Source: Escherichia coli | GTDB lineage: Bacteria > Pseudomonadota > Gammaproteobacteria > Enterobacterales > Enterobacteriaceae | Direction: 5' to 3' (one strand) | Length of the DNA stretch: 64,000 nt | NCBI RefSeq assembly: GCF_044647545.1 | Contig: NZ_CP172818.1 | Part shown: piece by piece, positions 1 to 64,000 of the stretch | Layout of the letters: each line of letters opens with the position of its first letter | How positions within the stretch are numbered: position 1 is the first letter of the stretch | Made by a program: the position numbers and the translations under genes | The notes under the pieces: generated by a model | The model's database searches: none | What the model saw: only the letters and a program-made list of their open reading frames with translations | What the model was told of the DNA's origin: nothing

Positions 1-1163
<1,163 letters not shown>

Positions 1164-1268
1164 TCACAACCCGAAGATGTTTCTTTCGACTCATCATCGT
1201 GTTGCGAAAATTTGAGAGACTCACGAACAACTTTCGTTGTTCAGTGTTTCAATTTTCAGCTTGATCCA

Positions 1269-1284
1269 GATTTTTAAAGAGCAA
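1269..1284 (-). promoter_or_regulatory. boxA-like antitermination element in the 16S-23S spacer
   Basis: Reverse complement reads TGCTCTTTAAAAATCT, matching the rrn spacer boxA consensus. Confidence 0.6.
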
Positions 1285-1356
1285 ATATCTCAAACATCAC
1301 CCGAAGATGAGCTTTGAGATATTAAGGCAGGTGACTTTCACTCACAAACCAGCAAG

Positions 1357-1432
1357 TGGCGTCCCCTAGGGGATTCGAACCCCTGTTACCGCCGTGAAAG
1401 GGCGGTGTCCTGGGCCTCTAGACGAAGGGGAC
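1357..1432 (-). tRNA. gltW: tRNA-Glu (UUC) in the 16S-23S spacer
   Basis: Reverse complement is GTCCCCTTCGTCTAGAGGCCCAGGACACCGCCCTTTCACGGCGGTAACAGGGGTTCGAATCCCCTAGGGGACGCCA, 76 nt, the E. coli tRNA-Glu sequence. Confidence 0.95.
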
Positions 1433-1507
1433 GTGTCGCAAGACGCCTTGCTTTTCACTTTCTATCAGACAATCTGTGTGAGCACTTCAAAGTACGCTTC
1501 TTTAAGG

Positions 1508-3049
<1,542 letters not shown>

Positions 3050-3180
3050 AAAAGTTTGATGCTCAAAGAATTAAACTTCGTAATGAATTACGTGTTCACT
3101 CTTGAGACTTGGTATTCATTTTTCGTCTTGCGACGTTAAGAATCCGTATCTTCGAGTGCCCACACAGATTGTCTGATAAA

Positions 3181-3193
3181 TTGTTAAAGAGCA
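3181..3193 (-). promoter_or_regulatory. rrn leader boxA antiterminator, downstream of the rrn P1/P2 promoter region (about 3200-3450)
   Basis: Reverse complement reads TGCTCTTTAACAA, the boxA consensus; position is upstream of the 16S 5' end. Confidence 0.7.
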
Positions 3194-3457
3194 GTGCCGC
3201 TTCGCTTTTTCTCAGCGGCGCGGGGTGTGCATAATACGCTTTCCCGCTACAGAGTCAAGCATTTATTTTTGCTTTCTCTGCCGGAGTTCTCAGGAGAACC
3301 CCGCTGACCCGGCGGCGTGCTTGCCGTTGTTCCGTGTCAGTGGTGGCGCATTATAGGGAGTTATTCCGGCCTGACAAGAGGAAAATATAAAAACTTTATC
3401 GTTCGCTCATTTTTCAGGCAAAACATCTTAAATATAGTCTTTCCCGTCTAACTTATA

Positions 3458-3490
3458 GACAAAAACGAGCCCCGAAGGGCTCGTTTTATC
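3458..3490 (-). terminator. Rho-independent terminator after clpB
   Basis: GC-rich inverted repeat AAAACGAGCCC-GAA-GGGCTCGTTTT with flanking A/T runs, immediately 3' of the clpB stop. Confidence 0.75.
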
Positions 3491-3492
3491 AT

Positions 3493-6066
3493 TTACTGGA
3501 CGGCGACAATCCGGTCTTCATTAACTTCCAGGCGAATCACTTTACCCGGAACCAATTCACCAGACAGTATTTGCTGTGCCAGCGGGTTTTCGATCTGCTG
3601 CTGAATTGCACGTTTCAGAGGACGTGCACCATAGACCGGATCGTAACCGTTCTCGCTCAGCAGTTTCAGCGCCTCGTCAGAAATGTGGATTTCATAACCA
3701 CGTTCTTCCAGACGTTTATACAGACGTTTCAACTGAATCTGCGCAATCGACGCAATGTGCTGTTCACCCAGCGGATGGAAGACCACCACTTCATCGATAC
3801 GGTTAATGAATTCCGGACGGAAGTTATGGCTTACCACACCGAGCACCAGCTCTTTCATGTGCGCATAATCCAGTTCACCGAAGCGTTCCTGAATCAAATC
3901 GGAACCGAGGTTAGAGGTCATAATGACAACCGTATTACGGAAGTCGACCGTTCTCCCCTGCCCGTCAGTCAGACGCCCATCATCCAATACCTGCAACAGA
4001 ATGTTGAAGACATCCGGATGCGCTTTTTCCACTTCATCCAGCAGGATGACGGAATACGGACGACGACGCACCGCTTCGGTCAGGTAGCCACCTTCTTCAT
4101 AACCGACATATCCCGGAGGCGCACCAACCAGACGAGACACCGAGTGTTTCTCCATAAACTCGGACATATCGATACGGACCATCGCCTCGTCGCTATCAAA
4201 CATAAAGTTCGCCAGCGCCTTACAAAGCTCAGTTTTCCCCACACCCGTTGGGCCGAGGAACAGGAATGAACCAATCGGGCGATTTGGATCCGCCAGCCCC
4301 GCACGGCTACGACGAATAGCGTTAGATACCGCATCAACCGCTTCGTTCTGACCAATAACGCGATGGTGCAGTTCTTGCTCCATACGCAGCAGTTTTTCGC
4401 GCTCGCTTTCCATCATGCGAGAAACCGGAATCCCCGTCCAACGCGCCAGCACTTCAGCAATTTCGGCATCGGTCACTTTATTACGCAACAGACGCATAGT
4501 TTTGCCTTCGAGCTGCGTTGCGGCTTCCAGTTGCTTTTCCAGTTCCGGGATTTTGCCGTATTGCAGTTCAGACATCCGCGCCAGGTCACCCACACGGCGA
4601 GCCTGTTCAATAGCGATTTTCGCCTGTTCCAGTTCCGCTTTAATGGTCTGCGTACCAGAAAGCGATGCTTTCTCTGCTTTCCACTCTTCTTCTAACTCGG
4701 AGTACTGACGTTCTTTGTCGCTCAGTTCTTCGTTGAGCATATCCAGACGTTTTTTACTGGCTTCATCAGACTCTTTCATTAACGCCTGTTGTTCCAGTTT
4801 GAGCTGGATGATACGGCGATCGAGTCGGTCGAGTTCTTCTGGTTTTGAGTCAATCTGCATACGAATGCTGGATGCTGCCTCATCGATCAGGTCGATGGCT
4901 TTATCTGGCAGCTGGCGGTCAGCAATGTAGCGATGAGACAACGTCGCCGCTGCAACAATTGCCGGGTCAGTAATTTGCACATGGTGGTGCAGCTCGTAAC
5001 GTTCTTTCAGGCCACGTAGAATCGCAATGGTATCTTCAACAGAAGGCTCGGCAACAAACACTTTCTGGAAACGACGTTCCAGCGCAGCATCTTTTTCGAT
5101 GTACTGGCGATATTCGTCAAGCGTCGTGGCACCTACGCAGTGCAATTCACCACGCGCCAGCGCCGGTTTCAGCATGTTTCCGGCGTCCATTGCGCCATCG
5201 GCTTTACCCGCGCCGACCATGGTATGTAATTCGTCGATAAACAGGATGACGTTGCCTTCCTGTTTGGCAAGATCGTTAAGTACGCCTTTTAAACGTTCTT
5301 CAAACTCACCGCGATATTTCGCCCCAGCCACCAGCGCGCCCATATCCAGCGCCAGTACGCGGCGGCCTTTCAACCCTTCGGGCACTTCGCCGTTGATAAT
5401 ACGCTGCGCCAGACCTTCAACGATGGCAGTCTTACCGACGCCTGGTTCACCAATCAGTACCGGGTTATTTTTAGTACGACGTTGCAGCACCTGAATGGTA
5501 CGGCGAATTTCTTCATCACGACCAATCACCGGATCGAGTTTACCCTGTTCGGCTCGTTCGGTAAGGTCGATGGTATATTTTTTCAAAGCCTGACGTTGGT
5601 CTTCAGCACCTTGATCGTTCACGCTTTCACCTCCACGCATTTGTTCAATCGCTTGAGTAATGTTGGCGGTGGTCGCCCCTGCTGCTTTCAGGATGTCGGC
5701 CAGCGTGCCGCGAGACTCAAGTGCCGCCAGAACGAACAGTTCTGACGAGATAAAGTTATCACCACGTTTTTGCGCCAGCTTGTCGCAAAGATTAAGAACG
5801 CGCACCAGATCCTGTGATGGCTGGACATCACCACCAGTACCTTCAACCTGCGGTAAACGATTTAATGCCTGATTGATATCTGTGCGCAACTGGCCAGCAT
5901 TTATGCCAGCGGATGTTAATAAAGGACTAACCGAACCCCCTTCCTGATTCAGCAGGGCGCTCATTAAATGAAGTGGTTCGATGAATTGGTTGTCGTGCCC
6001 GAGTGCAAGTGATTGGGCATCGGCAAGAGCAAGCTGGAATTTATTAGTAAGACGATCCAGACGCAT
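3493..6066 (-). CDS. clpB: ClpB disaggregase chaperone (AAA+ Hsp100), 857 aa
   Basis: ORF 3493-6078; translation begins [18 protein letters not shown] at the second Met; two Walker A sites ([16 protein letters not shown]). Confidence 0.97.
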
Positions 6067-6103
6067 AACTCCTCCCATAACGGATCAAAGTTGCTACTGG
6101 AGA

Positions 6104-6134
6104 TTAAATGAGGTCATCCCTCAATTATTCAAGG
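6104..6134 (-). promoter_or_regulatory. sigma-32 heat-shock promoter of clpB
   Basis: Minus-strand reading CTTGAA - 14 nt - CCTCATTTA resembles the sigma-32 -35 CTTGAA and -10 CCCCATNT consensus. Confidence 0.55.
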
Positions 6135-6195
6135 TTATTGACCAGATTAATGTGAAAAGAAAATCACGCGTACCGGATCGTCTTGATTCTTTAGG

Positions 6196-6927
6196 TTATA
6201 TCAGCCAAATGAAACTTGCCATACGACCGGTGGTCTTGTCGCGACGATAAGAGAAGAAAGTCTCATTTTCCGTATATGTACAACGGTCGCCGCCGAAAAT
6301 TTGTTCAACACCAACGCTCGCCAGACGCTGCCGGGCAAGCTGATAAATGTCCGCCAGATACTTATCACCATGCTGAATGAAAGCTGTACTCGCTTCGGCG
6401 TCTACTGCCATAAACGCCTCGCGAACCTCCGCCCCCACTTCAAACGCGCGTGGACCAATTGCCGGCCCTAACCAGGCGAGAATATTTTCTGGATTATCAG
6501 CAAAACAGGAAACTGTCTCTTCCAGCACGCCTGCGCACAGTCCACGCCAGCCAGCATGAGCGGCGGCGACTTCCGTTCCCGCTCGATTGCAAAACAGCAC
6601 AGGGAGGCAGTCGGCAGTCATCACTGCGCAAACCGTGCCGGGCGTATTGCTATAAGAGGCATCTGCTCGTTTTGAGGCATAAGGTTCGCCAGTAAGCTTA
6701 AGCACATCTTTGCCGTGTACCTGCTCAAGCCAGACCGGTTTAGAAGGCAAATTGCCCGCAGCAAAAAGTCGCTTGCGATTCTCCTCAACGTGATCCGGGT
6801 TATCGCCACAATGGGCACCGAGGTTGAGCGAGTCATACGGGGGCAAGCTCACGCCGCCGATACGAGTAGAGCTACAGGCCGCAACACCTTTTGGCAGCGG
6901 CCACTGCGGGACAATCAGCTTACTCAT
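6196..6927 (-). CDS. yfiH: YfiH/PgeF family purine nucleoside phosphorylase / polyphenol oxidase-like protein, 243 aa
   Basis: ORF track; conserved position between clpB and rluD; overlaps rluD stop by 4 nt. Confidence 0.9.
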   Translation of the reverse strand: MSKLIVPQWPLPKGVAACSSTRIGGVSLPPYDSLNLGAHCGDNPDHVEENRKRLFAAGNLPSKPVWLEQVHGKDVLKLTGEPYASKRADASYSNTPGTVCAVMTADCLPVLFCNRAGTEVAAAHAGWRGLCAGVLEETVSCFADNPENILAWLGPAIGPRAFEVGAEVREAFMAVDAEASTAFIQHGDKYLADIYQLARQRLASVGVEQIFGGDRCTYTENETFFSYRRDKTTGRMASFIWLI

Positions 6928-7904
6928 AACCAGTCCACTTCATCTTTATGCTCTTCGAAATCGGCGCGCATCACCTCAATCAGCTCCACCATATCTTGTG
7001 GAATAGGCGCATGCCATTCCATTTCGATACCGGAGATCGGGTGATAAAGACGCAGCATGGTTGCATGAAGCGCCTGGCGGTCAAATTTACGCAGCGTGGA
7101 GATAAACGCTTCCGAAGCACCTTTTGGCGGACGCGGACGGCCACCATAAACCGGATCGCCCACCAGCGGATGAGTGATATGGGCCATATGCACGCGGATC
7201 TGGTGCGTACGTCCAGTTTCCAGACGCAACCGCAGACGCGTGTGCACACGGAAGTGTTCCATGATGCGATAGTGAGTCACCGCTGGTTTGCCCATCGGAT
7301 GCACCGCCATATGGGTACGTTTGGTCGGGTGGCGGCTGATTGGTTCATCTACTGTACCGCCAGCGGTCATATGACCAATTGCCACCGCTTCATACTCACG
7401 AGTCATTTCACGCCTTTGCAAAGATTCGACTAAACGCGTCTGAGCCGGAACGGTTTTTGCCACAACCATCAGGCCAGTGGTGTCTTTATCCAGACGATGG
7501 ACGATGCCTGCACGCGGTACATCGGCAATGGGCGGATAATAATGAAGCAATGCATTCAGTACCGTGCCATCCGGGTTACCCGCGCCAGGATGTACCACCA
7601 GGTCGCGCGGTTTATTAATGACGATGATATCGTCATCTTCATAGACGATATCCAGCGGGATATCCTGCGGTTCAAAACGCGCTTCTTCTTCAATCTCAGC
7701 GTTGATGGCCACCTGCTCGCCACCCAATACTTTTTCTTTCGGCTTATCACAAACTTTGCCGTTAACCAGCACGCGCTGGTCGAGGATCCATTCTTTTATC
7801 CGCGAACGTGAATAATCCGGGAACATTTCGGCCAAAGCCTGATCTAAGCGTTGACCGAGTTGGTTTTCGGACACCGTTGCAGTGAGCTGTACTCGTTGTG
7901 CCAT
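6924..7904 (-). CDS. rluD: 23S rRNA pseudouridine synthase RluD, 326 aa
   Basis: ORF track; translation MAQRVQLTATVSE...; S4 domain plus pseudouridine synthase core (HRLDKDTTGL motif). Confidence 0.95.
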   Translation of the reverse strand: MAQRVQLTATVSENQLGQRLDQALAEMFPDYSRSRIKEWILDQRVLVNGKVCDKPKEKVLGGEQVAINAEIEEEARFEPQDIPLDIVYEDDDIIVINKPRDLVVHPGAGNPDGTVLNALLHYYPPIADVPRAGIVHRLDKDTTGLMVVAKTVPAQTRLVESLQRREMTREYEAVAIGHMTAGGTVDEPISRHPTKRTHMAVHPMGKPAVTHYRIMEHFRVHTRLRLRLETGRTHQIRVHMAHITHPLVGDPVYGGRPRPPKGASEAFISTLRKFDRQALHATMLRLYHPISGIEMEWHAPIPQDMVELIEVMRADFEEHKDEVDWL

Positions 7905-8038
7905 ATATACTGCTTCTTCGTTTATCGTTGGGGTTTTACGGCTTTGCCGTTTAATATAGTGTGCTATTGTAGCTGGTCTTAACCGGGAGCAGGAACAGAG
8001 AATCTCCCGTATTACATTTTGAGGAAAGTCAAAACGTC

Positions 8039-8776
8039 ATGACGCGCATGAAATATCTGGTGGCAGCCGCCACACTAAGCCTGTTTTTGGCGGGTTGCTC
8101 GGGGTCAAAGGAAGAAGTACCTGATAATCCGCCAAATGAAATTTACGCGACTGCACAACAAAAGCTGCAGGACGGTAACTGGAGACAGGCAATAACGCAA
8201 CTGGAAGCGTTAGATAATCGCTATCCGTTTGGTCCGTATTCGCAGCAGGTGCAGCTGGATCTCATCTACGCCTACTATAAAAACGCCGATCTGCCGTTAG
8301 CACAGGCTGCCATCGATCGTTTTATTCGCCTCAACCCGACCCATCCGAATATCGATTATGTCATGTACATGCGTGGCCTGACCAATATGGCGCTGGATGA
8401 CAGTGCGCTGCAAGGGTTCTTTGGCGTTGACCGTAGCGATCGCGATCCTCAACATGCTCGAGCTGCGTTTAGTGACTTTTCCAAACTGGTGCGCGGCTAT
8501 CCAAACAGCCAATACACCACTGATGCAACCAAACGTCTGGTGTTCCTGAAAGATCGTCTGGCGAAATATGAATACTCCGTTGCAGAGTACTACACCGAAC
8601 GTGGCGCATGGGTTGCCGTCGTCAACCGCGTCGAAGGCATGCTGCGTGACTACCCGGATACCCAAGCTACGCGTGATGCGCTGCCGCTGATGGAAAATGC
8701 TTACCGCCAGATGCAGATGAACGCTCAGGCTGAAAAAGTCGCAAAAATTATTGCCGCTAACAGCAGCAACACTTAA
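8039..8776 (+). CDS. bamD: Outer membrane assembly lipoprotein BamD, 245 aa
   Basis: ORF track; lipoprotein signal peptide [22 protein letters not shown]; divergent from rluD. Confidence 0.95.
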
Positions 8777-8792
8777 CAGGTGTTATAAACGC

Positions 8793-8826
8793 AAAACGGC
8801 AGCCCTTGAGCTGCCGTTTTTTTATT
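8793..8826 (+). terminator. Rho-independent terminator after bamD
   Basis: AAACGGCAGCCCTTGAGCTGCCGTTTTTTTATT hairpin plus T-tract. Confidence 0.8.
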
Positions 8827-8992
8827 CTGTTAGTTGTGAAACTGAAGCGATTTAGTCACTATCGATCTCATCAAATATGGCTCGCTTTGAGATATTCCTC
8901 AAGTAAAAAAACACCTCTTCCTGCGATTTCTCACAAAAAAGATTCGTTGACAAAAAGTGACAAAATTATGAGATTTCCATCACACATTTTGA

Positions 8993-9388
<396 letters not shown>

Positions 9389-9412
9389 TCCTTTATATTG
9401 AGTGTATCGCCA

Positions 9413-9436
9413 ACGCGCCTTCGGGCGCGTTTTTTG
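9413..9436 (+). terminator. Rho-independent terminator after raiA
   Basis: ACGCGCCTTCGGGCGCGTTTTTT hairpin plus T-tract. Confidence 0.8.
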
Positions 9437-9491
9437 TTGACAGCGTGAAAACAGTACGGGTACTGTACTAAAGTCACTTAAGGAAACAAAC

Positions 9492-9539
9492 ATGAAACAC
9501 ACACCGTTTTTCTTCGCATTCTTTTTTACCTTCCCCTGA
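9492..9539 (+). CDS. pheL: pheA leader peptide (Phe-rich, 15 aa)
   Basis: ATG at 9492 encodes MKHTPFFFAFFFTFP-stop, with 7 Phe codons; preceded by AGGA RBS. Confidence 0.9.
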   Translation: MKHTPFFFAFFFTFP

Positions 9540-9586
9540 ATGGGAGGCGTTTCGTCGTGTGAAACAGAATGCGAAGACGAACAATA

Positions 9587-9616
9587 AGGCCTCCCAAATC
9601 GGGGGGCCTTTTTTAT
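9587..9616 (+). terminator. pheA attenuator terminator
   Basis: AAGGCCTCCCAAATCGGGGGGCCTTTTTTATT hairpin plus U-tract between pheL and pheA. Confidence 0.85.
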
Positions 9617-9637
9617 TGATAACAAAAAGGCAACACT

Positions 9638-10798
9638 ATGACATCGGAAAACCCGTTACTGGCGCTGCGAGAGAAAATCAGCGCGCTGGATGAAAAATTA
9701 TTAGCATTACTGGCAGAGCGACGCGAACTGGCCGTCGAGGTGGGAAAAGCCAAACTGCTCTCGCATCGCCCGGTACGTGATATTGATCGTGAACGCGATT
9801 TGCTGGAAAGATTAATTACGCTCGGTAAAGCGCACCATCTGGACGCCCATTACATTACTCGCCTGTTCCAGCTCATCATTGAAGATTCCGTATTAACTCA
9901 GCAGGCTTTGCTCCAGCAACATCTCAATAAAATTAATCCGCACTCAGCACGCATCGCTTTTCTCGGCCCCAAAGGTTCTTATTCCCATCTTGCGGCGCGC
10001 CAGTATGCTGCCCGTCACTTTGAGCAATTCATTGAAAGTGGCTGCGCCAAATTTGCCGATATTTTTAATCAGGTGGAAACCGGCCAGGCCGACTATGCCG
10101 TCGTACCGATTGAAAATACCAGCTCCGGTGCCATAAATGACGTTTACGATCTGCTGCAACATACCAGTTTGTCGATTGTTGGCGAGATGACGTTAACTAT
10201 CGACCATTGTTTGTTGGTCTCCGGCACTACTGATTTATCCACCATCAATACGGTCTACAGCCATCCGCAGCCATTCCAGCAATGCAGCAAATTCCTTAAT
10301 CGTTATCCGCAATGGAAGATTGAATATACCGAAAGTACGTCTGCGGCAATGGAAAAGGTTGCACAGGCAAAATCACCGCATGTTGCTGCGTTGGGAAGCG
10401 AAGCTGGCGGCACTTTGTACGGTTTGCAGGTACTGGAGCGTATTGAAGCGAATCAGCGACAAAACTTCACCCGATTTGTGGTGTTGGCACGTAAAGCCAT
10501 TAACGTGTCTGACCAGGTTCCAGCGAAAACGACGTTGTTAATGGCGACCGGGCAACAAGCTGGTGCGCTGGTTGAAGCGTTGCTGGTACTGCGCAACCAC
10601 AATCTGATTATGACCCGTCTGGAGTCACGCCCGATTCACGGTAATCCATGGGAAGAGATGTTTTATCTGGATATTCAGGCCAATCTTGAATCAGCGGAAA
10701 TGCAAAAAGCATTGAAAGAGTTAGGGGACATCACCCGTTCGATGAAGGTATTGGGCTGTTACCCAAGTGAGAACGTAGTGCCTGTTGATCCAACCTGA
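9638..10798 (+). CDS. pheA: Chorismate mutase / prephenate dehydratase (P-protein), 386 aa
   Basis: ORF track; translation [32 protein letters not shown]... Confidence 0.97.
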
Positions 10799-10803
10799 TG
10801 AAA

Positions 10804-10834
10804 AGGTGCCGGATGATGTGAATCACCCGGCACT
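10804..10834. terminator. Bidirectional terminator between convergent pheA and tyrA
   Basis: Inverted repeat GGTGCCGG...CCGGCACT between the two stop codons. Confidence 0.6.
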
Positions 10835-10840
10835 GGATTA

Positions 10841-11962
10841 TTAGTGACGGTTGTCATTCGCCTGACGCAATAACACGCGGCTTTCACTCTGAAAACGCTG
10901 TGCGTAATCGCCGAACCAGTGCTCCACCTTGCGGAAACTGTCAATAAACGCCTGCTTATCGCCCTGCTCCAGCAACTCAATCGCCTCGCCGAAACGCTTA
11001 TAGTAACGTTTGATTAACGCCAGATTACGCTCTGACGACATAATAATGTCGGCATAAAGCTGCGGATCCTGAGCAAACAGTCGCCCAACCATCGCCAGTT
11101 CAAGGCGGTAAATCGGCGAAGAGAGCGCCAGAAGTTGCTCAAGCTGAACATTTTCTTCTGCCAGGTGCAGCCCATAAGCAAAAGTAGCAAAGTGGCGCAG
11201 AGCCTGAATAAACGCCATATTCTGATCGTGCTCGACAGCGCTAATACGATGCAGCCGAGCGCCCCAGACCTGAATTTGCTCCAGAAACCATTGGTATGCT
11301 TCCGGCTTACGTCCATCACACCAGACCACAACTTGCTTTGCCAGGCTACCGCTGTCCGGGCCGAACATCGGGTGTACCCCCAGCACCGGACCATCATGCG
11401 CCGCCAGCATGGCCTGTAATGGTCCATTTTTCACCGATGCCAGATCGACCAGAATACAATCTTTCGGTAAAGGCGGTAATTTGCCGATAACTTGCTCAGT
11501 AACGTGGATTGGCACACTAACAATCACCATTCCGGCATCGGCAACAATATCAGCCGCTCGATCCCAGTCATGTTGCTCCAGAATCCGCACCTGATAACCC
11601 GATAGTGTCAGCATCTTCTCGAACAGGCGTCCCATCTGACCGCCACCGCCGACGATAACCACCGGACGCAGTGACGGACAAAGCGTTTTAAATCCTTTGT
11701 CGTTTTCACTGGAGTAAGATTCACGCATCACCCGACGCAAAACATCCTCAATCAGATCTGGCGGTACACCCAGAGCTTCCGCCTCTGCACGCCGCGAGGC
11801 CAGCATAGATGCCTCGCGCTCCGGAACATAAATAGGCAGTCCAAAGCGGCTTTTCACCTCGCCAACTTCAGCAACCAGTTCCAGACGCTTCGCTAATAAA
11901 TTCAGCAGCGCTTTATCGACTTCATCAATTTGATCGCGTAATGCGGTCAATTCAGCAACCAT
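10841..11962 (-). CDS. tyrA: Chorismate mutase / prephenate dehydrogenase (T-protein), 373 aa
   Basis: ORF track; translation [30 protein letters not shown]... Confidence 0.97.
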
Positions 11963-11972
11963 AATAAACCTC

Positions 11973-13043
11973 TTAAGCCACGCGAGCCGTCAGCTGCCCG
12001 TTCAGATCCTGATGAATTTCACGCAGCAAGGCATCGGTCATTTCCCAACTAATGCAGGCATCGGTGACGGATACACCGTATTTCATTTCACTGCGCGGTT
12101 GCTCGGAAGACTGATTGCCCTCGTGGATATTACTTTCAATCATCAGACCAATAATTGAGCGATTGCCATCTTTGATTTGAGCAACCACGGATTCTGCCAC
12201 CGCAGGCTGACGGCGATAATCTTTATTGGAATTACCGTGGCTGCAATCTACCATCAGAGACGGGCGCAGTCCCGCCTGTTCCATCTCTTTTTCACATTGC
12301 GCAACATCCGCAGGGCTATAGTTCGGCGCTTTACCACCGCGCAGGATCACATGCCCGTCCGGATTCCCCTGAGTTTGTAGCAACGCCACCTGCCCTGCCT
12401 GGTTAATGCCAACAAAACGGTGCGGCTGGGCGGCGGCACGCATAGCGTTAATAGCCGTTGCAAGGCTGCCGTCGGTGCCGTTTTTAAAACCAACCGGCAT
12501 GGAAAGCCCGGAGGCCATTTCACGGTGTGTTTGCGATTCCGTTGTACGAGCACCAATTGCTGACCAGCTAAACAGATCGCCCAGGTATTGCGGGCTATTC
12601 GGATCTAACGCTTCCGTCGCCAGTGGCAGTCCCATATTCACCAGCTCAAGCAGCAATTTACGCGCGATCTGCAGCCCGGCTTCTACATCAAAAGAGCCAT
12701 CCATATGGGGATCGTTAATCAACCCTTTCCAACCGACAGTGGTACGGGGTTTTTCAAAATAGACGCGCATTACCAGATAGAGGCTATCGCTGACCTCTGC
12801 GGCAAGGGCTTTAAATCGACGAGCATATTCCAGAGCAGTTTCCGGATCATGAATGGAACAAGGACCACAGACTACCAACAGACGAGGATCGCGCCCGGCG
12901 ATAATATCTGAAATGGTTTTACGCGAGTCAGCAATCTGGGCTTCCTGTTGCAGGCTTAATGGAAAAGCGGCCTTCAGTTGTTCCGGAGTCATTAAAACTT
13001 GTTCGTCGGTAATATGTACGTTATTCAGCGCGTCTTTTTGCAT
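11973..13043 (-). CDS. aroF: DAHP synthase, Tyr-sensitive, 356 aa
   Basis: ORF 11973-13112; start taken at the internal Met giving [24 protein letters not shown]... Confidence 0.93.
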
Positions 13044-13189
13044 GATGGCGATCCTGTTTATGCTCGTTTGCGATAGTTGATCCTCAGCGAGGATGACGTA
13101 ACGATAACACATAAAGTAAAGTTTTCAATCCATATTTCGTACATTTTTCTTTACACAAGCAATTTATTCGCGCTTTTAACCCTTGTTTA

Positions 13190-13207
13190 TGTATAAATAA
13201 ATTTACA
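13190..13207. promoter_or_regulatory. TyrR box in the aroF promoter region
   Basis: TGTATAAATAAATTTACA matches the palindromic TyrR box TGTAAA-N6-TTTACA in the half-site positions. Confidence 0.6.
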
Positions 13208-13252
13208 CCACCTTTGAAAACAATCCGCTATGCTTTGAAAAAGGAGAAAGAA

Positions 13253-13618
13253 ATGATGAAAAAGTTTATTGCCCCCTTGTTGGCTTTACTGGTTAGCGGA
13301 TGTCAGATTGATCCTTATACTCACGCGCCAACCTTGACCAGCACCGACTGGTATGATGTCGGTATGGAAGATGCGATATCGGGCAGCACCATAAAAGATG
13401 ACGATGCATTTAGCGATTCACAGGCGGATCGCGGTCTATACCTTAAAGGATATGCCGAAGGACAAAAGAAAACTTGCCAGACCGATTTTACTTATGCCCG
13501 GGGACTTTCCGGTAAAAGCTTTCCTGCCAGCTGCAACAATGTTGAAAATGCCAGCCAACTGCATGAAGTATGGCAAAAAGGGGCTGATGAAAATGCCAGC
13601 ACAATACGATTAAATTAA
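13253..13618 (+). CDS. yfiL: Lipoprotein YfiL, 121 aa
   Basis: ORF 13214-13618; start taken at ATG 13253, 6 nt after AAGGAG; lipobox LVSGC. Confidence 0.8.
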   Translation: MMKKFIAPLLALLVSGCQIDPYTHAPTLTSTDWYDVGMEDAISGSTIKDDDAFSDSQADRGLYLKGYAEGQKKTCQTDFTYARGLSGKSFPASCNNVENASQLHEVWQKGADENASTIRLN

Positions 13619-13767
13619 TTAAACCCCCACAAATAAATTAAACATGAGATTCTACTCATTGTGTTTTATTTCTCACATTGATGACGACCGCATGAAAGAA
13701 TGATATTTTAATGAGCATTCTGAAAAAATATCGATGCATTTCGAGCGAAGATGGTGAGGATCCCTGA

Positions 13768-14286
13768 ATGCGTTTTTCTCACCGACTGTTCTTACTGCTG
13801 ATTCTCCTGCTGACGGGAGCACCAATACTCGCTCAGGAACCTTCTGACGTTGCGAAAAACGTGCGTATGATGGTTTCCGGTATTGTCAGTTACACCCGCT
13901 GGCCTGCGCTATCAGGGCCACCAAAGTTATGTATCTTTTCATCTTCACATTTTAGTAACGCCCTACAAGAGAATGGCACGACATCTTTGCCTTATCTACC
14001 TGTCATCATTCACACTCAACAAGAGGCGATGATTTCAGGCTGCAATGGTTTTTATTTTGGCAACGAGTCACCGACATTCCAGATGGAATTAACCGAACAA
14101 TATCCGTCAAAGGCGTTATTATTAATTGCCGAACAAAATACCGAGTGCATTATTGGTAGCGCCTTTTGTCTAATCATCCACAATAATGACGTCAGATTTG
14201 CCGTAAACCTGGATGCCTTATCGCGTAGCGGTGTAAAGGTCAACCCGGATGTCTTAATGCTCGCACGGAAGAAAAATGATGGATAA
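13768..14286 (+). CDS. yfiR: Periplasmic repressor of diguanylate cyclase DgcN, 172 aa
   Basis: ORF track; signal peptide; stop overlaps dgcN start. Confidence 0.9.
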
Positions 14287-15502
14287 CGATAATTCTCTTC
14301 ATAAGCGCCCCACGTTTAAAAGAGCATTACGCAACATCAGCATGACCAGCATATTTATCACTATGATGCTGATCTGGCTGCTGCTTTCCGTGACGTCAGT
14401 GCTAACCCTGAAACAGTACGCGCAAAAAAACCTGGCACTGACAGCAGCAACAATGACTTACAGTCTGGAAGCAGCTGTCGTTTTTGCCGATGGCCCTGCA
14501 GCAACTGAAACACTGGCAGCGCTGGGGCAGCAAGGCCAATTTTCAACTGCAGAAGTGCGTGATAAGCAGCAAAATATTCTGGCATCCTGGCATTACACCC
14601 ATAAGGAACCAGGCGATACTTTCAGCAATTTCATAAGCCACTGGCTCTTCCCTGCCCCCATCATTCAGCCGATTCGTCACAATGGTGAAACCATTGGCGA
14701 AGTACGCTTAACTGCTCGCGACAGTTCAATCAGCCATTTTATCTGGTTTTCGCTCGCTGTCCTGACCGGTTGTATTCTGCTGGCATCAGGCATCGCAATT
14801 ACCCTCACCCGCCATTTGCACAATGGCCTGGTTGAAGCGTTAAAAAACATCACCGATGTCGTACATGATGTGCGTTCCAACCGCAATTTTTCCCGACGAG
14901 TTTCGGAAGAACGTATCGCAGAGTTTCACCGCTTCGCTCTCGACTTCAACAGTCTGCTGGATGAAATGGAAGAGTGGCAGCTTCGTTTACAGGCCAAAAA
15001 TGCGCAGCTTCTACGTACCGCGCTACATGACCCATTAACCGGGCTGGCTAACCGCGCAGCGTTTCGTAGCGGCATCAACACGTTGATGAACAATTCCGAT
15101 GCCCGAAAAACGTCGGCGTTACTATTTCTTGATGGCGATAATTTCAAATATATCAATGATACCTGGGGTCATGCGACGGGCGATAGAGTCTTGATTGAAA
15201 TAGCAAAACGGTTAACTGAATTTGGCGGGCTGCGACATAAAGCATACCGACTGGGCGGCGATGAATTCGCTATGGTGCTCTATGATGTACAATCGGAATC
15301 TGAAGTGCAGCAGATATGCTCAGCACTGACACAAATTTTTAATCTCCCGTTTGATCTTCATAATGGCCATCAGACTACCATGACATTAAGCATTGGTTAC
15401 GCGATGACCATTGAGCACGCCTCTGCGGAAAATTTACAAGAGCTTGCCGATCACAATATGTATCAGGCCAAACACCAGCGTGCCGAAAAGCTGGTGAGAT
15501 AA
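14276..15502 (+). CDS. dgcN: Diguanylate cyclase DgcN (YfiN), membrane-bound GGDEF protein, 408 aa
   Basis: ORF track; two TM segments and a GGDEF domain with the active-site variant RLGGDEF. Confidence 0.93.
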
Positions 15503-15517
15503 CAAGGATATATCGAT

Positions 15518-16000
15518 ATGATAAAGCACCTGGTAGCACCCCTGATTTTCACCTCACTAATACTGACTGGCTGCCAGTCCCCTCAGGGAAAGTTTACTCC
15601 TGAGCAAGTCGCCGCTATGCAATCTTATGGATTTACTGAATCCGCCGGCGACTGGTCGCTGGGCTTATCAGATGCCATTCTGTTCGCAAAAAATGACTAC
15701 AAATTGCTCCCGGAAAGCCAGCAACAGATCCAAACCATGGCAGCCAAATTGGCCTCGACAGGGCTAACGCATGCCCGTATGGATGGACACACCGACAACT
15801 ATGGTGAAGACAGTTACAACGAAGCCTTATCATTGAAACGGGCGAATGTCGTGGCCGATGCATGGGCTATGGGTGGACAAATTCCGCGCAGCAATCTCAC
15901 CACACAAGGTTTAGGAAAAAAATATCCCATAGCCAGTAACAAGACCGCCCAGGGCCGCGCCGAGAACCGCCGCGTCGCAGTGGTGATTACAACCCCTTAA
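15518..16000 (+). CDS. yfiB: OmpA-family outer membrane lipoprotein YfiB, 160 aa
   Basis: ORF track; lipobox LTGC; OmpA-like C-terminal motif NRRV. Confidence 0.93.
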   Translation: MIKHLVAPLIFTSLILTGCQSPQGKFTPEQVAAMQSYGFTESAGDWSLGLSDAILFAKNDYKLLPESQQQIQTMAAKLASTGLTHARMDGHTDNYGEDSYNEALSLKRANVVADAWAMGGQIPRSNLTTQGLGKKYPIASNKTAQGRAENRRVAVVITTP

Positions 16001-16076
16001 AACACGAGCAAACAGATAAAAAAAGGGCCAGCCAATTGGCCAGCCCTTCTTAACAGGATGTCGCTTAAGCGAAATC

Positions 16077-16427
<351 letters not shown>

Positions 16428-16465
16428 TTAATCTCTTATCCTGGGTAAACTGATATCTCGGGGGC

Positions 16466-17233
16466 TTACGCCATCCCATCATGTTTATGTTGCTGTTGTG
16501 CGTGTTCCGTTTTGAACTCCGCCAGCAACCTTGCTTGCTCTTCAGTCAGAGCCAGGTTTTCCAGAAGTTCAGGTCTTCTAAGCCAGGTACGGCCCAGCGA
16601 CTGTTTCAAACGCCAGCGACGTATCTCGGCATGGTTGCCCGACAGTAACACTGGCGGAACTTCCATCCCTTCTAACACCTCAGGCCGCGTATAGTGCGGG
16701 CAATCCAGCAATCCTTCAGCAAAGGAATCTTCCGTTGCCGAGGCCTCATGTCCCAGTACTCCCGGAATAAACCGGGAAACGGAGTCAATCAGCGTCATTG
16801 CTGGTAACTCACCACCACTGAGAACGTAATCGCCGATTGACCATTCTTCGTCAATTTCGGTTTGGATCACGCGCTCATCTATACCTTCGTAGCGACCGCA
16901 CACCAGAATCAATTTTTGATTCGTTGCCAGTTCGCTGACGCCCGCTTGATCAAGCTTGCGTCCCTGTGGTGACAGATAAATCACCTTTGCGCCTTCACCC
17001 GCCGCGGCTTTTGCTGCATGAATGGCGTCCCGCAAGGGTTGCACCATCATTAACATCCCCGGTCCGCCGCCGTAAGGACGATCGTCCACGGTACGGTGCC
17101 GGTCATGCGTGAAGTCGCGAGGACTCCAGCTCTGGATGCTCAGCAGGCCATTTTTAACTGCCCGGCCAGTTACCCCGTAATCGGTAATTGCGCGGAACAT
17201 TTCAGGAAACAGGCTAATTATGCCAATCCACAT
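16466..17233 (-). CDS. trmD: tRNA (guanine37-N1)-methyltransferase, 255 aa
   Basis: ORF track; translation [29 protein letters not shown]... Confidence 0.97.
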
Positions 17234-17263
17234 AGCGCCGTCTTTTACCGTTTATCCGGTGGT

Positions 17264-17812
17264 TTAAAAACCAGGATCCCAATCTACTTCGATTGAACGA
17301 GTAGTGAGATCGACTTTCTTGATAACCTGCCCATCGAGGAACGGTACGAGACGTTCCTTGATACCAAACGCATCTTTCAGGTTTGCCTTAATGACGAGAA
17401 CGTCATTAGATCCGGTTTCCATCATATCGACGACTTTACCGAGATCGTAGCCTTCAGTGGTTACTACCTGGCAGCCCATCAGGTCTTTCCAGTAGTAGTC
17501 ACCCTCTTCAAGCTGAGGCAACTGCGATGAATCCACGACAATTTCACAATTCGTCAGCAGGTTCGCCGCATCACGATCGTCAACGCCTTTCAGCTTGATG
17601 ATCATGTCCTGATTGTGGTGCTTCCAGCTTTCCAGCTGGACTTGCTGCCACTGACCCGCCTTCTGGATAAACCAGGGCTGATAGTCAAAAATGCTTTCGG
17701 CGTCTTCGGTGGAAGAAAACACTCTGAGCCACCCACGAATACCGTAAGACGAACCCATTTTTCCCAAAACGATGGGATCAACAGGTGCTTGCGCGGTGAG
17801 TTGTTTGCTCAT
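17264..17812 (-). CDS. rimM: Ribosome maturation factor RimM, 182 aa
   Basis: ORF 17264-17821; start taken at the Met giving [31 protein letters not shown]. Confidence 0.93.
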
Positions 17813-17830
17813 CATGACCACCGTGACAGA

Positions 17831-18157
<327 letters not shown>

Positions 18158-18213
18158 TTACTGATTTCTGGAGAAAATGCAATCAGCAGTTAATAACTCT
18201 GTCGCATAAGGTT

Positions 18214-19575
18214 TTAGCGACCAGGAAATCCCGGCGGCATCATCCCCTTCATGCTTCTCATCATCTTCGCCATTCCGCCCTTCTTCATTTTCTTCATCAT
18301 GCGCTGCATGTCGTCGAACTGTTTCAGAAGACGGTTAACGTCCTGCACCTGCATACCGCAACCGGCGGCGATACGACGCTTACGCGAACCTTTGATGATT
18401 TCTGGCTTAGCGCGCTCTTTCATCGTCATCGAGTTGATGATGGCTTCCATACGCACCAGCACTTTATCGTCCATCTGCGACTTGACGTTATCCGGGATCT
18501 GCCCCATGCCCGGCAGTTTGCCCATCAGGCTGGCCATGCCGCCCATATTTTTCATCTGGCGCAGTTGCTCAAGGAAGTCATTGAGATCGAAGCCGTCGCC
18601 TTTTTTCAGCTTGCTGGCTAATTTCTCAGCTTGCGCGCGGTCAACTTTGCTTTCGATATCTTCGATCAGCGACAGTACGTCGCCCATGCCGAGAATACGG
18701 GAAGCGATGCGGTCCGGATGGAACGGCTCCAGCGCCTCGGTTTTCTCGCCAACACCGAGGAACTTGATCGGTTTGCCAGTGATGTGACGAATAGAGAGCG
18801 CCGCACCGCCACGAGCATCGCCGTCGACTTTAGTCAGTACCACACCGGTCAGCGGTAACGCTTCATTGAATGCTTTTGCCGTATTGGCCGCATCCTGACC
18901 AGTCATGGCATCAACCACAAACAGGGTTTCAACCGGATTAATCGACGCATGGACTTGTTTGATCTCGTCCATCATCGCTTCGTCAACGTGCAGACGACCG
19001 GCGGTATCCACCAGCAGCACGTCGTAGAATTTCAGTTTGGCTTCTTTCAGCGCCGCGTTAACGATATCTACCGGCTTCTGACCAACATCAGAAGGGAAGA
19101 AATCAACGCCCACCTGCTCTGCCAGCGTCTCAAGCTGTTTGATTGCCGCCGGACGATAAACGTCGGCAGAAACCACCAGCACTTTCTTCTTGTGCTTCTC
19201 GCGCAGGAACTTACCGAGTTTACCAACGCTGGTTGTTTTACCGGCACCTTGCAGGCCCGCCATCAGCACGACCGCAGGCGGTTGCGCAGCCAGGTTCAGG
19301 GTCTGGTTCTCTTCGCCCATCGCCGCAACCAGTTCGTTACGGACAATTTTGACGAACTCCTGCCCCGGCGTCAGGCTCTTATTAACTTCATGACCAACCG
19401 CTTTCTCTTTTACGCGATTGATAAACTCACGCACTACCGGCAGGGCGACGTCCGCCTCCAGCAGCGCCATGCGCACTTCGCGCAGCGTATCTTTTACGTT
19501 GTCTTCAGTGAGGCGTCCACGGCCACTGATATTGCGCAGCGTGCGCGACAAACGATCGGTTAAATTATCAAACAT
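18214..19575 (-). CDS. ffh: Signal recognition particle protein Ffh, 453 aa
   Basis: ORF track; GTPase motifs (GLQGAGKTT); Met-rich C-terminal M domain. Confidence 0.97.
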   Translation of the reverse strand: MFDNLTDRLSRTLRNISGRGRLTEDNVKDTLREVRMALLEADVALPVVREFINRVKEKAVGHEVNKSLTPGQEFVKIVRNELVAAMGEENQTLNLAAQPPAVVLMAGLQGAGKTTSVGKLGKFLREKHKKKVLVVSADVYRPAAIKQLETLAEQVGVDFFPSDVGQKPVDIVNAALKEAKLKFYDVLLVDTAGRLHVDEAMMDEIKQVHASINPVETLFVVDAMTGQDAANTAKAFNEALPLTGVVLTKVDGDARGGAALSIRHITGKPIKFLGVGEKTEALEPFHPDRIASRILGMGDVLSLIEDIESKVDRAQAEKLASKLKKGDGFDLNDFLEQLRQMKNMGGMASLMGKLPGMGQIPDNVKSQMDDKVLVRMEAIINSMTMKERAKPEIIKGSRKRRIAAGCGMQVQDVNRLLKQFDDMQRMMKKMKKGGMAKMMRSMKGMMPPGFPGR

Positions 19576-19741
19576 TGTCTCTCGCCTGGGGTGGAAACGG
19601 TTGGCCGCAATCGCGACACATCATCAGTATTTTGCCGCAGTATAACATGAAGGCGTCTTTGTTGTTATGCAACGGTTGGAGCAGCGTTCACCTGACGCTA
19701 TACTGCTTCTCTTTCTTATTGCTCAAACTGTCGACATTACT

Positions 19742-20533
19742 ATGCCCGTTTTTGCTCTGCTCGCGCTTGTCGCCTACTCCGTCAGTCTTGCGCTGATTGT
19801 ACCCGGTCTGCTGCAAAAAAACGGCGGCTGGCGGCGCATGGCTATTATTTCTGCGGTCATTGCGCTGGTCTGCCACGCAATCGCTCTGGAAGCCCGCATC
19901 CTGCCCGACGGTGATAGCGGACAAAACCTCAGCCTGCTGAACGTTGGTTCATTGGTCAGTTTGATGATCTGTACGGTAATGACCATTGTGGCTTCTCGCA
20001 ATCGTGGCTGGTTGCTGCTACCCATTGTCTATGCCTTTGCGCTTATCAACCTGGCGCTGGCGACCTTCATGCCCAATGAATACATAACCCATCTGGAAGC
20101 AACGCCTGGGATGCTGGTGCACATTGGCTTATCGCTCTTTTCCTATGCCACGCTAATTATCGCCGCCCTGTACGCGCTGCAACTGGCGTGGATTGATTAC
20201 CAACTGAAGAACAAGAAACTAGCGTTTAACCAGGAAATGCCGCCATTGATGAGTATCGAGCGTAAAATGTTCCACATCACGCAGATTGGCGTGGTGCTGC
20301 TAACGCTCACGCTTTGCACTGGCCTGTTCTACATGCACAACTTATTTAGCATGGAAAATATCGACAAGGCCGTGCTCTCTATCGTGGCGTGGTTTGTCTA
20401 TATTGTGCTGCTGTGGGGACATTATCATGAAGGATGGCGTGGACGCCGCGTCGTCTGGTTTAACGTTGCGGGTGCAGTCATTCTGACACTGGCCTACTTC
20501 GGCAGCCGAATTGTCCAGCAGTTAATCAGCTAA
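19742..20533 (+). CDS. ypjD: Inner membrane protein YpjD (cytochrome c assembly-like family), 263 aa
   Basis: ORF 19667-20533; start taken at the internal Met giving MPVFALLALVAYSVSLALIV; multiple TM helices. Confidence 0.85.
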   Translation: MPVFALLALVAYSVSLALIVPGLLQKNGGWRRMAIISAVIALVCHAIALEARILPDGDSGQNLSLLNVGSLVSLMICTVMTIVASRNRGWLLLPIVYAFALINLALATFMPNEYITHLEATPGMLVHIGLSLFSYATLIIAALYALQLAWIDYQLKNKKLAFNQEMPPLMSIERKMFHITQIGVVLLTLTLCTGLFYMHNLFSMENIDKAVLSIVAWFVYIVLLWGHYHEGWRGRRVVWFNVAGAVILTLAYFGSRIVQQLIS

Positions 20534-20577
20534 ACCCAGAAAAGGAGTTTCCCCTGGAACACATTTCTACTACTACG

Positions 20578-21840
20578 TTGATCATTATTCTGATCATCAT
20601 GGTGGTCATTTCAGCCTATTTTTCCGGGTCCGAAACCGGAATGATGACCCTCAACCGCTATCGTCTGCGACATATGGCGAAACAGGGTAATCGCTCGGCC
20701 AAACGCGTCGAAAAATTGCTGCGTAAGCCAGACCGCCTGATTAGCCTGGTGTTAATCGGCAATAACCTGGTCAATATTCTTGCCTCCGCGCTCGGCACTA
20801 TTGTTGGGATGCGTTTGTACGGCGATGCGGGCGTGGCAATTGCGACTGGTGTGCTGACTTTTGTCGTACTGGTTTTTGCTGAGGTATTGCCGAAAACCAT
20901 TGCCGCGCTGTACCCGGAAAAAGTCGCTTATCCGAGTAGTTTTCTGCTGGCTCCGCTGCAAATTTTGATGATGCCGCTGGTCTGGTTGCTGAATGCTATT
21001 ACCCGCATGTTAATGCGCATGATGGGCATCAAAACCGATATCGTGGTTAGCGGCTCTTTGAGCAAAGAAGAGTTGCGCACCATCGTGCACGAATCGCGCT
21101 CACAAATTTCCCGTCGCAATCAGGATATGCTGCTGTCGGTGCTCGATCTGGAAAAAATGACCGTTGATGACATCATGGTGCCGCGCAGTGAAATTATCGG
21201 TATTGATATCAACGATGACTGGAAATCGATTCTGCGCCAACTCTCCCACTCACCTCACGGGCGCATCGTGCTCTACCGTGATTCGCTGGACGACGCCATC
21301 AGTATGCTGCGTGTGCGTGAAGCCTGGCGACTCATGTCGGAGAAAAAAGAGTTCACCAAAGAAACCATGCTACGCGCCGCGGACGAGATCTATTTTGTCC
21401 CGGAAGGTACGCCGCTCAGCACGCAGTTGGTGAAGTTTCAGCGCAACAAAAAGAAAGTCGGCCTGGTCGTCAACGAGTATGGAGACATTCAGGGGCTGGT
21501 GACGGTTGAAGATATTCTGGAAGAGATTGTCGGCGATTTCACTACCTCGATGTCGCCAACACTTGCCGAAGAGGTCACGCCGCAAAACGACGGTTCGGTG
21601 ATTATCGATGGCACCGCCAACGTGCGAGAAATCAACAAAGCCTTTAACTGGCATCTACCTGAAGACGATGCCCGCACGGTTAATGGCGTCATTCTTGAAG
21701 CTCTGGAAGAGATCCCTGTCGCTGGCACCCGCGTGCGTATTGGCGAGTACGATATCGATATTCTCGACGTACAGGATAATATGATTAAGCAGGTAAAAGT
21801 TTTTCCTGTGAAACCGCTGCGCGAGAGTGTGGCGGAGTAA
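20578..21840 (+). CDS. yfjD: CNNM/CorC-family membrane protein with CBS and transporter-associated domains (YfjD), about 420 aa
   Basis: ORF track (TTG start at 20578; true start uncertain); N-terminal TM region followed by a cytoplasmic domain. Confidence 0.85.
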   Translation: MIIILIIMVVISAYFSGSETGMMTLNRYRLRHMAKQGNRSAKRVEKLLRKPDRLISLVLIGNNLVNILASALGTIVGMRLYGDAGVAIATGVLTFVVLVFAEVLPKTIAALYPEKVAYPSSFLLAPLQILMMPLVWLLNAITRMLMRMMGIKTDIVVSGSLSKEELRTIVHESRSQISRRNQDMLLSVLDLEKMTVDDIMVPRSEIIGIDINDDWKSILRQLSHSPHGRIVLYRDSLDDAISMLRVREAWRLMSEKKEFTKETMLRAADEIYFVPEGTPLSTQLVKFQRNKKKVGLVVNEYGDIQGLVTVEDILEEIVGDFTTSMSPTLAEEVTPQNDGSVIIDGTANVREINKAFNWHLPEDDARTVNGVILEALEEIPVAGTRVRIGEYDIDILDVQDNMIKQVKVFPVKPLRESVAE

Positions 21841-21880
21841 AAAAACGGCCCGGCATTCGCATGCTGGGCCGTGATTTATT
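21841..21880. terminator. Bidirectional terminator between yfjD and grpE
   Basis: ACGGCCCGGCAT-TCGC-ATGCTGGGCCGT hairpin flanked by A-run and T-rich tail. Confidence 0.75.
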
Positions 21881-21893
21881 ACGAAAGCAGAAA

Positions 21894-22520
<627 letters not shown>

Positions 22521-22522
22521 CT

Positions 22523-22556
22523 AACTTCGCTTATTATGGGGATCAGTTTCAGGGTT
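22523..22556 (-). promoter_or_regulatory. sigma-32 heat-shock promoter of grpE
   Basis: Minus-strand reading CCCTTGAAA - 14 nt - CCCCATAAT matches the sigma-32 -35/-10 consensus. Confidence 0.7.
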
Positions 22557-22609
22557 TCAAGGGAAGCACTCACATTGTCATCAATCTTCGCAACAAGGAC
22601 CTCGGAAAA

Positions 22610-23488
22610 ATGAATAATCATTTCAAGTGTATTGGCATTGTGGGACACCCACGGCACCCCACTGCACTGACAACACATGAAATGCTCTACCGCTGGCTGT
22701 GCGCAAAAGGTTACGAGGTCATCGTTGAGCAACAAATCGCTCACGAACTGCAACTGAAGAATGTGAAAACTGGCACGCTCGCGGAGATTGGGCAACTGGC
22801 AGATCTCGCGGTAGTTGTTGGTGGCGACGGTAATATGCTGGGCGCGGCGCGCACGCTCGCCCGCTACGATATTAAAGTTATTGGAATCAACCGTGGCAAC
22901 CTGGGTTTCCTGACTGACCTTGATCCCGATAACGCCCAGCAACAATTAGCCGATGTGCTGGAAGGCCACTACATCAGCGAGAAACGTTTTTTGCTGGAAG
23001 CGCAAGTCTGTCAGCAAGATTGCCAGAAACGCATCAGCACGGCGATTAACGAAGTGGTACTTCATCCTGGCAAAGTGGCGCATATGATTGAGTTCGAAGT
23101 GTATATCGACGAGATCTTTGCGTTTTCGCAGCGTTCCGATGGACTGATTATTTCGACGCCAACAGGCTCCACCGCCTATTCCCTCTCTGCGGGCGGTCCT
23201 ATTCTGACACCCTCTCTGGATGCGATTACCCTGGTGCCCATGTTCCCGCATACGTTGTCAGCACGACCACTGGTCATAAACAGCAGCAGCACGATCCGTC
23301 TGCGTTTTTCGCATCGCCGTAACGACCTGGAAATCAGTTGCGACAGCCAGATAGCACTGCCGATTCAGGAAGGTGAAGATGTCCTGATTCGTCGCTGTGA
23401 TTACCATCTGAATCTTATTCATCCGAAAGATTACAGTTATTTCAATACATTAAGCACCAAGCTCGGCTGGTCAAAAAAATTATTCTAA
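22610..23488 (+). CDS. nadK: NAD kinase, 292 aa
   Basis: ORF track; GGDGN motif ([14 protein letters not shown]). Confidence 0.95.
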
Positions 23489-23507
23489 TTTTACGCCAGC
23501 CTCTTTA

Positions 23508-23545
23508 CTGTATATAAAACCAGTTTATACTGTACACAATAACAG
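23508..23545 (+). promoter_or_regulatory. Two tandem LexA operators (SOS boxes) in the recN promoter
   Basis: CTGTATATAAAACCAG (23508-23523) and CTGTACACAATAACAG (23530-23545), both CTGT-N8-ACAG. Confidence 0.9.
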
Positions 23546-23573
23546 TAATGGTTTTTCATACAGGAAAACAACT

Positions 23574-25235
23574 ATGTTGGCACAACTGACCATCAGCAAC
23601 TTTGCTATCGTTCGTGAGCTTGAGATTGATTTTCATAGCGGCATGACCGTAATAACTGGCGAGACCGGCGCGGGTAAATCTATTGCAATAGATGCCCTCT
23701 GTCTTTGTCTCGGTGGTCGCGCTGAAGCCGACATGGTGCGTACCGGCGCTGCTCGCGCTGACCTGTGCGCCCGTTTTTCTCTGAAAGATACGCCAGCGGC
23801 CCTGCGCTGGCTGGAAGAAAACCAGCTTGAAGACGGGCATGAATGTTTGCTTCGTCGCGTAATCAGCAGCGATGGTCGCTCCCGTGGTTTTATCAACGGT
23901 ACAGCGGTTCCTCTTTCACAACTGCGCGAACTGGGTCAGTTGCTGATTCAGATCCATGGTCAGCACGCTCATCAGTTACTCACCAAACCCGAGCACCAAA
24001 AATTCCTGCTTGATGGCTATGCCAATGAAACCTCTCTACTCCAGGAAATGACCGCACGTTATCAGTTGTGGCATCAAAGCTGCCGTGACCTCGCGCATCA
24101 TCAACAGTTAAGTCAGGAACGCGCCGCCCGTGCAGAACTGCTGCAATACCAATTAAAAGAACTTAACGAATTTAATCCGCAGCCCGGAGAGTTTGAGCAA
24201 ATCGACGAAGAGTACAAACGTCTGGCGAACAGCGGTCAATTGCTGACTACTAGCCAGAATGCATTGGCAGTAATGGCCGACGGTGAAGACGCAAACCTGC
24301 AAAGTCAGCTTTACACGGCTAAACAACTGGTGAGCGAATTGATTGGCATGGACAGCAAACTGTCCGGCGTACTTGATATGCTGGAAGAAGCTACCATCCA
24401 GATTGCTGAAGCCAGCGATGAACTGCGCCACTACTGCGATCGTCTGGATCTCGATCCCAACCGACTGTTTGAACTTGAACAGCGCATCTCAAGACAGATT
24501 TCGCTGGCACGTAAACATCACGTCAGCCCTGAGGCATTGCCACAGTATTACCAGTCGCTACTGGAAGAACAGCAGCAACTGGACGATCAGGCCGACTCAC
24601 AAGAAACGCTCGCGCTGGCGGTAACGAAACATCATCAGCAGGCACTGGAAACGGCGCGCGCGTTACACCAGCAACGCCAGCACTATGCAGAAGAACTTGC
24701 ACAGCTGATCACCGACAGTATGCATGCACTCTCTATGCCGCATGGGCAGTTTACGATCGATGTTAAATTTGACGAGCATCACCTGGGCGCTGACGGCGCT
24801 GATCGTATTGAGTTTCGGGTAACCACCAACCCAGGTCAGCCAATGCAGCCTATTGCCAAAGTCGCATCCGGTGGTGAGTTGTCCCGCATCGCATTGGCAA
24901 TTCAGGTCATCACGGCGCGTAAAATGGAAACCCCGGCACTGATTTTTGATGAAGTGGATGTAGGGATTAGCGGCCCAACAGCGGCAGTTGTCGGCAAACT
25001 GCTGCGTCAACTTGGCGAATCAACTCAGGTGATGTGTGTTACCCACCTGCCACAAGTCGCGGGATGTGGTCATCAACACTATTTTGTCAGCAAAGAAACC
25101 GATGGTGCGATGACAGAAACGCACATGCAATCCCTGGATAAAAAAGCGCGGTTACAAGAGCTGGCACGCCTGCTTGGTGGCAGTGAAGTCACACGTAACA
25201 CACTGGCGAATGCGAAAGAACTACTTGCGGCGTAA
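23574..25235 (+). CDS. recN: DNA repair protein RecN (SMC-like ATPase), 553 aa
   Basis: ORF track; Walker A GETGAGKS; coiled-coil middle region. Confidence 0.97.
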
Positions 25236-25383
25236 ACTTTTTTCCTGCTTCACGGTCAGAGTAAACAGCAAAACGCCGTAGGACCGGAAAGCAAAAGGTT
25301 TTAAAGTGATGAAAGGTCTATTATCATCGGCATATTACAGATGAGCCACGTACTGCTCGGGCCCGAAAAGGAATCAAATCACT

Positions 25384-25725
25384 ATGCGCTGTAAAACGCT
25401 GACTGCTGCAGCAGCAGTACTATTGATGTTGACCGCAGGCTGTTCCACTCTGGAGCGAGTGGTTTACCGTCCTGACATCAACCAGGGGAATTATCTGACC
25501 GCTAACGACGTATCCAAAATACGTGTTGGCATGACGCAACAACAAGTTGCGTACGCATTGGGTACACCGCTGATGTCCGACCCATTTGGTACAAATACCT
25601 GGTTCTATGTCTTCCGCCAGCAACCTGGTCATGAAGGTGTAACGCAGCAAACGCTGACGCTGACCTTTAACAGTAGCGGTGTGTTGACCAACATTGATAA
25701 CAAACCTGCGCTGAGTGGTAACTAA
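25384..25725 (+). CDS. bamE: Outer membrane assembly lipoprotein BamE (SmpA), 113 aa
   Basis: ORF track; lipobox LTAGC. Confidence 0.95.
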
Positions 25726-25750
25726 TAATAAAGTTGCTCTCAAAGAGGTT

Positions 25751-25780
25751 AAAAAAGGTGCTCAATGAGCACCTTTTTTC
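25751..25780. terminator. Bidirectional terminator between bamE and ratB
   Basis: AAAAAAGGTGCTC-AAT-GAGCACCTTTTTT perfect hairpin flanked by A and T runs. Confidence 0.85.
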
Positions 25781-25786
25781 TGTCTG

Positions 25787-26077
25787 TTATTTATTCGCTG
25801 ATTTTTCTGCTCGTTGCCTGCGAAGCTCTTTCGGATCGGCAATGAGAGGACGATAAATCTCCACCCGATCGCCATCATGCACCGTATCGCTCAGTTTGGC
25901 CGGACGGCTGTAAATGCCGACTTTGTTTTTAGTTAAATCGATATCGGTACGCAATTCCAGCAAGCCACTGGCACGAATAGCTTCTTCAACCGTCGCACCC
26001 TCCTGCAGCGTCACGCGCTGCAGGTACTGCTTCTCAGGTAGCGCATAAGCCACCTCAACGGCAATTTTACCTGGCAC
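25787..26077 (-). CDS. ratB: RatB / YfjF (UPF0125) protein, 96 aa
   Basis: ORF 25787-26161; start taken at the GTG giving (M)[21 protein letters not shown], by recollection of the K-12 protein; overlaps ratA stop. Confidence 0.75.
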
Positions 26078-26543
26078 TGTAAACCTCTTTCGCACGAACC
26101 GTAAAAGCCTGGACCATATTAGCCGCCAGCTCTTTAAACACGCGACCAAAGGCGAGTTCAATCAACTTATTGGTAAACTCAAAGTCGAGATGAAACTCGA
26201 TACGACACGCCTCCTGGCTCAGCGGCGTAAACTTCCATCCACCGATCAATTTCTTGAACGGCCCATCCACCAGATTCATAAGAATACTTTGGTTACTGGT
26301 CAACTGGTTGCGGGTAGTAAACGTTTTGCTGATCCCAGCCTTAGAGACATCTACCGCCGCAGTCATCTGCCCAGGAGTGGACTCCAGAATCCGACTTCCG
26401 GTACAACCCGGCAAAAACTGAGGATAAGACTGAACGTCATTCACTAACTGATACATTTGCTCCGCGCTGTAGGGTACCAGTGCGGTCCGGCTAATCTGAG
26501 GCATAACAATTTCCATCAACAAAAATCCAACAAATAATATCAT
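26067..26543 (-). CDS. ratA: Ribosome association toxin RatA (YfjG, SRPBCC/polyketide-cyclase fold), 145-158 aa
   Basis: ORF track; alternative start at 26504 ([10 protein letters not shown]...). Confidence 0.88.
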
Positions 26544-26674
26544 TTATCCTGCTGTAAAAAAAACGCTATCCCGGCGCTGGGTAACATCGGGTTCATGCTA
26601 AGATAGAGCCTTGTCCCCCGCAGGATTGATATGGGGTGTTTTCGATTTCAGATTACCGATGATTCACGACGCTT

Positions 26675-27157
26675 ATGACGAAGAAAAAAGCACATAAACC
26701 TGGTTCAGCGACCATCGCGCTTAACAAGCGCGCCCGGCACGAATACTTTATCGAAGAAGAGTTCGAGGCGGGACTTGCCCTGCAAGGCTGGGAGGTTAAA
26801 TCCCTGCGCGCAGGAAAAGCCAATATCAGCGACAGCTACGTCCTTCTGCGTGACGGAGAGGCATTTCTGTTTGGCGCTAACATCACGCCAATGGCTGTGG
26901 CCTCCACGCATGTGGTGTGCGATCCTACCCGTACCCGCAAGTTACTTCTCAACCAGCGCGAACTGGACTCATTGTACGGTCGCGTCAATCGAGAAGGCTA
27001 TACCGTAGTGGCGCTCTCCCTGTACTGGAAAAATGCCTGGTGCAAAGTGAAAATCGGCGTCGCCAAAGGTAAGAAACAGCATGATAAACGTTCAGATATC
27101 AAAGAACGCGAATGGCAGGTGGATAAAGCGCGTATCATGAAAAACGCCCACCGTTAA
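26675..27157 (+). CDS. smpB: SsrA-binding protein SmpB, 160 aa
   Basis: ORF track; translation [33 protein letters not shown]... Confidence 0.97.
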
Positions 27158-27371
27158 ACCTGCACTGCAATTATTGATCCGCTCCTCACCGCGCCTCCCT
27201 CTCCGGCGGCGCGAATGCACATCTTATTGGCTATCACATCCGACCCAAATGTTGCCATCCCATTGCTTAATCGAATAAAAATCAGGCTACATGGGTGCTA
27301 AATCTTTAACGATAACGCCATTGAGGCTGGTCATGGCACTCATGAATCTGGTATACTTACCGTTACACATT

Positions 27372-27734
27372 GGGGCTGATTCTGGATTCGACGGGATTTG
27401 CGAAACCCAAGGTGCATGCCGAGGGGCGGTTGGCCTCGTAAAAAGCCGCAAAAAATAGTCGCAAACGACGAAAACTACGCTTTAGCAGCTTAATAACCTG
27501 CTTAGAGCCCTCTCTCCCTAGCCTCCGCTCTTAGGACGGGGATCAAGAGAGGTCAAACCCAAAAGAGATCGCGTGGAAGCCCTGCCTGGGGTTGAAGCGT
27601 TAAAACTTAATCAGGCTAGTTTGTTAGTGGCGTGTCCGTCCGCAGCTGGCAAGCGAATGTAAAGACTGACTAAGCATGTAGTACCGAGGACGTAGGAATT
27701 TCGGACGCGGGTTCAACTCCCGCCAGCTCCACCA
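27372..27734 (+). ncRNA. ssrA: tmRNA (transfer-messenger RNA)
   Basis: Begins GGGGCTGATTCTGGATTCGACGGG, contains the tag-reading frame GCAAACGACGAAAACTACGCTTTAGCAGCTTAA (ANDENYALAA-stop), ends GGTTCAACTCCCGCCAGCTCCACCA. Confidence 0.97.
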
Positions 27735-27735
27735 A
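27712..27735. repeat. attL: 24-bp direct repeat TTCAACTCCCGCCAGCTCCACCAA (3' end of ssrA)
   Basis: Exact copy found at 49741-49764. Confidence 0.9.
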
Positions 27736-27937
27736 AATTCTCCATCGGTGATTACCAGAGTCATCCGATGAAGTCCTAAGAGCCCGCACGGCGCAAGCCC
27801 TGCGGGCTTTTTTGTGCCCTCAATTTGTCCCGCGAAGTCCGAAGAGAACTAATTAAATCCGAACCTTTTAGGCCCATTGATAGGCCCAACGAAAAGCTCT
27901 ATTGTTTACGTTGGGCCTAAACGCAGGGAGACTCCCC

Positions 27938-29179
27938 ATGGCAAGAAAAACCAAGCCGTTAACTGATACGGAAATCAAAGCCGCCAAACCTAAAGATGCC
28001 GATTACCAGCTTTATGACGGTGACGGGCTTACTCTGTTAATCAAGTCCAGTGGCAGTAAGCTTTGGCAATTCCGTTACTATCGGCCTTTGACCAAGCAGC
28101 GAACCAAACAGAGCTTCGGTGCCTATCCTGCCGTCTCGCTTTCTGATGCACGTAAACTCAGAGCCGAATCTAAAGTTTTATTGGCGAAAGACATTGATCC
28201 TCAGGAACATCAGAAAGAACAGGTGAGGAATTCTCAAGAGGCCAAAACCAATACCTTCTTGTTAGTTGCCGAGCGTTGGTGGAATGTGAAGAAAACCAGC
28301 GTAACAGAGGACTATGCCGACGATATCTGGCGCTCGCTTGAGAGAGATATTTTCCCGGCAATCGGTGATATCAGTATCACTGAGATTAAGGCTCATACTC
28401 TGGTTAAAGCAGTTCAGCCGGTTCAGGCCAGAGGTGCATTAGAGACTGTTCGCCGCCTTTGTCAGCGTATTAACGAAGTCATGATTTATGCGCAGAACAC
28501 AGGCCTGATTGATGCTGTTCCTAGTGTAAATATCGGAAAAGCTTTCGAGAAACCGCAAAAGAAAAACATGCCAAGCATCCGGCCGGATCAACTTCCGCAG
28601 CTAATGCACACCATGCGTACGGCAAGTATCAGCATGTCCACAAGATGCCTGTTCATGTGGCAACTTCTAACCATCACCCGCCCTGCCGAAGCTGCTGAGG
28701 CTCGATGGGATGAGATCGATTTCAATGCTAGCGAATGGAAAATTCCTGCAGCTCGAATGAAGATGAACCGGGACCATACGGTTCCACTATCTGATGGGGC
28801 TCTTGCTATTCTGGAAATGATGAAGCCTCTCAGTGGTGGCCGAGAATTTATCTTTCCTAGCCGTATCAAGCCCAACCAACCAATGAATAGCCAAACAGTG
28901 AATGCAGCACTCAAGCGTGCTGGCTTAGGAGGTGTACTTGTTTCACACGGCTTGCGTTCTATCGCCAGTACGGCACTCAATGAGGAAGGATTTCCACCTG
29001 ATGTCATTGAAGCAGCGCTTGCTCATGTAGACAAAAATGAGGTGCGTCGCGCTTATAACCGCAGTGATTATCTTGAGCAACGTCGTCCGATGATGCAATG
29101 GTGGGCTGATCTCGTAAAAGCAGCAGATAGTGGTAGCATCGTTTTAACTCATTTGAGCAAAATTCGTCTTGTCGGATAA
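27938..29179 (+). CDS. intA: P4-type tyrosine integrase, 413 aa
   Basis: ORF 27902-29179; start taken at MARKTKPLTDTEIKAAKP; C-terminal catalytic region (HGLRSIAST...AHVDKNEVRRAYNRSDYLEQRR). Confidence 0.93.
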   Translation: MARKTKPLTDTEIKAAKPKDADYQLYDGDGLTLLIKSSGSKLWQFRYYRPLTKQRTKQSFGAYPAVSLSDARKLRAESKVLLAKDIDPQEHQKEQVRNSQEAKTNTFLLVAERWWNVKKTSVTEDYADDIWRSLERDIFPAIGDISITEIKAHTLVKAVQPVQARGALETVRRLCQRINEVMIYAQNTGLIDAVPSVNIGKAFEKPQKKNMPSIRPDQLPQLMHTMRTASISMSTRCLFMWQLLTITRPAEAAEARWDEIDFNASEWKIPAARMKMNRDHTVPLSDGALAILEMMKPLSGGREFIFPSRIKPNQPMNSQTVNAALKRAGLGGVLVSHGLRSIASTALNEEGFPPDVIEAALAHVDKNEVRRAYNRSDYLEQRRPMMQWWADLVKAADSGSIVLTHLSKIRLVG

Positions 29180-29422
29180 AATATTTATCAGCCCAGCTCT
29201 CTGGGCTGATATTTCTAAAAGATCGCACTAAATAGCTACGCGGAATAGTGCTCTACTTTCGTTTAGCCCTTTCAGAGGTAAGACATTAGGGCAATTTCAC
29301 TGTATGACTGCGCAGTCATCGAGTCTGTGGGGTGTTGCTCCTTTTGCAACGTATCACTTGTCAATAAATAGAAAGTGTAGATGTATTAGGCGCAGCTATT
29401 TAGTCTATATGGCAAGTAGTAA

Positions 29423-30379
29423 TTATTTACTTCTTTTTTTTCTACGAACAGCGCTATCGAAAGCTTGTTTTACATCTTCATTTTTTAAAGACCATTGATT
29501 TAAAATAGTATCAACCAAAGCATCTTGACTCATTGTTGCTACACGATATTTTTTATTTTGATTATTTATCTCAAACTCTGACATTTGAATAAAATCCCAT
29601 AGCGGTTCGATAAGTTCATTAACTGCTACAACCTTATTTTTCCACCCATCATTCGGAACAGAGTCATTAATTAGCTCAACCAACTTCAGTTGAATGATAT
29701 GGTACACTTCCGCTTTGCTTTTGCCACCCTTCTTTCCTGCACTCCGCCTGACTTCTGATAATTTTTTTTGATTACAAACAGAGATGTTAAACCAAGTCAT
29801 ACCTATGCACTTATCAAATAACTCCGCAGCCCGATGAAATGCTTTAAAGGCAACGTTTTCATTTTCAGACATGATAGATTTTCCCCAGAAAAAAGAGATT
29901 GAGGCGAACATAAGGTGTGCCTTGAAAATGTCATTAATGGAAAATGGCTCGATAACAAGAGGTAAAAACGTTTCCTTGGTAAGGTTTGAACTTAGATTTT
30001 TCCAGCATTCTTGAGCTGGATCATATAATTCAGTGTATTCTTCCTTTATCTCCAGTTGCCCATTCACTGTATGGTGCCTTGTTTCCCATGGTACATCGCA
30101 GGAATATAACCTCACACGAGTACCTATTTTCTCAGAGCTCCAGAATTGCTCTCGCATTCTGCCTAGCTCAATCCGTATTTCCGGATGATCTTCCTCTAGA
30201 ACATCAGTATCCACCGCCCATTCGCATTCGGACATGTGATAGGCGAGATCACGTCGTTTTCTACAAATTTGTTCATAAAAATCATTCAGAGAAATCATAA
30301 AACCACCATAAATCAATGTATTAGAGGTTGTAAAAATTGTATTTTTGGTACATGGGTTTTTTGCCTTAAAGATACCCAT
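29423..30379 (-). CDS. yfjH: Hypothetical protein YfjH, 318 aa, AT-rich, no recognisable motif
   Basis: ORF 29423-30499; start taken at the Met (MGIFKAK...) that avoids overlap with alpA; divergent from alpA. Confidence 0.8.
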   Translation of the reverse strand: MGIFKAKNPCTKNTIFTTSNTLIYGGFMISLNDFYEQICRKRRDLAYHMSECEWAVDTDVLEEDHPEIRIELGRMREQFWSSEKIGTRVRLYSCDVPWETRHHTVNGQLEIKEEYTELYDPAQECWKNLSSNLTKETFLPLVIEPFSINDIFKAHLMFASISFFWGKSIMSENENVAFKAFHRAAELFDKCIGMTWFNISVCNQKKLSEVRRSAGKKGGKSKAEVYHIIQLKLVELINDSVPNDGWKNKVVAVNELIEPLWDFIQMSEFEINNQNKKYRVATMSQDALVDTILNQWSLKNEDVKQAFDSAVRRKKRSK

Positions 30380-30422
30380 TAATCTCTCTGCAACCAAAGT
30401 GAACCAATGAGAGGCAACAAGA

Positions 30423-30635
30423 ATGAACAATCGATCGGCCGTTAGAATACTACGGTTACCAGCGGTTATCCAAAAAACAGGTATGGCACGGGCCACCATC
30501 TATGACTGGTTGAACCCCAAATCACCACGATACGATGCCACCTTTCCCAAAAAGCGAATGCTCGGCGTGAAATCTGTCGGATGGATTGAGGCCGAGATTG
30601 ATGAGTGGTTATCACAACGCTGTAAACTTATTTGA
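30423..30635 (+). CDS. alpA: AlpA-family prophage transcriptional regulator (excisionase-like HTH), 70 aa
   Basis: ORF track; translation MNNRSAVRILRLPAVIQKTGMARATIYDWLN... Confidence 0.92.
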   Translation: MNNRSAVRILRLPAVIQKTGMARATIYDWLNPKSPRYDATFPKKRMLGVKSVGWIEAEIDEWLSQRCKLI

Positions 30636-30763
30636 GGGTGTTACATGAATTCATACTCAATTGCTGTCATCGGAGTGTAAACATCCTGCTATTTCCGCCA
30701 TTAATAGCGGAATAGCCATATTTGCTAAACAATTTCTTAATTTAATTAAATAAGAGGCATTGC

Positions 30764-32173
30764 ATGTTCAATGGTCGTCCTTTCCCTGTAGATGCATTTC
30801 CTAAAATTATCAGGAATGCAATTTATGAAGTGGAACAGCATACGCAGGCCCCTCAAGGTTTGATTGCTGCTTCTGCTCTTGGGGTAATTTCTCTTGCCTG
30901 TCAGAACCGGATTGATGTTTGCCGATTGAATAATCTACGTGGCCCGGTATCACTTTTCTTAATGACTCTGGCTGAATCAGGTGAACGTAAGAGTACGGTT
31001 GATAAACTGCTGATGAAGCCATTATATCAACTGGAAGAGGATTTATTTGAAAAATACACCCACGATCTTACCGCATGGAGAAATGATGAAGCAATTTTTA
31101 ATATTGAAAAAAAAGCACTGATGTCAAAACTTAAATCAGATATTCGACGTAACAAAGATCACTTGGCAACAAATGAAAGACTTAAAGAACTACTTACGAC
31201 AAACCCGAAAGCTCCAGTGAGATTCAAATTTTTATTTAACGATGCCACACCTGCAGCTATTAAAGCTCATCTCTGTGGGCACTGGCGATCAGTCGGCATC
31301 ATGTCTGATGAAGCTGGGATCATTTTTAATGGTTACACACTTAACGAGCTGCCGTTTATCAATAAGATGTGGGATGGTTCAATATTTACGGTGGAAAGGA
31401 AAAACGAGCCCGAGAAATTAATTAGAGATGCAAGAATAACACTGTCGCTGATGGTCCAGCCTAATGTTTTTAAGGGTTATATCGACAGGAAAGGAGATAT
31501 GGCAAAGGGGATTGGATTTTTTGCACGGTGCCTCATGTGCCAGCCTGCTTCAACACAAGGTAACAGAAAAATTTCCAACCCAATTTTTTCAAATGAACAT
31601 TTGCCGGTATTTCACCAACGTCTTATGGAAATTGTTAATGAGAGCATCATTAAAATTAATGAAAATAATCGCATCTGCCTCCGATTCTCTGCAGAAGCAG
31701 AAAGACATTGGATCGAATTCTACAACCAGGTCGAGTCAGAAATGAGAATGATTGGCCTTCTTTATGATTTTAAGGATTATGCTTCTAAAATGGCGGAGAA
31801 CATGGCGAGGCTTGCTGCCTTACTTCATTACTTCAGCGGTGATGGAGGCGATATATCTGTTACCGCAGTAAAAGCAGCAGTGGAGATAGTGGCTTGGTAT
31901 ATTGAAGAATACATCCGCTTGTTCTCTAAAAAAGAAGAGTTTTCTTTAGATGTTTCAGAAGCAGATGAGCTTTATTGTTGGATAAAAGATTACTGCACGC
32001 AAAAATTTTCTTCCTGCATCAAGAAAAATATTATCTTACAATTTGGGCCAAATAAATTTAGAAATCGTGACAAGGCAAATGAATTAATTAGAATCTTAAT
32101 TTCACAAAACAAAATATTTATATCTTCATGGGGTAAAACAAAAATAATAAACATAACTCATTGTGTTTTTTGA
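30764..32173 (+). CDS. yfjI: YfjI, DUF3987-type protein (primase-associated family in integrative elements), 469 aa
   Basis: ORF track; length and order match the K-12 island; family assignment by recollection. Confidence 0.85.
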   Translation: MFNGRPFPVDAFPKIIRNAIYEVEQHTQAPQGLIAASALGVISLACQNRIDVCRLNNLRGPVSLFLMTLAESGERKSTVDKLLMKPLYQLEEDLFEKYTHDLTAWRNDEAIFNIEKKALMSKLKSDIRRNKDHLATNERLKELLTTNPKAPVRFKFLFNDATPAAIKAHLCGHWRSVGIMSDEAGIIFNGYTLNELPFINKMWDGSIFTVERKNEPEKLIRDARITLSLMVQPNVFKGYIDRKGDMAKGIGFFARCLMCQPASTQGNRKISNPIFSNEHLPVFHQRLMEIVNESIIKINENNRICLRFSAEAERHWIEFYNQVESEMRMIGLLYDFKDYASKMAENMARLAALLHYFSGDGGDISVTAVKAAVEIVAWYIEEYIRLFSKKEEFSLDVSEADELYCWIKDYCTQKFSSCIKKNIILQFGPNKFRNRDKANELIRILISQNKIFISSWGKTKIINITHCVF

Positions 32174-32325
32174 TTTTAATGACAATCTAAAAGGACTTAA
32201 TTTAAGAGTAAAAACAAACTCTAAACCCAGTTCGGATAAAAGCTTGTCATCTTGATAGGTAATATATAGGTACATAGACACATCAGAACGATCACTTACT
32301 CCAATATCATTGGCCAGGATACTAT

Positions 32326-32952
32326 ATGACATACGATAGTGAATTCGGATCACATGTATCCCTATATCGGGATAGAATCAAACAGGTTATTGATGACTCC
32401 CTAAACGAACATCTTAACTCAATGATTCTACGTGTTGATCTGCATGACCCAATTGATACAGAAAATATGGATAACCCATTCTTTCAACCCAGGGTTGACT
32501 CTGGTGCTATATCTCGCTTTACCAGTGCGTTAAAAGCAAAGCTTAAACATGATAAGCATATTAAAACTCAACGGAAAGACTGGCCTGATAGTCGACATTC
32601 CACTTTACGTTACGCATGGGTCAGAGAATATACCAAAAATAGAAAGCGGCATTACCATTTGATACTGTGTTTCAATCAGGATGCTTATTATCATTTAGGT
32701 GATTACGACTTAAACCGTAACACGTTACGTACAATGATAACGACAGCTTGGTACAGTGCACTTGGCATCCCTATAGATAGCTCGGGGAAGTTAGTTAATT
32801 ACCCGCCAAATGGCAAATACCTTCTCAATCGTAAAAGGGACAACTTTGAGCAGACTTATAGCGATTTGATGAATAGGGTGGATTACATGACCAAAGTAAG
32901 GACTAAAATAGTCGGTGACGGAGACCGTAATTTCGGCTGCAGTCGCGGGTAA
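32326..32952 (+). CDS. yfjJ: YfjJ, YagK/YfjJ family (inovirus Gp2-like replication-initiator family), 208 aa
   Basis: ORF track; family assignment by recollection. Confidence 0.8.
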   Translation: MTYDSEFGSHVSLYRDRIKQVIDDSLNEHLNSMILRVDLHDPIDTENMDNPFFQPRVDSGAISRFTSALKAKLKHDKHIKTQRKDWPDSRHSTLRYAWVREYTKNRKRHYHLILCFNQDAYYHLGDYDLNRNTLRTMITTAWYSALGIPIDSSGKLVNYPPNGKYLLNRKRDNFEQTYSDLMNRVDYMTKVRTKIVGDGDRNFGCSRG

Positions 32953-33129
32953 TTTATTTTTTACAACAATGGCCTTTCTTATGGCTGGAAAGGCCTGATT
33001 TGTTTGTATTAAGATATCGGTAATCTTTTGATGGTTGGAAGCCCGTCCTGGTAGACGACCTAGCCTACCGAAGATGTGAGTTATTCAAAAATGTCGCTTT
33101 CCCGCGTTCCGTAGACAAACGTACCTAAA

Positions 33130-35319
33130 TCAATGTCGTCTAATACCGAGCGCGCGCCTGATAAACATCTGATCAACGTACCCAATCGATCTACTCCAAA
33201 TGTCCTGAGTATCCCGAAGATACTGGCTCAACTCATCCACATCAGCCTCGTCGGAAAATTCCAGCAAGTCTACCAGTCGGTGTAACGTCTGAATGGGAAT
33301 GCCAATCTCTTCTAAGGCATTGACACCTGGTGGTAGATGGAAACTTTCGAACGCCAATTTGACATGTGTGTAATCGACTTTGCTGCGTATACCACGCTTT
33401 ACAGCGTGGTGTTTAACTACATCCTCCATCAAGCTGAGCACCTTAGGTAGGGTATAGCCGAAGGTATTGGTTATGAGCTTCAAATCATTGTTGAGGGCAA
33501 TGGAAAGAGTACGTTTCTCCCCTTCAGAAATCCACTGTCGTGCATAATCGATCTGATTTTTCAGATATTCCGAATAACTTTCAGCACTTAAATAGCCGGC
33601 AAGTTTTGCGATCATGACATCCGTAGGCTTAACAGGGACCCCATTGCGACTGAACGTATGGGGAACCAGTCTGGCAATGATCTTTGCAAAGGTCTTGAGG
33701 AAGTTTGTCGCGGGAGTCCAGTGAAACACTAACGAGGAAAATTCGTTATCGTCCATCATCTCGAACATGCTTTGCAGCATTTCGAACTGCTCGACACGGA
33801 AGTACGAATGCTTCTTCACAAGGTCGATGGAAACACGGTCGTTTATGAAAACCTCATCAAAGCGATCCTGTGAAAACTCGGACAAGTGGTCTGGTTGAAC
33901 GCTGGCTAACAGGTTGATTGGGGTATCAATGCCCTGAATACCGAGCGGAATATCCACCTCTTGATTGAGATTGTCTTCCGGGATTTCCTCCAGGCAAAAG
34001 ATTTTGCCGACGAAGTGAACGCCCATGCGCCCGGCGCGACCTTTGATGTTCCCATGGGTGAATTTGTCAATGCTGCGAGTTCCATCGCGGTTGTCGTAGA
34101 TCACAACGTTCTTAGCGATAGTGTTGACTCCTTCAATGATCGTGGAGGTGCAGAGCAAAAAGCGCAGTTTTCCAGCATTGAATTGGTCGGCAGTGTATTG
34201 CTGCAGTGCCCTCGGTAGCGCGCCAAAATGCAAGCCAATACCGTTTCTAAGGGCGACTGTGTAATCCCAGTCGGCATCGAACTCTTCGCTGACCCAGTCG
34301 ACATGGGGATTCTCAGTCGGAGTGCCATGCCCAAGCCTGATCAGCTCGCGCGCCACCAGGCCCGCAACAGTTGGTGACTTGCAATAAATGATCGTTGCGT
34401 CGACACATGCGTGCGCGATTTCCCCCAGCGCTTTGAGCTTGGCTTTGTCGTCATTCGCTTTGATGCCGAACGTCTTAACATCTAGCGCGACTGTATTGAA
34501 GTCGGTAGAAACGAAAGTATGCGGATATCCAAGTTTTTCGAGACCGCGAATGCTGTTAACGAACGGTCCCGTCAGGTAAAACTGCCTGGAGACCTTAAGC
34601 AGTTTGCTTAACGCAATGTTGAGCTCGATGACTCGTTCGTCTTGATGATCAATGTCCCCGCTTTTCAGTTGTCGGAACGCCAACTTGTAAAACTCGTCAA
34701 TGACGAAGAGGTCAATGTCGACGATGTCGTCACGCTCGTTCACTCGCTCCTGAGTTAACACATAAACAGCCTGATCGGAATGGCACACTTGGGAACTGTG
34801 GTGGATGATCTGATATCGGTCACCGAATCGCTCTTGCAGTCGGCGACGGGTTTCGTCGGCAAGAGCCACGGTTGGAACAACCAGAACAAGCCGTTTCAAA
34901 GTTCCCATGCCGAGCAATGAATCGACGATTGCACTTTTGCCCATGCTTGTAGGTGCACTCAGCACCACGTTTTGACCAGACTTGAGCAGATCGAATATGT
35001 GGAACTGCATTGAGTGGAAAACATAACCATCCGAGAATGGCGTCCGGTATAGCTCAAGCACCCTCAGGTCATCCGGTGTCAGGCTGGTGAACTCCTTTTT
35101 GAGATACGGGAACAAACCTGATTTTCTCACCATATTTTTCAAAATTGTGGTGTGCTCGGAAAACCGCTCGCGCGAATCGAGAGCTCGCACGATCAAGTCC
35201 CGTCCCAAGTCATACGAAACAGGGTTAGACAACAGCTTGTTAACCGCAAACAGATAATTGAACGATGAGAAGTCCTCACCCTGCAGGCTATGTTTCGCCT
35301 GTTCATAGATCTCTGTCAT
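33130..35319 (-). CDS. yfjK: SF2 DEAD/DEAH-box helicase YfjK, 729 aa
   Basis: ORF track; Walker A APTSMGKS, motif II VIDEFY, motif VI GRAGRMG visible in the translation; start overlaps yfjL stop (ATGA). Confidence 0.92.
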   Translation of the reverse strand: MTEIYEQAKHSLQGEDFSSFNYLFAVNKLLSNPVSYDLGRDLIVRALDSRERFSEHTTILKNMVRKSGLFPYLKKEFTSLTPDDLRVLELYRTPFSDGYVFHSMQFHIFDLLKSGQNVVLSAPTSMGKSAIVDSLLGMGTLKRLVLVVPTVALADETRRRLQERFGDRYQIIHHSSQVCHSDQAVYVLTQERVNERDDIVDIDLFVIDEFYKLAFRQLKSGDIDHQDERVIELNIALSKLLKVSRQFYLTGPFVNSIRGLEKLGYPHTFVSTDFNTVALDVKTFGIKANDDKAKLKALGEIAHACVDATIIYCKSPTVAGLVARELIRLGHGTPTENPHVDWVSEEFDADWDYTVALRNGIGLHFGALPRALQQYTADQFNAGKLRFLLCTSTIIEGVNTIAKNVVIYDNRDGTRSIDKFTHGNIKGRAGRMGVHFVGKIFCLEEIPEDNLNQEVDIPLGIQGIDTPINLLASVQPDHLSEFSQDRFDEVFINDRVSIDLVKKHSYFRVEQFEMLQSMFEMMDDNEFSSLVFHWTPATNFLKTFAKIIARLVPHTFSRNGVPVKPTDVMIAKLAGYLSAESYSEYLKNQIDYARQWISEGEKRTLSIALNNDLKLITNTFGYTLPKVLSLMEDVVKHHAVKRGIRSKVDYTHVKLAFESFHLPPGVNALEEIGIPIQTLHRLVDLLEFSDEADVDELSQYLRDTQDIWSRSIGYVDQMFIRRALGIRRH

Positions 35320-36932
35320 ACGACCTCTCTCACCTTCTCATCAACTAATTGGGTTAACCGCTCAAGACTCGGGGCTGGATAAATGAATACGTGGATGCAA
35401 AGATTCGCAAACGGCGAATCCTCGATGAGGTCAGCCGCGAATTTTTCGAACAGCACCGCTGTTTCTTTCTCCAGGTCATCCTCGAACCCCGGCGTTTCAG
35501 GCTCGGTTAGTAGATTAGAGTCGTAGCCCACGAACAGAACAAACGTGAAACGATCGAGGTGAGCATCGAAAGGTTGGCTGCCATCAAGAATTTCGTCAAT
35601 GTCGTGGCGAAGCAGGTAGTTATCGTCTTTAATGTCGAGGATTTTTTTGCGCGCGGTATCGATGCAATCCGAAATGTCCTCGTACAACTGATCCCGTATC
35701 TCCGGCAATCTGACGGCAATGTTAATATCAGTCACCAACTCGCTGAAGCCAATCCAAAGCTGATCACCTTCTGGATCGCGGCGAACGATATGCACGTTTT
35801 CAAGAATTTTTTCGGCCCCTGCTTTTTCCACGTATAGCATGCAAGGAATAGGCTGGCTTTCGTGGTGCTGCCGGATCGTTGCGTGCAACAGCACTCGACC
35901 CAAAAATTCGCTGACGTCATGGAGCGATTTGAAGACGGAATTCTTTAGTCGTTCTCGCTTTTCAATGAATGTCAGTTTATGAATATCAGACATTTCTTTT
36001 GGTCGGAGAAAAACCTCATCCAACCATTGACAGACGTTATCCGCGATGTGCTTGTAGCGGTATTTCTTAAGTGAGTACTGCTGATGTAGAACCTGGCCTT
36101 TACGCTTAGCGCAGACCGAAGCCATAGGCGCTCTAAATGGCGTAAGGATGTGGGGTAAGTCCCGTTTGACGTAGATTTTGCGGCCTGACCGAGATTGGTC
36201 ATCTTCGACACGCTGCTTGAACCACTCAAGTAGGTCTGGTCGTAAGTAGGACTTGTCATCAGCACTGTGAATGCGTCGAGAATGCTCGCCCTTGCGCGTC
36301 ACAGTATCAAGGATGCGGCACCAAATGTCTTCGGCGACGGTTTCGGAACTGAGAATGACCCCATGTAGATCTTGGGAGGCCAGCCGTATGTTCTTGATCC
36401 CTAGAAGTTCCAGTTCGCGCAGGGATGAAAACACTTCCCATGTAGCCGCATCGATCCAATCTGAAACGCTTATACCTGAGTCTGTTAAAAAATTGTCTGT
36501 GCGTTTGTTGAGGTCATCGATGAGTTCCTGTCGACCTGGCTTATCTAGTCGGGCGTTTGGGCTGATCGTCAAGTACTCAAGGGTTTTGTTGACCTTTTCC
36601 TCTGTGACGATGGAGTACCTACGTCCAAGGGACAGGTCAGACTCACACTGCATTGATTTGTGCAAAATTGAACTGCAGGGGATCGTCTTTTTATCAGCAC
36701 CTTTTGAATTCTGAACGATGTCCGAAATGTTCCAACGTGTTTTGCCGGTGCTTTTTACCTGAACGAAGTCGATGTATCCATCAGATACAATGTCGATATC
36801 GTCTGTGACCTCGCAGCGCACACTGCGGATAGTCTTGTCACGAAGCATTCGGGTGACATGGTAAGCGGCTACGCAGTCCTGAAATAAGAAACCGTGCTTG
36901 GCGGCTACTCCGCCTGAATCGTTCGACTCCAT
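35316..36932 (-). CDS. yfjL: YfjL, 538 aa, putative nuclease-like N-terminal domain plus large C-terminal domain of unknown function
   Basis: ORF track; N-terminal GFLFQD...EVTDDIDIV...DFVQVKS resembles a PD-(D/E)xK/QxK core; translationally coupled to yfjK. Confidence 0.88.
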   Translation of the reverse strand: MESNDSGGVAAKHGFLFQDCVAAYHVTRMLRDKTIRSVRCEVTDDIDIVSDGYIDFVQVKSTGKTRWNISDIVQNSKGADKKTIPCSSILHKSMQCESDLSLGRRYSIVTEEKVNKTLEYLTISPNARLDKPGRQELIDDLNKRTDNFLTDSGISVSDWIDAATWEVFSSLRELELLGIKNIRLASQDLHGVILSSETVAEDIWCRILDTVTRKGEHSRRIHSADDKSYLRPDLLEWFKQRVEDDQSRSGRKIYVKRDLPHILTPFRAPMASVCAKRKGQVLHQQYSLKKYRYKHIADNVCQWLDEVFLRPKEMSDIHKLTFIEKRERLKNSVFKSLHDVSEFLGRVLLHATIRQHHESQPIPCMLYVEKAGAEKILENVHIVRRDPEGDQLWIGFSELVTDINIAVRLPEIRDQLYEDISDCIDTARKKILDIKDDNYLLRHDIDEILDGSQPFDAHLDRFTFVLFVGYDSNLLTEPETPGFEDDLEKETAVLFEKFAADLIEDSPFANLCIHVFIYPAPSLERLTQLVDEKVREVV

Positions 36933-37190
36933 TTAGACATCCGTGACAATTTTGCGAAAATTAAGGAGATGTTATGACACAGTCCAATCGGATCACTGCA
37001 TCATCACCAGTGATCTAAATACTTCACAGCCATTCTCGGTCGCAGGTATCAAGCTTTTCAGGATTCCACAAATATTGTAACCCTGACGTCTAATTTGGTT
37101 ATATAACATACTGCCCCAACTAACGTAAGGTAGGCACAGCCTTAATCAAGGTTTTGGTTTTCAAATAGTTCAGAGCTGAGACCGCCAACC

Positions 37191-37242
37191 GCACTATGGC
37201 ACTATGGCACTATGGCACTATGGCACTATGGCACTATGGCAC
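37191..37242. repeat. Octanucleotide tandem repeat (GCACTATG) x6.5 flanked by ACCGCCA
   Basis: Read directly: gcactatg repeated six times plus gcac; 7-bp ACCGCCA on both sides; lies between yfjM stop and yfjL start. Confidence 0.95.
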
Positions 37243-37291
37243 CGCCAGCGATTGTAATCACACTTGATATTATAAAACACAGTTGCACGCA

Positions 37292-37555
37292 TTATTTCCT
37301 GGTTGGTAGGGTCATATCTCGATGCTCTTTGAGCAATGTCAACATCGCGTGTTCATGGCTTTCTATATTGTTGATGCCTTGCCCATCCGGACCCCACTCC
37401 TTATAGCTCATCATGATGGCTTGTTTTGGGCTCTCTGCTCGTTCTGTTTCGACGTAGAATTTTTTCTTGTCTGCTGGCGAATAATTACTAAGTATCGAGT
37501 TGCTGCTTGGTGAGATCAGGAAGAGGTTACCGAAACGATGGACATCATCCCCCAT
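37292..37555 (-). CDS. yfjM: Hypothetical protein YfjM, 87 aa
   Basis: ORF track; divergent from rnlA. Confidence 0.7.
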
Positions 37556-37696
37556 TTTGTGGACTGCCCCCCCGGTAGACGATCCTGCCCTATAGTTGGA
37601 GTGCCCCCTATTCAGGTGGCTAAATTTAGCAAATCAATACACTTCAGGGGGGTATTATTGTAGAGTTTCCCCATATGTTTCTATGGGATCCAGGAA

Positions 37697-38770
37697 ATGA
37701 CAATCAGGAGTTACAAAAACTTAAATCTGGTCAGGGCAAATATCGAGACTGAATCCAGACAATTCATTGAAAATAAAAACTATTCAATCCAATCAATTGG
37801 TCCTATGCCAGGGTCAAGGGCTGGGCTTCGGGTCGTATTTACCAGACCAGGGGTTAACTTGGCAACTGTGGACATTTTTTATAACGGGGACGGTTCGACT
37901 ACAATTCAATATCTCACTGGAGCCAATCGTTCTCTGGGCCAAGAGTTAGCGGATCATCTTTTTGAAACCATCAATCCTGCTGAATTTGAGCAGGTAAATA
38001 TGGTACTGCAAGGATTTGTAGAGACAAGCGTTCTACCTGTACTTGAGCTATCAGCAGATGAATCGCATATAGAGTTCAGAGAACACTCTCGTAACGCTCA
38101 TACCGTAGTGTGGAAAATTATTTCCACCAGCTATCAGGACGAATTGACTGTGAGCCTGCATATCACAACAGGTAAGCTCCAGATTCAGGGCCGACCGCTG
38201 TCATGTTACAGAGTTTTCACGTTTAACTTGGCAGCCCTGCTTGATTTACAGGGTTTGGAGAAAGTGCTAATCCGCCAGGAGGATGGTAAAGCTAATATTG
38301 TTCAACAGGAGGTTGCCCGCACTTACTTGCAGACTGTAATGGCCGATGCTTACCCGCATCTCCACGTGACTGCCGAAAAATTGCTCGTTTCAGGGCTATG
38401 TGTTAAACTCGCCGCCCCTGATTTGCCTGACTACTGTATGTTACTTTATCCTGAACTACGCACCATTGAAGGTGTCTTAAAAAGTAAGATGAGTGGGTTA
38501 GGCATGCCAGTACAGCAGCCGGCAGGTTTTGGAACTTACTTTGATAAACCTGCTGCTCATTACATTCTGAAACCGCAATTTGCAGCTACTCTTAGACCGG
38601 AACAGATTAACATCATCAGCACAGCCTATACTTTTTTTAATGTGGAACGTCATTCTCTGTTCCACATGGAAACTGTGGTCGATGCCAGCCGTATGATTTC
38701 TGATATGGCCCGGTTGATGGGTAAAGCCACTAGAGCGTGGGGAATAATCAAGGACTTATATATTGTTTGA
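37697..38770 (+). CDS. rnlA: RnlA toxin (RNase LS endoribonuclease), 357 aa
   Basis: ORF track; translation MTIRSYKNLNLVRANIETESRQFIENKNY... recognised as RnlA. Confidence 0.92.
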   Translation: MTIRSYKNLNLVRANIETESRQFIENKNYSIQSIGPMPGSRAGLRVVFTRPGVNLATVDIFYNGDGSTTIQYLTGANRSLGQELADHLFETINPAEFEQVNMVLQGFVETSVLPVLELSADESHIEFREHSRNAHTVVWKIISTSYQDELTVSLHITTGKLQIQGRPLSCYRVFTFNLAALLDLQGLEKVLIRQEDGKANIVQQEVARTYLQTVMADAYPHLHVTAEKLLVSGLCVKLAAPDLPDYCMLLYPELRTIEGVLKSKMSGLGMPVQQPAGFGTYFDKPAAHYILKPQFAATLRPEQINIISTAYTFFNVERHSLFHMETVVDASRMISDMARLMGKATRAWGIIKDLYIV

Positions 38771-39134
38771 AATCACCGGAATTAACGTCTCAGGGGCTCT
38801 AAAAGCTGTCGTTATGGCGACCGGCTTCGAGAACCCTTTGTCCTCAGTTAATGAAATTGAGACGAAACTTTCTGCCCTACTGGGTAGTGAGACCACTGGT
38901 GAAATCCTTTTTGACCTCTTGTGCGCTAACGGTCCAGAGTGGAACCGCTTCGTTACGCTGGAAATGAAATATGGCCGGATCATGCTGGATACGGCCAAAA
39001 TTATTGATGAGCAGGACGTTCCGACACATATCCTGAGCAAACTGACTTTTACTTTACGTAATCATCCTGAGTACCTAGAAGCCTCTGTTTTGTCTCCCGA
39101 TGATGTACGCCAAGTCCTGTCAATGGATTTTTGA
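38763..39134 (+). CDS. rnlB: RnlB antitoxin, 123 aa
   Basis: ORF track (TTG start overlapping rnlA 3' end by 8 nt); translation (M)FEITGINVSGALKAVVMATGFENPL... Confidence 0.88.
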   Translation: MFEITGINVSGALKAVVMATGFENPLSSVNEIETKLSALLGSETTGEILFDLLCANGPEWNRFVTLEMKYGRIMLDTAKIIDEQDVPTHILSKLTFTLRNHPEYLEASVLSPDDVRQVLSMDF

Positions 39135-39488
39135 AACTCTTCTTTCTAAACGAACCAGTATAGAATTCGCCCTTTTGGCATGATATTAACTTGTCCAATA
39201 TGATCAAATAGCATTAACCCCCCCTCACAACGTCCTGCATAGGGAACACGTTTTCCCCTGTGCACCCACGACTAAATTTCCCCCCCTTTAAACTTCTCAA
39301 TAATGTCACCAATTTTCTGGAAATCCTATGATGCCTTTCCCGGTAAATGGTGCTGTGAGTTCAGAAAGATTCTGCAATCTATGTGCATTGAAAAAATCTT
39401 CAGATAGATATCATTCTCCTGAACAATCCGATGAACGGCAGAACCTCGCGGTTCTGCCGTTTTTGTTTTACTTTTCAGAGGAGTGGTG

Positions 39489-40352
39489 ATGAAAAATTTT
39501 GAAGTTCTGCAGCCACTACAGAACTCCCTTTCCGGTCTACCGCTATGGGTATCTGAACGTATATTGCAGCAGATAAATCAGTTAACCCACTACGAGCCAG
39601 TGATCGGCATCATGGGTAAAACTGGGGCGGGAAAGAGTAGCCTTTGCAATGCCCTGTTTGCCGGTGAAGTATCGCCGGTCAGCGATGTAGCGGCCTGTAC
39701 ACGTGATCCTTTACGCTTTCGCCTGCAGATTGGAGAACACTTTATGACCATCGTGGATCTGCCCGGCGTGGGCGAAAGTGGCGTTCGCGATACCGAGTAT
39801 GCTGCGCTGTACCGCGAACAACTTCCCCGGCTCGACCTGATTCTGTGGCTGATTAAGGCTGATGATCGGGCACTGGCGACTGATGAGCATTTTTACCGTC
39901 AGGTGATTGGCGAAGCATACCGGCATAAGATGCTGTTTGTTATCAGCCAGTCAGACAAAGCTGAACCCACCAGCGGTGGAAATATCCTTTCCACAGAGCA
40001 GAAACAAAATATCAGCCGCAAAATCTGCCTGCTGCATGAGCTATTCCAGCCCGTGCATCCGGTGTGTGCCGTGTCGGTTCGCCTGCAGTGGGGACTAAGG
40101 GTGATGGCAGAGCGGATGATTAAGTGTCTGCCGCGTGAGGCCAGCAGCCCGGTAGTAGCGCTACTGCAACATCCCTTTCGAACAACGGTAGCCCGGGAGC
40201 AGGCACGTGACGATTTCGGTGAAACCGTAGGTGCCATACTCGATACGGTAAGCACCTTTCCCCTTATTCCCGCCCCGGTGCGGACCATTATTCAGGCCGT
40301 GCGTTCCTCGGTGGTGTCAGTGGCCCGCGCTGTCTGGGATTTCTTCTTCTGA
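39489..40352 (+). CDS. yfjP: YfjP, prophage P-loop GTPase (YeeP/YkfA family), 287 aa
   Basis: ORF 39483-40352; ATG at 39489 five nt after GAGGAG; G1 motif GKTGAGKSS, DLPG G3 motif. Confidence 0.88.
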   Translation: MKNFEVLQPLQNSLSGLPLWVSERILQQINQLTHYEPVIGIMGKTGAGKSSLCNALFAGEVSPVSDVAACTRDPLRFRLQIGEHFMTIVDLPGVGESGVRDTEYAALYREQLPRLDLILWLIKADDRALATDEHFYRQVIGEAYRHKMLFVISQSDKAEPTSGGNILSTEQKQNISRKICLLHELFQPVHPVCAVSVRLQWGLRVMAERMIKCLPREASSPVVALLQHPFRTTVAREQARDDFGETVGAILDTVSTFPLIPAPVRTIIQAVRSSVVSVARAVWDFFF

Positions 40353-40380
40353 GTGTTTAATTCTGCCCTATTATTCTCCG

Positions 40381-40412
40381 AGCCCTGTCGCAAGTGCGGC
40401 AGGGCTTTCTTT
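40381..40412 (+). terminator. Rho-independent terminator after yfjP
   Basis: AGCCCTG-TCGCAAGTGCGG-CAGGGCT followed by TTCTTTATTT. Confidence 0.7.
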
Positions 40413-40443
40413 ATTTGTTTTACCCATACTGAGGAGTCTGCTT

Positions 40444-41263
40444 ATGACCCGTCTGGCTTCGCGCTTTGGCGCTGCAAACCAGATACGCCGTGACCGTCCG
40501 CTGACACATGAAGAACTGATACGCCATGTACCCAGTATTTTTGGGGAAGACCGGCACATCCCGCAGTGAACGGTATGCGTACATTCCCACCATTACCGTC
40601 CTGGAAAATCTGCAGCGGGAAGGCTTTCAGCCGTTCTTCGCCTGCCAGACCCGTGTGCGCGACCCGGGCCGCCGGGGATACACAAAACACATGCTGCGTC
40701 TGCGGCGGGCCGGAGAGATAAACGGAGAACATGTCCCTGAAATTATTCTGCTCAACTCTCATGACGGTACCTCCAGCTACCAGATGCTGCCGGGTTACTT
40801 CAGGTTCGTCTGCCAGAACGGGTGCGTCTGTGGCCAGTCTCTGGGGGAAGTGCGTGTTCCACACCGGGGAAATGTAGTGGAGAAAGTTATCGAAGGGGCT
40901 TACGAGGTGGTGGGCGTGTTTGACCGGATAGAGGAGAAGCGTGATGCCATGCAGTCGCTGGTCCTGCCGCCACCGGCACGCCAGGCGCTGGCACAGGCGG
41001 CACTGACTTACCGTTATGGTGACGAACATCAGCCCGTCACCACCGCCGACATTCTGACGCCGCGACGCCGGGAGGATTACGGTAAGGACCTGTGGAGCGC
41101 ATATCAGACCATCCAGGAGAATATGCTGAAAGGCGGGATTTCCGGTCGCAGTGCCAGAGGAAAACGTATCCATACCCGGGCCATTCACAGCATTGATACC
41201 GACATTAAGCTCAATCGCGCATTGTGGGTGATGGCAGAAACACTGCTCACGCAACTGCAGTAG
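40444..41263 (+). pseudogene. yfjQ: yfjQ (DUF932 family), apparently disrupted: 41-codon N-terminal frame ends at 40567, remaining 245 codons are in the +1 frame from 40526
   Basis: ATG 40444 with GAGGAG RBS encodes MTRLASRFGAANQIRRDRPLTHEELIRHVPSIFGEDRHIPQ-stop; the long ORF 40526-41263 is in a different frame; the total span (820 nt) is not a multiple of 3. Confidence 0.6.
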
Positions 41264-41479
41264 ACGTTTCATGTTGCCACGTTGTTAATATCGGACACCA
41301 CCTGTCCGCATCGCTATGTGCTCGTGTGCCTCAATCCCCCGGTTATAGCTTTTAACCCCCGTTACATCTGGCTTTTGCAGAAATAAAAAATAGTTTCTGC
41401 GTTGTCCATACCCTGTCCGCCCCCCTCTTTAAAGTAATCACATCATTTTCAGTCAGTTAACTTTCCTGGAGAATCTCTC

Positions 41480-42181
41480 ATGACACAGGCAGAACGCCGC
41501 CATGACCGGCTGGCTGTCAGGCTGTCACTGATAATCAGCCGTCTGGTTGCGGGTGAAACGTTGAGCGTGCGCAAACTGGCGGCTGAGTTTGGCGTGTCAG
41601 TGCGCACGCTGCGGCGTGATTTTCGTGAACGACTGATGTATCTGGACCTGGAGTATCAGTCCGGATACTGCCGCTTACGCACTGCTGGCAGTGAGATGCA
41701 GATGGTGCCCGACGTGCTTATCTTTGCCCACCGCAGCGGGCTGGCCGGGCTTTTTCCCGGCCTTGACCGCCGTCTGGTGAATGCACTGCTGATGTGCGAT
41801 GAGTCTCCCTGCGTGATAGCACCAGCCAATCCGGTTCCTTCGCCTTCAGGAGCATTGTCTTTCTGGAGACTGATTCAGGCCATTACCGGGCGCAGGCGGG
41901 TGACGCTGATTGCAGAGGGGCGACGCTGTGAGCGCCTAGCTCCCTGCCGGTTACTCATCCACCAGCAGACCTGGTATCTGGTGGCTGAACACGAAGGGCA
42001 TATCGCCGTATTCACACTTGATGAAATCCATCTGATTCAGCCTTTGCAGGAGACTTTTCGCCGCAATGACAGTCTGTGTCGCCTGGTTGAAGACCCGGTC
42101 TTCATTCAGGCCTTACCCCATTTTCGCTTTATCCAGCATTCACTGCTTACGTTTGTTCCGGCCGACAGCCCACCGGAATAG
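41480..42181 (+). CDS. yfjR: YfjR, putative transcriptional regulator with N-terminal HTH (DeoR-like), 233 aa
   Basis: ORF track; translation [48 protein letters not shown]... Confidence 0.85.
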
Positions 42182-42221
42182 CGCAGGCGTTGTTATCAAC
42201 CCGGCAACATGGAGGAGCCCA

Positions 42222-42458
42222 GTGCCCGTTATTGCCATTATCGCCATTGTTATCATCGTCATCATTCTGAACAAAACCGGAGTGTCCGACAGCCTCACGG
42301 CCCTGACACTTGCAACCGTTGCCGCACTACTGACGGGAGGTGGTGCAGCCGGTGCTGCCAGTGTCGCGCTGACGCCGTTCGTCGGCGTGCCGGTGGGTAT
42401 TTTTGTGGGAATTTATGTCTTTGCCAAAGTGGTTCGTCTGATTTCAGGGAAAAAATAA
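42222..42458 (+). CDS. ypjK: YpjK, small hydrophobic membrane protein (about 78 aa)
   Basis: GTG at 42222 six nt after GGAGG; translation VPVIAIIAIVIIVIILNK...; stop overlaps yfjS ATG by 1 nt. Confidence 0.65.
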   Translation: MPVIAIIAIVIIVIILNKTGVSDSLTALTLATVAALLTGGGAAGAASVALTPFVGVPVGIFVGIYVFAKVVRLISGKK

Positions 42459-42901
42459 TGAAACGTAAAACACTACCTCTGCTGGCGCTGGTTGCCACCT
42501 CTCTGTTTCTGAGCGCCTGCGATGACAGGAGTGATGACCTCAAAGCTATCAGTAAATTTAAGGACCTCACGCCCCCGCGCTTCAGCGATGTGGTCAGCCG
42601 TCAGGATGATGTCAGCGAAGAATGGTCACAGGTTGGCTTCTCATCCGGTCTCACCCTGCAGGTCTTACGTACCCGTGAGTCGCCCGATGGTTGCGAGGGT
42701 GGCAGTTACTACTATCTGGTAGATATGGAGGAGAAAACCGTCCAGCCGCTGATGAATGCGCTTTGTATTGCCGACAATATCAAACTGGAATACCACGAAG
42801 TTACGGACCCGTATACGAAAGAAAAATACTTCGAATATTCCCATGACGGCAAACTGATGGGACGGCTGCTGATACCGTCAAACCCTGATAACCGGGAATA
42901 A
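42458..42901 (+). CDS. yfjS: Lipoprotein YfjS, 147 aa
   Basis: In-frame Met within ORF 42209-42901; signal peptide MKRKTLPLLALVATSLFLSAC with lipobox. Confidence 0.8.
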   Translation: MKRKTLPLLALVATSLFLSACDDRSDDLKAISKFKDLTPPRFSDVVSRQDDVSEEWSQVGFSSGLTLQVLRTRESPDGCEGGSYYYLVDMEEKTVQPLMNALCIADNIKLEYHEVTDPYTKEKYFEYSHDGKLMGRLLIPSNPDNRE

Positions 42902-42924
42902 AAACAACGAGAAAGGAGACATAA

Positions 42925-43392
42925 ATGAAAATACGTTCACTAAGCCGGTTTGTACTGGCAAGTACAATGTTCGCCAGCTTTACAGCCTCTGCGGTCCCCG
43001 GACTCTGGCAACAGGGGTACGGTCAGGGCAATGCGGAATACAGTGTGACGGATGCCAGCGGAAAGATGTTTACCATCAACTGCACGGGAAATCCGGACCA
43101 GAACGGTATTTACCAGCACTCGGTTTTTCTGATCCTCGCCGGGGATAAAACGGTCAGCTCGCATGATGACAGTACCGGCATCACAGTGGTGATGGACCAT
43201 AAGCAATATGCCATTCCCTCAACCCTTGGCTGGCGTAACGGAGATAATGCCTGGTTCAGCTTCATCATGGATATCCGTAAGGCCCGGCAGTTCGACGTCT
43301 ACGTCAATGACCAGAAAGTTGGATCGTTTAACCCTGATGTTCGGAATGCACAAAAGGTCCTGCCAACATTAGCGGACTGCACTAACGACTGA
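42925..43392 (+). CDS. yfjT: Secreted protein YfjT, 155 aa
   Basis: ORF track; cleavable signal peptide MKIRSLSRFVLASTMFASFTASA; AGGAGA RBS. Confidence 0.8.
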   Translation: MKIRSLSRFVLASTMFASFTASAVPGLWQQGYGQGNAEYSVTDASGKMFTINCTGNPDQNGIYQHSVFLILAGDKTVSSHDDSTGITVVMDHKQYAIPSTLGWRNGDNAWFSFIMDIRKARQFDVYVNDQKVGSFNPDVRNAQKVLPTLADCTND

Positions 43393-43784
43393 CGGCTGCG
43401 CCTTCCCTACCATAACAACCCTGATTGCCTCCGGCGGTCGGGGGTTTCTTTTTTCTCCTTAATCTCCAGAGGTAGGCCACGTACTTTCGAACGATGAGCG
43501 CAGTGGTCAGTTTTTTTCAGATATATTTATCTTTTTTTGGCTGTAAGCTCCGCTGTGAGCGCAGGCTGTGTGAAAACTCCTGATCACTTCTTGGTCTAAG
43601 CGATGGTTTCATATGATCAACCATTCTTGATAAACCCATGCGACGAACTGACTTTTTCATTAAAATTAGAAATATACGAATGAATACTGCGGATACCGAC
43701 ATGGCCAATCACATTCAAGGACAAGGCAGGCACCAGGTGACATTACTCCCTGATGCACTGGATGATTTTGTCACTGAAGATAAC

Positions 43785-43931
43785 TTAAGTAAGTTTAATC
43801 AGTTCATCACGGGTCGGTGGCATATCGAGATAATTAATTATTGTCGGTTCGTTGCCGTTGTTATGAAGCATCTCCAGCGTGTTGCGTGAGGTGCCACAGG
43901 CCGGGTTGTGATAGATGGTAATGTTGCTCAT
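43785..43931 (-). pseudogene. yfjU: Arsenate reductase ArsC N-terminal fragment (48 codons)
   Basis: Minus-strand translation MSNITIYHNPACGTSRNTLEMLHNNGNEPTIINYLDMPPTRDELIKLT-stop, the ArsC N-terminus with the catalytic Cys, truncated. Confidence 0.8.
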
Positions 43932-43943
43932 ATCAGTATCTAA

Positions 43944-44935
43944 TTACAAAGTGACAGAGAGCCGCCACGCCAGCGCGGCCAGAGTGACAAACAGCACCGG
44001 CACAGTCATGACAATGCCGGTACGGAAGTAATATCCCCAAGTGATTGTCATATTTTTCTGGGCAAGCACATGCAGCCACAGCAGAGTTGCCAGACTGCCA
44101 ATCGGGGTGATTTTCGGGCCTAAATCACAGCCAATCACATTGGCATAAATCATTGCCTCTTTGACGACGCCAGTCGCCGTACTCCCGTCAATCGACAGCG
44201 CACCAATCAGCACCGTCGGCATATTGTTCATCACTGATGAGAGAAATGCCGTCAAGAAGCCGGTGCCGAACGTCGCTGCCCATAACCCCTTGTCTGCCAG
44301 CAGATTCAGCACGCCAGACAGGTACTCCGTGAACCCTGCATTGCGCAGGCCATAGACCACGATGTACATGCCCAGTGAGAAAATAACGATCTGCCATGGC
44401 GCACCGCGCAGGACTTTTCCGGTGTTGATCGAATGACCTCTTTTCGCCACCACAAACAGCACTGCTGCGCCAGCGGCCGCTATCGCACTGACCAGGATTC
44501 CCTGCGGCTCCAGAAAGAAGAAACCGACAAGCAGCAATAACAGGACAATCCAGCCCGCCCTGAAGGTTGCCAGATCCTTGATCGCACTGGCAGGCGTCTT
44601 CAGCAGCGAAACTTAATACGTTGCCGGAATAACTCTGCGAAAGAAGAGATACAGCATAATCAGCGTGGCCGCAATCGCTGCCGCATCCACGGAGATCATA
44701 ACGGAGGCGTACTGCGCAAAGCTCAGACCGAAGAAGTCCGCCGAGACGATATTCACCAGGTTAGAAACAATGAGCGGCAGGCTGGCCGTATCTGCAATAA
44801 ATCCTGCAGCCATGACAAAGGCCAGTGTCGTGCCCTGGCTGAACCCAGTGCGATCAGCATCGCAATCACAATCGGCGTCAGGATCAGCGCGGCGCCGTCA
44901 TTGGCAAACAACGCATCAACAGCGGCACCGAGCAA
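43944..44935 (-). pseudogene. yfjV: Arsenite efflux pump ArsB remnant, frameshifted and 5'-truncated
   Basis: ORF 43944-44537 encodes an ArsB-like C-terminal membrane region; ORFs 44613-44813 and 44753-44935 in other frames carry ArsB-like N-terminal segments. Confidence 0.75.
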
Positions 44936-45094
44936 GACTTTCCAGGTGAACAGCGCTCTAGGTAGGAACTTTGTCGTTGATAGAGTCTTCAGCCATCAAC
45001 ACTGTATCGAGTAATGAAATTGGTTGCTAGAAAGTCGATGATTTGTTGCGTATGATTAAAAATCAACCTTAAAGGCTTTATACATGGATTTGCT

Positions 45095-46798
45095 ATGGCT
45101 TTTGTATCAGAAAGAGAAATTGTAAGAAAGATATTTAGCAAAAAAATTGACTTTACGATCTTGGCATTTTTCTATATTTCCTCTATTTTTTTTCTTCTTT
45201 GTAGTGGCGTTCTCTTTCAATATTTTACCGCTGCCTTCACAAAAGGTAATTGTTATGAATGCTCAATGAAACTTGATTACATAAAACAATTTTATTTTTC
45301 ACTGGAAACCGCATGGTACCTCATATCTGCTGTTGCAGTATTTATTGCATCTGTTTTTATACAGCATAGAATTAAAGCTTATTTAACATTATTAGCTATT
45401 ACATGGATTGTACTAACAATAACAGATGTGGCGTTAATACACGCCTTAGACAATATAGCCATGAATAATATTTTGTTAAATATACTATATAATCTTTTTG
45501 GGGCGATTTTATTGTCACTGTTTATGTGTTTATCAAATTCCCTCCTTTTCCACCTTAATAAGATAAAACATATTCCAATGATTTTATCGGCAATGATTCC
45601 ATTAGTTTCCGCAATAATAATAGCCATACTCATAACCGCTGTTATATATTTATTGTTTGCCCGGCAGGCGGTAGAGATTGAGATGGATATATCTGAAGGT
45701 TCAGACATCGCATATGTAGGTGTAAAAGATAATGAGGAATCATTTGGGTTTTTAAATGATAAAAAAACAGACACACCAACGTATCTGGATGTAATCAAAA
45801 ATGGTAGTTTGATATATAATGATACACAGGGTTTAAGTGGTGCTGATATTTATATTGTCTCCGGTTGTTATGCCCTTCCAGATTTACTTCGCAATGTACC
45901 GCTTGATGCTAAAAAATCTTTTCTGAATGTAAAAAAGCTAGAAATCACACAGAAACTTCCAATGATGGGGTTCATACAAGGTGAATCCGCTGATGTGATG
46001 CCTAAAGCAGCATCCAGGTTAAGTTTGAGCAAGCAAGATGATAAATTTATGCTAGCCTCAAGTGTTACTGACTCTCAAATAAAATTTAAATCAAACAATG
46101 CACAATTGATGGTTGCTTTCGCATTTATGCCAATAACAACGAATGGTATTTTACATGATTATACATACGATATAATAATAAATGATAAAAAATATAAAAT
46201 TGAAAATCATGTTGCACCTCTATCTAGGCTTGATAAAAATAAGAAGATGAAGTGTGAATACCAGCAAATATCGGATTTAACAAATACGTATAACATTAAT
46301 GCAAATTACTTAACGGGTTTTTTACTTGTCCTAAAACCAGATGATATTATTAATTACAACAATAGCCCTTCCGTACTACTCAAGACTGATTTTGCGTTCT
46401 ATAAAAAAACATACCAGAAGCTTGATAAAATATATGATGACATAAGCAATGGAAAATTATCTTCACTGAGAGCAACAGGTATCTCCCAGTTTAGTATCAA
46501 CGGGAAACATTTGTCGTTAAGGCCAGAATCGGAGATTATTATTTCTGAAGGGAGTTTGTATGGACTAGTTAATAAAAGCAAAAAAATCAAAATATATGGC
46601 ACAGCAGATCTTGTTTTTGTTGATAACAAGATAATGAACCTTCGTAAAATAACTTATTTGCAATCTAAGCTAGAAATTTTTGGTTCTTCTATTATGGATA
46701 TATTAAAGTATATATTTGGTTTAGGTCTGCTAGCAATTTCTATAAAATTCATTCATTCTTACTTTAAGAATGATGTGAATGAAAATTTATTCTTGTAA
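45095..46798 (+). CDS. yfjW: YfjW, 567 aa, N-terminal polytopic membrane domain plus large C-terminal domain of unknown function; strongly AT-rich
   Basis: ORF track; about five hydrophobic helices in the first ~190 residues; A/T-rich codon usage unlike the core genome. Confidence 0.85.
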   Translation: MAFVSEREIVRKIFSKKIDFTILAFFYISSIFFLLCSGVLFQYFTAAFTKGNCYECSMKLDYIKQFYFSLETAWYLISAVAVFIASVFIQHRIKAYLTLLAITWIVLTITDVALIHALDNIAMNNILLNILYNLFGAILLSLFMCLSNSLLFHLNKIKHIPMILSAMIPLVSAIIIAILITAVIYLLFARQAVEIEMDISEGSDIAYVGVKDNEESFGFLNDKKTDTPTYLDVIKNGSLIYNDTQGLSGADIYIVSGCYALPDLLRNVPLDAKKSFLNVKKLEITQKLPMMGFIQGESADVMPKAASRLSLSKQDDKFMLASSVTDSQIKFKSNNAQLMVAFAFMPITTNGILHDYTYDIIINDKKYKIENHVAPLSRLDKNKKMKCEYQQISDLTNTYNINANYLTGFLLVLKPDDIINYNNSPSVLLKTDFAFYKKTYQKLDKIYDDISNGKLSSLRATGISQFSINGKHLSLRPESEIIISEGSLYGLVNKSKKIKIYGTADLVFVDNKIMNLRKITYLQSKLEIFGSSIMDILKYIFGLGLLAISIKFIHSYFKNDVNENLFL

Positions 46799-46805
46799 CG
46801 CATTT

Positions 46806-46826
46806 GGCTCCAATTGGAGCCTTTTT
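46806..46826 (+). terminator. Rho-independent terminator after yfjW
   Basis: GGCTCCAATTGGAGCC hairpin followed by TTTTT. Confidence 0.8.
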
Positions 46827-47227
46827 ATGACTATTTATTAAAATATCCTAAGTTAAGCCTGTTTTTAAAGCAGGCTTGAGCGTGAAGCGGACACTCATAC
46901 CTGCTTTAAAGTGGCGTTTTTGTCGTTACCCATACCTATATTTTCTGTTGTTTAACTGCCAGAACTGAGCGGTTGAAAAGCCAGAAATATGCCGAGCCAG
47001 CGGCATGGAAGCGCCAGCAGCTGTTGAATGGAGTACTGTAGGCAAATGGTGCCGTAACCGGCTTTCGTACTGAAAGGTTCTGTCTATCCCATCCCTTCTC
47101 TTGTATCTAACATTTAGTTGTGAATAGCTACTGTAAATGCCCCTACAAAATGAACCATTATTTTTAGAGGGCGTCTGGCACTCCAACTTCCGCTTTTGGC
47201 ACAGAACGGCCTATCAGCAATATAAAA

Positions 47228-47345
47228 GCATTCAGATATATATCATTTCTACAAACATACCCGATTAACGGCAGAATCTCAGGATTCTGCCGCTTTTTTA
47301 TTATTTTTCAGGGGAGTAGTAATGAGCAACTCTGAAGGTTGGTAG
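47228..47345 (+). other. Remnant of a second yfjP-like GTPase gene: conserved 5' leader with hairpin plus a truncated 7-codon ORF
   Basis: 47228-47321 is about 80 percent identical to the yfjP leader 39405-39488, including the CGGCAGAA...TTCTGCCG hairpin and the RBS; ATG 47322 encodes MSNSEGW-stop. Confidence 0.7.
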
Positions 47346-47695
47346 TCATTTTAGCAAACGCTTTCTGGTCTGCCGCAGTGGGCATCGGCTGATTGCGTAG
47401 CAGGGCCACTGGTATCTGCCGGTATCACCGACATTAACATTGAAGACGACCAGGGCATTCACGTCCGCCTGATAGTTCGTGATGCCGAAGGTCGGATGGT
47501 TGGCGGGCATGGAACTTTGAACCGGACGCCGGTGAAGGTTTTAACCGCTATATCCACAGGTCAGGCATCCGCACCGACACCTTCCCCCGCTGACTCCGAA
47601 TCATTTACCAGCAACATTTCACCTTCCCAAACGCGCTTTATTACCTCATACGCCAGCCATCGCCGCTGGCGTTTTTTATTCACGGAGACATACCC

Positions 47696-48154
47696 ATGAC
47701 AACACAGACACAGTACGACCTCGTACCCGCTAACGGATCCGAATTTGAGTTGAGCGTAACGCAGGTACCCGATGAACAGCATATCCGCTTCTGGCCGCAG
47801 CACTTTGGCACCATCCCGCAGTGGATAACGCTGGAACCGCGCATTTTCGCCTGGATGGACCGCTTCTGTGATGAGTACTGCGGGGGTATCTGGTCCTTTT
47901 ACACGCTCAGCAATGGCGGAGCGTTTATGGCTCCTGATGCTGACGGTGACGATAAATGGCATTTGCTCAACGGCATGAATGGCAATGGTGCGGAAATGAG
48001 CGCGGAAGCCGCAGGTATCGCTGTCTGCCTGATTGAATATAGCCATCACGCCTGCCTCACCGAATGCGATGCCATGACGGAGCACTATTACCGCCTGCGG
48101 GATTACGCTCTGCAGCACCCTGAATCCAGCGCCATTATGCGCATTATTGATTAA
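47696..48154 (+). CDS. yfjX: YfjX, antirestriction protein (ArdB/KlcA family), 152 aa
   Basis: ORF track; translation MTTQTQYDLVPANGSEFELSVTQVPDEQHIRFWPQHFGTIPQWITLEPRIFAWMDRFCDEY... Confidence 0.88.
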   Translation: MTTQTQYDLVPANGSEFELSVTQVPDEQHIRFWPQHFGTIPQWITLEPRIFAWMDRFCDEYCGGIWSFYTLSNGGAFMAPDADGDDKWHLLNGMNGNGAEMSAEAAGIAVCLIEYSHHACLTECDAMTEHYYRLRDYALQHPESSAIMRIID

Positions 48155-48162
48155 GGATACTC

Positions 48163-48645
48163 ATGATGGAACAGTCACTCATCCCACAGACACCGGTACT
48201 TCCACTGACCGCACAACGCACGGTAAAACGCGCCTTAACGCTGCTTGACCGACACCTGCGCGAAACAGGCGTGGCATTCACCTCCACTCAGGCTGCTCGT
48301 GACTGGCTGAAGCTGAAAATGGCGGGGCTGGAGCGTGAAGAATTTATGATGCTGTATCTGAACCAGCAGAACCAGTTGATTGCCCACGAAACCCTGTTTG
48401 CCGGTTCTATTAGCAGTACCGAGGTACATCCCCGTGAGGTGGTCAAACGCGCCCTGTATTTCAATGCAGCAGCAGTGATACTGGCGCATAACCACCCCTC
48501 CGGCGACACTACTCCCAGCCAGGCAGATAAGACTATAACGCAGCGTCTGGTGCAGGCGCTTCAGCTCGTTGATATCCGTGTCCCTGACCATCTGATTGTT
48601 GGTGGCAGGCAAATCTATTCGTTCGCAGAACACGGTCTGCTTTGA
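48163..48645 (+). CDS. yfjY: YfjY, RadC-like JAB/MPN domain protein, 160 aa
   Basis: ORF track; JAMM-like motif HNHPSGDTTPSQAD. Confidence 0.88.
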   Translation: MMEQSLIPQTPVLPLTAQRTVKRALTLLDRHLRETGVAFTSTQAARDWLKLKMAGLEREEFMMLYLNQQNQLIAHETLFAGSISSTEVHPREVVKRALYFNAAAVILAHNHPSGDTTPSQADKTITQRLVQALQLVDIRVPDHLIVGGRQIYSFAEHGLL

Positions 48646-48653
48646 GGTATTAC

Positions 48654-48854
48654 ATGAGAATTATCAGTAAACGCCGGGCAATGACGATATACCGCCAGCA
48701 TCCTGAGTCCCGAATCTTTCGCTACTGCACCGGAAAATATCAGTGGCACGGTAGCGTCTGTCATTACACCGGCAGGGATGTTCCGGATATCACAGGAGTC
48801 CTGGCTGTGTACGCCGAACGCCGCAGGACCGCAGCGGACCGTATGCTTGACTGA
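48654..48854 (+). CDS. ypjJ: YpjJ, DUF987 protein (YeeT paralog), 66 aa
   Basis: ORF 48642-48854; ATG at 48654; translation MRIISKRRAMTIYRQHPESRIFRYCTGKYQWHG... Confidence 0.75.
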   Translation: MRIISKRRAMTIYRQHPESRIFRYCTGKYQWHGSVCHYTGRDVPDITGVLAVYAERRRTAADRMLD

Positions 48855-48891
48855 TGAGTATCACCCTGAACTGACAATAAAGAGGTTATGA

Positions 48892-49209
48892 ATGAGCAAC
48901 ACCACATGGGGCCTGCAGCGAGATATCACGCCGCGCCTGGGAGCACGTCTGGTGCAGGAGGGCAACCAGCTGCACTATCTGGCTGACCGGGCCAGTATCA
49001 CCGGTAAGTTTAGTGACGCCGAATGTCCTAAGCTGGATGTGGTATTTCCACATTTTATCAGCCAGATAGAGTCGATGCTGACCACTGGTGAACTGAATCC
49101 CCGCCATGCCCAATGCGTCACCCTGTACCACAACGGTTTTACCTGCGAAGCCGATACTCTTGGTAGTTGCGGCTACGTATACATCGCTGTTTACCCCACT
49201 CAACGCTAA
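48892..49209 (+). CDS. yfjZ: YfjZ, CbeA-family type IV antitoxin, 105 aa
   Basis: ORF track; translation [58 protein letters not shown]... Confidence 0.88.
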
Positions 49210-49229
49210 CTAATTTCACGAGAGCAAGC

Positions 49230-49559
49230 ATGAACACTCTACCTGCTACAATTTCGCAGGCGGCGAAGCCCTGCCTGTCGCCAGTGGCTGTCTGGCAAAT
49301 GCTACTGACACGCCTGCTGGAACAACACTATGGCCTGACACTGAACGACACGCCGTTCAGTGATGAAACTGTTATTAAGGAACATATCGATGCTGGTATC
49401 ACTCTGGCCGATGCAGTCAATTTTCTGGTGGAAAAGTACGAACTGGTACGTATCGATCACAGAGGATTTTCGTGGCAACAACAGTCTCCATATATTTCCG
49501 TAGTAGATATTCTGCGAGCAAGGCGCTCTACCGGCTTGCTAAAAACTAATGTGAAATAA
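49230..49559 (+). CDS. ypjF: YpjF, CbtA-family type IV toxin (cytoskeleton-targeting), 109 aa
   Basis: In-frame ATG 49230 within ORF 49167-49559; translation [57 protein letters not shown]... Confidence 0.85.
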
Positions 49560-49740
49560 ACGCTTAAATACAGAGCAGACTGAAGGAAAGCAAAATGCTA
49601 ATCTCATAGACGAAGAGACTCCCGCTGTAACCTCCCCTCCCCCGAAAAAACCTGACATTTTCTTTTAGGACCAACAATGGGACCAAAATGAAAATTGAAC
49701 TGAAGATTACAATCAATTTAACAACAAGTTACACAACCAA

Positions 49741-49764
49741 TTCAACTCCCGCCAGCTCCACCAA
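49741..49764. repeat. attR: 24-bp direct repeat identical to the ssrA 3' end
   Basis: TTCAACTCCCGCCAGCTCCACCAA, exact match to 27712-27735. Confidence 0.9.
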
Positions 49765-49923
49765 TCATGATTGGACGGTGTAAGGACAACACCAATAAAA
49801 ACAGGAAGTTAGCAGTCTCAGCAGGACACCGACCAGACGGTGAGGAGACAAAAAAGGATACGCAAAGGAGCCGCGGCCCCTGGTGATATGAAAGCCCACA
49901 GATGTGGGCTTTTTCGTTGATGG

Positions 49924-52900
49924 TCAGAACGACCAGTTCACACCAGCCACTGCGTTCCACGGGGATTCCACACCGGCACCATGGCTATACCCCACCCCGA
50001 GATGCCCGCTTAACGAACTGCTGAATGAGGCTTTAATACCTGCCTGGTATATTCCACGTCTGCCCGACAAATCATTGACAAAATTACCGTCATTATTCAC
50101 TTTCACCCGGTTATCATCGACAAATTCTTTGCGCACAGCCGCCTTCAGCCACGGCTCAACTTCCATGCCGTTCCCCAGACGCATGTTGTAACTCAGCGTT
50201 GCGCCCAGTTCACGATATATACTGCGGGTATCGACTGATTTCGATTCCATGCCATTGGATAAATGATATTCGGGGTTATCAGCGGTGAACCCCGTTAACG
50301 ATGCATACGGCGTCAGGTTCCAGTTACCATCGGTAAATCGCATCCCGGTTTCAATGTGACCACCCAGCCCGTTGCTGCGATAACTGCCGTTGGCGGCTCC
50401 ACCGCTGCTCATTTTACCGGCTACGTTACTTTCAAAGCGGTTCAGCTTCACGATACCGTCCAGATAGAAACCACTTTCATGTTCCCAGCTGGCATAGCCC
50501 CCCAGAGAATAACTGCCCACACTGCCATGTCCTCCACGATCAAAACCGATATGTGAATGGGAATAACCCATAAAAGCGCCCAGCGTCGCAATCCCCTCAG
50601 GAATATCATTACGGCTATCGATCCCCACCGTCATTCCGGTCAGCGTCTGCTCAAACCCGGCACCCGCATCGGTGGTGACATTATTACGGGTGTTATACGT
50701 CGTCCCCCAGACATTATTGTTGTGTGGACTCGCTTTCATTATGTTCAACCGCTCGCGAATACTGTTTAGCTCAGCATCAAAGACCAACGGTAATGTTGCT
50801 GCCATATTGAGTACGGCTGCCGTAGAAGGCGTGATGCGTTTCTCCGGGACGGGTGTCGGCGTTGGATCGGGAGTCGGGTCTGGTTTCGGATCCGGTTTTG
50901 GGTCTGGTTTTGGATCCGGCTTCGGATTTGGGTTGGGGTCCGGGTTGGGTTTGACATCATTGGTCAGGTTCCAGTTGCTGTTGCCGTCGCTTTTCAGGAC
51001 ATACTCATAGGTCCCAAGATCAACGAAACCGCCGGTATTACCCAGCGTAAACGAAGCATCCCCTCCCCCTGTTTTCACCAGCGTCATCGCGTCGTCAGAC
51101 TGAGGGCTGACGCCGGTATCCTGAACAAAGATTTTAAAATTACCAGTGGCGTTGTTGTTGACGACCAGTTGATCGCCCCGGGAGCCTGCAACGTTGGTAT
51201 GCAGGTAGAAATTACCGCTGCCGGAAAGTTCACTGGTTGTCAGCGTATTGTAGATACCGTTAGTTGTGGCAGGCGCTGCTGTTTGTGCTGATAAATAAAC
51301 ATCACCGTCGTTGAGGAGCAAACTGTTTACTCTATATTCGCAGTTGCTGGTACCTGCACAGGAATTATTGCTGTTAAGCCAGACACTGCCCCGGCTGGCA
51401 GCCGTCAGGTCGGTAAGCGTCGTATCGACGCCATTTCCGATAGTTAATGTCGCGCTATCGGTAATCCGGATCGCCCCTTCGAGTTTAACTGGCGTAACAT
51501 TATCCCGTGGCGTCATTAACGACAGGCTTCCTGTCGCGCCACTGACCGATGCATCCGCCAGCGTACCTGCATAGACGATTGCCGTCCCGCCAGCGACCTG
51601 GAGATCTTCTGCCCGGGCCAGAGCCTGAAACTCATCTTTTGACCGCCCAAGGGTATATTGCCCGCCAGAGTTAACCTTTGTGGCGGAGTCCTGACCCAGG
51701 TTTTGCATTGCACCACCCTTGCCAACCTTGGAGTCACGGGCTTCGGTACCTGCTAATACCAATAAATTACCGCCATTTTCCAGCAACATATTGGTCGCTA
51801 AATTGCCGGCAATGGAAAAGGTACCGTACTGGTGAGTACCGCTGATTTCAATACCGTTAGCCGTGCTCGTATGGAGAGCGGCACCGCTGTTCTGGATGAT
51901 ATCTGTCGCTTTGCCATTATCGTTGACTGTCAGCGTACCGCCTTCATTAATCGTTGTTTTTACTGCCTCACCGTTAGCCGAAACTGTTTGTATTCCGCCG
52001 TCGTTAATCGTTGTCTCATTCGCCACCCCCTCGACGATTTGTTCGCCGCCGGTGAGCGTCGTGCCTGTCGCAGTGGCTTTTGTTTTGACGATCTCCCGCC
52101 CGCCCGCATTGACCTGTGTTTTGGCGGAAGTGGTGTCTGACTCCACGGTTAACACGCCGCCATTTGCCAGCAGGATATTGTTCGCCGCACCCTGCTCGAT
52201 GCTGAACGCGACGCCATCAGCGCGTGTCCCTGTGACCCGCGTCGCTCTGGTGGTTGCAACCAACGCGCCCTGGCTACTTTGCTGTATCCCCGTTGCGCTG
52301 CCTTTCTCCCGCACATCGAGAGTGCCGCCGTCATTAAGCACCGAGTTTTCAGCCAGACCGCCCTCATTAACTACCTGTGAACCGCCATTAATAATGGAAC
52401 CTTCCGCTGTCCCGTTTACCATAATTTGTTGTAGGCCAGAGACGATATCGGTATTGATCGCCTTACCATAATTCTGAACGGTTTGCGTGCCGCCTTTGAT
52501 GTGCGTTTTATCTGTTGACCCACCATCAACAATTTGTTCACCACTTTCGATATTTGCCTCAGTGGCTAAACCATATACCGTTTGCTTGCCACCTTTGATA
52601 TTTGCTTTTTCAGAAGTGGCACTGGCATATATTGTTTGGGTACCCGCACTATTAAGTACAGTACCAACATCTTTTCCATAAACATCCATTTTGCCGTTGG
52701 CATTAATAATCGTGTCAACTGCCCGGGAACCAGTGACGACTGTTAATGAGCCAGCGTTTTCCAGCACTACATTTTTAGCTTCTGAATTCCTGATGTAGAA
52801 AGCATCACCATAACTGTTGGTTCCTTCGATAAGTGTTCCGGAGGTCGTGGAAGCAATTAATGCGCCGCCGGATTGTTGCTCAACATGCTTAGCCTCACCA

Positions 52901-54501
52901 CCGTCCTGAACCTCCAGAACGCCGCCATTATTAAGTCTGGTGCTATCTGTTTTAGCCTCCTTCTGGACAATCAGCTTACCGCCAGCATCAATGGTAGTAT
53001 TTTTCGCCGAGGTTTTAGCCACTACCGTCAGTTCGCCGGTATTTTCCAGCACAACATAATTAGCCTCCCCTCCGATAATAGTGAAGCGAGAGAGCTTGTT
53101 GTATCCTTCGATATCAGTCCCTGCGCCCGTGTTGGCAACTAAAGCACTGCCCGTCTCCTGGTTAACCCCATGTGCAATACCGCCGGTATAGACAATCAGC
53201 GAGCCTCCAGCGCTAATATTGCTGCCAGTTGCCGTACCATCTTTCTCAACAATCTGCCGGCTCCCGGAGGATATATTTGTCGTGTCAGCTTTCCCGCCGC
53301 TCTTGATATTTTGCGTTCCACTGTTGATATTGGTGCCAGTGGCAATACCATGATTATTAATATTCTGTGTACCACCATTGATTATGGTATTGGTCGCGTT
53401 TCCGGCGACATCCATAACCCCGCCATTATCTATTCGGGTCGCATCAGCTTTAGCATTCGTTAAAACTGACATTGTTCCTTTATCTTTAATTATCGTCCTG
53501 GTTGCCGAACCATATACGTCTAAATGACCACCATTTTCCAGCAACACATTGTCTGCCACGTTATTGTGGATGGAGAATGCCCCTTCACTATTCGTACCGC
53601 TCACCGTCAAATCGTAAGTCGTTACTTTTAAAGCGGCTCCATCGTGCTGAGTAACATTTGTTGCCATACCACCTCTAACATCAAGCACGCCACCGGAATA
53701 AATTTCAATAACATCCGAGGTGCTGGTGTAATCAACAATTTGCGTACCACCAGAATAGATCTGCGTATTTTTTGCCGTTGAATTACTATTCAGAGACTGA
53801 GTTCCGCCTTCAATCGTAGTGTCCAGCGCACGGCTCTCATATACTCTTTGCTCACCGCCATTTTTGATGGTGGTTGTTTCTACTGTGCTCTGTTCAACAT
53901 ACTGTCGACCACCATTTATGGTTGTGTTCGTTGCCAGACTTCCTTGTACTACGTCCTGAGAGCCAGACTTATTTATCGTTGTACTGTCGACATGCCCCTG
54001 AGTTGTTACTCGTTGGCTGCCACCATCAATGATTGTTCCATTCGCAGTCCCCCCACTTATGTGTGAATTACCCCCCTTAATTGTCGTTCCATTGCTGATA
54101 CCACCTGTATAAACGTCCTGATTGCCACTCTCGATTATTGTACCTGTGGAAATACCCCCGTCATGAATTGTCTGTCTGCCCCCGTTAATGGTTGTATTAT
54201 TAGCCTGCCCCACATAATTGTTATGACGTCCTATATCTTGATATCCACCAGATTCAATAAGACTTTCATTAGATATCCCACCATAAACATTCTGCTGGCC
54301 ATGGTTGATAATATGAGTGTTATTTGTTGTACCTCGTTCATCTACTTTTTGGCTGCCATCTACAGTCTCATCGTTTACCACACCAATAACATCAGGAGTG
54401 AAGGCCGCCATCCCGGGCGGGGCATATATCAAGGCAGATATCAATAAGGAAAGTACTGAGCGGCGACAATAATGGAGATTGGTCCTGTTCATAAATTTCA
54501 T
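49924..54501 (-). CDS. ypjA: YpjA, AIDA/adhesin-like autotransporter (about 1520 aa; start ambiguous among 54492, 54501, 54621)
   Basis: ORF 49924-54621; extended signal peptide, long repetitive beta-helix-like passenger (GG/NxT-rich repeats), Pro-rich PDPK linker, C-terminal beta-barrel ending in an aromatic residue (WSF). Confidence 0.9.
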   Translation of the reverse strand: MKFMNRTNLHYCRRSVLSLLISALIYAPPGMAAFTPDVIGVVNDETVDGSQKVDERGTTNNTHIINHGQQNVYGGISNESLIESGGYQDIGRHNNYVGQANNTTINGGRQTIHDGGISTGTIIESGNQDVYTGGISNGTTIKGGNSHISGGTANGTIIDGGSQRVTTQGHVDSTTINKSGSQDVVQGSLATNTTINGGRQYVEQSTVETTTIKNGGEQRVYESRALDTTIEGGTQSLNSNSTAKNTQIYSGGTQIVDYTSTSDVIEIYSGGVLDVRGGMATNVTQHDGAALKVTTYDLTVSGTNSEGAFSIHNNVADNVLLENGGHLDVYGSATRTIIKDKGTMSVLTNAKADATRIDNGGVMDVAGNATNTIINGGTQNINNHGIATGTNINSGTQNIKSGGKADTTNISSGSRQIVEKDGTATGSNISAGGSLIVYTGGIAHGVNQETGSALVANTGAGTDIEGYNKLSRFTIIGGEANYVVLENTGELTVVAKTSAKNTTIDAGGKLIVQKEAKTDSTRLNNGGVLEVQDGGEAKHVEQQSGGALIASTTSGTLIEGTNSYGDAFYIRNSEAKNVVLENAGSLTVVTGSRAVDTIINANGKMDVYGKDVGTVLNSAGTQTIYASATSEKANIKGGKQTVYGLATEANIESGEQIVDGGSTDKTHIKGGTQTVQNYGKAINTDIVSGLQQIMVNGTAEGSIINGGSQVVNEGGLAENSVLNDGGTLDVREKGSATGIQQSSQGALVATTRATRVTGTRADGVAFSIEQGAANNILLANGGVLTVESDTTSAKTQVNAGGREIVKTKATATGTTLTGGEQIVEGVANETTINDGGIQTVSANGEAVKTTINEGGTLTVNDNGKATDIIQNSGAALHTSTANGIEISGTHQYGTFSIAGNLATNMLLENGGNLLVLAGTEARDSKVGKGGAMQNLGQDSATKVNSGGQYTLGRSKDEFQALARAEDLQVAGGTAIVYAGTLADASVSGATGSLSLMTPRDNVTPVKLEGAIRITDSATLTIGNGVDTTLTDLTAASRGSVWLNSNNSCAGTSNCEYRVNSLLLNDGDVYLSAQTAAPATTNGIYNTLTTSELSGSGNFYLHTNVAGSRGDQLVVNNNATGNFKIFVQDTGVSPQSDDAMTLVKTGGGDASFTLGNTGGFVDLGTYEYVLKSDGNSNWNLTNDVKPNPDPNPNPKPDPKPDPKPDPKPDPTPDPTPTPVPEKRITPSTAAVLNMAATLPLVFDAELNSIRERLNIMKASPHNNNVWGTTYNTRNNVTTDAGAGFEQTLTGMTVGIDSRNDIPEGIATLGAFMGYSHSHIGFDRGGHGSVGSYSLGGYASWEHESGFYLDGIVKLNRFESNVAGKMSSGGAANGSYRSNGLGGHIETGMRFTDGNWNLTPYASLTGFTADNPEYHLSNGMESKSVDTRSIYRELGATLSYNMRLGNGMEVEPWLKAAVRKEFVDDNRVKVNNDGNFVNDLSGRRGIYQAGIKASFSSSLSGHLGVGYSHGAGVESPWNAVAGVNWSF

Positions 54502-54830
54502 CCTCTGAAAAGTGAATACTGAGTAGCGTTTAAGCGACCTTAGCTTTGCTGCAACATCAGCCCACAGGCACCAGACCAGGGGATTCATCCTGAAGAGACA
54601 GCGCAAGTGTATTGTGTTCACCGCTCATCAAAGACATCATGATGAAATGATGATATTCCGCATAAGAATGAGGCATTTTTTAAACGCAGTGCGCTGAAGT
54701 GTGGTTGGATAAAAAAGTCAATCTATTCAGGAAACACGGACGTATTCTTTTCTTTCGACAATCAGGCAGTCGGCAAAATAAAATGATTTACATAATCGTT
54801 TCTGATGAATATCTTCTGCTCACATAAAAA

Positions 54831-55097
54831 TCACACAATAACTCTGAGATCGCAGATTGTTTTACTTTTACAGCTTCCGTCCCCCCATTGTTGGGCAAAT
54901 ATAGATTGGGCCAGAGCACGAAAGTTAATACCACGTTTGCACAGCTCCTCCAACAGCACGACAAGATGCCACATACTGCGCCCCAGTCGGTTCAGTTTAC
55001 AGACTAGCAGTGCGTCCCCTACCGATAATGTCCTGAGCCGTTTGTTCTGTCCGGGCCTGCTGCCACGGTTATGCGCTGCAGTGGTAACTCTAAGCAC
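54831..55097 (-). pseudogene. pinH: Serine invertase (Pin/Hin family) fragment
   Basis: 88-aa ORF with ...GDALLVCKLNRLGRSMWHLVVLLEELCKRGINFRAL..., resembling the middle of Pin-type recombinases; lacks the N-terminal catalytic Ser region and the C-terminal HTH. Confidence 0.7.
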
Positions 55098-55426
55098 GCA
55101 GTTATTCAGTCAGGCGTGGTGCACCGTAACGCTGGTATTGCTGGGTAAGATCAAAAAACTTTCAAGCAGCTAAGGAAAGTTGAACCAGACATTAGATGAA
55201 ATATTTCAACCAATTACAGCACCAGTTCAGACACCGCCAACTCATCAAATAAATCAAGGGGTTACGTGAAAGCGCAGCCCCTTTTACTTTGGTAGTGGCA
55301 GCAAAAGGGTTGTAGTGTAAAGGATAATTCCGTTTAATCAGCCAACAATATATATTATTTCAATCTACGTTATTATCTCTTTTAAAAATAGCCATTTATT
55401 TATCATTGAAAACTGCTTTTAGAACT

Positions 55427-56865
55427 TTATACAAGGGGACTATTCTCCACGGGATCATCCTTAGTGGAAGGATCATCAAAGTCATCATCCATAAATAAAA
55501 TATCATCGAATGGTGCCACGCCCGTGATGAGTTTTATTTTTTTATTACGATCAGACAAGACTCCACTTAAACCGTTTTCGCTGACGCGTTCTAATGATTT
55601 TTCATAACTCTCATTGTTAGCAGGCGTATTAAAAATACACGGAGTATCAACATCAAACAATGACGTCCCCCAGTTCACATATTTAATATCATAGTTACTG
55701 AAGTTCTGTCCAGAAAAGAAGCACCCCTTAAAGTCCAATCCACCTAAATTGTATAAACAACCCTCTTCTTTTGGGAGAGTAATTTTAATTCTGGCTATCT
55801 CCCAGACAAAATTGCCATTTTTGTATTTGAATACCGTTTCAAGATCTCCTCCAGACAGCTTGACTTCTGGAAATAATTTGAAATTAAACCCTACATTATT
55901 ATGTGTCAACGTAGATGAACAAAAGATGGAAAAAGCTTGCAGTGCTGAATTATAGCTATCGATTTTATCTTGAGGCTGCGCTCTTGGTAAAAACTTATAG
56001 CAACACTCATAAAAATTAAGTAGAAACTCTGATGACCTTCCATTTTTATCAAATAATACCCGCTGAAAATGCTGCACAAACTTATTCGTTTTTTCTTGAA
56101 TATCTACGGTGTGTTCCTTTGACTCTGACAAAGATGGAGCCTGTTGAAGTGCATTGCTCATCTGGTTAATGAACATGTGCATTTCTTTAAATTTATCTCC
56201 ATAGTGACCTTTAACTTGCTGCGAGTTTTTAGCTACAGGTGAAATCTTATCTATTTGGTTGTCATATAAATTATGTGATTCCATACAGTCATTTGGCGGC
56301 GTTTCTGAAATAACACTACGTGTTCTACCTGGCTGAAGTGAAGCAACATGAAAATCACTTTTTATTATATTATCGAAAAGGGCCTGTTCATTTTTTTAGC
56401 GGATTGAACATACTGATCAATATTATTTTCTCTCGATAATTTGTTATTTTCAGAAAACACATTTTCTTTAATCTCCGGTTTTAATTTAATGAGAAGATTT
56501 TCCCACTCCTGCTTGCTTAAACATACTACGTCAGGCTCACCATCAGTAACTAACTCTTCATTATTATCAAAGTGTACGTTGAATACTTTTAAGTTATTTT
56601 CATCAACATCATATTTAATACGTTTTAATTGTTCTCCAGCTCCCATAATGACAAAGGCGTTGCCTTCTTGATATATACATTCAGACATTATTTTTTGTAA
56701 AGTTTCAAGAGCACCGCGATACATCCCTGAGGCAGCTTCCTTACAAATTAAATTTATAATACTATAAGCTAGTAGCTCCATGGGGTTGGAAGAATTGTTT
56801 TCATTACAACTTCCACTACCCAAAACTGTATTAACGTTATGACCATTACTTTTACTAACTAACAT
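55427..56865 (-). pseudogene. ypjC: AT-rich hypothetical gene split by a frameshift into 166-aa and 285-aa ORFs (ypjC-like; symbol uncertain)
   Basis: ORFs 56365-56865 and 55427-56284 are collinear on the minus strand in different frames, separated by about 80 nt containing a T7 homopolymer (56391-56397). Confidence 0.65.
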
Positions 56866-57621
56866 TGTCTATTCCTCAGTTAATGTCTACATGGCTATGT
56901 TTAACGTTATTACTGTTTGTCATTATAAAAAACCGCTCATTTGAGACAATTGCTGACATTAACTGTTTCACTTGCTACGCATGGACTTTTTAATTAAATT
57001 AGCACAAGAATGTTAAATTTAATAAACAAAAAGTTATTTCGCTGTATGATAAAAACCAACCGTTATGATTTATTAGTGGAATTCGTTTTTCGAGTGTTAG
57101 AAATTTATATCTAAATAGCGTTAATTAATGAGCAAAGCCAGACTCCTGTAACGCTCATAAGACTCATCTGCCTGCGACGGGTGGTCTGGTCAGTAGTAGA
57201 TGTTTAAGGCGTGGCAGAGACATTTCATCCTTACTCTACGGCATTGGTCCACATACAAATCGTGGTTGTGACACTTCACTTATCATCAGTGAGCGAACAG
57301 AGAATAGTTCAGTGATTTGAGTAATTAACCTGATTAAATGAAAAGGCATGATAAATGATAATACTCTGGCTTTATCGTTAATTACTTAATTCCACATGTA
57401 AGCAATTTGCCCGCTTGGCATAGCGGGCATTTTTTCCAGGTACTTTTGAATGAGTACTGATGGATAAATACATTGCAGTGGCGTGCCACGTACCAAAACA
57501 CCAGCCCTCATTCGAAACCACCTACCGCACTGCTTCTTTAAAATGGCGTTAGTCGTGAAATATTGACCGCCATCGAGTCCCCCTTGTAACCTTAACTCTT
57601 CCTGATACATGAATGATGATT

Positions 57622-64000: not shown

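Follow-up and report, generated by a model that had tools for sequence, protein, structure and literature searches.

The yfiR-dgcN-yfiB (YfiBNR) operon in a 64-kb stretch of an Escherichia coli chromosome

The stretch of Escherichia coli DNA analysed here (64,000 nucleotides of contig NZ_CP172818.1, RefSeq assembly GCF_044647545.1), which is called the window below, almost certainly contains the intact chromosomal yfiR-dgcN-yfiB operon of the species (YfiBNR), a module that leads from envelope stress to c-di-GMP. The identities of the three genes, the domain architecture of their products, the key motifs and residues and a layout like that of K-12 were all observed in the present analysis, and no result speaks against this assignment. 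The locus itself has been described before, as a core operon of E. coli that is annotated in every reference genome, with structures of the Pseudomonas aeruginosa orthologues and with several functional papers. The window is ordinary E. coli chromosomal DNA, which runs from an rRNA operon to emrA.

Gene layout and conservation

The genes and their two junctions, as read from the ORF list and the raw sequence, are as follows.

13768-14286, plus strand: yfiR, 172 aa, start codon ATG
14276-14286, plus strand: overlap of the yfiR stop and the dgcN start, 11 nt, ATGATGGATAA
14276-15502, plus strand: dgcN (yfiN), 408 aa, start codon ATG
15503-15517, plus strand: dgcN-yfiB spacer, 15 nt, containing the yfiB Shine-Dalgarno sequence AAGGA and identical to that of K-12
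15518-16000, plus strand: yfiB, 160 aa, start codon ATG

The three genes are adjacent in the order R-N-B, all on the plus strand, and their junctions are -11 nt and +15 nt. The TAA stop codon of yfiR (14284-14286) lies within the dgcN ORF, which has a second in-frame ATG at 14279. An earlier sequence-only reading of this DNA had proposed that the end of yfiR overlaps the start of dgcN at 14276-14286 and that yfiB follows after 15 nt. Both junctions are found in the ORF list and the sequence, with dgcN ending at 15502 and the ATG of yfiB at 15518, and every coordinate given in that reading is correct to the base. The antisense and alternative-frame ORFs across the locus in the ORF list are all at most 76 aa long and lack independent support, and were taken as chance.

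The region 13600-16100 was used as a megablast query against all complete E. coli genomes. The locus is matched in 5425 of the 5426 genomes, always on the chromosome; for 5368 genomes, query coverage is 80% or more. The RefSeq annotation under the match consists of yfiL, yfiR, dgcN, yfiB and rplS. Many E. coli chromosomes, including that of a strain named ST648, are 100% identical to the window here. For one chromosome whose identity is 100% across the whole query, the RefSeq annotation agrees with the window in gene lengths, in the 11-nt overlap and in the 15-nt spacer. Since each ORF has a strong match to its family and the locus is matched in 5425 of the 5426 genomes, the arrangement is not due to chance.

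In K-12 MG1655, the genes b2603-b2605 have the same order, the same lengths (519, 1227 and 483 nt), the same overlap and the same spacer as in the window. The neighbours also agree, with aroF and yfiL upstream and the convergent rplS-trmD-rimM-rpsP genes downstream. The earlier description of the locus as a core feature is thus sustained by the genome matches, by the K-12 layout and by the literature (PMC4992967). The nucleotide identity with K-12 is 98.5% for yfiR, 97.6% for dgcN and 98.3% for yfiB, with no indel, frameshift or stop, and the 40-nt yfiR-dgcN junction differs from that of K-12 only in its last base, which lies outside the overlap. At the protein level there are four substitutions relative to K-12 in YfiR (R61H, T64N, A70G and A71T), five in DgcN (N9H, R109H, D111E, A314T and K386N) and two in YfiB (V10I and G103A).

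The three proteins and the state of the locus

The identities that the sequence-only reading assigned to yfiR, dgcN and yfiB are upheld by Pfam and NCBIfam, with scores above the curated cut-offs. For YfiR, the matches are to PF13689 (DUF4154, “YfiR/HmsC-like”; E 8.7e-31) and to the NCBIfam equivalog NF053586, “regulatory sequestration protein YfiR” (166.7 bits against a cut-off of 85). By analogy with its orthologues, YfiR is the putative periplasmic repressor of DgcN. Its N-terminus is hydrophobic at residues 3-25, followed by ILA/QE, which is consistent with a Sec signal predicted from hydrophobicity only.

YfiR aligns with the crystal structures of P. aeruginosa YfiR (phmmer, E 5e-17). The protein has four cysteines, C55, C92, C127 and C134, which align with C71, C110, C145 and C152 of P. 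aeruginosa; the latter form two structurally described disulfides (PMC4887326). The YfiR of the window keeps the two cysteine pairs tied to redox sensitivity, which would form the corresponding disulfides. In the same phmmer alignment, the pocket residues L148, L151, V158, P160 and L163 align with L166, I169, V176, P178 and L181, the hydrophobic pocket of P. aeruginosa YfiR that takes in F57 of YfiB (PMC4887326), and F133 aligns with P. aeruginosa F151. Two P. aeruginosa residues implicated in YfiN binding, E163 and Q187, are not conserved and align here with A145 and K169; consequently, the details of the YfiR-YfiN interface may differ between the species.

The sequence-only reading of the 408-aa protein as a diguanylate cyclase would have fallen had the GGDEF domain been absent. 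The domain is present at residues 249-403 (PF00990, E 2.5e-43), its GGDEF motif (residues 327-331) is intact, and the domain matches the P. aeruginosa TpbB structures 7a7e (E 8e-29) and 4iob (E 2e-21). Together with a CHASE8 domain at residues 45-146 (PF17152, E 1e-33) and a match to the YfiN equivalog NF007423 (503.7 bits against a cut-off of 325), these features identify DgcN as a predicted inner-membrane diguanylate cyclase. Two segments are strongly hydrophobic, TM1 at about residues 20-46 and TM2 at about 150-179; the CHASE8 domain is bracketed by them and would therefore be periplasmic. A cytoplasmic linker of about 70 residues (about 180-245) then leads to the GGDEF domain. The literature calls this linker region HAMP (PMC4992967). 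In residues 167-251, Pfam recognises no HAMP domain even with the limit relaxed to E ≤ 10; the single match returned for the linker at that level is a sub-threshold one to Med29, which was taken as spurious. Residues 169-236 have weak NCBIfam matches to the region that follows the membrane span in BaeS and related sensor kinases.

A motif search of the whole DgcN protein found no RxxD I-site. The position of the primary I-site, five residues before GGDEF, is occupied by GLRH (residues 318-321). K-12 YfiN also has GLRH there, and E. coli YfiN has been described as having GLRH in place of RxxD (PMC10127611), as in the window. At the position of the secondary-site residue named N280 in the same paper, DgcN in the numbering of the window has a serine (S280). 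Residues 112-313 are identical between the window and K-12, the only other sequence compared.

YfiB matches PF00691 (OmpA) at residues 55-151 (E 7.7e-18), NF007424 (349 bits against a cut-off of 155) and NF053585, “outer membrane lipoprotein YfiB” (232.5 bits against a cut-off of 128). Its lipobox is LTGC, with Cys19 as the predicted lipidated residue and Gln at +2. YfiB is therefore a predicted outer-membrane lipoprotein with a C-terminal OmpA-like domain for peptidoglycan binding. In the alignment with the P. aeruginosa YfiB structures (phmmer, E 8e-32), the OmpA-type core is conserved; F39 and W46 lie opposite F48 and W55, and L48 opposite F57. The P. aeruginosa residues F48 and W55 anchor YfiR (PMC4887326), and the YfiB of the window has a predicted N-terminal segment of the kind that clamps YfiR.

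Then, could the locus have decayed in this lineage into a cryptic or inactive diguanylate cyclase module, for example with an inactive cyclase or with a YfiR allele that no longer represses? Such a reading could draw on yfiR, where the eight nucleotide differences from K-12 comprise four synonymous and four nonsynonymous changes and where all four substitutions are clustered at residues 61-71 (window positions 13948-13980). It could also draw on the scarcity of the allele, as only 90 of the 5425 records are at least 99% identical to that of the window. However, the three ORFs are full length, free of frameshifts and stops, and no damage is seen in the GGDEF motif, in the four cysteines or the hydrophobic pocket of YfiR, or in the lipobox. 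The stretch in which the YfiR changes sit aligns poorly and with gaps to P. aeruginosa YfiR, and is therefore a variable one. In dgcN, the changes relative to K-12 are mainly synonymous (24 synonymous to 5 nonsynonymous), which indicates purifying selection, and the identical sequence is carried by many independent isolates. A pseudogene or decayed locus was rejected in view of the full-length ORFs and the intact motifs, and decay is regarded as exceedingly improbable. It is also most improbable that the clustered YfiR substitutions are an adaptive allele that shifts the repression of DgcN or the capture by YfiB; if they were, the allele would alter the set-point of biofilm formation and persistence in a minority lineage of E. 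coli. We thus return to an intact operon of the usual E. coli type.

Expression signals and the surrounding DNA

Two further features bear on the extent of the transcript.

13619-13767, plus strand: yfiL-yfiR intergenic region, 149 nt
16020-16051, both strands: GC-rich hairpin between the convergent genes yfiB and rplS, 14-pair stem (terminator scan)

The promoter of the operon presumably lies in 13619-13767. By eye, 8 of the 149 positions of this gap differ between the window and K-12. A Shine-Dalgarno sequence, GAGGA, stands 7 nt 5' of the ATG of yfiR, and a Shine-Dalgarno-like GGAAG lies inside yfiR, 4 nt 5' of the overlap with dgcN. The 11-nt overlap and the 15-nt spacer plausibly keep the repressor and the enzyme co-expressed, and we infer that yfiR and dgcN are translationally coupled through the overlap. 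The whole window was scanned against Rfam at gathering thresholds, and no RNA family was found inside 13619-16076; therefore, the operon contains no known riboswitch, leader or sRNA.

On the minus strand, the hairpin at 16020-16051 has a stem followed by TTTTTTTAT (dG -28.3 kcal/mol, z -4.2) and is a predicted canonical intrinsic terminator for the rpsP-rimM-trmD-rplS operon. On the plus strand, it is weaker (dG -17.2 kcal/mol, z -2.1) and has a poor U-tract. It may nevertheless be the stop for yfiRNB transcription, for which it is the sole candidate, and the transcripts from yfiB would then end there.

A larger transcription unit, in which yfiL joins yfiR-dgcN-yfiB in a four-gene envelope operon, is unlikely. 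The gene yfiL (13253-13618, DUF2799) is co-oriented, lies 149 nt 5' of yfiR and encodes a lipoprotein (lipobox VSGC; NF008518, 202 bits); the hairpin 3' of it is weak and AT-rich (dG -7 kcal/mol, z -1.7), and no sigma-70 consensus was found on the plus strand of the yfiL-yfiR gap, all of which would suit read-through from yfiL. The promoter scan, however, is uninformative either way, as its 6 consensus matches in the region equal the 5.9 expected from shuffled sequences. The 149-nt gap contrasts with the internal junctions of yfiRNB, -11 and +15 nt, and the yfi operon in publications consists of yfiR, yfiN and yfiB only (PMC4992967). The three-gene operon is thus the preferred reading.

Elsewhere in the window, several features were recorded in their own right. 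Upstream of the operon, the sRNA RyfD lies at 6047-6185 on the minus strand (Rfam). The window at 5900-9000 is without the two tandem copies of an IS4 transposase gene that are found between bamD and raiA in ST648 (CP008697; 6055-8786 of the reference locus), and because these copies are missing, the rRNA operon lies about 2.8 kb further into the window than in the ST648 reference locus. The mechanical ORF of aroF (11973-13112, minus strand) extends 23 codons upstream of the annotated start at 13043; a longer AroF protein was rejected as an artefact of ORF extension. At 20556-21842 and 33400-34838 of the ST648 reference locus, the annotation marks yfjD as a pseudogene (internal stop) and ypjCB as frameshifted.

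The tmRNA gene ssrA (27372-27734) is immediately followed by an island of about 22 kb, with ssrA and island together spanning window positions 27372-49900. The island varies between strains, since the ST648 reference chromosome runs directly from ssrA to ypjA and has none here. At its start lies a tyrosine integrase (27902-29179; Phage_integrase and Arm-DNA-binding domains); next come genes for a DUF3987 protein (30764-32173) and for a YagK/YfjJ-like protein (32326-32952). On the minus strand, 33130-36932 encodes a Hachiman-type pair for defence against phages, whose two genes overlap by 4 nt: HamB, a DEAD-box helicase (33130-35319; PADLOC, 731 bits), and HamA (35316-36932; PADLOC, 880 bits; Pfam Cap4_nuclease and HamA). 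On the plus strand, the gene of the RnlA toxin (RNase LS; 37697-38770) matches all four RnlA Pfam domains, and the 123-aa ORF at 38763-39134, which overlaps the end of rnlA by 8 nt, is a putative RnlB antitoxin by position only. The island also encodes a YfjP-like GTPase (39483-40352; MMR_HSR1/dynamin-like, with a weak PADLOC match to LeoBC) and a WYL-domain protein (41480-42181; PADLOC WYL, E 5e-34). The island ORFs at 29423-30499, 40442-41272 and 45095-46798 have no match in Pfam or PADLOC.

Related systems, mechanism and meaning

The P. aeruginosa YfiBNR system (YfiR, YfiN/TpbB and YfiB) has the same three families in one operon (PMC4992967) and serves as the mechanistic and structural reference. 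Its proteins are distant orthologues of those in the window, with phmmer E-values of 5e-17 for YfiR, 8e-29 for the GGDEF domain and 8e-32 for YfiB. The two systems share the YfiR cysteines and pocket, the YfiB lipobox, F48/W55 anchors and OmpA-like core, and the GGDEF domain, whereas they differ at E163 and Q187 of P. aeruginosa YfiR (here A145 and K169) and at F57 of its YfiB (here L48). Compared with P. aeruginosa, additional roles have been reported for E. coli DgcN, namely division arrest and GTP depletion (PMC4992967; PMC10127611). Two further systems are likened by description. Yersinia pestis HmsCDE is a tripartite c-di-GMP signalling system (PMC5550408), and the Pfam name “YfiR/HmsC-like” also joins the two. 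Salmonella has yfiR-yfiN and lacks yfiB (PMC4992967), in contrast to the complete set of three genes in the window.

The mechanism of YfiBNR was worked out in P. aeruginosa (PMC2837407; PMC3375315; PMC4887326) and in E. coli (PMC4992967). YfiR represses the cyclase in the periplasm, and YfiN is freed when YfiR is misfolded by reducing stress or is captured by YfiB at the outer membrane (PMC4992967). By orthology, we infer for the window that YfiR likewise represses DgcN and that YfiB or reducing stress relieves the repression. YfiR would be exported to the periplasm where, when correctly disulfide-bonded, it would bind the periplasmic domain of DgcN and hold the cyclase off. Reducing conditions would misfold YfiR and so free DgcN; as an alternative trigger, YfiB, seated in the outer membrane and anchored to peptidoglycan, would clamp YfiR away from DgcN. 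The freed DgcN would condense two molecules of GTP into c-di-GMP, and the rise in c-di-GMP would lower motility and raise cellulose production and biofilm formation. Loss of YfiR in E. coli switches on both of the latter (PMC4992967).

For E. coli, a second course would follow, in which the freed DgcN moves to the Z ring and division is blocked; YfiN has been reported to go to the Z ring after reductive and envelope stress and to arrest division (PMC4992967). As the feedback I-site is missing, DgcN might also deplete GTP and arrest growth. Such depletion has been attributed to the missing I-sites of YfiN; on gluconeogenic carbon sources growth is arrested, and cells in this state tolerate antibiotics (PMC10127611).

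The importance of the locus in the window lies in its correct annotation only: it is a typical, intact copy, and it makes no open question testable. The system to which it belongs, YfiBNR, is a studied route in E. coli and P. aeruginosa by which periplasmic redox or envelope stress leads to c-di-GMP, to biofilms, to the arrest of division and to tolerance of antibiotics.

Follow-up and report, generated by a model that had tools for sequence, protein, structure and literature searches.

The window, that is, the whole 64-kb stretch of DNA that was analysed, contains the junction between nadK and recN. It is E. coli chromosome: a 401-nt query around the boxes described below finds a match with 100% identity, and the region is present in 5,425 of 5,426 complete E. 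coli genomes. In all, 5,427 places match the nadK-recN junction, of which one belongs to a record with a plasmid label, and a single one of the 5,426 genomes is without the region. According to the RefSeq annotation of the identical E. coli region, the gene order is yfjD, grpE, nadK, recN, bamE, yfjF, ratA and smpB, and the two genes that frame the junction are placed as follows.

22610..23488, plus strand: coding sequence of nadK (NAD+ kinase), from the open reading frame list and RefSeq, with its stop codon TAA at 23486-23488.
23574..25235, plus strand: coding sequence of recN, 553 aa with the C-terminus ...KELLAA, from the open reading frame list, NCBIfam and RefSeq.

The RecN reading frame is full-length against the NCBIfam equivalog NF008121 (1067 bits with a cut-off of 418, E = 0, residues 1-553 of 553) and also scores 575 bits against TIGR00634 (cut-off 408). 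Between the nadK stop codon and the recN ATG lies a gap of 85 nt, TTTTACGCCAGCCTCTTTACTGTATATAAAACCAGTTTATACTGTACACAATAACAGTAATGGTTTTTCATACAGGAAAACAACT. For comparison we assembled 80 recN loci from Enterobacteriaceae, one genome per species, whose RecN proteins are 83-98% identical; nadK and recN are adjacent with a gap of 84-87 nt in 76 of 81 sequences.

The sequence-only reading of this DNA had placed two LexA operators 6 nt apart at 23508-23545, and the outer limits of both 16-nt cores proved exact, with the gap at 23524-23529. Their distance from recN had been given as 30-65 bp, which is close to the actual position of the cores, as these extend from 66 to 28 nt ahead of the ATG at 23574. 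As 20-mers, the two sites read as follows.

23506..23525, plus strand: LexA box 1, TACTGTATATAAAACCAGTT, core CTG..CAG at 23508-23523; 25.7 bits, rank 1; covers part of the -35 hexamer and all of the promoter spacer.
23528..23547, plus strand: LexA box 2, TACTGTACACAATAACAGTA, core at 23530-23545; 20.3 bits, rank 2; overlaps the -10 hexamer and the probable transcription start.

By the motif rule CTG-N10-CAG, box 1 has the form CTGT-N8-CCAG and box 2 is a perfect CTGT-N8-ACAG. Box 2 is the sole match to the latter pattern in the window, where 0.77 matches are expected by chance, and a search with the 20-nt LexA consensus allowing up to 3 mismatches gave no match in the window, box 1 having 4 mismatches. 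Because such bare pattern searches are uninformative, a weight matrix was needed, and we built it from 16 published E. coli LexA boxes with recN left out (PMC3009722 Table 4) and applied it to both strands of the 64-kb window. A scan of this kind had been proposed as the check on the two operators, and it ranked boxes 1 and 2 as the top two of 127,962 positions, with scores inside the range of the training sites (16.4-28.0 bits). Together with a weaker third site that adjoins box 2, the boxes occupy ranks 1, 2 and 4 (rank 4 being the third distinct site), so that the top three distinct matrix matches of the window all fall within 60 bp. On the same matrix their values of the heterology index (HI) are 2.1 for box 1, 5.9 for box 2 and 8.8 for box 3, with a training maximum of 8.7 and a published cut-off for LexA boxes of below 15. 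In 300 simulated 64-kb sequences, generated as first-order Markov chains with the dinucleotide statistics of the window, sites of at least 16 bits arose at a mean of 0.10 per 64 kb and sites of at least 20 bits at 0.003. Table 4 of PMC3009722 gives exactly the 20-mer of box 1 as its recN site, and the supplement of PMC6015884 shows both boxes. We regard the observation of two operators as confirmed and as lying far beyond chance. The best matrix match outside recN, CCCTGTATTTCAATGCAGCA at 48452-48471 (13.4 bits), was set aside, as it is located within the coding ORF 48163-48645 and most likely arose by chance.

The promoter of recN and its ribosome-binding site are interleaved with the boxes.

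23504..23509, plus strand: recN -35 hexamer TTTACT, from the promoter scan; all six columns invariant in 73 distinct sequences.
23526..23531, plus strand: recN -10 hexamer TATACT, from the promoter scan, after a 16-nt spacer; all six columns invariant across species.
23562..23565, plus strand: Shine-Dalgarno sequence AGGA of recN, 8 nt before the ATG; 23562-23564 invariant, 23565 an A in 71 of 73 sequences.

The arrangement TTTACT-16 nt-TATACT (23504-23531) is the only sigma-70-like promoter in 23300-23700; its -35 hexamer begins just 15 nt after the nadK stop codon, and transcription would be expected to start at about 23538. Measured centre to centre, boxes 1 and 2 are 22 bp apart, which corresponds to about two helical turns, and boxes 2 and 3 are 18 bp apart, and the ends of the three boxes precede the recN ATG by 48, 26 and 8 nt.

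The third site differs from the other two in both strength and composition.

23546..23565, plus strand: putative weak LexA box 3, TAATGGTTTTTCATACAGGA, core ATG..CAG at 23548-23563; 16.1 bits (in reverse orientation), third-best distinct site.

Box 3 has 2 nt in common with box 2 and covers the Shine-Dalgarno sequence. In its form ATGG-N8-ACAG the right half alone fits the LexA rule, as ATG stands where LexA prefers CTG, and its score is borderline at 16.1 bits against 16.4 bits for the weakest training site; in most other genera the score is about 12 bits. The same three 20-mers are reported to be listed in the compilation of Fernandez de Henestrosa et al. 2000, where their HI values are about 5.2, 9.4 and 11.5. 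Three SOS boxes are also counted for E. coli recN in PMC10714372. The operator had been described as double, and this stood with respect to boxes 1 and 2; the count of two did not hold, given the weaker third site next to box 2.

The whole arrangement is deeply conserved in Enterobacteriaceae. In 77 of 81 sequences the ends of the boxes are at distances of 48, 26 and 8 nt from the ATG, and in the other four all three are shifted jointly by 1 nt while the 22- and 18-bp spacing stays constant, and therefore the shift reflects an indel between box 3 and the ATG. Invariant in the 73 distinct sequences are CTTTACTG, which comprises the -35 hexamer and the left half of box 1, TATACTG, which comprises the -10 hexamer and the left half of box 2, the ACAG of box 2 and the ATACAGG of box 3. 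TACTG is thereby invariant in both box 1 and box 2, as is the CTGT of box 2, and the CAG in the right half of box 1 varies slightly (A in 65 and G in 71 of the 73). Substitutions in boxes 1 and 2 cluster in the interiors (23515, 23535-23537 and 23540-23541) and at the junctions (23524-23525 and 23546-23547), a pattern of variation that recognition by LexA predicts. Over the 63 columns from 23503 to 23565, 56% are invariant and the mean majority frequency is 0.94, as against none of 124 invariant and a mean of 0.56 at the fourfold-degenerate recN sites of the same genomes, which served as the neutral yardstick. The flanks, comprising the 14 nt at 23489-23502 and the 8 nt that separate the ATG from the Shine-Dalgarno sequence, resemble the neutral sites much more closely. 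A weak fourth LexA-like site, e.g. TTCTGATTTTGCATCCAGCA, of 10-13 bits is found in nine Enterobacter-group loci (L035, L036, L039, L042, L044, L048, L052, L062 and L067); it lies 71 nt upstream of the recN ATG, spans the nadK stop codon and is absent from E. coli.

We interpret the locus as the LexA-repressed sigma-70 promoter of E. coli recN with three adjacent LexA operators, and we put the probability of this reading at roughly 0.93. It draws on the positions and scores of the sites, their overlap with the promoter hexamers and their deep conservation, all of which are observed, and on the LexA dependence and strong induction known from the literature. As long as the DNA is undamaged, each box would hold a LexA dimer, and together the dimers would cover about 60 bp (23506-23565) from the -35 hexamer to the ribosome-binding site, with those on boxes 1 and 2 expected to exclude RNA polymerase from both promoter hexamers, and box 3, located in the early transcribed leader, possibly providing an extra block just downstream. 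Upon DNA damage, RecA on single-stranded DNA would stimulate self-cleavage of LexA and leave the operators empty, whereupon the promoter would fire and produce a large burst of RecN. The simultaneous occupancy of the three boxes and genuine LexA binding at box 3 are features of this scheme that we infer, as is any cooperativity between dimers, which should not be assumed because none was found in vivo at the lexA double operator, for which no formal biochemical test exists (PMC7440846).

Published data bear on several parts of this scheme. The gene is among the top UV-induced genes (PMC3009722); ciprofloxacin raises the recN transcript by log2 4.6 and the RecN protein by log2 6.8, and induction by mitomycin C is about 100-fold, while a LexA-defective strain reaches 128-fold. 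In Reg-Seq, a repressor footprint at recNp disappears with H2O2. A chromosomal recN-lacZ fusion was derepressed only 2-3-fold in a lexA deletion strain (PMC6015884). For the regulation of recN by LexA, PMC10714372 and PMC7440846 both cite Rostas 1987, and recN is counted together with lexA and the colicin genes among the few multi-operator SOS promoters (PMC7440846). None of this do we count as evidence against LexA control of recN, and the caveats concern details. The proposal that the two operators impose tight SOS repression is supported by the strong scores, the promoter overlap, the published induction and the loss of the repressor footprint on SOS induction, and it was incomplete in that the operator is a triple one. 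The locus had also been presented as known biology, correctly so, as the recN operator has been described in the literature with its three boxes included.

We next consider box 3, for which the evidence can be read in more than one way. The operator could be functionally double, with box 3 not a real LexA site and its sequence conserved for translation initiation, through the Shine-Dalgarno sequence and the leader. The left half ATGG in place of CTGT would fit such a role, as would the retention of A23548 in 71 of 73 distinct enterobacterial sequences though a C would bind LexA better, the nearly invariant T-run and CAT in the interior, unlike the interior of box 2, and the AG that the CAG of box 3 shares with the Shine-Dalgarno AGGA; the score of about 12 bits in most genera and the failure of FIMO to report the third box in Salmonella (PMC8072944) point in the same direction. 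However, box 3 ranks third among the distinct sites of the 64 kb, its invariant ATA before the CAG matches a LexA half-site and lies outside the Shine-Dalgarno sequence, and the distance between boxes 2 and 3 is constant whereas that from box 3 to the ATG is changed by indels. The C that restores CTG at position 23548 is found in just two species (L032 and L038), and the literature counts three recN boxes both for Salmonella (PMC8072944) and for E. coli (PMC10714372).

The RNA-based alternatives that we tested for box 3 find no support. A leader hairpin that would sequester the Shine-Dalgarno sequence by pairing GGUUUUUC with GGAAAAC shows no two-sided changes and hence no covariation, paired cells amounting to 93.6% as against 93.8% in shuffles, and the fold of the recN leader, with z = -0.44, lends it no support. 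An upstream ORF starting at the ATG of box 3 was likewise rejected, as this ATG is without a Shine-Dalgarno sequence and its frame is not conserved, being out of frame in most species and shifted in four, with a length of 13, 22 or 32 codons. Neither the upstream ORF nor the leader hairpin explains the conserved A23548. On balance we hold a merely double operator to be unlikely, although it deserves to be taken seriously.

The conservation of box 3 nevertheless has a peculiar character, in that TG and ATACAG(G) are invariant while the interior appears more conserved than LexA binding alone would explain. As A23548 and the T-run are near-invariant despite saturated synonymous sites, selection for a weak site or a second role is suggested. 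Box 3 might accordingly be more than a weak LexA operator, either a deliberately weak site filled only with the help of the box 2 dimer, or a sequence with a second, undescribed role in the leader, e.g. in translation control near the Shine-Dalgarno sequence; we put this forward as a speculative and rather doubtful extension of the LexA-repressed triple operator.

A different kind of explanation involves a second repressor. DnaA has been proposed to act at recN via a DnaA box that overlaps a LexA box (PMC6015884), and the proposal is based on a dnaA(A345S) mutant in which recN-lacZ expression is 2-3-fold higher, an effect additive with loss of LexA (PMC6015884). We did find a match to TTATNCACA with 1 mismatch, TTATATACA, on the minus strand at 23509-23517, inside box 1, but matches with at most 1 mismatch number 67 in the window, or about 1 per kb, so that one at this place is unremarkable. 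Moreover, most species have lost the 2-mismatch DnaA candidate of box 2, and PMC6015884 reports no DnaA binding assay on recN DNA. Repression by DnaA through such a box is not supported by the sequence and strikes us as improbable at this promoter.

The position of the operators directly behind nadK allows yet another reading, namely that the tandem LexA array serves mainly as a roadblock insulating recN from read-through of the constitutively expressed nadK. The tight junction of 84-87 nt from stop to ATG in 76 of 81 sequences would suit this role, as would the outcome of a strict terminator scan, which called no terminator in the nadK-recN gap. Yet the E. coli nadK end carries a stable terminator-like hairpin with a T-tract (23465-23509), which would limit read-through without LexA.

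23465..23501, plus strand: terminator-like hairpin, GGCTGGT...GCCAGCC with an inner A/T stem; RNAfold -14.5 kcal/mol, z = -6.4; function putative.

The z value is taken against shuffles of the non-coding arm, the two arms being formed by the last nadK codons and the first intergenic bases, and the hairpin is followed by the T-tract TCTTTACT (23502-23509), which overlaps the recN -35 hexamer. The element has the appearance of a terminator for nadK, with a T-tract that runs into the promoter behind it, although the strict terminator scan did not call it and RNAalifold gave no consensus for it. It is lineage-specific: Escherichia has a strong hairpin, Enterobacter and Klebsiella have a moderate one, and Kosakonia is among the genera that lack it, the mean z over 77 distinct species sequences being -1.1. 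We found no published support for a roadblock role, which is pure inference, and we consider it very improbable as the main function of the array. Finally, the idea that the LexA matches are chance occurrences in AT-rich intergenic DNA, with the region at 32% GC and a bare CTGT-N8-ACAG expected 0.77 times per window, can be dismissed as next to impossible, since a matched AT-rich background yields sites of at least 16 bits at a rate of 8e-6 per position and, in 2 Mb, not a single one that reaches 20 bits, yet three sites stand here within 60 bp and are deeply conserved while synonymous sites are saturated.

The LexA-repressed triple operator is best placed by comparison with known systems. The recN promoter/operator of K-12 (Rostas, Morton, Picksley and Lloyd 1987, cited by later work) is the same locus, its third box having been counted in subsequent compilations of SOS boxes, and boxes, -35, -10 and Shine-Dalgarno sequence are identical in the K-12 strain TG1. 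In Salmonella enterica, recN has three SOS boxes at the same distances of 8, 26 and 48 nt from the ATG, with HI of 12.97, 7.72 and 8.82, respectively, and 39-fold induction (PMC8072944). The Salmonella locus of our comparison set (L017) has the same layout as the window, and differs in the box interiors, e.g. in box 2, which reads TACTGTATTTAAATACAGTC, and in its third box, which starts TCATGG rather than TAATGG and scores 12.2 rather than 16.7 bits (uniform-background matrix). The E. coli lexA promoter is likewise overlaid by LexA boxes in tandem, at a distance of about two helical turns; their centre-to-centre spacing is 21 bp, as against 22 and 18 bp in recN, and there are two boxes of about equal strength rather than three. 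Colicin operators, which very tightly repress genes whose constitutive expression would do harm, are plasmid-borne, with two overlapping boxes downstream of the promoter. Unlike these, the recN operator is chromosomal and has one box per promoter hexamer plus a third downstream. As far as the citation of Lloubes et al. 1991 in PMC7440846 conveys, the colicin genes have adjacent or overlapping double LexA operators, and the 2 nt shared by recN boxes 2 and 3 are a comparable feature.

The feature is thus the already described recN promoter/operator of E. coli, with nothing new in it, and we see it as a regulatory landmark that anchors the window at the E. coli nadK-recN junction and not as a discovery. 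What the present analysis adds is that the operator is a triple one and that Enterobacteriaceae have kept the whole 60-bp promoter/operator block, down to its exact spacing. The need for three operators at recN is a small but real question for modelling the timing of SOS induction, given that published work found no cooperativity at the comparable lexA double operator (PMC7440846).

Within E. coli the block varies little. TG1 differs from the window at one position over the 111 nt of 23480-23590, an A/G polymorphism at 23570, which falls in the stretch from the Shine-Dalgarno sequence to the ATG and belongs to none of the boxes. Of 5,426 E. coli records, 1,802 have exactly the 81 nt of the window at 23496-23576; among the remaining matches listed, most are one base off. 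One rare strain, E. coli SI-NP020 (L083), has a T to C change in the interior of box 1 (23513) and an A to G change after the CTGT of box 2 (23534).

A few further observations concern the surroundings of the promoter. The KELLAA end of RecN (25224-25235) resembles an ssrA-type tag, and about 1.5-2 kb further downstream are smpB and the tmRNA gene; ClpXP is known to remove RecN via C-terminal signals (PMC10714372). In the gap between recN and bamE (smpA), at 25236-25383, there is a promoter-like match at 25300-25327, and in Vibrio recN and smpA are co-induced and their synteny is conserved (PMC5963079). Searches with Rfam placed a partial rRNA operon (5' part of 23S, tRNA and 16S) on the minus strand at 1-3049, the sRNA RyfD at 6047-6185, a Phe leader at 9491-9616, tmRNA (ssrA) at 27372-27734, followed by an apparent integrated island, and a tRNA on the minus strand at 57625-57697. 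The ORF at 48163-48645 lies in this island downstream of tmRNA, and its product has a RadC-like HNHPSG motif.

Follow-up and report, generated by a model that had tools for sequence, protein, structure and literature searches.

CP4-57 of Escherichia coli K-12 is the closest described system to the locus analysed here, and previous work has already covered its ssrA attachment site, its excision by IntA and AlpA and its defence cargo. Excision in K-12 is induced by overproduction of AlpA, and the ssrA left behind is reported to carry a single-base change, deltaT357, by which trans-translation is abolished (PMC10107115; PMC3105296). In published work, CP4-57 excision is regarded as a switch, killing tmRNA and activating ArfA, because the K-12 attR lacks T357. 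CP4So of Shewanella oneidensis, VPI, Stit11X and other P4-integrase ssrA islands also carry a P4-family integrase and AlpA by ssrA (PMC10107115), and AlpA has been identified as the excisionase of CP4So (PMC5148205). These islands likewise have a second copy of the tmRNA-gene 3′-end at their far boundary, in attR, but it lacks the T357-equivalent base or more, so that excision inactivates tmRNA (PMC10107115, Table 1), whereas the copy described here is intact. The satellite phage P4 shares the integrase family (36% identity), a Vis/AlpA-type regulator, the position of int beside attP and arm repeats flanking the core. P4 integrates into a tRNA-Leu gene rather than ssrA, and its arm repeat is TTGGGGGCATAT, compared with T[AG]GG[CA]CCAA in the element studied here.

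The DNA analysed (hereafter the window) is a 64-kb stretch of an E. coli chromosome of the ST648 type, unlike that of K-12. A 22,029-bp segment of it is the cryptic prophage or genomic island CP4-57, very probably inserted by its own IntA into the ssrA 3′-end of this ST648-lineage chromosome. The comparison with K-12 CP4-57 gave a coverage of 100%, an overall identity of 98.9% and the same gene order, intA-yfjH-alpA-yfjI-yfjJ-abpBA-yfjM-rnlAB-yfjP...ypjF at near-identity, and the two also share the ssrA site and the element-internal ssrA trailer and terminator. A first-pass annotation made from the sequence alone had proposed an ssrA-targeting element of the CP4-57 type; integration at ssrA holds, and the element is to be named CP4-57 itself. 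No differences from K-12 were found over 27736-40478, 41243-43571 and 43790-49744, and the deviations were confined to two patches and the attR core. In the first patch, yfjQ (40479-41241) is a different and frameshifted allele, ~70% identical to K-12 yfjQ, and a widespread E. coli paralogue matches window 40471-41247 at 99.5% identity; in the second, 16 substitutions were found over 43572-43789.

The element is bounded by a direct repeat. The sequence TTCAACTCCCGCCAGCTCCACCAA is present exactly twice in the window, at 27712-27735 (attL core) and 49741-49764 (attR core), the positions given in the first-pass annotation, and both copies lie on the + strand; no third copy was found in the window at ≤3 mismatches, with 0 expected in shuffles. 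The neighbouring bases differ at both copies (g/a at left, a/t at right), which limits the identical stretch to exactly 24 bp. It had been described as the last 24 nt of the tmRNA gene, and it does lie at the 3′-end of that gene; ssrA (27372..27734, +; tag peptide ANDENYALAA), however, ends at 27734 according to ARAGORN, Rfam RF00023 (292.8 bits) and the RefSeq annotation of the homologous K-12 locus, so the repeat consists of the last 23 nt of the gene plus one downstream base. Its ssrA part spans the T-loop, the 3′ T-stem strand, the 3′ acceptor strand and ACCA, and thus the repeat duplicates the 3′ part of ssrA, while the target gene remains intact. Immediately downstream of attL, a terminator scan placed an element-borne ssrA 3′ trailer and intrinsic terminator at 27736..27815 (+; stem-loop 27795-27809, then a T-run), which is the same as in K-12; in BS-04 the terminator is the same and the trailer different. 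In the proposed mechanism, the attP of the circular element would contain a second ssrA 3′-end with the ssrA trailer and terminator behind it, and its recombination with the chromosomal attB would create at attL a functional ssrA whose 3′-end, trailer and terminator come from the element, with the original ssrA 3′-end moved 22 kb off, to attR.

Precise insertion at ssrA was demonstrated by comparison with chromosomes lacking the element, as the first-pass annotation had suggested. An empty-site construct of 1201 nt, in which ssrA and the right flank are fused at the repeat, was found uninterrupted at 100.0% identity in 25 of 25 genomes among the matches listed; of 5426 genomes, 1385 contain ≥80% of its length at a single location. 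In strain ST648, ypjA directly follows ssrA, and this strain matches window 25635-27735 and 49741-51864 at 100% identity; the right flank, over its whole 14.2 kb, is 100.0% identical to ST648-lineage genomes. K-12-type flanks showed 26 differing positions in ~1.9 kb at the left and ~95% identity at the right. Since host-type SNPs continue up to the cores, the switch between host and element falls within 44 bp at the left (27691-27735) and 51 bp at the right (49745-49795), and no K-12-type SNPs were seen in the flanks beyond the cores. None of the other ST648-type complete genomes searched carries the element, so its pairing with this host is unique among them, and the left flanks were K-12-type in 8 of 8 sampled contigs with an exact IntA. 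The absence of the element from the closest host relatives points to a recent gain.

The attR core is the feature that sets this copy of CP4-57 apart. The K-12 attR reads TTCAGACTCCGCCAGC-CCACCAA, and attR is likewise degenerate in BS-04, in five divergent E. coli elements and in 32 loci of ~22 other genera; in this family it takes the form of TTCAGACTCCGCCAG followed by a shortened remnant, usually without T357. The element end CCAATTCAGACTCCGCCAG is conserved across ~22 enterobacterial genera, and an intact displaced ssrA end was found in 0 of 32 loci. The window attR, in contrast, is a perfect 24/24 copy without the lesion (deltaT357 or larger) typical of tmRNA-inactivating switch prophages; the only other occurrences of this allele found were in one metagenome contig and in two assemblies that come from the same study. 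Because the K-12 attR is damaged, excision there transfers the lesion to ssrA and tmRNA is inactivated, whereas the two window cores are identical over 24 bp, so that any crossover position within the putative crossover region would regenerate the wild-type ssrA-ypjA junction of ST648 genomes. As judged from these sequences, excision in this strain should be scarless and restore wild-type ssrA. A simple IntA crossover at the K-12-implied position from a K-12-type attP would yield an attR of TTCAGACTCC... instead of a perfect copy, so that the observed attR calls for either one additional event or another attP allele. That a perfect repeat is atypical for CP4-57, the K-12 attR being degenerate, lay beyond the reach of the first-pass annotation, which had a single sequence at hand.

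We tentatively propose that the window carries a biologically real, 'unlocked' allele of CP4-57, an element otherwise commonly regarded as a fossil of K-12; it would have arrived in the ST648 chromosome only very recently, through site-specific integration, with an intact ssrA end still present in attR. It is rather unlikely that the K-12 island is real but its ST648 context and perfect attR are an artefact or a laboratory product, arising from a mixed ST648 and K-12 assembly where the attR core was overwritten by reads from the host, or from laboratory matings. Consistent with such an origin, the element does not differ from laboratory K-12 at any position over ~21 kb outside the two patches, full-length CP4-57 carriers in RefSeq are nearly all K-12 derivatives, no other ST648 genome searched contains it, the attR 'conversion' begins exactly at the start of the host ssrA homology (TTCA), and two of the three other occurrences of the perfect attR are same-study assemblies. 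The patches argue against it: in the yfjQ tract, the K-12 allele and the host paralogue are, at ~70% identity, too divergent for read mis-mapping, other blocks of 70-72% homology are untouched, and the tract is clean and shares its right boundary with BS-04; in the second patch, the substitutions at 43786 and 43789 are window-specific, fall outside the stretch homologous to the IS copy of the host and agree with neither of the two sequences. Moreover, the flanks are 100.0% host-type where K-12 is ~95% identical with many indels, which points to a de novo contig and not to a reference-guided consensus.

If the unlocked allele is real, excision would be scarless, and the tmRNA 'rescue switch' of K-12 would be an allele-specific lock and not a property of the element. 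The damaged attR of the other family members examined, of which 0 of 38 keep the T, would then be the outcome of selection favouring locks that make losing the island costly, and the attR survey would bear on the high stability of islands at the tmRNA gene. The strain would be a natural control for this lock-selection idea: provided that the sequence is genuine, excision here should leave the switch unflipped, in an unrelated chromosome. The main use of the locus is comparative, in showing CP4-57 with its attR intact in another chromosome; as a discovery it carries little weight.

The integrase gene intA (27938..29179, +) encodes a P4-family tyrosine integrase of 413 aa beside one att site, starting 203 bp after the left repeat, in agreement with the ~200 bp given earlier. 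The protein carries the Pfam domains Arm-DNA-bind_3, Phage_int_M and Phage_integrase (PF13356, PF22022 and PF00589), matches the phrog_1 integrase (E 3e-72), is 36% identical to P4 Int (E 5e-77) and has no differences from the K-12 protein. An AlpA-type regulator had been placed after intA, and alpA was indeed located at 30423..30635 (+; PF05930, E 7e-24), with yfjH on the minus strand in between; its product, a Vis/Xis-like regulator and excision factor, matches the PHROG family 'excisionase and transcriptional regulator' and is 34% identical to P4 ORF88 (E 1e-9). Both intA and alpA are intact. The integration reaction would be reversed by IntA with the aid of AlpA, which raises intA expression and serves as the excision factor of this family; by analogy with K-12, whose identical genes have been shown to do so, IntA and AlpA can be expected to drive excision in this strain. 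It is quite improbable that the element is an immobile fossil, an old insertion that has lost its ability to excise: several pseudogenes and the very low excision frequencies reported for K-12 (PMC3105296) would fit such a state, but the K-12 genes that drive excision (PMC10107115) have the same sequence as intA and alpA here, the repeats are perfect and the closest host relatives lack the element.

Candidate IntA arm-type sites were found by motif scan on both sides of the element. At the left, TAGGCCCAT and TAGGCCCAA on the + strand and TAGGCCCAA on the − strand lie within 27869..27919 and overlap a promoter-like site for intA at 27877-27905 identified by promoter scan; on the other attP arm, TAGGACCAA and TGGGACCAA lie at 49666..49686 (+). 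Four of the five window matches to the motif T[AG]GG[CA]CCAA are located ≤200 bp from the att cores, and the right-hand sites are unchanged across elements whose arms are just ~90% identical, except for one substitution in strain 0H26. These sites may be bound by IntA, which has an arm-binding domain. An IHF consensus site in its strict form was not found in the att arms. Site-specific integration predicts the SNP pattern observed at the cores. That the region was acquired by transduction or conjugation and homologous recombination with DNA of a K-12-like donor, with the repeats as inherited relics, is very improbable: the mosaic patches in family elements do indicate homologous exchange, but host-specific SNPs last to 27691 and resume at 49796, so that two crossovers within ~44 and ~51 bp would be required.

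The cargo was described earlier as a mosaic with decayed genes, and this description was borne out, in that Hachiman (AbpAB), RnlAB, a CbtA-type toxin-antitoxin system and pseudogenes were found. The Hachiman anti-phage system, which consists of neighbouring HamA (DUF1837 nuclease) and HamB (helicase) genes, is encoded on the minus strand by abpB/yfjK (33130-35319; PADLOC HamB, E 4e-220; Pfam DEAD and Helicase_C) and abpA/yfjL (35316-36932; PADLOC HamA, E 3e-266; Pfam Cap4_nuclease and HamA), with a 4-nt overlap. It is followed by yfjM (37292..37555, −), an 87-aa fragment with a partial C-terminal domain of a GmrSD-type restriction endonuclease (PF07510; RefSeq), and by the toxin-antitoxin pair rnlA (37697-38770) and rnlB (38763-39134) on the + strand, identical to K-12, where RefSeq names RnlA/RnlB. 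yfjH (29423..30379, −), of unknown function, had been counted as a defence-type module, for which no support was obtained: its product had no Pfam or PADLOC match, and RefSeq 'protein YfjH' and one match to an unannotated PHROG were its only assignments. On the + strand, yfjI (30764-32173; DUF3987, helicase-like; Pfam, PHROG) matched PHROG 'DNA helicase' with E 5e-100 and 'DNA primase' weakly, and yfjJ (32326-32952; YagK_YfjJ_C; Pfam, PHROG) is weakly Rep/G2P-like; together (30764..32952) they are possibly the remnant of a replication module.

No element protein matched the head, tail or lysis categories of PHROG, in line with the earlier statement that capsid, tail and lysis genes are missing, but the accompanying term 'satellite-like' is to be dropped, since a helper-dependent P4-type satellite that can still hijack a P2-like helper for packaging is highly improbable: it would account for the P4-family Int, the AlpA/Vis homologue, the helicase-like YfjI and the horizontal movement implied by two unrelated chromosomal backgrounds, but tblastn with 13 annotated P4 proteins matched only Int and ORF88 in the window (E ≤ 0.01), leaving Sid, Delta, Psu, Epsilon, cI and Alpha without a match, the P2/P4 cos sequence GGCGAGGCGGGGAAAGCAC is absent from the window at ≤3 mismatches, and there is neither nucleotide similarity to P4 nor a match to the PHROG head-and-packaging category.

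The right-hand part of this CP4-57 copy lies on the + strand apart from one decayed region. yfjP (39489..40352; GTPase-family protein; PF01926, Dynamin_N; RefSeq) opens a conserved right-hand module and is followed by yfjQ (40444..41263; DUF932), frameshifted by a 2-nt deletion at 40557, and by yfjR (41480-42181; WYL domain), ypjK (42222-42458), yfjS (42458-42901) and yfjT (42925-43392), which are RefSeq genes identical to K-12. The decayed region (43559..44959, −) consists of an IS1182-family left-end fragment (43559-43784; IS fragment homology), a glutaredoxin/ArsC-like fragment (43779-43931) and an arsenic-transporter pseudogene (43944-44959), with pseudogene flags in RefSeq. yfjW (45095..46798; RefSeq), of unknown function, had no match in Pfam, PHROG or PADLOC. 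The conserved right-end module (47433..49559), assigned from RefSeq, starts with a DUF905 pseudogene (47433-47593) and continues with yfjX/lfgA (47696-48154), yfjY/lfgB (48163-48645; RadC/JAB; PHROG DNA-repair family), ypjJ (48654-48854; DUF987) and a CbtA/CbeA-type toxin-antitoxin pair of the antitoxin gene yfjZ (48892-49209) and the CbtA-type toxin gene ypjF (49230-49559). YfjX belongs to a PHROG anti-restriction family; the first pass had listed antirestriction among the defence-type modules, but YfjX is a counter-defence and not a defence protein. Among the 32 related loci in other genera, 19 have a ypjF-like gene whose end lies ~180 bp short of the core. From yfjP to ypjF, the element's right-hand third corresponds to the DUF932-antirestriction-RadC-DUF987-CbeA/CbtA module of CP4-6/CP4-44-type islands, whose copies are only ~70-72% identical in DNA sequence and lie at other chromosomal sites, and a paralogous module was found near sbmC/dacD in an ST648-type genome.

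Two exact copies of the 24-mer TTCAACTCCCGCCAGCTCCACCAA are present in the 64-kb window, both in + orientation (27712-27735 and 49741-49764), and no third copy was detected there at ≤3 mismatches, with none expected by chance. Since the bases adjoining the two copies differ on either side, the identity block is exactly 24 bp. The tmRNA gene was placed at 27372-27734 by ARAGORN, in concordance with Rfam (292.8 bits) and with how RefSeq annotates the corresponding locus in K-12; the repeat therefore comprises the last 23 nt of ssrA plus one further base, its ssrA part being composed on the + strand of the T-loop TTCAACT, the 3′ T-stem strand CCCGC, the 3′ acceptor strand CAGCTCC and ACCA. The first-pass annotation, which had described an exact repeat at the tmRNA gene end, was borne out on this point. 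An Rfam scan of the island returned the tmRNA only.

When 27300-49900 was compared by megablast with 5,426 complete E. coli genomes, K-12 strains (98.9%) and strain BS-04 (99.6%) matched over the full length. The annotated gene order is intA, yfjH, alpA, yfjI, yfjJ, abpB, abpA, yfjM, rnlA, rnlB, yfjP, yfjQ, yfjR, ypjK, yfjS, yfjT, two pseudogenes, yfjW, a DUF905 pseudogene, yfjX/lfgA, yfjY/lfgB, ypjJ, yfjZ and ypjF, with ypjA outside the element. Base-by-base comparison with K-12 revealed zero differences from the attL core (the repeat copy at ssrA) to 40478, over 41243-43571 and over 43790-49744, the differences being confined to a yfjQ tract, a 218-bp patch, the attR core (the right-hand copy) and the chromosomal flanks. 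The element is the already known cryptic prophage CP4-57.

The relation to phage P4 was evaluated by tblastn of all annotated P4 proteins (X51522), among which Int and ORF88 alone found homologues in the window, and none was found for Alpha, Sid, Delta, Psu, Epsilon or cI. IntA (27938-29179) has the three domains of a phage tyrosine integrase (arm-binding, central and catalytic) and shares 36% identity with P4 Int, so the earlier designation of a P4-type integrase is correct, and AlpA (30423-30635) matches PF05930 as well as P4 ORF88. Blastn indicated no DNA similarity between the window and P4, the P2/P4 cos site had no match in it, and no protein of the element fell into the PHROG head, tail or lysis categories. 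The element had been called cryptic or satellite-like; the former term holds, and the latter is not supported, given that only the two homologues are present and cos is absent. Downstream of alpA, YfjI (DUF3987; PHROG 'DNA helicase' and, weakly, primase) adjoins YfjJ (YagK_YfjJ_C and, weakly, Rep ORF2/G2P) at 30764-32952, and together they may represent what is left of a replication module with no relation to P4 alpha.

An empty-site query was built by joining 27135-27735 to 49765-50364, as precise excision at the repeat would do. This query was uninterrupted at 100.0% identity in 25/25 genomes among the matches listed, and at least 80% of it was found in one place in 1,385 of the 5,426 genomes. 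In strain ST648 ypjA is annotated directly after ssrA, and the window matches this strain at 100% in both flanks (25635-27735 and 49741-51864); over its whole 14.2 kb, the right flank shows 100.0% identity with ST648-lineage genomes, the same records as the empty-site matches, whereas the K-12-type right flank is only ~95% identical to that of the window. Host-specific SNPs extend up to 27691 in the left flank and begin again at 49796 in the right flank, so that host sequence gives way to element sequence no more than a few tens of bases from either core. Such a switch at the cores is what site-specific integration predicts, and the sequence comparison demonstrates insertion; import by homologous recombination would almost never place both switches so near them. 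The search for an empty site elsewhere, which the first-pass annotation had proposed, thus succeeded, the ssrA-ypjA junction being intact in ST648-type genomes, and its overall interpretation of an ssrA-targeting integrative element is supported.

The attR core in K-12 and BS-04 is TTCAGACTCCGCCAGC-CCACCAA; its T-loop region has four mismatches, or alternatively one insertion and one deletion, and the T equivalent to T357 is lost. After excision in K-12, ssrA carries the one-base change deltaT357 (PMC3105296); trans-translation is thereby abolished and ArfA takes over ribosome rescue (PMC10107115). Between the T-loop differences and T357, the sole stretch common to ssrA and the K-12 attR is CCGCCAGC; given the published one-base change, the exchange must fall there, and we infer that the K-12 crossover lies within CCGCCAGC. 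The perfect repeat would follow directly if the crossover lay in the T-loop (TTCAACT), but such a position conflicts with the one-base change published for K-12 excision. Unlike K-12 CP4-57, described as a tmRNA-inactivating 'regulatory switch', the element in the window has no attR lesion: its attR is a perfect copy of the ssrA end, so that excision at any crossover position must restore wild-type ssrA joined to the ypjA flank. Excision is predicted to be scarless, its wild-type ssrA-ypjA product being the sequence already present in ST648 genomes. The chromosome would be left with an attB in which wild-type ssrA, with T357, runs into tcatgattgg..., and the excised circle would carry an attP of ...CCAATTCAACTCCCGCCAGCTCCACCAAaattctcc. 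Cells that lose the element would be predicted to retain tmRNA tagging, to leave ArfA uninduced and to withstand loss of arfA, contrary to K-12 deltaCP4-57 (PMC10107115). The perfect attR in a non-K-12 host is a modestly interesting allele that makes a specific prediction.

To place this allele, right ends were surveyed. Among 406 complete E. coli genomes with this right end, a 100% match was found in two, BS-01 and HS-01 (both from one study), and ~357 have K-12-type right ends, nearly all of them in laboratory K-12 derivatives. Five natural isolates with divergent relatives of the element all carry TTCAGACTCCGCCAG, followed by C-CCACCAA or a 5-nt deletion. In a scan of species-representative genomes (L012-L094), the element end CCAATTCAGACTCCGCCAG was conserved at 32 loci from ~22 enterobacterial genera; it was followed by cccacca, the deltaT form, at 19 of these and by larger losses at the remainder, with intact CTCCACCA after the element end at 0/32. 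A CbtA/YpjF-like gene ends ~180 bp before the core at 19 of the 32 loci, as in the window, and an IntA homologue lies 120-320 bp past the core at seven, which indicates tandem arrays at ssrA. A metagenome scan yielded the perfect junction on one contig, from a divergent element. The left part of the core (GACT, not ACTC) thus travels with the element, and across the loci compared the family as a rule carries a displaced ssrA end that is damaged. Survivorship could explain this prevalence: islands with an intact attR would be lost without cost, and those with a damaged attR would penalise their own loss via tmRNA inactivation and so persist. A variant attP could be the source of the perfect allele, as could a rare exchange at the TTCA microhomology, which would have created an attP with a perfect core. 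CP4-57 of BS-01 (L003 10865-11686 and 18119-19286) has a fine-scale mosaic yfjQ, replaced yfjX, yfjY and ypjJ alleles and a perfect attR. Either the CP4-57 variants in this small group of isolates from Indonesia are heavily recombined, or the assemblies are of mixed quality.

An artefact or laboratory origin of the sequence, a minor rival that bears mainly on the attR core, was considered improbable. It would fit an element identical to laboratory K-12 outside three places and found in no other ST648 genome among the 5,426, and it would also fit the carriers of exact IntA, whose flanks were K-12-type in 8/8 sampled contigs, none of these being a second ST648-type carrier. The two internal patches argue against it. 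The yfjQ gene (DUF932; 40444-41263) is an allele unlike that of K-12, with a 2-nt deletion at 40557 causing a frameshift; its tract (40479-41241) is clean, is only ~70% identical to K-12 yfjQ and shares its right boundary with a similar tract in BS-04, and 40471-41247 shares 99.5% identity with a DUF932 paralogue that is common in E. coli and is also carried by ST648-type genomes, where it lies near sbmC/dacD. No record was found for the exact sequences of the two frameshifted yfjQ products, which were sought as an allele marker. The second patch coincides with a 226-bp left-end fragment of an IS1182-family element inside the island (43559-43789); the fragment is 99.6% identical to an intact host IS copy elsewhere in ST648 genomes, versus 93.8% for K-12, and 43572-43789 differs from K-12 by 16 substitutions with no indels. 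Overwriting of a K-12-derived insert by host reads is rejected for the yfjQ tract on the ~70% identity together with the unaltered 70-72% homologous blocks from yfjX to ypjF, and for the patch near 43.6 kb on the private substitutions at 43786 and 43789, which lie beyond the IS homology and match neither K-12 nor the host IS copy. Both patches look like natural allelic mosaicism.

The interval between the attL core and intA holds the ssrA 3′ trailer and an intrinsic terminator (27795-27815), and the resident element therefore terminates ssrA within itself. In agreement, Kirby et al. in 1994 reportedly placed the 3′ end of the tmRNA precursor inside the prophage. In empty-site genomes ~130 nt separate ssrA from the first hairpin and T-run that follows it, which is located where the convergent ypjA ends (window 49889-49915) and was not called on the + strand by a consensus terminator scan. 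BS-04 (L002 1936-2000, corresponding to window 27735-27800) has a different ~60 nt directly after ssrA, an alternative trailer before the same terminator, so the ssrA-proximal element end is itself mosaic.

The motif T[AG]GG[CA]CCAA has five copies in the 64 kb, four of them <200 bp from the cores, at 27881 (+), 27911 (-), 49666 (+) and 49678 (+), with a near-copy at 27869; because it was defined after inspecting the att regions, this clustering is indicative only. The two attR-side copies are invariant across elements whose arms are ~90% identical, except for one substitution in strain 0H26. These copies are candidate IntA arm sites on the model of P4, in which annotated 12-bp arm repeats flank the attP core. 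The strict IHF consensus WATCAANNNNTTR had no site in either att arm. In K-12, excision is induced by AlpA overproduction (PMC10107115, PMC3105296), and AlpA is the excisionase in the related CP4So element (PMC5148205).

As for the cargo, AbpA/AbpB constitute a Hachiman system (PADLOC: HamA E 3e-266, HamB E 4e-220), YfjM is a GmrSD-type nuclease fragment, YfjX is an anti-restriction protein by PHROG match, and RnlAB and YfjZ/YpjF are annotated as toxin-antitoxin pairs, RnlAB having an anti-T4 role. PADLOC gave zero matches for RnlA/RnlB, YfjH, YfjI, YfjJ and YfjW, and for YfjH and YfjW no Pfam match was informative either. The G+C content of the island ranges over 0.40-0.56, against ~0.50 in the flanks. 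To the right of ypjA, 54000-60000 is low in G+C (0.36-0.41) around a tRNA gene at 57622-57697 (-), called tRNA-Met (CAT) by ARAGORN, its BS-01 homologue being tRNA-Ile in RefSeq; pseudogenes nearby include a recombinase fragment and DUF5507, and the stretch is possibly a further old island. A tRNA-Glu (TTC) gene close to the window's left end, at 1357-1432 (-), may belong to a ribosomal RNA operon.

Follow-up and report, generated by a model that had tools for sequence, protein, structure and literature searches.

Three adjacent genes of the CP4-57 island, alpA, yfjI and yfjJ, raise the question of whether the island carries a replication module with which it could copy itself after excision, or whether these genes are cargo or the remains of a decayed element. 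We addressed this question in a 64,000-nt stretch of Escherichia coli DNA (the window), of which positions 27300-33200 are 99.9% identical to E. coli K-12 MG1655. A preliminary description of this DNA had read the trio as a replication module, and this is a reasonable reading that the analysis below supports in part.

The alpA-yfjI-yfjJ block of CP4-57

CP4-57 is a 22-kb island between 24-bp att repeats, and the trio occupies positions 30423-32952, with all three intact ORFs on the + strand exactly where the preliminary description had placed them. The features on which the analysis draws are the following.

27372-27734: ssrA tmRNA gene (ARAGORN)
27712..27735, + strand: attL core, which is the ssrA 3' end; 24-bp perfect direct repeat with 49741-49764
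27938..29179, + strand: intA, P4-type tyrosine integrase (Pfam Arm-DNA-bind_3, Phage_int_M and Phage_integrase; PGAP coordinates)
29423..30379, - strand: yfjH, gene in the variable slot between int and alpA (phrog_19089, function unknown)
30423..30635, + strand: alpA, small HTH regulator or excision factor (PF05930, E 7e-24; PHROG 'excisionase and transcriptional regulator')
30688..30716, + strand: 29-bp near-palindrome GCTATTTCCGC-CATTAATA-GCGGAATAGC, 47 nt 5' of the yfjI start
30764..32173, + strand: yfjI, predicted DUF3987 MCM-like AAA+ helicase (PF13148)
32254..32270, + strand: AT-rich conserved block GATAGGTAATATATAGG 5' of yfjJ; related blocks lie 5' of yfjJ homologues in both island types
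32326..32952, + strand: yfjJ, YagK/YfjJ-family HUH endonuclease, putative nicking initiator (PF11726)
32971..33005, + strand: terminator-like hairpin with T-rich tail (consensus scan), closing the alpA-yfjI-yfjJ transcription unit
49741..49764, + strand: attR core, 24-bp perfect direct repeat of 27712-27735 at a spacing of 22,029 bp

The earlier assignments of the three proteins to the AlpA, DUF3987 and YagK/YfjJ families were borne out by the Pfam matches (PF05930, PF13148 and PF11726). The statement that no structural genes are left also agrees with the record, which annotates no capsid, tail or packaging genes within the 22-kb island. A coupling protein or other mobilisation gene is likewise not annotated in CP4-57, and the distal genes include yfjQ (DUF932), the antirestriction gene yfjX/lfgA and the RadC-like gene yfjY/lfgB. 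A Pfam search of yfjH gave no match. The AT-rich block GATAGGTAATATATAGG is probably the -10 region of a yfjJ promoter, and the terminator-like hairpin is partly kept in locus L006.

Across islands, the order int...alpA-DUF3987-YfjJ is kept while the adjoining defence cargo differs, and synteny of the trio extends to islands whose YfjJ is 41-55% identical. The slot between int and alpA, filled by yfjH in CP4-57, varies among related islands. This synteny indicates that alpA-yfjI-yfjJ is a conserved life-cycle core of an integrase-borne island family and not cargo, as the preliminary description had also held. Within this core, the helicase and nickase genes are not an obligate pair: sister islands retain alpA and yfjJ with yfjI swapped for another cassette, and other islands carry alpA-DUF3987 without yfjJ. 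The adjacency of DUF3987 and YfjJ nevertheless recurs even at 35% YfjI identity and with gene orientation changed.

Predicted activities of YfjI and YfjJ and the palindrome upstream of yfjI

YfjI, which PGAP names 'YfjI family protein', matched the DUF3987 profile PF13148 with an E-value of 1e-107 over 363 of its 364 positions. Its structural model contains an MCM-like AAA+ helicase at residues ~28-388 and a C-terminal winged helix at ~399-464. Residues K76 (Walker A), E183 (Walker B), R255, R268 and R349 are invariant among 61 sequences down to 30% identity, and the P-loop has the form SGERK[ST] typical of DUF3987 (R in 142/149 sequences) rather than the canonical GK[ST]. The protein is full length relative to its homologues and has every family-invariant residue. 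A sequence search of YfjI against the PDB returned nothing significant, and the sole DUF3987 member so far proven to be a helicase is the 5'-3' helicase AgaPH (PMC11724360). From the model we infer that YfjI would act in K-12 as a helicase of the MCM-like (SF6) AAA+ type.

The preliminary description had also called the yfjI product primase-associated. This is true of the helicase family, whose members are often fused to primases, but not of YfjI itself: its Pfam match is to DUF3987 alone with no primase domain, its weak PHROG 'primase' matches fall on the helicase part, and primase domains (Toprim or Prim-Pol fusions) were found only in longer homologues. No primase is annotated elsewhere in CP4-57.

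YfjJ matched PF11726 (YagK_YfjJ_C; E 1e-63, 214.7 bits, cut-off 25.8) and, marginally and over residues 75-123 only, PF23343 (REP_ORF2-G2P; 29.9 bits, cut-off 27.8). It contains the HUH motif H109-Y-H111-LIL and a Y-x-x-K motif, Y187-M-T-K190, placed in the predicted helix 174-188. In an alignment of 45 sequences (40-92% identity), both histidines are invariant, as are Y187 and K190. The predicted fold appears Rep-like, with structural neighbours among initiators of the Rep/NS1 type rather than among MOB relaxases. Like YfjI, YfjJ is full length compared with its homologues and keeps all invariant catalytic residues; pN is well below pS in both yfjI and yfjJ, a pattern of purifying selection on the two genes. 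We regard YfjJ as a putative HUH endonuclease and nicking initiator that would act as a nickase in K-12.

PGAP gives yfjJ the product name 'inovirus Gp2 family protein', and an inovirus Gp2-like initiator is what the preliminary description had named. The hallmarks of an HUH initiator sustain the initiator part of this description, but YfjJ could not be related by sequence to M13 gpII, the classical gene II protein of Ff phages (hhalign gave a probability of 0.14%, and hmmsearch a negative score at E 0.11). A sequence search of YfjJ against the PDB gave nothing significant, and NCBIfam returned no matches.

Klebsiella plasmids of 5.5-5.9 kb with a Gp2-type gene were considered as proof of a Rep role and set aside as uninformative, as ColE1 RNAI is present on them (Rfam 64.5 bits). 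For this reason we used the 2,626-bp Psychrobacter plasmid pA41H1, on which ColE1 RNAI was not found and the YfjJ-family gene is the only ORF of at least 65 aa; the HYHLVL of its product aligns with the YfjJ HUH motif. Many large conjugative plasmids also carry YfjJ homologues, and the sole yield from a phage collection was a single unverified, low-coverage 4.5-kb contig.

The 29-bp near-palindrome is almost invariant across genera while synonymous sites are saturated, and every DUF3987-type island retrieved carries an exact copy of a 17-mer from it. Across 100,044 genomes scanned, 12/12 matches beside these genes lay ~35-55 nt 5' of a YfjI homologue in the same orientation (one of these, L055, is a locus that stops before the gene), and the remaining 38 matches were at chance level. 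The element tracks yfjI, and not AlpA type or YfjJ clade; it is therefore no evidence for a YfjJ origin. At locus L074, a different, perfect 16-bp palindrome occupies the same place before a DUF3987 gene that is 42% identical. The DNA hairpin of the 29-bp element has a predicted energy of -7.9 kcal/mol (z -4.2). No direct-repeat (iteron) arrays were found in 29150-33200 and no repeated half-sites, leaving this single conserved palindrome as the sole origin candidate in the searched region; UCP007319-type sister islands have no conserved hairpin in common with K-12. We consider that the element may serve YfjI as an operator or origin, or may instead belong to an activator-dependent promoter.

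Three other assignments of the element were rejected. The first was an AlpA operator: the element is present with AlpAs just 23-35% identical and absent where AlpA is 58-67% identical to that of K-12, so that AlpA specificity is unlikely. The second was an RNA structure in the alpA-yfjI interval, either terminator or attenuator; there is no T-tract, and changes in the inner stem are uncompensated. The third was an Ff-like nick site. The hairpin loop and 3' arm contain TTAATAGCGGA, which matches the unique nick-site core TTAATAGTGGA of the M13/f1 origin (TTAATAGYGGA is common to both); YfjJ, however, is unlike gpII and the element tracks yfjI, and we judge the match a coincidence.

Fate of the excised island

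Overexpression of AlpA excises CP4-57 and yields cured cells (PMC10107115, PMC3105296), and the excised circle is therefore not stably kept. Spontaneous excision occurs at a very low frequency (PMC3105296). Curing is not decisive, because AlpA overexpression likewise rids cells of a replicating PICMI (PMC10803314). In a limited literature search, we found no report of a copy-number rise or replication of excised CP4-57, and none of a helper phage for it.

Our preferred reading, held tentatively and at somewhat less than an even chance, is that the trio is a life-cycle core that couples excision to transient amplification of the circle. AlpA brings about IntA-dependent excision, as the literature has shown. 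YfjI would then be the unwinding motor on the excised 22-kb circle, with its winged helix probably recognising the palindrome just 5' of its own gene, and YfjJ would nick site-specifically to leave a 3'-OH that primes the host DNA polymerase. With the 3'-OH supplied by a nick, a primase would be dispensable. The outcome would be a transient, rolling-circle-like amplification and not plasmid-like maintenance, which would fit a satellite-type element awaiting a helper. On this basis we infer that CP4-57 may plausibly still be able to replicate once excised. The satellite-type module of the preliminary description finds its counterpart in int-alpA-DUF3987, the PICMI core (PMC10803314), but no iteron-type origin was found and helicase and nickase are not an obligate pair.

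In favour of this reading are the synteny of the trio amid changing cargo, the invariant YfjJ motifs and the YfjJ-family gene of pA41H1, the strict conservation of the palindrome and its tie to yfjI, purifying selection on both genes, and the PICMI precedent (PMC10803314). The lack of a primase, the failure to find an iteron array, the separability of helicase and nickase and a palindrome that does not follow YfjJ are points against it.

A broader proposal is doubtful: CP4-57 and many Enterobacterales relatives would form a class of their own, defence islands that still function, replicate and depend on a helper. Their 'split Rep' would consist of an MCM-like YfjI helicase that has no primase and is loaded at the conserved 29-bp palindrome, and of a separate YfjJ nickase that gives the primer end. 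In ordinary K-12, the excised circle would then be amplified on induction of alpA or by some helper phage.

We think it unlikely that YfjI alone is the initiator-helicase, in the manner of SaPI Rep, SCCmec Cch and PICMI Prim, with the palindrome as its origin or operator and YfjJ as an independent adjacent module in some other DNA-processing role. Such an arrangement is consistent with the co-segregation of the palindrome with yfjI only and with the separate palindrome of L074, as well as with an MCM-like, winged-helix architecture that is that of self-loading helicases; moreover, DUF3987 follows alpA without YfjJ, also in PICMIs (PMC10803314), and YfjJ occurs without DUF3987. A helicase nevertheless requires a primase or a nick for synthesis to start, and only YfjJ is present to serve this end; the recurrent adjacency of the two genes at low YfjI identity also counts against it.

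Functional decay in K-12 is similarly hard to favour. Under this explanation the proteins are intact but replication has been lost for want of a helper, origin or primase, and the genes persist by island-level hitch-hiking or through another role (regulation or defence). The loss of CP4-57 after AlpA-driven excision (PMC10107115, PMC3105296), its rare spontaneous excision (PMC3105296), the lack of annotated structural or packaging genes and the failure to find origin repeats would all be expected of a relic, whereas full-length ORFs with all invariant catalytic residues, pN well below pS in both genes and an upstream element conserved across genera would not.

HUH proteins act as relaxases as well as Reps, and YfjJ could in principle be a Rep-like relaxase nicking an oriT, such that a conjugative element in the same cell mobilises the excised island in single-stranded form with YfjI as accessory helicase, a scheme to which the YfjJ homologues on conjugative plasmids and the distal yfjQ, yfjX/lfgA and yfjY/lfgB, genes typical of conjugative leading regions, would be suited. 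We regard this as improbable, given the Rep/NS1-type neighbours of YfjJ, the lack of an annotated coupling protein or other mobilisation gene and the movement of related Pseudomonas tmRNA islands by phage transduction, not cell contact (PMC12595487).

If the module of excision, YfjI helicase and YfjJ nick works, the best-studied laboratory bacterium harbours an unrecognised replicative, satellite-like element, and the excision phenotypes of 'cryptic prophages', such as those seen in work on biofilm, ribosome rescue and defence-gene dosage, would be read differently. A widespread island backbone (integrase, AlpA, DUF3987 helicase and HUH protein) that flanks anti-phage cargo hotspots would become open to study in a tractable system, and two y-genes and the large YagK/YfjJ family would gain a function. 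If it does not work, what is left is simply that the domains of a decayed element have been annotated correctly.

Relation to known initiators and satellites

Mir-Sanchis et al. reportedly described SCCmec Cch and SaPI Rep in 2016 as MCM-like self-loading helicases (PDB 5dgk). YfjI belongs to a different sequence family (DUF3987, with the SGERK[ST] P-loop), and the origin of SaPIs is an array of iterons that lies 3' of rep, whereas CP4-57 has a single palindrome upstream of yfjI. YfjJ compares with HUH rolling-circle initiators (RepB of pMV158, microvirus gpA/VP4, AAV Rep and SIRV1 ORF119) in the three Rep motifs and probably in its predicted fold. CRESS and parvovirus Reps combine the HUH nuclease with an SF3 helicase; in CP4-57, the two are encoded by separate, separable genes and the predicted helicase is MCM-like.

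In one short block, CP4-57 carries the integrase, AlpA and DUF3987-type replication gene that serve as markers of PICIs and PICMIs (PMC10803314), but none of the packaging or capsid-redirection genes of PICIs is annotated in it, and it has neither the fis-adjacent site nor the minimal size of PICMIs. Gram-negative PICIs, including the 'Type C' PICI-like EcCIMP1, have an integrase, AlpA and primase/helicase core in common with CP4-57, and EcCIMP1 is also without recognisable capsid-morphogenesis and terminase genes (PMC11773190). Unlike PICIs, CP4-57 has a YfjI without primase domain, no packaging module whatever and an HUH protein that lies outside the PICI definition.

Pseudomonas islands transduced by a jumbo phage integrate, like CP4-57, at the tmRNA 3' end, and in them a tyrosine integrase, AlpA, an inovirus Gp2-like protein and RadC recur alongside defence cargo, as in CP4-57 (PMC12595487). 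They differ in genus and in gene order, with alpA and the Gp2-like gene located at the far end; they also carry YqaJ, and a DUF3987 helicase is not reported as core (PMC12595487).

CP4-57 differs from the PICMI satellites of Vibrionaceae in size (22 kb vs ~6 kb), in site (ssrA vs next to fis) and in its extra HUH gene, yfjJ. The PICMI backbone of int, a small variable gene, alpA and a DUF3987 gene nevertheless has the CP4-57 order, PICMIs also combine a lack of capsid genes with defence-gene cargo, and the DUF3987 gene that serves as their defining marker, 'prim', is of the same family as yfjI (PMC10803314). Activation of PICMIs requires alpA and can be brought about by it alone, and prim is required for amplification of circles and concatemers; int-alpA-DUF3987 is their experimentally validated core for excision and replication (PMC10803314). 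The CP4-57 block, whose gene names are already in PGAP, is a variant of this known satellite-type core.

The alpA-yfjI-yfjJ unit and its relatives

We found positions 27300-33200 of the window to be 99.9% identical to E. coli K-12 MG1655 and its derivatives. A 24-bp direct repeat without mismatch (27712-27735 and 49741-49764) marks the two ends of the cryptic island CP4-57, which is therefore 22,029 bp long. Pfam HMM annotation, in agreement with the existing PGAP names ('YfjI family protein' for yfjI and 'inovirus Gp2 family protein' for yfjJ), bore out the coordinates and families that the preliminary description had assigned to alpA, yfjI and yfjJ. Past yfjJ, abpB and abpA lie on the opposite strand, followed by rnlAB and the remaining island genes.

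Features of ssrA and the adjoining part of CP4-57
27372-27734, ssrA (tmRNA), with the left end of CP4-57 just downstream
27938-29179, + strand, intA
29423-30379, - strand, yfjH
30423-30635, + strand, alpA (Pfam PF05930, 7e-24)
30688-30716, 29-bp near-palindrome GCTATTTCCGC-CATTAATA-GCGGAATAGC in the alpA-yfjI spacer, 47 nt upstream of the yfjI start
30764-32173, + strand, yfjI (Pfam PF13148 DUF3987, 1e-107)
32254-32270, conserved AT-rich block GATAGGTAATATATAGG upstream of yfjJ
32326-32952, + strand, yfjJ (Pfam PF11726 YagK_YfjJ_C, 1e-63)
32971-32995, terminator-like hairpin that closes the alpA-yfjI-yfjJ unit

The trio had been proposed to be backbone rather than cargo, and related islands agree: L006-L009 (YfjJ 41% identical) and L010-L013 (55%) retain the order int, variable genes, alpA, DUF3987, YfjJ, while the opposite-strand defence cargo that follows differs (type I RM, PDDEXK and others) before a YfjP-like GTPase. 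The cargo beside yfjJ in the window (33130-36932) is the defence pair AbpAB, whose architecture is Hachiman-like (AbpA, Cap4-nuclease and HamA domains; AbpB, DEAD/Helicase_C). In related islands, type I RM, PDDEXK, NERD-STAND or ScaI RM genes take this place, which makes it a defence-gene hotspot.

Within the core, yfjI can be replaced. In L002, a sister island likewise inserted at ssrA (integrase 93% and AlpA 67% identical to the K-12 counterparts), the yfjI slot between alpA and the YfjJ homologue (6216-7728) encodes a 252-aa PF27701/UCP007319 protein together with a resolvase/invertase-like HTH protein of 193 aa. An alternative cassette also fills this slot in L014, where a UCP007319 gene is again called, and in L019, and an Aeromonadaceae island has a layout similar to L002 with UCP007319 in the yfjI slot. 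Conversely, L074 and L075 carry more distant DUF3987 genes after alpA and lack YfjJ, and in L076 a DUF3987 gene adjoins a divergently oriented YfjJ homologue. The predicted helicase YfjI and the putative nickase YfjJ are therefore frequent neighbours, not an obligate pair. In both island types the yfjJ homologues are preceded by blocks related to GATAGGTAATATATAGG, and this block is probably a promoter.

Elsewhere in the window, G+C is markedly low (0.32-0.39) at 45000-47000, within CP4-57 near its right end, and at 55000-60000, outside the island past attR. At 37183-37246 the abpA (yfjL)-yfjM spacer holds about 6-7 tandem copies of the octamer GCACTATG. An imperfect inverted repeat of 34 nt (29227-29260 and 29371-29404; 76% complementary, arms 110 nt apart) lies where intA and yfjH converge, in the gap between their ends. 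Its left arm includes GCGGAATAG, the 9-mer that also forms the right arm of the element upstream of yfjI.

YfjI and the element upstream of its gene

Among 1.84 billion cluster representatives searched, 11,435 are relatives of YfjI. Of those sharing 33-36% identity with it, many reach lengths of 650-1,070 aa, several of them with N-terminal Toprim or Prim-Pol domains, so the earlier label 'primase-associated' is right for the family; YfjI itself, however, is the helicase part alone, and neither Pfam analysis of YfjI nor annotation of the island revealed a primase in CP4-57. For AgaPH, a DUF3987 protein partnered by a Prim-Pol, 5'-3' helicase activity that depends on Walker A and B has been proven by experiment (PMC11724360). 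The P-loop of YfjI (AESGERKS) has Arg where Gly usually precedes Lys; we rejected this as a sign of decay, as 142 of 149 family sequences share it. Residues K76, E183, R255, R268 and R349 never vary, even in homologues with as little as 30% identity.

The near-palindrome at 30688-30716 is a new conserved element, and its 17-mer ATTAATAGCGGAATAGC is exact in all DUF3987-type islands fetched. A scan of 100,044 species, each represented by one genome, turned up 50 hits, 12 of which adjoin alpA/yfjI/yfjJ-type genes (11 in Enterobacterales records, one in a contig labelled Flavobacterium MAG). In eleven of these the element precedes a YfjI homologue by about 35-55 nt and shares its orientation; the twelfth (L055) has alpA alone upstream, and the locus ends before the yfjI position. 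The other 38 (one in an Enterobacterales genome) have none of these genes nearby and fit the ~35 expected by chance. Synonymous sites are saturated between element-bearing islands (pS 0.65-0.85), yet the element stays conserved in different genera. The K-12 copy, taken as single-stranded DNA, has a folding energy of -7.9 kcal/mol (z -4.2). The element's outer arms never vary, but its inner stem differs between copies without compensation, which points to protein recognition of duplex DNA rather than RNA structure.

We compared presence of the element across AlpA types, YfjJ clades and yfjI. It occurs with two AlpA types only 23-35% identical, is absent from islands with K-12-like AlpA (58-67% identical) and does not track YfjJ clades; judged by this mosaic distribution, yfjI is the only one of the three that it follows. 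It can be read in three ways: as a yfjI promoter (the element's centre would then be near -41 of a plausible start), as a candidate YfjI autoregulatory operator or as a candidate YfjI loading site. In L074 the spacer from alpA to a DUF3987 gene with 42% identity to yfjI holds, at the corresponding position, an inverted repeat of another sequence (perfect, 16 bp; 942-977; GCAGTAGCGAACTGAC caac GTCAGTTCGCTACTGC; -20.9 kcal/mol, z -8.8), which fits a site co-evolving with the helicase. No iterons or repeated half-sites were found in the trio region.

YfjJ and rolling-circle initiators

In an alignment of 45 YfjJ homologues (40-92% identity), R36/D38/H40 (RVDLH), W98/E101, H109-x-H111 (HYHLIL) and Y187-x-x-K190 (DYMTK) are invariant; by sequence, they make up the motif trio of HUH rolling-circle initiators. 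The 'inovirus Gp2-like' assignment held only in part: the PGAP name agrees and PF23343 REP_ORF2-G2P matches barely above its cut-off (29.9 versus 27.8 bits), but comparison with the classical Ff gene II protein detected no similarity (hhalign probability 0.1%), so the label rests on the marginal PF23343 match. The 29-bp element shares TTAATAGYGGA with the core of the M13 gpII nick site. We rejected an Ff-like nick site and regard this match as coincidence, because the element follows yfjI rather than YfjJ clades and YfjJ lacks gpII similarity.

We also searched for autonomous replicons dependent on a YfjJ-family member. The Gp2-type gene carried by 5.5-5.9 kb Klebsiella plasmids is uninformative on an initiator role, since these plasmids are ColE1-type (RNAI, 64.5 bits). 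In L017 (NZ_CP056377.1), which has RNAI, and related plasmids of this size, the Gp2-type HUH gene adjoins a serine recombinase, and HUH-resolvase pairing recurs in UCP007319-type islands and in L022, a 3.7-kb E. coli plasmid. The Psychrobacter plasmid pA41H1 (circular, 2,626 bp) has no RNAI and a single ORF of at least 65 aa. Its 227-aa product matches PF11726 (3e-14) and PF23343 (5e-8); hhalign aligns it to the YfjJ profile at 96% probability (E 1.6e-9), and FRFDIR, HYHLVL and SYLAK fall in register with the YfjJ motifs. We infer that the YfjJ family includes real plasmid initiators.

Proposed replication of the excised island

The proteins of alpA, yfjI and yfjJ are of replication type and conserved as a backbone. 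The proposed replication module is supported in part, by its proteins, its backbone status and the alpA-DUF3987 core; the lack of a primase and of an obligate helicase-nickase linkage speaks against it. As a mechanism we tentatively propose that the excised CP4-57 circle would undergo transient nick-primed amplification by YfjJ, YfjI and host polymerase, the likeliest of the options though short of an even chance. A main rival is that YfjI alone acts as initiator-helicase, for which the yfjI-bound distribution of the element and the L074 palindrome at the same place speak. The other main rivals are functional decay of the module and mobilisation in which a Rep-like relaxase would act.

AlpA overexpression excises CP4-57 and has been used for its curing (PMC10107115, PMC3105296); the excised circle is therefore not stably maintained. 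AlpA overexpression also cures a PICMI, one of a group of phage satellites of Vibrionaceae; its alpA and DUF3987 'prim' core does drive rolling-circle-like amplification, and alpA is necessary and sufficient for activation there (PMC10803314). Curing thus does not exclude transient replication of CP4-57. PICI-like elements with only integrase, AlpA and primase/helicase, and without packaging genes, are common in E. coli (PMC11773190), and Pseudomonas tmRNA islands have IntY, AlpA, a Gp2-like protein, RadC and defence cargo in common, at least one being transduced by a jumbo phage (PMC12595487). CP4-57 shares with PICMI the pairing of alpA and DUF3987, which in PICMI is a validated satellite core.

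Follow-up and report, generated by a model that had tools for sequence, protein, structure and literature searches.

The two overlapping minus-strand genes found in the window (the whole 64,000-nt stretch of Escherichia coli contig NZ_CP172818.1 that was analysed) are, with very little doubt, the AbpAB pair of E. coli K-12, alias Hachiman type I-B, carried as cargo by the cryptic prophage CP4-57. Nucleotide identity to the annotated abpA and abpB genes of E. coli K-12 genomes is 100% over the region, and a search of the PDB returned exact matches for both proteins, AbpA to chain A and AbpB to chain B of entry 8ZUE. The finding is correct but not new: RefSeq already carries the gene names, PADLOC detects the pair, and both the structure (8ZUE) and the biochemistry are published. 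Sources on AbpAB are Yasui et al. 2014 (as cited in PMC12278908), Sasaki et al. 2023 (PMC10732053) and Cui et al. 2025 (PMC11914072). The core of the locus is as follows:

35316..36932, minus strand: abpA (yfjL, hamA), 538-aa effector nuclease (ORF; RefSeq abpA and PDB 8ZUE chain A, each 100% identical; PADLOC HamA1)
33130..35319, minus strand: abpB (yfjK, hamB), 729-aa SF2 (Ski2-like) helicase/ATPase (ORF; identical to PDB 8ZUE chain B; PADLOC HamB1)
35316..35319, minus strand: ATGA, overlap of the abpA stop and the abpB start (sequence; also in PMC11914072)

On the minus strand the junction reads GTCGT ATGA CAGAG, so that the TGA of abpA and the ATG of abpB share 4 nt (35316-35319), and a purine-rich GAGAGAGG lies directly 5' of it. 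We infer from this arrangement that the genes are translationally coupled via the ATGA, and the overlap would then keep production of the AbpA and AbpB subunits in step. The same gene pair is found, with a 4-nt overlap, in a homologue from Serratia fonticola (47% identity; positions 7617-7620 of L004) and, with a 4-nt gap, in a homologue from a P2-like prophage (35% identity); a 'distant' blastn search in E. coli returned no diverged abpAB alleles. Given the 100% identity to K-12, the full-length profile matches described below and the recurrence of the pair in distant homologues, abpA and abpB are not a chance pair of open reading frames. The annotated neighbours place the locus in CP4-57, beside rnlAB; an NCBIfam search with yfjM, yfjI, yfjJ, rnlA and rnlB gave no matches. 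The initial annotation, made from the raw sequence, had described the 4-nt overlap and the proximity to rnlAB, and had given the names abpA/abpB for a K-12 pair with anti-phage activity. The ORFs and the ATGA, the K-12 identity and CP4-57 annotation, and the published phage assays (PMC10732053, PMC11914072) bear it out on all these points.

Two flanking elements may govern transcription of the pair:

37063..37092, minus strand: reported sigma-70 constitutive promoter of yfjLK, TAGACG-18-TGGAAT (genomic SELEX, PMC3946193; exact pattern match)
32971..32995, no strand assigned: GC-rich hairpin between the convergent yfjJ and abpB (terminator scan match on the plus strand)

The promoter sequence was reported from genomic SELEX for the yfjM-yfjL spacer (PMC3946193); its exact match is unique in the window and lies about 130 nt upstream of the abpA ATG. 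A consensus promoter scan of the yfjM-abpA interval found no minus-strand promoter, and so missed the SELEX promoter too. Read on the minus strand, the hairpin is followed by ATTGTTGT, and judging from this sequence it is likely to act as a bidirectional terminator. A GCACTATG repeat is also present upstream of abpAB, with a copy number of 6.5 versus 10.5.

AbpA matches the PADLOC HamA1 model over its full length (E 2.8e-266) and contains two domains:

36288..36917, minus strand: Cap4-type PD-(D/E)xK dsDNA endonuclease domain (DUF4297), AbpA residues 6-215 (Pfam PF14130, E 3.1e-54)
35376..36053, minus strand: HamA/DUF1837 domain, a catalytically dead PD-(D/E)xK fold, AbpA residues 294-519 (Pfam PF08878, E 5.9e-41)

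Both Pfam domains are present in 96 of the 101 matches listed, the other five being shorter proteins with one domain each. The N-terminal motifs lie at residues 14-19 (GFLFQD), 41-49 (EVTDDIDIV, with D45) and 55-61 (DFVQVKS, with Q58 and K60). None of D45, Q58 and K60 varies among 23 homologues, the most distant of which share 34% identity, and their replacement by alanine abolishes defence and nuclease activity (PMC10732053, PMC11914072). The nuclease core that had been proposed from motif spacing is thus a genuine PD-(D/E)xK site.

The second domain carries no such site. In an alignment of AbpA-type and stand-alone HamAs, the latter collected by searching 1.84 billion representatives with a profile, the columns of the canonical D...ExK motif are occupied in AbpA by E378...F396-S397-E398. 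Of 73 stand-alone HamAs, 66 retain the complete motif; it is gone from 40 of the 42 HamAs that are extended at the N terminus by 150 aa or more. On the strength of this alignment, the C-terminal DUF1837 of AbpA is a pseudo-nuclease, which confirms the published conclusion independently. Truncation and interface mutants indicate that it serves as a scaffold, docking on the N-terminal helical/TPR domain of AbpB (PMC11914072). Searches of the PDB with the AbpA DUF1837 alone, or with a 23-sequence AbpA profile, did not reach type I-A HamA (8VX9 chain A) at E <= 10; both returned only 8ZUE and chance ferritin matches. The roughly 400 residues of YfjL in which the initial annotation recognised no motif correspond to the rest of the Cap4 domain and to the inactive DUF1837 scaffold that binds AbpB.

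AbpB matches the PADLOC HamB1 model (E 4.2e-220), and its catalytic core is covered by two Pfam domains:

34021..35010, minus strand: RecA1/RecA2 helicase core, AbpB residues 104-433 (Pfam DEAD and Helicase_C)

Walker A (APTSMGKS, residues 122-129, with K128), motif Ia (VVPTVALADE, 147-156), the DExx motif (VIDEFY, 206-211, with D208 and E209) and motif VI (GRAGRMG, 427-433) are all present, and the K128A, D208A and E209A mutations abolish defence (PMC10732053). The profile searches (Pfam, PADLOC) that had been proposed as a check thus found a nuclease in one protein and a helicase in the other, the latter backed by PDB matches, and every motif quoted for either protein was located in the translations.

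Is this helicase an RNA enzyme? Yao et al. 2013 (PMC3636086), who saw group II intron retrohoming and reporter expression rise upon yfjK/yfjL insertion, proposed that RNA is degraded in concert with RNase LS from the adjacent rnlA, and AbpAB could be imagined as a primarily RNA-targeting system in which a DEAD-box RNA helicase feeds RNA to the nuclease. RNA helicases are indeed among the structural neighbours of AbpB (PMC10732053), and Mtr4 and Ski2 among its PDB sequence matches. However, sequence comparison ranks the DNA helicases Pol-theta and Hel308 as its closest helicases in the PDB, purified AbpAB degrades DNA, and a 21-nt ssRNA does not stimulate its ATPase (PMC11914072). Moreover, AbpAB acts against the ssDNA phage phiX174 and does not protect cells from the RNA phage Q-beta (PMC10732053). 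We consider RNA targeting very improbable.

AbpAB is better described as a DNA-degrading complex. In the cryo-EM structure (8ZUE, PMC11914072), AbpA and AbpB form a 1:1 heterodimer, in which DUF1837 sits on the N-terminal helical/TPR domain of AbpB and Cap4 touches RecA1. Neither cutting by AbpA nor unwinding by AbpB takes place without the partner subunit; the complex unwinds DNA, hydrolyses ATP under stimulation by short dsDNA but not ssDNA, and degrades DNA without specificity, be it single- or double-stranded, plasmid, phage or host, provided that a divalent metal and AbpA D45/K60 are present (PMC11914072). A homologue, labelled PaAbpAB by its authors, likewise forms a 1:1 complex with NTPase-dependent cleavage (bioRxiv 10.1101/2025.07.10.664194). 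Under its native promoter, AbpAB defends against many phages of a 50-phage panel by abortive infection (PMC11914072); the effect of the chromosomal copy on T4 plating is negligible (PMC10732053).

In cells the system is triggered by ssDNA-bound T4 Gp32 or by interrupted DNA replication or repair, and is otherwise silent; activating damage includes mitomycin C, bleomycin, norfloxacin and loss of recB or recC (PMC10732053). Once activated, AbpAB halts growth and kills the cell, the outcome known as abortive infection. The AbpB helicase may sense intermediates, of DNA or of DNA with protein, that are abnormal, and its movement, powered by ATP, would then license the active site of Cap4 by way of DUF1837 as an adaptor. 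The statement in the initial annotation that the trigger, the mechanism and the role of the YfjL C-terminal domain were unsettled is out of date, since publications now cover structure, biochemistry and triggers alike. Views on precisely what the molecular trigger is nevertheless differ: in vitro, the ATPase of type I-B responds to dsDNA (PMC11914072), type I-A is set off by 3' ssDNA ends (PMC12278908), and the in vivo data on AbpAB point to SSB-ssDNA or damage intermediates (PMC10732053). The purified complex, moreover, cuts DNA without any added trigger (PMC11914072), although in cells AbpAB is silent until activated.

A separate line of work bears on the cost of such a system. The gene yfjK, which is abpB, is one of three loci that account for evolved extreme resistance to ionizing radiation in E. 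coli (Byrne et al. 2014, PMC3939492): survival after irradiation rises 13-fold upon deletion of yfjK, and about 100-fold with the motif Ia change A151D (residue 152 in the AbpB numbering used here). These authors treated yfjK as a 'DNA metabolism gene', and its mutations, grouped with those of recA and dnaB, do strongly raise radiation resistance; it might accordingly be read as a host repair or replication helicase outside immunity. Yet a gain in survival upon deletion fits the loss of a damage-triggered suicide nuclease and not that of a repair enzyme; moreover, yfjK is prophage-borne, always paired with a nuclease, and present in no more than 362 of the 5426 complete genomes of E. coli. A repair helicase seems to us very improbable. 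We think it more likely than not that AbpAB is physiologically active in its native single copy on the chromosome, as a self-destruct nuclease set off by DNA damage. If so, this would explain why yfjK is a radiation-resistance locus, and could also account for the increased group II intron retrohoming and plasmid reporter expression seen with yfjK/yfjL insertions (Yao et al. 2013, PMC3636086). That A151D protects more than deletion hints at an additional protective effect of a DNA-binding-defective complex. The radiation study is not mentioned in the main AbpAB/Hachiman papers (PMC11914072, PMC10732053, PMC12278908), and no paper in the library searched has the two gene names together. This apparently unconnected literature suggests that AbpAB immunity may cost measurable DNA-damage survival even at native expression.

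With regard to classification, two papers place AbpAB within Hachiman as a variant, type I-B (PMC12278908, PMC11914072); Sasaki et al., at an identity of about 16% to Hachiman, called it 'not a direct equivalent' (PMC10732053). The pair had been proposed to be Hachiman-like; membership of the family stands, on the PADLOC HamA1/HamB1 and Pfam HamA matches, and the word 'like' proved too weak. AbpA carries the DUF1837/HamA domain (PF08878), and is adjoined by a co-oriented SF2 (Ski2-like) HamB with intact Walker A, DExx and motif VI. As in type I-B, AbpA combines an N-terminal Cap4/DUF4297 D...(E/Q)xK nuclease with an inactive DUF1837; because the catalytic D...ExK of DUF1837 is absent (E378/F396/E398), it is not of type I-A.

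Could AbpAB nevertheless work exactly as described for type I-A by Tuck et al., with HamB loading on a free 3' ssDNA end, ratcheting, and releasing HamA as a free nuclease? Type I-A (E. coli ECOR31 HamAB, PDB 8VX9; E. coli DEC14B) is also a two-gene hamA-hamB operon, in which DUF1837 binds the N-terminal helical domain of an SF2 Ski2-like helicase, the 1:1 complex degrades DNA non-specifically, defence is by abortive infection, and DNA damage activates the system; in both types the nuclease is silent without its helicase. However, AbpA alone is inactive and it is the complex that is the active nuclease in vitro; its ATPase is reported to respond to dsDNA, against 3' ssDNA for type I-A, and nuclease-site mutations leave it unaffected, unlike in type I-A (PMC11914072). 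The catalytic centre also lies in another domain: type I-A HamA, of about 280 aa, consists of DUF1837 only, with an active D...ExK, whereas AbpA has lost the ExK (F396/E398) and cuts with its extra N-terminal Cap4 nuclease. Finally, AbpB has 729 aa against 1174 aa for ECOR31 HamB, is alignable with it by phmmer only over residues 353-440 (E 1e-7), and reportedly lacks the WH and OB domains (PMC11914072). A mechanism identical to that of type I-A thus appears unlikely.

Resemblances extend beyond Hachiman. Nhi and Hna share the logic of a nuclease joined to a helicase and activation by phage single-strand-binding proteins, but are single polypeptides, with no sequence relationship to AbpAB detected. 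Lamassu LmuA and HerA-DUF4297 have in common with AbpAB a DUF4297/Cap4-type effector and an NTPase partner. In HerA-DUF4297 this partner is a HerA hexamer instead of an SF2 helicase. PADLOC LmuA models match AbpA, mainly over DUF4297, down to E 5.8e-14, far below the HamA models; Lamassu was rejected, as the partner is an SF2 helicase and not an SMC-like LmuB, and the best full-length matches are HamA models. Cap4 of CBASS (PF14130/DUF4297; PDB 6WAN) has the same nuclease fold, its D50/E67/K69 corresponding to AbpA D45/Q58/K60, but AbpA is activated through its partner helicase and not by a cyclic oligonucleotide. CBASS itself was rejected, since Pfam finds no SAVED domain in AbpA and no CD-NTase is among the annotated neighbours. 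The locus is of value as a positive control: working from raw sequence, a reader identified both the defence operon and its catalytic motifs correctly. In DNA, proteins, position in CP4-57 and 4-nt overlap the locus is identical to AbpAB of E. coli K-12, and is the studied locus itself.

The two genes form an overlapping pair on the minus strand; features of the genes and their surroundings are as follows.

27372-27734, tmRNA gene
33130..35319, minus strand, abpB (yfjK), open reading frame of 729 aa
35316..36932, minus strand, abpA (yfjL), open reading frame of 538 aa
AbpA residues 6-215, Cap4_nuclease domain, PF14130 (Pfam E 3e-54)
AbpA residues 294-519, HamA domain, PF08878/DUF1837 (Pfam E 6e-41)
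37292-37555, minus strand, yfjM, 87 aa, upstream of abpA

Over 3803 nt, the DNA matches with 100% identity the genes annotated in E. coli K-12 and its derivatives as abpB ('DEAD/DEAH box helicase') and abpA ('anti-bacteriophage protein AbpA'), so that the gene names given in the initial annotation prove correct, and the two proteins match exactly chains A and B of PDB 8ZUE ('Anti-bacteriophage protein A/B'). The ORF listing and the junction sequence (GTCGT-ATGA-CAGAG on the minus strand) agree with the 4-nt ATGA overlap described for the pair: the TGA stop of abpA and the ATG start of abpB have 35316-35319 in common, directly preceded by the purine-rich GAGAGAGG. All motifs quoted at that time were also located in the translations, namely GFLFQD (14-19), EVTDDIDIV (41-49) and DFVQVKS (55-61) in AbpA, and APTSMGKS (122-129), VIDEFY (206-211) and GRAGRMG (427-433) in AbpB.

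The profile searches proposed as a check found Hachiman components. With PADLOC, AbpA matches HamA1 over its full length (E 2.8e-266) and AbpB matches HamB1 (E 4.2e-220), while LmuA matches to AbpA are weaker and lie mainly over the N-terminal nuclease domain. Pfam finds the Cap4_nuclease and HamA domains in AbpA, and AbpB carries DEAD and Helicase_C domains. After 8ZUE, the solved helicases nearest to AbpB by sequence are Pol-theta helicase domains, then ECOR31 HamB (8VX9_B, E 1e-7, residues 353-440), Hel308, Mtr4 and Ski2.

Much is published on this system, and the checks first proposed have already been made by others: profile matches, a comparison with the Cap4 fold, plating assays with expression from its own promoter, mutants of the Walker A and nuclease sites, and phage escape mutants. 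Cloned with its native promoter, the operon acts through abortive infection and gives 10- to 10,000-fold protection against many members of a panel of 50 phages, and the heterodimer, there called HamAB, was solved at 3.1 A (Cui et al. 2025, PMC11914072). AbpA 1-252 is a Cap4-like PD-(D/E)xK nuclease (D45/Q58/K60), and AbpA 253-538 a DUF1837 fold without catalytic residues, which AbpA needs for its contact with AbpB at the TPR-like N-terminal domain of the latter (PMC11914072). AbpA alone has no nuclease activity and AbpB alone no helicase activity; the complex unwinds DNA, hydrolyses ATP about ten times more actively, with 52-bp dsDNA as a stimulus, and degrades linear, plasmid, single-stranded, phage and host DNA in dependence on a divalent metal (Mg, Co or Zn) (PMC11914072). 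Defence is lost in AbpA Q58A and K60A and in AbpB K128A, D208A and E209A (Sasaki et al. 2023, PMC10732053). In the same study, T4 Gp32 triggered toxicity only when able to bind ssDNA, activation without phage followed mitomycin C, norfloxacin, bleomycin or loss of recB or recC, and T4 escaped through a gene 41 mutation or the gene 32 mutant tsP7 (PMC10732053). A homologue labelled PaAbpAB likewise forms a 1:1 complex with NTPase-dependent cleavage (2025 preprint, bioRxiv 10.1101/2025.07.10.664194).

Tuck et al. (2024, PMC12278908) proposed AbpAB as a Hachiman variant and called its retention of a dead HamA nuclease 'enigmatic'. A profile built from 15 DUF1837 domains retrieved 223 proteins at E <= 1e-3 from 1.84 billion representatives, and 17 stand-alone HamAs, each about 280 aa long, were aligned with AbpA-type domains. 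In this alignment LENVH ... LWIGFSEL of AbpA falls under the canonical GFDxVH ... LWLGExKFY, which places E378, F396 and E398 in the D/E/K columns. Among the 150 best representatives, 66 of the 73 stand-alone HamAs have a complete D...ExK, whereas 40 of the 42 proteins extended at the N-terminus by 150 aa or more lack it; this reproduces, from independent data, the published split between type I-A and types I-B/C/D. H350, R354, H381, W393 and G395 are conserved both in AbpA-type domains and in catalytically active stand-alone HamAs (AbpA residues 350-395 correspond to about 35748-35885 of the window), and the first catalytic position is still acidic in AbpA (E378). The five conserved residues are more likely determinants of the fold or of an interface than catalytic residues. 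Alternatively, together with E378, they could reflect some remaining capacity to bind DNA or metal.

In the best-supported account, it is known from the literature that a single transcript encodes AbpA and AbpB and that the two proteins join 1:1, with DUF1837 as the adaptor. AbpB is then an ATPase acting on DNA, and the complex cleaves DNA without specificity at its Cap4 site (D45/Q58/K60); in cells, Gp32-ssDNA or DNA damage activates AbpAB and leads to abortive infection. To this we would add that the ATGA overlap may couple translation of the two proteins, that AbpB would be the sensor, its conformational cycle licensing the Cap4 domain, and that the dead DUF1837 domain might insulate the two catalytic centres. 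The inactivity of AbpA alone argues against a release of AbpA of the kind proposed for type I-A.

Earlier genetics also bears on the native copy. [quoted passage not shown] 2014, PMC3939492). The residue numbers of that study are those of full AbpB minus one, so that A151D is AbpB A152D, in motif Ia (VVPTVALADE). These data fit a DNA-damage-triggered suicide nuclease working at native copy number: on a simple reading, single-copy AbpAB kills DNA-damaged cells and its loss improves survival. If true, this would also show that chromosomal AbpAB is active, despite the fact that at this copy number T4 plating is barely changed (PMC10732053). The three main AbpAB/Hachiman papers mention neither yfjK, Byrne nor ionizing radiation, and within an incomplete coverage of the literature we found no paper pairing yfjK with abpB, or Hachiman with 'radiation resistance'. 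The link is a literature synthesis rather than a new system. A further native-copy phenotype of the abpB-abpA-rnlA locus (33130-38770) comes from a transposon screen: all five insertions that made group II introns retrohome more and raised the expression of a reporter lay in rnlA, yfjK or yfjL, an effect then put down to RNA degradation (Yao et al. 2013, PMC3636086).

In the K-12 record, abpAB lies in an island integrated beside ssrA, in the order ssrA, intA, yfjH, alpA, yfjI, yfjJ, abpB, abpA, yfjM, rnlA, rnlB, yfjP, onward. The island is prophage CP4-57 (PMC11914072, PMC3636086), and the initial placement of the pair beside rnlAB in a prophage thus holds. RefSeq labels yfjM a 'GmrSD restriction endonuclease domain-containing protein', and PADLOC matches it weakly (E about 4e-4) to SspE and Orf5, at their C-terminal ends; it resembles what is left of the C-terminal part of a restriction nuclease of the GmrSD/SspE type (DUF1524 HNH), and is probably a relic of an older defence gene at this hotspot. 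Downstream of rnlAB, the yfjP GTPase (39483-40352, plus strand) has two weak PADLOC matches, LeoBC at E 3e-6 and LeoA at E 1e-3.

The sigma-70 promoter of yfjLK reported by genomic SELEX, TAGACG-18-TGGAAT (PMC3946193), has a unique match in the window, at 37063-37092 on the minus strand, and yfjJ and abpB, which converge, are separated by a spacer with a GC-rich hairpin (32971-32995). Between the yfjM stop (37292) and the abpA start (36932), some 100 nt further upstream than the yfjLK promoter, the octamer GCACTATG is perfectly repeated 6.5 times in tandem (37191-37242). Its copy number rarely varies across K-12-lineage genomes: there are 10.5 copies in strain MB06021 (locus L002, 6428-6511), NZ_CP195093.1 is 8 bp longer, and the yfjM-abpA spacer is at least 99% identical in 358 of 362 genomes.

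These 362 genomes, among 5426 complete E. coli genomes, are those that carry abpAB, every copy being at least 99% identical; at blastn sensitivity, no diverged allele was found in the 5426. Sampled carriers with informative names in the hit tables are all K-12 derivatives or laboratory strains. The G+C content of abpAB is 49%, against 36-42% in the adjacent yfjI/yfjJ region (30764-32952), which suggests a separately acquired module, and a 96.7%-identical AbpA is found on large plasmids of Enterobacter asburiae and Citrobacter freundii. Taken together, G+C content, distribution in E. coli and plasmid-borne AbpA suggest that the pair is a cargo module whose transfer was recent. In 50,697 phage records the only match to AbpA is a weak one, at 24% identity, from Klebsiella phage Kp4865-2. 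AbpA residues 343-538 are also 95% identical to a fragment of HM037272.1 (36163-36750), labelled as a Bacillus thuringiensis CT-43 plasmid; such a fragment is unexpected in a Firmicute, and the record may be chimeric or contaminated.

A word-indexed search listed 101 relatives of AbpA, from 90% to about 35% identical, in Providencia, Aeromonas, Pseudomonas, Shewanella, Serratia, Salmonella and others. Both Pfam domains, Cap4 and HamA, are present in 96; the other five are shorter and have one each. When 23 of the relatives are aligned, E41, D44, D45, D47, Q58 and K60 do not vary. The gene arrangement recurs: in Serratia fonticola, the gene of a homologue at 47% identity again overlaps that of a 729-aa helicase by 4 nt, and a 35%-identity homologue (locus L003, 6001-9817) is paired with a 722-aa helicase across a 4-nt gap. 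The L003 pair lies within a P2-like prophage, directly downstream of the Phage_GPA replication gene and with a CI-repressor gene also adjoining, a site known as a variable defence hotspot of P2-like phages.

Compared with known systems, AbpAB has only the nuclease fold in common with CBASS Cap4 and with Lamassu LmuA, and it lacks the one defining feature of Hachiman type I-A, an active ExK in DUF1837. In contrast, it has the features of Hachiman type I-B; the locus is no new system but the already known type example of AbpAB, the other name of that type.

Follow-up and report, generated by a model that had tools for sequence, protein, structure and literature searches.

An octanucleotide array beside the abpAB Hachiman operon of Escherichia coli K-12 is probably a lineage-specific variable-number tandem repeat without a dedicated function

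The octanucleotide array between yfjM and the abpAB (yfjL-yfjK) operon of Escherichia coli K-12 is, with a probability that we put at about 80%, a lineage-specific variable-number tandem repeat (VNTR) without a dedicated function. It was studied here in a stretch of 64,000 nucleotides, termed the window. Homology to an insertion sequence (IS), a series of copy numbers between near-identical flanks and new gains of repeat units were observed directly. We infer slippage as the mechanism of expansion as well as neutrality, i.e. no effect of the array on abpAB, and leave a small probability to a weak quantitative effect of the array on abpAB expression. The array is an object of an ordinary kind, real, perfect and still expanding.

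The window matches E. coli K-12 MG1655 at 100%, and its locale is the cryptic prophage CP4-57. Window position x corresponds to position x + 2,728,221 of NC_000913.3, which sets the array at 2,765,412-2,765,463 of that reference. A sequence-only reading of the window had described a perfect 8-bp repeat of six units plus a partial one, and both direct inspection and Tandem Repeats Finder bear this out: six perfect GCACTATG units followed by GCAC fill exactly the interval given in Table 1, with a period of 8, 6.5 copies, 100% matches and a score of 104, the top score in the window (runner-up 77). The longest stretch with a period of eight (s[i]=s[i-8]) comprised 44 bases, whereas in 200 shuffles of the window it averaged 7.7 and did not exceed 11, and the head-to-tail perfect copies of this short unit exceed chance. 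The two ACCGCCA repeats flanking the array also lie where they had been placed, the second sharing 2 nt with the final partial unit, and the distances given earlier are right, with 49 nt separating the array from the yfjM stop codon (37292-37294) and 258 nt separating it from the abpA/yfjL start codon (36932). On the minus strand, the array reads (CATAGTGC)n, which are former Cys-His-Ser-Ala codons of an IS transposase. Since 8 is not divisible by 3, ATGs also occur in all three frames of the array, and a plus-strand open reading frame of 64 aa (37212-37406), antisense to yfjM, begins at an ATG from a repeat unit; no support for expression of this frame was seen.

The genes around the array, yfjM, abpA and abpB, are all located on the minus strand, and the identities yfjM, yfjL and yfjK assigned to them from sequence proved correct. 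The candidate defence operon proposed there is genuine: abpA matched HamA1 in PADLOC (E=2.8e-266) and both Cap4_nuclease and HamA in Pfam, abpB matched HamB1, and the two coding regions share 4 nt. AbpAB, a type I variant of Hachiman, has been studied by Yasui, Sasaki and Otsuka (Yasui 2014; Sasaki 2023, PMC10732053) and discussed by Tuck et al. (2024, PMC12278908). While the operon downstream of the array is this system, the array itself is no described component of it, is missing from the working clone and is unexpanded in homologous modules. Upstream, yfjM has a weak match to PF07510 (GmrSD_C) and is the C-terminal remnant (~14%) of a 641-aa GmrSD-type (DUF262 + DUF1524) gene that is intact in relatives, where the full-length homologue was found by tblastn (locus L010, 7168..9093). 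In K-12, the remainder of this gene is replaced by rnlA-rnlB, and the final ~5 codons of yfjM fall in IS-derived DNA. The intact 641-aa gene is carried by the Enterobacter and Citrobacter plasmids described below and by several assemblies. In several other relatives (L017, L019, L020, L025, L031, L032), additional IS elements with rve or DDE_Tnp_1 transposases interrupt or shorten the GmrSD gene beside abpAB, and abpA and abpB are still full length. Judged from these gene arrangements, the GmrSD gene appears to have been lost repeatedly in the relatives and the Hachiman operon kept.

Table 1. Features in and around the octanucleotide array (window coordinates)
Feature	Coordinates	Strand	Basis or remark
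Octanucleotide array, (GCACTATG)x6 + GCAC	37191..37242	.	Read directly; Tandem Repeats Finder; shuffles
Left ACCGCCA	37181..37187	.	Ancestral transposase codons (..V-G-G..); same bases in ISEc16 and all 1.5-copy relatives
Right ACCGCCA	37241..37247	.	Ancestral transposase codons (..R-W-R-C..)
Fossil 3' end of an IS3-family (ISEc16-like) element	37112..37307	-	blastn, tblastn, inverted-repeat comparison
Fossil OrfB, last 40 codons	37307..37148	-	Interrupted by the array
Fossil OrfB stop TAA	37144..37142	-	
Right terminal inverted repeat of the fossil	ends with TG at 37112	-	Aligned to the ISEc16 right end
Predicted constitutive sigma-70 promoter of yfjLK	37063..37092	-	Genomic SELEX (PMC3946193)
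yfjM	37292..37555	-	87 aa; GmrSD/DUF1524 domain protein in RefSeq annotation
abpA (yfjL)	35316..36932	-	HamA-type effector, N-terminal Cap4-like nuclease; PADLOC, Pfam, RefSeq
abpB (yfjK)	33130..35319	-	HamB helicase; PADLOC HamB1 E=4.2e-220

The DNA holding the array is derived from an IS3-family element. The first lead was the position of eight plasmid matches under the annotation 'ISEc16 IS3-like transposase'. In blastn, the sequences on either side of the array matched ISEc16 (window 37123-37187 with 82% and 37230-37308 with 86% identity), and the corresponding stretches of ISEc16 lie only 2 bp apart, so that the window contains exactly 40 extra bp, equal to five units. When the array was collapsed to 1.5 copies, the minus-strand translation was identical to the C-terminus of ISEc16 OrfB at 30 of 40 residues (tblastn, E=1e-16). 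The homology ends at ~37307, beside the yfjM stop codon. The segment therefore shares with the IS3 family (ISEc16/IS3 group) the last 40 residues of the DDE transposase OrfB (75% identity) and a matching right inverted repeat starting with TG. It differs from a complete element, with both ends and intact orfA and orfB, in that only these 40 codons and the right end, ~155 bp, are left; transposase, left end and mobility are gone, and the 40-bp expansion breaks the frame. The segment 37112-37307 is an IS fossil and no longer an element.

The same fossil was found beside abpAB in other Enterobacterales. A plasmid search with the collapsed sequence returned two full-length matches, on Enterobacter asburiae pAR0468_1 and on a Citrobacter freundii plasmid, both of which carry an island composed of a methyltransferase, a helicase, two DUF262 genes, the IS fossil, abpA and abpB; the second DUF262 gene is the 641-aa full-length yfjM homologue. 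When species-representative genomes were scanned with the right junction, the module turned up in Citrobacter sp. On2M, Mixta theicola and Pantoea sp. Eser. Across the alleles of the module, AbpA is ~96% identical, and nucleotide identity amounts to ~96% in abpA, 96-99% in the 179 bp upstream of abpA and 95-100% in the IS parts. From these identities, the combination of GmrSD gene, IS fossil and abpAB looks like a recently spread module.

Copy number differs between these alleles. Citrobacter sp. On2M, Mixta theicola and Pantoea sp. Eser have 1.5 copies (GCACTATG GCAC), and the same number was present in all six contigs obtained by exact-protein look-up of the Citrobacter and Mixta AbpA alleles, invariant within each allele (two of the six are the same records as genome-scan matches). 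On the two plasmids, and in four assemblies with the same AbpA allele as the plasmids, there are 3.5 copies (GCACTACG GCACTACG GCACTATG GCAC), and a further six assemblies with this allele have 4.5 copies, five with the unit order C,C,C,T and one with C,C,T,T. The presence of two unit orders at 4.5 copies shows that these gains were independent. An alignment series sets all alleles beside ISEc16, which has GGCACTGTGACGAC at the array site. At every copy number among the homologous loci examined, abpA and abpB were of full length. Downstream of the predicted yfjLK promoter and ahead of the abpA start codon, window 36991-37015 contains GATCACTG-N9-CAGTGATC, a perfect inverted repeat whose two arms each include a GATC (Dam) site. 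The K-12, Enterobacter and Citrobacter alleles do not vary in it; Mixta has a different loop, and Pantoea a disrupted left arm with no compensating change. By its position, the inverted repeat could be an operator or a 5'-UTR hairpin.

The earlier reading had proposed comparing copy number across E. coli genomes carrying the island, and this comparison revealed a variable array with 6.5 to 10.5 copies. The census used a synthetic probe of 60-nt flanks and 19.5 units, array length being taken from the span of the match in each genome, and a count at 80% coverage distinguishes arrays with 6.5 or more copies from those with fewer. The locus was present in 362 of 5426 complete E. coli genomes, mostly named laboratory derivatives of K-12, with flanks 100% identical in all of them. 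The array had 6.5 copies in 357 of these K-12-type genomes, 7.5 in NEB 5-alpha, ER2796 and TUM1509, 8.5 in mip270_04 and 10.5 in MB06021; no array shorter than 6.5 copies occurred among the 362. Inspection of the variant sequences showed perfect whole units throughout. ER2796 has 7.5 copies versus 6.5 in the similarly named ER3413, a difference suggesting that the gain in ER2796 may be recent. A scan of metagenomes with the left junction yielded six contigs, all K-12-type with 6.5 copies, and among the viral contigs scanned with AbpA, a single K-12-type contig from IMG/VR was obtained, with 8.5 copies.

New changes in monitored lineages come from the literature alone. An evolution table in PMC4709186 lists +GCACTATG at -258/+102, and the macrophage-evolved clone with the additional 8 bp was fitter, but two other mutations were present in it. 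In a heat-adapted line (PMC12812777), the change (TATGGCAC)6->7 is given as intergenic (-310/+50) between abpA and yfjM. According to PMC10340439, a mutation in the yfjL/yfjM intergenic region rose in frequency and passed between mice housed together. Published tables thus already show the locus to be a mutational hotspot, though it went unremarked.

The prediction of slipped-strand changes in whole units, made from the sequence alone, agrees with the five of 362 K-12-type genomes that deviate (7.5, 7.5, 7.5, 8.5 and 10.5 copies), and it also fits the 8.5-copy IMG/VR contig, the natural alleles with 1.5, 3.5 and 4.5 copies, and the published one-unit additions in two papers. Sequences with the same flanks differ by whole units (6.5, 7.5, 8.5 and 10.5 copies in K-12; 3.5 and 4.5 copies with identical AbpA). 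Instability rises with length, in small samples and without phylogenetic control: the 1.5-copy state is invariant in the loci examined, the 3.5/4.5-copy state is polymorphic (12 loci), and the 6.5-copy state varies up to 10.5. All changes recorded for the K-12 allele are gains (at least seven, against zero losses; p ~0.016 in a sign test, assuming independent events). Among them, 7.5 copies appear three times, 8.5 twice and 10.5 once, in addition to the two published events of +1 unit. The gain-only pattern could reflect selection rather than mutational bias.

A plausible course of events can be proposed. An IS3-family element would once have been situated between the GmrSD-type restriction gene and the Hachiman operon abpAB, and its last ~155 bp would survive as non-coding filler. 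Four substitutions in the dead transposase sequence would have turned GGCACTGTGACGAC, as in ISEc16, into GGCAC-TAT-GGCAC, a 13-nt proto-repeat in which the 8-bp unit is present 1.5 times. Replication slippage on this proto-repeat would then have added whole units independently in two lineages, instability increasing as the array lengthened: the Enterobacter/Citrobacter plasmid allele would have reached 3.5-4.5 copies with GCACTACG units, and the E. coli K-12 allele, which still gains units within the time span of laboratory work, would have reached 6.5 copies. A unit length not divisible by three would cost nothing because the DNA is a fossil. Single-strand folding of the array was no better than that of shuffles on either strand (z = 0.06 and +1.46), so that slippage stabilised by hairpins is not indicated.

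With respect to a possible regulatory role, the position of the array relative to the promoter is relevant. In the spacer between yfjL and yfjM, Shimada et al. (PMC3946193) list TAGACG-18-TGGAAT as a constitutive RpoD promoter of yfjLK. Placed on the window, it has its -35 hexamer TAGACG at 37092..37087, an 18-nt spacer and its -10 hexamer TGGAAT at 37068..37063; the abpA transcription start is thereby a prediction from SELEX with ~100-bp resolution, and our own consensus promoter scan did not call this promoter. An RpoS-holoenzyme SELEX peak falls at about window 37094 (converted from an older genome numbering). The predicted promoter lies 20 bp beyond the IS end, and the array is located 98-150 bp upstream of the predicted -35, spanning roughly -135 to -186. 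At this distance, the array cannot change the spacing between -35 and -10, contrary to the altered promoter spacing suggested earlier. Neither in the array nor next to it did the consensus scan detect a site resembling a promoter or a terminator. Scanning the interval from yfjM to abpA gave no terminator either, and the array could therefore be part of a read-through transcript. An Rfam search of 36700-37800 at a permissive E-value gave no family, the only match being a meaningless miRNA (E=0.23). Sigma-54 sites, considered because TGGCAC recurs every 8 nt on the plus strand, were rejected; the required GC 10-11 nt downstream is absent, and the plus strand of the array points away from abpA.

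The widely used working AbpAB clone pST4-1 consists of a HindIII fragment that ends at 37051-37056, ~120 bp upstream of the abpA ATG (PMC10732053), and excludes both the array and the SELEX-predicted -10/-35 hexamers. As it contains neither, it shows only that the proteins work without the array, and its expression probably depends on vector transcription. To conclude from pST4-1 that regulation can do without the array was discarded as too strong, given that the clone also lacks the predicted native promoter. The text of PMC10732053 labels the E. coli fragment of this plasmid 'T4 phage genome'.

Short repeats in front of genes can be phase-variable or modulate expression: in Haemophilus influenzae, TA repeats between the -35 and -10 of hifA/B are phase-variable and 7-bp repeats upstream of hmw1A/2A modulate expression, and in Neisseria meningitidis an upstream TAAA tract modulates expression of nadA. 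The sequence-only reading had envisaged such a role here, with slippage changing promoter geometry or the 5' transcript and thereby causing heritable on/off or graded expression of yfjL-yfjK. Like the known examples, the array consists of a short unit whose length is not a multiple of three, and it precedes, in the same orientation, genes whose dose could matter, here a toxic system of the abortive-infection type. It is also unstable in whole units. Read-through from yfjM could carry it, repeats as distal as those of hmw and nadA do tune expression, and both the gain-only pattern in K-12 and the spread of a yfjL/yfjM mutation in mouse gut populations (PMC10340439) are in line with such a role. 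However, the array lies neither between the elements of the SELEX-predicted promoter nor over a regulator site nor in the 5' coding region, with 98 bp between it and the predicted -35, but inside a dead transposase fragment, and neither a regulator site nor a promoter, RNA family or structure could be detected within the array. Contingency loci change frequently and reversibly, whereas only five of 362 assemblies (1.4%) differ here, all by gains; reversible switching is thus absent. The unexpanded state of 1.5 copies is the norm in the relatives, and the homologous operons that have it are intact; expansion is confined to two lineages and is therefore not a conserved feature of the module. No published data on expression of the adjacent genes at different copy numbers of the array were found in the literature. 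The proposed on/off or graded control is therefore unsupported, and we consider it unlikely. Very unlikely, in our view, is a selective version, in which a longer spacer alters yfjM read-through or DNA geometry and thus retunes a potentially self-toxic AbpAB, driving the gain-only drift in K-12.

Six identical head-to-tail sites within a mobile defence island could also be direct repeats bound by a protein of the prophage, an IS or the island, in the manner of iterons or operators. We hold this to be highly improbable, since Citrobacter, Mixta and Pantoea have a single full unit (1.5 copies) and hence no conserved array, an 8-bp spacing sets successive sites on different faces of the helix, the units are former transposase codons, and no DNA-binding gene that could be a partner occurs in the expanded lineages alone. 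That the array or its variants are sequencing or assembly artefacts is suggested at most by the largest variants (8.5 and 10.5 copies), which are single whole-genome-shotgun chromosome assemblies; the identical 6.5-copy array in 357 independent complete genomes and six metagenome contigs, the short-read breseq calls of +8 bp in two papers (PMC4709186, PMC12812777) and the perfect whole units of every variant make this explanation extremely improbable. The direct repeats of seven bases flanking the array had alternatively been taken as a possible insertion footprint; in such a case, the octamer block would have been inserted by a mobile element or would be a target-site duplication. Both copies of ACCGCCA, however, belong to one continuous coding frame homologous to ISEc16 OrfB, which is also present in the 1.5-copy relatives and largely in ISEc16. 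In the unexpanded relatives the pair is 20 bp apart, so that the repeats do not flank DNA missing from an uninserted state, and the extra DNA is exactly five copies of a unit already present once. Alignment to these relatives refutes the footprint, and the probability left to it is practically nil.

The VNTR without a dedicated function thus remains the preferred reading. Bacterial VNTRs serve as markers in the MLVA typing of E. coli and Shigella, examples being the CVN and O157 TR loci. As in these loci, short perfect head-to-tail units change by whole units between otherwise identical strains, instability rises with length, and gains arise anew in laboratory lineages. The array differs from them in its 8-bp unit, its restriction to genomes with the defence module and an origin in an IS fossil that can be traced base by base. 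Given that the locus is essentially limited to the K-12 lineage within E. coli (362 of 5426 genomes), it is useless as a species-wide marker.

If the regulatory reading were true, E. coli K-12 would possess a phase-variable Hachiman system, which the evidence does not support; if selection were driving the gains, the array would be a slow, graded tuning knob on a defence operon, made from a dead transposase gene. The practical value of the VNTR reading is that it marks a mutational hotspot in the most-used laboratory strain. Calls such as '+8 bp yfjL/yfjM' or '(TATGGCAC)6->7' recur in evolution and resequencing studies, sometimes beside adaptive mutations, and are best taken as hotspot noise unless shown otherwise. 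Beyond this, the locus would offer a clean case of the birth of a repeat that can be followed base by base, from a dead transposase through a 13-nt proto-repeat to two independent expansions.

Follow-up and report, generated by a model that had tools for sequence, protein, structure and literature searches.

A probable remnant of a GmrSD-type restriction gene, yfjM, between the RnlAB and AbpAB defense systems of Escherichia coli K-12

The small reading frame yfjM of Escherichia coli K-12 lies between two phage defense systems, and raises the question of whether it serves either of them, as a regulator or accessory component, or has some other origin. The stretch of DNA analyzed (64,000 nt, referred to as the window, and the source of all coordinates given below) is the K-12 cryptic prophage CP4-57 with its variable defense cargo region. 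An earlier annotation made from the DNA letters alone (the sequence-only reading) had described yfjM, the toxin-antitoxin pair rnlAB and the helicase system yfjL-yfjK as a compact defense cluster. The ORF coordinates and lengths it gave, the TTG start of rnlB, the 8 nt overlap of rnlA and rnlB, and the 141 bp spacer between yfjM and rnlA are all confirmed by the ORF list, and the RefSeq gene models of identical K-12 records agree with the yfjM, rnlA and rnlB frames. From the abpB (yfjK) stop codon to the rnlB stop codon is 6,005 bp, and since rnlAB and yfjL-yfjK are known defense systems placed within about 6 kb of the variable CP4-57 cargo, the proposal of a defense island with two immunity modules, RnlAB and AbpAB (a Hachiman variant), is upheld. 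The status of this stretch as a defense cluster is already known, and both systems are well studied.

The toxin gene rnlA (37697-38770, plus strand, 357 aa) encodes RNase LS, a HEPN-type endoribonuclease. Its product carries the Pfam domains RnlA_toxin_N, RnlA_toxin, RnlA-toxin_DBD and HEPN_RnaseLS (PF19417, PF15935, PF19034 and PF18869; E 1e-11 to 1e-44), three of them at E 1e-25 to 1e-44 and far above chance, and residues 1-357 align over the full length with the solved E. coli toxin (PDB 4I8O/6Y2P; 796 bits, E 1.7e-239). The antitoxin gene rnlB (38763-39134, plus strand, 123 aa, with a matching RefSeq model) encodes an RnlB_antitoxin domain (PF15933, E 9e-29) and overlaps rnlA at 38763-38770, an overlap that recurs in a 73%-identical homologue at one of the compared loci (L011). 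The pair was thus correctly recognized as a known type II toxin-antitoxin system; it is RnlA-RnlB of E. coli K-12 itself, alike in domain set, overlap and RnlA alignment and without difference, and LsoA-LsoB is a relative. RnlA degrades mRNA once the labile RnlB is lost after phage shutoff of host expression, and the T4 protein Dmd counters it (PMC5535158, PMC10732053); neutralization of toxicity by RnlB and activity against T4 dmd mutants are credited to Koga 2011 and Otsuka 2010 as cited in the same two articles.

On the other side of yfjM, and on the minus strand, is abpA (yfjL; 35316-36932, 538 aa), which encodes a fusion of a Cap4-type nuclease domain with a HamA domain (Pfam Cap4_nuclease 1e-55, HamA 4e-41; PADLOC HamA1 3e-266). 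It overlaps by 4 nt with abpB (the RefSeq name of yfjK; 33130-35319, minus strand, 729 aa), which encodes a HamB-type Ski2-like helicase (Pfam DEAD and Helicase_C; PADLOC HamB1 E 4e-220), giving an operon of a HamA protein and a DEAD helicase. These are abpA-abpB themselves, with no difference from the AbpAB/Hachiman (HamAB) system of the experimental literature (PMC10732053, PMC12278908), which Tuck et al. class as a Hachiman variant (PMC12278908). A paper on toxin-antitoxin modulation of Hachiman, considered as evidence for coupling between RnlAB and AbpAB, concerns PezAT in Streptococcus and provides no support for it.

The third gene, yfjM (37292-37555, minus strand, 87 aa), had been thought to lack a recognizable identity, a view that is not supported. 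The first 77 codons of its frame are the 3' end of a GmrSD-type gene, and the remaining 10 or so are read out of frame from an IS3 remnant. In Pfam, YfjM covers only positions 77-126 of the 138 in the GmrSD_C profile (E 6e-6, above the gathering score), and shows homology to the last part of the DUF1524 (GmrSD_C) domain of the GmrSD-family type IV restriction enzymes (DUF262 plus DUF1524), whose relatives include BrxU and SspE and which are represented in PADLOC by the models Orf5, HEC-06 and mREase_IV. Intact DUF262-DUF1524 proteins of 641 aa share 95-97% identity with it over their residues 555-641, with a tblastn value of 95.4% against the C-terminus of a 641-aa plasmid-encoded protein of Citrobacter and Enterobacter. 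Most homologues among 1.84 billion representative sequences are about 600-700 aa long and match at their extreme C-terminus (127 representative hits). A word-indexed search returned only fragments of 47-100 aa and suggested a conserved small protein; full-length parents were then found by plasmid tblastn, a genome scan and an all-against-all representative search, and that idea was dropped. The 'YfjM' of the Pfam 2024 paper is an unrelated Bacillus subtilis protein.

The parent of yfjM is a GmrSD-type (DUF262-DUF1524) enzyme of 632-641 aa, with GmrSD_N at residues 12-218 and GmrSD_C at 529-611 of the 641-aa form. It matches the PADLOC models Orf5, HEC-06 and SspE, and its gene is paired with one for a DUF262-DUF7834 protein, forming a putative two-gene type IV restriction system. 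Homology to the parent gene spans 37330-37560 and ends at 37560, so that the yfjM start codon is an internal methionine of the parent (residue 555 of 641) and the gene is cut 5 bp upstream of it. Compared with the family, YfjM has 87 of 641 residues and a chimeric C-terminus, and Pfam finds no DUF262 (GmrSD_N) domain in it. The SVEHYFPQ motif (H542) of intact homologues lies 13 codons upstream of the part retained, leaving YfjM with an incomplete GmrSD_C domain that lacks the Glu-His of this catalytic-type motif and retains GNL...N...N from the His-Me-finger region. By the general pattern of the family, the histidine of SVEHYFPQ would be the catalytic base.

The other end of the frame is equally altered. 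The native stop codon has been lost (TGA to CGA), extending the frame about 10 codons into an IS3-family (ISEc16-like) transposase remnant (37112-37329, minus strand) that retains the last 45 or so transposase codons, the stop codon and the right inverted repeat. The remnant can be aligned with ISEc16 as far as the terminal ...GATCA of that element, blastn matches it to IS3/ISEc16 transposase genes of about 4,300 E. coli genomes, and its junction with the parent gene was placed by comparing Raoultella with Citrobacter. Within it, TRF identified a perfect 8 bp tandem repeat, GCACTATG, in 6.5 copies (37191-37242). ISEc16 and most relatives have one copy of this unit, one compared locus (L006) has three and strain MB06021 has 10.5, and a gain of one unit is on record from two evolution experiments (laboratory and gut evolution). 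Some 100-150 bp separate the repeat from the mapped abpA promoter, which lies downstream of it. This promoter of yfjLK, constitutive and of the sigma-70 type (37063-37092, minus strand, TAGACG-18-TGGAAT), was published in a genomic SELEX table (PMC3946193), and its hexamers fall at 37087 and 37063; abpAB has its own promoter downstream of yfjM. No Rfam family came near its threshold in a scan of 36800-39600.

Related loci contain the same junction in various states. On plasmids of Citrobacter and Enterobacter the gene for the 641-aa parent immediately precedes abpA, and the arrangement is also found in Citrobacter sp. On2M (97%; locus L015), Providencia and Pantoea; of the six relatives found, four (in Citrobacter and Providencia) have the parent intact, and that of Pantoea is frameshifted. 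A block of 4,446 bp (33115-37560, minus strand), comprising the stub, IS3 remnant, promoter, abpA and abpB, is shared at 88-96.5% identity with six Enterobacterales loci. By blastn, 33115-37560 matches positions 8996-13401 of Citrobacter sp. On2M at 96.5% and 39387-41777 matches 3190-5582 at 74%, with nothing common to the two genomes between 37560 and 39387; the higher identity of the stub block compared with the flanking backbone points to a recent exchange of the block. The linkage of yfjM to yfjLK is due to descent of one shared block of DNA and not to function. A stub or parent adjoins abpAB in the Enterobacterales clade; more distant abpAB loci have no stub.

The stubs do not form a conserved ORF. 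They begin at parent codon 526 (L003), at 555 in K-12 and at the same position in L005, at about 567 in Tenebrionibacter, where the stub is fused behind a type III res gene, or at 590 in Mixta, where an intact IS3-family element abuts it, and they end in either a 78-aa type or the 87-aa read-through type. The Tenebrionibacter and Mixta stubs thus lack the K-12 methionine start and the first 12-35 residues of YfjM. All five truncations fall within codons 526-590, around the nuclease motif, and such clustering, with two of them identical, is not predicted by purely random decay. Together with the retained GNL...N...N region, it would fit a YfjM that keeps some activity of its parent, for instance in binding DNA or in acting as a dominant negative against incoming GmrSD-type enzymes. 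With the motif Glu-His and the entire DUF262 domain gone, three K-12-specific replacements (C12F, R21I and L43P) at otherwise invariant positions, and no support from other genomes, this is extremely unlikely.

On the K-12 branch of the stub these three nonsynonymous changes and one synonymous change were counted, compared with none and three on the intact-gene branch; these counts are tiny and not statistically significant, but the pattern suggests relaxed constraint and was counted in support of a remnant. Pairwise dN/dS between the stub and intact genes (0.11-0.15) was dropped in favor of these polarized branch counts, as it is uninformative for the stub because most of the divergence sits on branches where the gene was intact. 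No Shine-Dalgarno sequence was found at normal spacing before the yfjM ATG, a G-run being placed 11 nt upstream, and a sigma-70-like match facing yfjM (TAGAAA-18-AATAAT, 37683-37654, minus strand) is weak; shuffled sequence yields promoter-like matches at least as often as this region does.

The 141 bp spacer between yfjM and rnlA (37556-37696) is real, although it is a mosaic junction and not the co-evolved divergent promoter region it had been proposed to be. In it, 5 bp of the parent gene are followed by a 49 bp repeat, 39 further bp and a conserved last 49 bp. The 49 bp unit (37560-37608, plus strand), placed by local blastn at the 5' breakpoint of the yfjM stub, is a dispersed repeat matched in 778 E. 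coli genomes (362 of them K-12-type); among the matches listed it overlaps no annotated gene. It was considered as a candidate IS end, and it adjoins the IS110-like ISEc20 in one genome and stands alone in others. The rnlA-proximal 49 bp (37648-37696, plus strand; core TATTGTAGAGTTT) are shared with the rnlAB homologue of strain 24AR0070, and presumably contain the rnlA promoter, 5'UTR and ribosome-binding site; this comparison adds to the description of RnlA-RnlB an upstream limit of conservation at 37648. Of the loci compared, only K-12 was found to have the rnlAB-carrying segment of 1,826 bp (37561-39386, plus strand), whose place in Citrobacter sp. On2M is taken by the DUF262-DUF7834 gene and codons 1-554 of the GmrSD-type gene. 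Terminal repeats that would make rnlAB a discrete mobile cassette were sought, and only weak 12-22 nt matches were seen, none of them convincing.

The presence of yfjM at other rnlAB and abpAB loci bears directly on the suggestion that it encodes a functional small protein regulating or assisting either system. That suggestion draws on the intact 87-codon ORF, its position divergent from rnlA and upstream of abpA, the weak promoter-like site facing it, and a stub or parent next to abpAB at every Enterobacterales locus of the clade. An ASKA over-expression screen for oxidant resistance (PMC8228696) includes yfjM in one of its lists, which also has to be set against the reading as a remnant. In the case of rnlAB, however, neither rnlA nor rnlB was present at any of 13 yfjM-related loci examined, contrary to the expected co-occurrence; the adjacency of yfjM and rnlAB was found only in K-12, and a lambdoid prophage of another E. 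coli carries an rnlAB homologue and has neither yfjM nor abpAB. In the case of abpAB, loci of Aeromonas, Pseudomonas and Shewanella that are 82-85% identical, and that delimit a conserved core corresponding to 33131-37000, have no stub. The functional AbpAB clone pST4-1 (PMC10732053), when mapped here, is a HindIII fragment covering 32539-37051 and excludes yfjM. Taken alone it leaves room for a role of yfjM in trans, because the hosts were mostly K-12 with a chromosomal copy, but the clone and the 82-85%-identical loci together show that yfjM is not a required or conserved third component of AbpAB. A start codon derived from an internal methionine of a larger enzyme, a C-terminus of out-of-frame IS sequence, the shortened Tenebrionibacter and Mixta stubs, the replacements at invariant residues and the lack of a normally spaced Shine-Dalgarno all speak against the small-protein interpretation as well, which is accordingly judged quite improbable.

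A role for the stub DNA in cis, whether as an upstream expression or insulation sequence for abpAB or as a homology anchor for cassette swaps at this hotspot, would explain why three abpAB-linked lineages, otherwise stripped of the restriction genes, all have 508 bp or more ahead of the abpA ATG, and would fit the contrast between block and backbone identity of K-12 and Citrobacter. Against it, the outgroup abpAB loci share with K-12 no more than 30-68 bp ahead of abpA, a 20 bp deletion in Tenebrionibacter removes the -35 hexamer of the mapped promoter, and pST4-1, cut at the HindIII site at 37051 and thus downstream of that promoter, still confers defense from a plasmid. A cis role is therefore unlikely. 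Improbable, too, is a scar that is not inert because the 8 bp repeat tunes AbpAB expression, or because GmrSD-type stubs, cut close to the nuclease motif, are retained for protection against the parent enzyme or for avoiding its toxicity; were this so, yfjM and the spacer would be a functional adaptor of the island and not debris.

The explanation that we favor, and regard as likely, is that two intact, characterized systems act here independently, and that yfjM is the decayed 3' stub of a third, GmrSD-type module and belongs to neither. From the arrangement of homologies and breakpoints we infer an order of events in which an IS3-family-associated event in an Enterobacterales ancestor would have placed abpAB directly after the stop codon of the GmrSD-type gene. 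Several lineages may later have lost the restriction genes independently, through removal from upstream, with stubs of unequal length left behind. In K-12 the cut would have fallen just short of the internal methionine now called as a start, the mutated stop codon would have let the frame run on into the IS remnant, and rnlAB with its own short upstream region would have come to occupy the place of the lost genes; the 87-aa product is probably non-functional. The same scar of IS3 remnant and restriction-gene stub marks the Enterobacterales copies of AbpAB, whereas those of Aeromonas, Pseudomonas and Shewanella are without it. Gene remnants left by IS-associated deletion in defense islands and cryptic prophages are close parallels, as yfjM likewise lies between an IS3-family remnant and a dispersed repeat, and the Mixta stub is similarly bordered by an IS3-family element; unlike these, yfjM is still annotated as protein-coding, and the 2024 y-ome lists it as an ordinary protein-coding y-gene and not a pseudogene (PMC11551758).

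The outcome is a useful re-annotation of a y-gene and not a new system. As a chimeric stub of a lost GmrSD-type gene, yfjM can be taken off the list of functions to discover, and its identity as a remnant argues for annotation as a pseudogene. The locus also provides a base-by-base record of turnover at a hotspot, with abpAB added, the restriction pair lost repeatedly and rnlAB in its place in K-12. A better description of the island is two live modules with the wreck of a third. For K-12 as a phage host this means two working systems and not three, and no hidden third component to consider for RnlAB or AbpAB.

E. coli K-12 chromosomes match the region at 100% identity, and RefSeq labels the genes there abpB, abpA, yfjM, rnlA, rnlB and yfjP, within the cryptic element CP4-57 (flanked on the left by intA, alpA and yfjH-J, and on the right by yfjP-T). 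A six-frame ORF list bore out the gene models of the sequence-only reading: yfjM (37292-37555, minus strand, 87 aa), rnlA (37697-38770, plus strand, 357 aa), rnlB (38763-39134, plus strand, 123 aa, with a TTG start and an 8-nt overlap with rnlA) and the 141-bp yfjM-rnlA spacer (37556-37696); abpA (yfjL, 35316-36932) and abpB (yfjK, 33130-35319) are on the minus strand. This arrangement is present in 362 of 5,426 complete E. coli genomes, nearly all of them K-12 or laboratory strains among the matches listed, and separate searches with abpAB, yfjM and rnlAB each gave the same count. Just upstream of yfjP, a strong terminator-like hairpin (39433-39462; 13-bp stem, then a T-run) sits in sequence conserved with paralogous yfjP-type upstream regions of other E. 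coli, and Rfam sRNA matches over it were weak and sub-threshold.

The claim of a defence island also held, with both modules recognised by domain matches. RnlA has three RnlA domains and an RNase LS-type HEPN domain, RnlB matches the RnlB family (Pfam), and the crystallised toxin (PDB 4I8O and 6Y2P) aligns over its full length with RnlA residues 1-357 (796 bits). YfjL contains Cap4_nuclease and HamA domains and YfjK a DEAD-box helicase domain (Pfam); PADLOC identified them as HamA (E 3e-266) and HamB (E 4e-220). The biology of RnlAB and AbpAB is already known, and both are textbook cases. AbpAB blocks many DNA phages via abortive infection, is triggered by T4 Gp32 or host DNA damage, and depends on nuclease residues of AbpA and on the ATPase of AbpB (PMC10732053). 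For rnlAB, PMC5535158 (citing Otsuka 2010 and Naka 2014/2017) describes one promoter upstream of rnlA and an internal one about 280 nt upstream of rnlB, repression of rnlA by IscR, and RNase HI as a third player. In other E. coli, a 73%-identical rnlAB pair follows the tail-fibre genes in a lambdoid prophage and has neither yfjM nor abpAB in its vicinity; the homology of this pair to K-12 starts just 49 bp before rnlA. A plasmid record of Bacillus thuringiensis CT-43 (HM037272.1) encodes, at 36163-36750, a fragment 95% identical to residues 343-538 of E. coli AbpA; this looks like cloning-host contamination or misassembly.

YfjM matches only positions 77-126 of the 138-position GmrSD_C (DUF1524) profile (E 6e-6), and in PADLOC it aligns with the last ~50 residues of the 560-790-aa Orf5, SspE and HEC-06 models. 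Of 1.84 billion representatives searched exhaustively with phmmer, 127 matched, most of them proteins of ~600-700 aa aligned at the extreme C-terminus, and tblastn against plasmids found DUF262-domain genes that match YfjM at 95.4% identity over their last 87 codons. The parent protein on Citrobacter freundii pRHBSTW-00267_2 has 641 aa (GmrSD_N 12-218, GmrSD_C 529-611); upstream of its gene lie a DUF262-DUF7834 gene (446 aa) and a type III restriction-modification pair, and abpA-abpB come directly after it. The 'orphan' yfjM is most likely what is left of a third, wrecked defence module.

At its 5' end, K-12 stops matching the intact gene at 37560, which is 5 bp before the yfjM ATG; this ATG corresponds to Met555 of the parent. 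The parental motif SVEHYFPQ (Glu541-His542), 13 codons upstream of Met555, is gone from K-12; its His542 is presumably the catalytic base of a His-Me finger. The motif lies inside the GmrSD_C match and aligns with tlEHiyP of the solved DUF262 protein 9JFL. The junction is made by a 49-bp unit (37560-37608, TGGACTGCCCCCCCGGTAGACGATCCTGCCCTATAGTTGGAGTGCCCCC), a dispersed repeat that matches 778 E. coli genomes (362 of them K-12-type) 1-5 times each, with no annotated gene over it among the matches listed. In FDAARGOS_944 it occurs twice in tandem directly after an IS110-like ISEc20 transposase gene, and in strain 201609 a single unit adjoins a large DEAD/DEAH helicase gene. The 3' junction was placed by comparing Raoultella and Yersinia loci, which are without abpAB, with Citrobacter: the abpAB-bearing insert begins in the parent's last 2-3 codons (position 9227 of the Citrobacter plasmid locus, window ~37329). 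The first ~220 bp of this insert represent the 3' part of an IS3-family element; 37243-37308 matches IS3/ISEc16 transposase genes in thousands of genomes, and the ISEc16 alignment continues beyond the transposase stop and reaches the terminal inverted repeat, ending at 37112. The junction codon is a TGA stop in Tenebrionibacter and CGA/CGT in K-12 and Citrobacter, so that the frame extends ~10 codons into IS sequence, not in the transposase frame. These junctions make yfjM a three-part chimera of a junction-created start, 77 restriction-gene codons and an IS-derived tail.

A 4,446-bp block (33115-37560) is common to K-12 and six Enterobacterales loci at 88-96.5% identity. Its downstream end is at 33115 in five of the six and at 33127 in Pantoea, and its upstream end differs by locus (37560, 37520 or 37440). 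Outgroup abpAB loci from Aeromonas, Pseudomonas and Shewanella, picked via AbpA (86-87% identical) and not YfjM, are shared with K-12 only over 33131-37000, and both the stub and the IS remnant are absent from them. The yfjM-abpAB linkage is thus the scar of one ancestral insertion and not a conserved operon feature. In Aeromonas (L021-L023, 2421-9797), abpAB directly follows alpA, a DUF3987 gene and a yfjJ-like gene and has their orientation; the element is of one integrative type with CP4-57, except that its cargo lies on the other side of yfjJ and has no scar. The functional AbpAB clone pST4-1 is a 4,512-bp HindIII fragment (PMC10732053), and the HindIII sites at 32539 and 37051 are separated by exactly this length, which leaves yfjM outside the clone. 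The constitutive RpoD promoter reported for yfjLK (TAGACG-18-TGGAAT, PMC3946193) was placed at 37092-37063, downstream of yfjM, and RpoS SELEX likewise marks this spacer. A perfect 8-bp tandem repeat (GCACTATG, 6.5 copies, 37191-37242) has arisen within the transposase remnant, from RWRRHS codons; ISEc16 and most relatives have a single copy, the Citrobacter plasmid has three and the K-12-type strain MB06021 has 10.5. One unit was gained in macrophage-adaptation and heat-adaptation experiments (PMC4709186, PMC12812777), and a yfjL/yfjM intergenic mutation from mouse-gut evolution (PMC10340439) may be the same event. This hypermutable site lies some 100-150 bp upstream of the abpA promoter.

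Scanning one genome per species added seven loci, and all loci were sorted by protein and DNA comparison. The intact restriction pair is followed by abpAB on a Citrobacter plasmid (L006) and in Citrobacter sp. On2M, Providencia alcalifaciens and Pantoea sp. (frameshifted), and occurs without abpAB on a Raoultella plasmid (L007) and in Yersinia rohdei (L014) and Citrobacter JGM124. A stub followed by abpAB is found in K-12 (from codon 555), Tenebrionibacter (~567) and Mixta theicola (590), and stubs in other contexts in L003 (from 526, adjoining tniQ-cas genes) and in L004 and L005 (adjoining repC). None of the intact-pair and stub comparison loci carries rnlAB. The suggestion that yfjM serves as regulator or accessory of either neighbour is not supported: its linkage to abpAB is an insertion scar that the outgroup abpAB loci lack, and rnlAB is absent from the yfjM-related loci compared.

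The Mixta stub borders on an intact IS3-family element (orfA and orfB), giving a direct example of truncation associated with an IS, whereas in K-12 the junction holds the 49-bp dispersed repeat unit. The five independent truncations (K-12, L002, L003, L005 and L017) all fall at codons 526-590 of 641, within the last ~115 codons and around or just past the nuclease motif; longer stubs, which the search would have detected, were not seen. It may be that N-terminally truncated, nuclease-competent forms are selected against. K-12 and the metagenomic L005 (~187) are cut within 1-3 nt of one position, just 5' of AAAATGGGGG, and are joined to unrelated DNA beyond it; L004, the L005 element from another sample, runs on into the parent gene. 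The shared site may reflect chance, a hot spot or an assembly artefact. In L003, tniQ and a Csy2-like cas gene directly follow the 78-aa stub (222-458), which probably marks the cargo boundary of a Tn7-like CRISPR-associated transposon. Several Enterobacterales (L006, L007, L014 and L001/L002) carry the restriction pair and abpAB, on plasmids and chromosomes, as part of a larger island, with a type III restriction-modification pair upstream (Res 96-98% identical) and a GT9 glycosyltransferase and radical-SAM gene set downstream; the Tenebrionibacter island additionally has SNF2, DUF4391 and UvrD-like helicase genes.

Eight codons differ between K-12 yfjM and its closest intact relative, in On2M. 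When polarised with six other sequences, the K-12 branch has C12F, R21I and L43P, all at positions that do not vary among the other sequences, plus one synonymous change, and the branch to the intact On2M and Citrobacter plasmid genes has three synonymous changes and no replacements. The numbers are small, but their direction fits relaxed constraint. The re-annotation of yfjM is a modest new point, the remainder being already known.

In On2M, a yfjQ/yfjP-type backbone (74% identical to 39387-41777) is followed by the intact restriction pair and then the shared block (33115-37560, here 96.5% identical). The 1,826 bp of K-12 that hold rnlAB and its flanks (37561-39386) lie exactly in place of 3,413 bp in On2M, comprising the DUF262-DUF7834 gene and codons 1-554 of the GmrSD-type gene. 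K-12 could have reached this state either by replacement in situ or by importing a block that was already truncated. The difference in identity between block (96.5%) and backbone (74%) points to a recent exchange of the defence block, as horizontal cargo, between diverged CP4-57-like elements.
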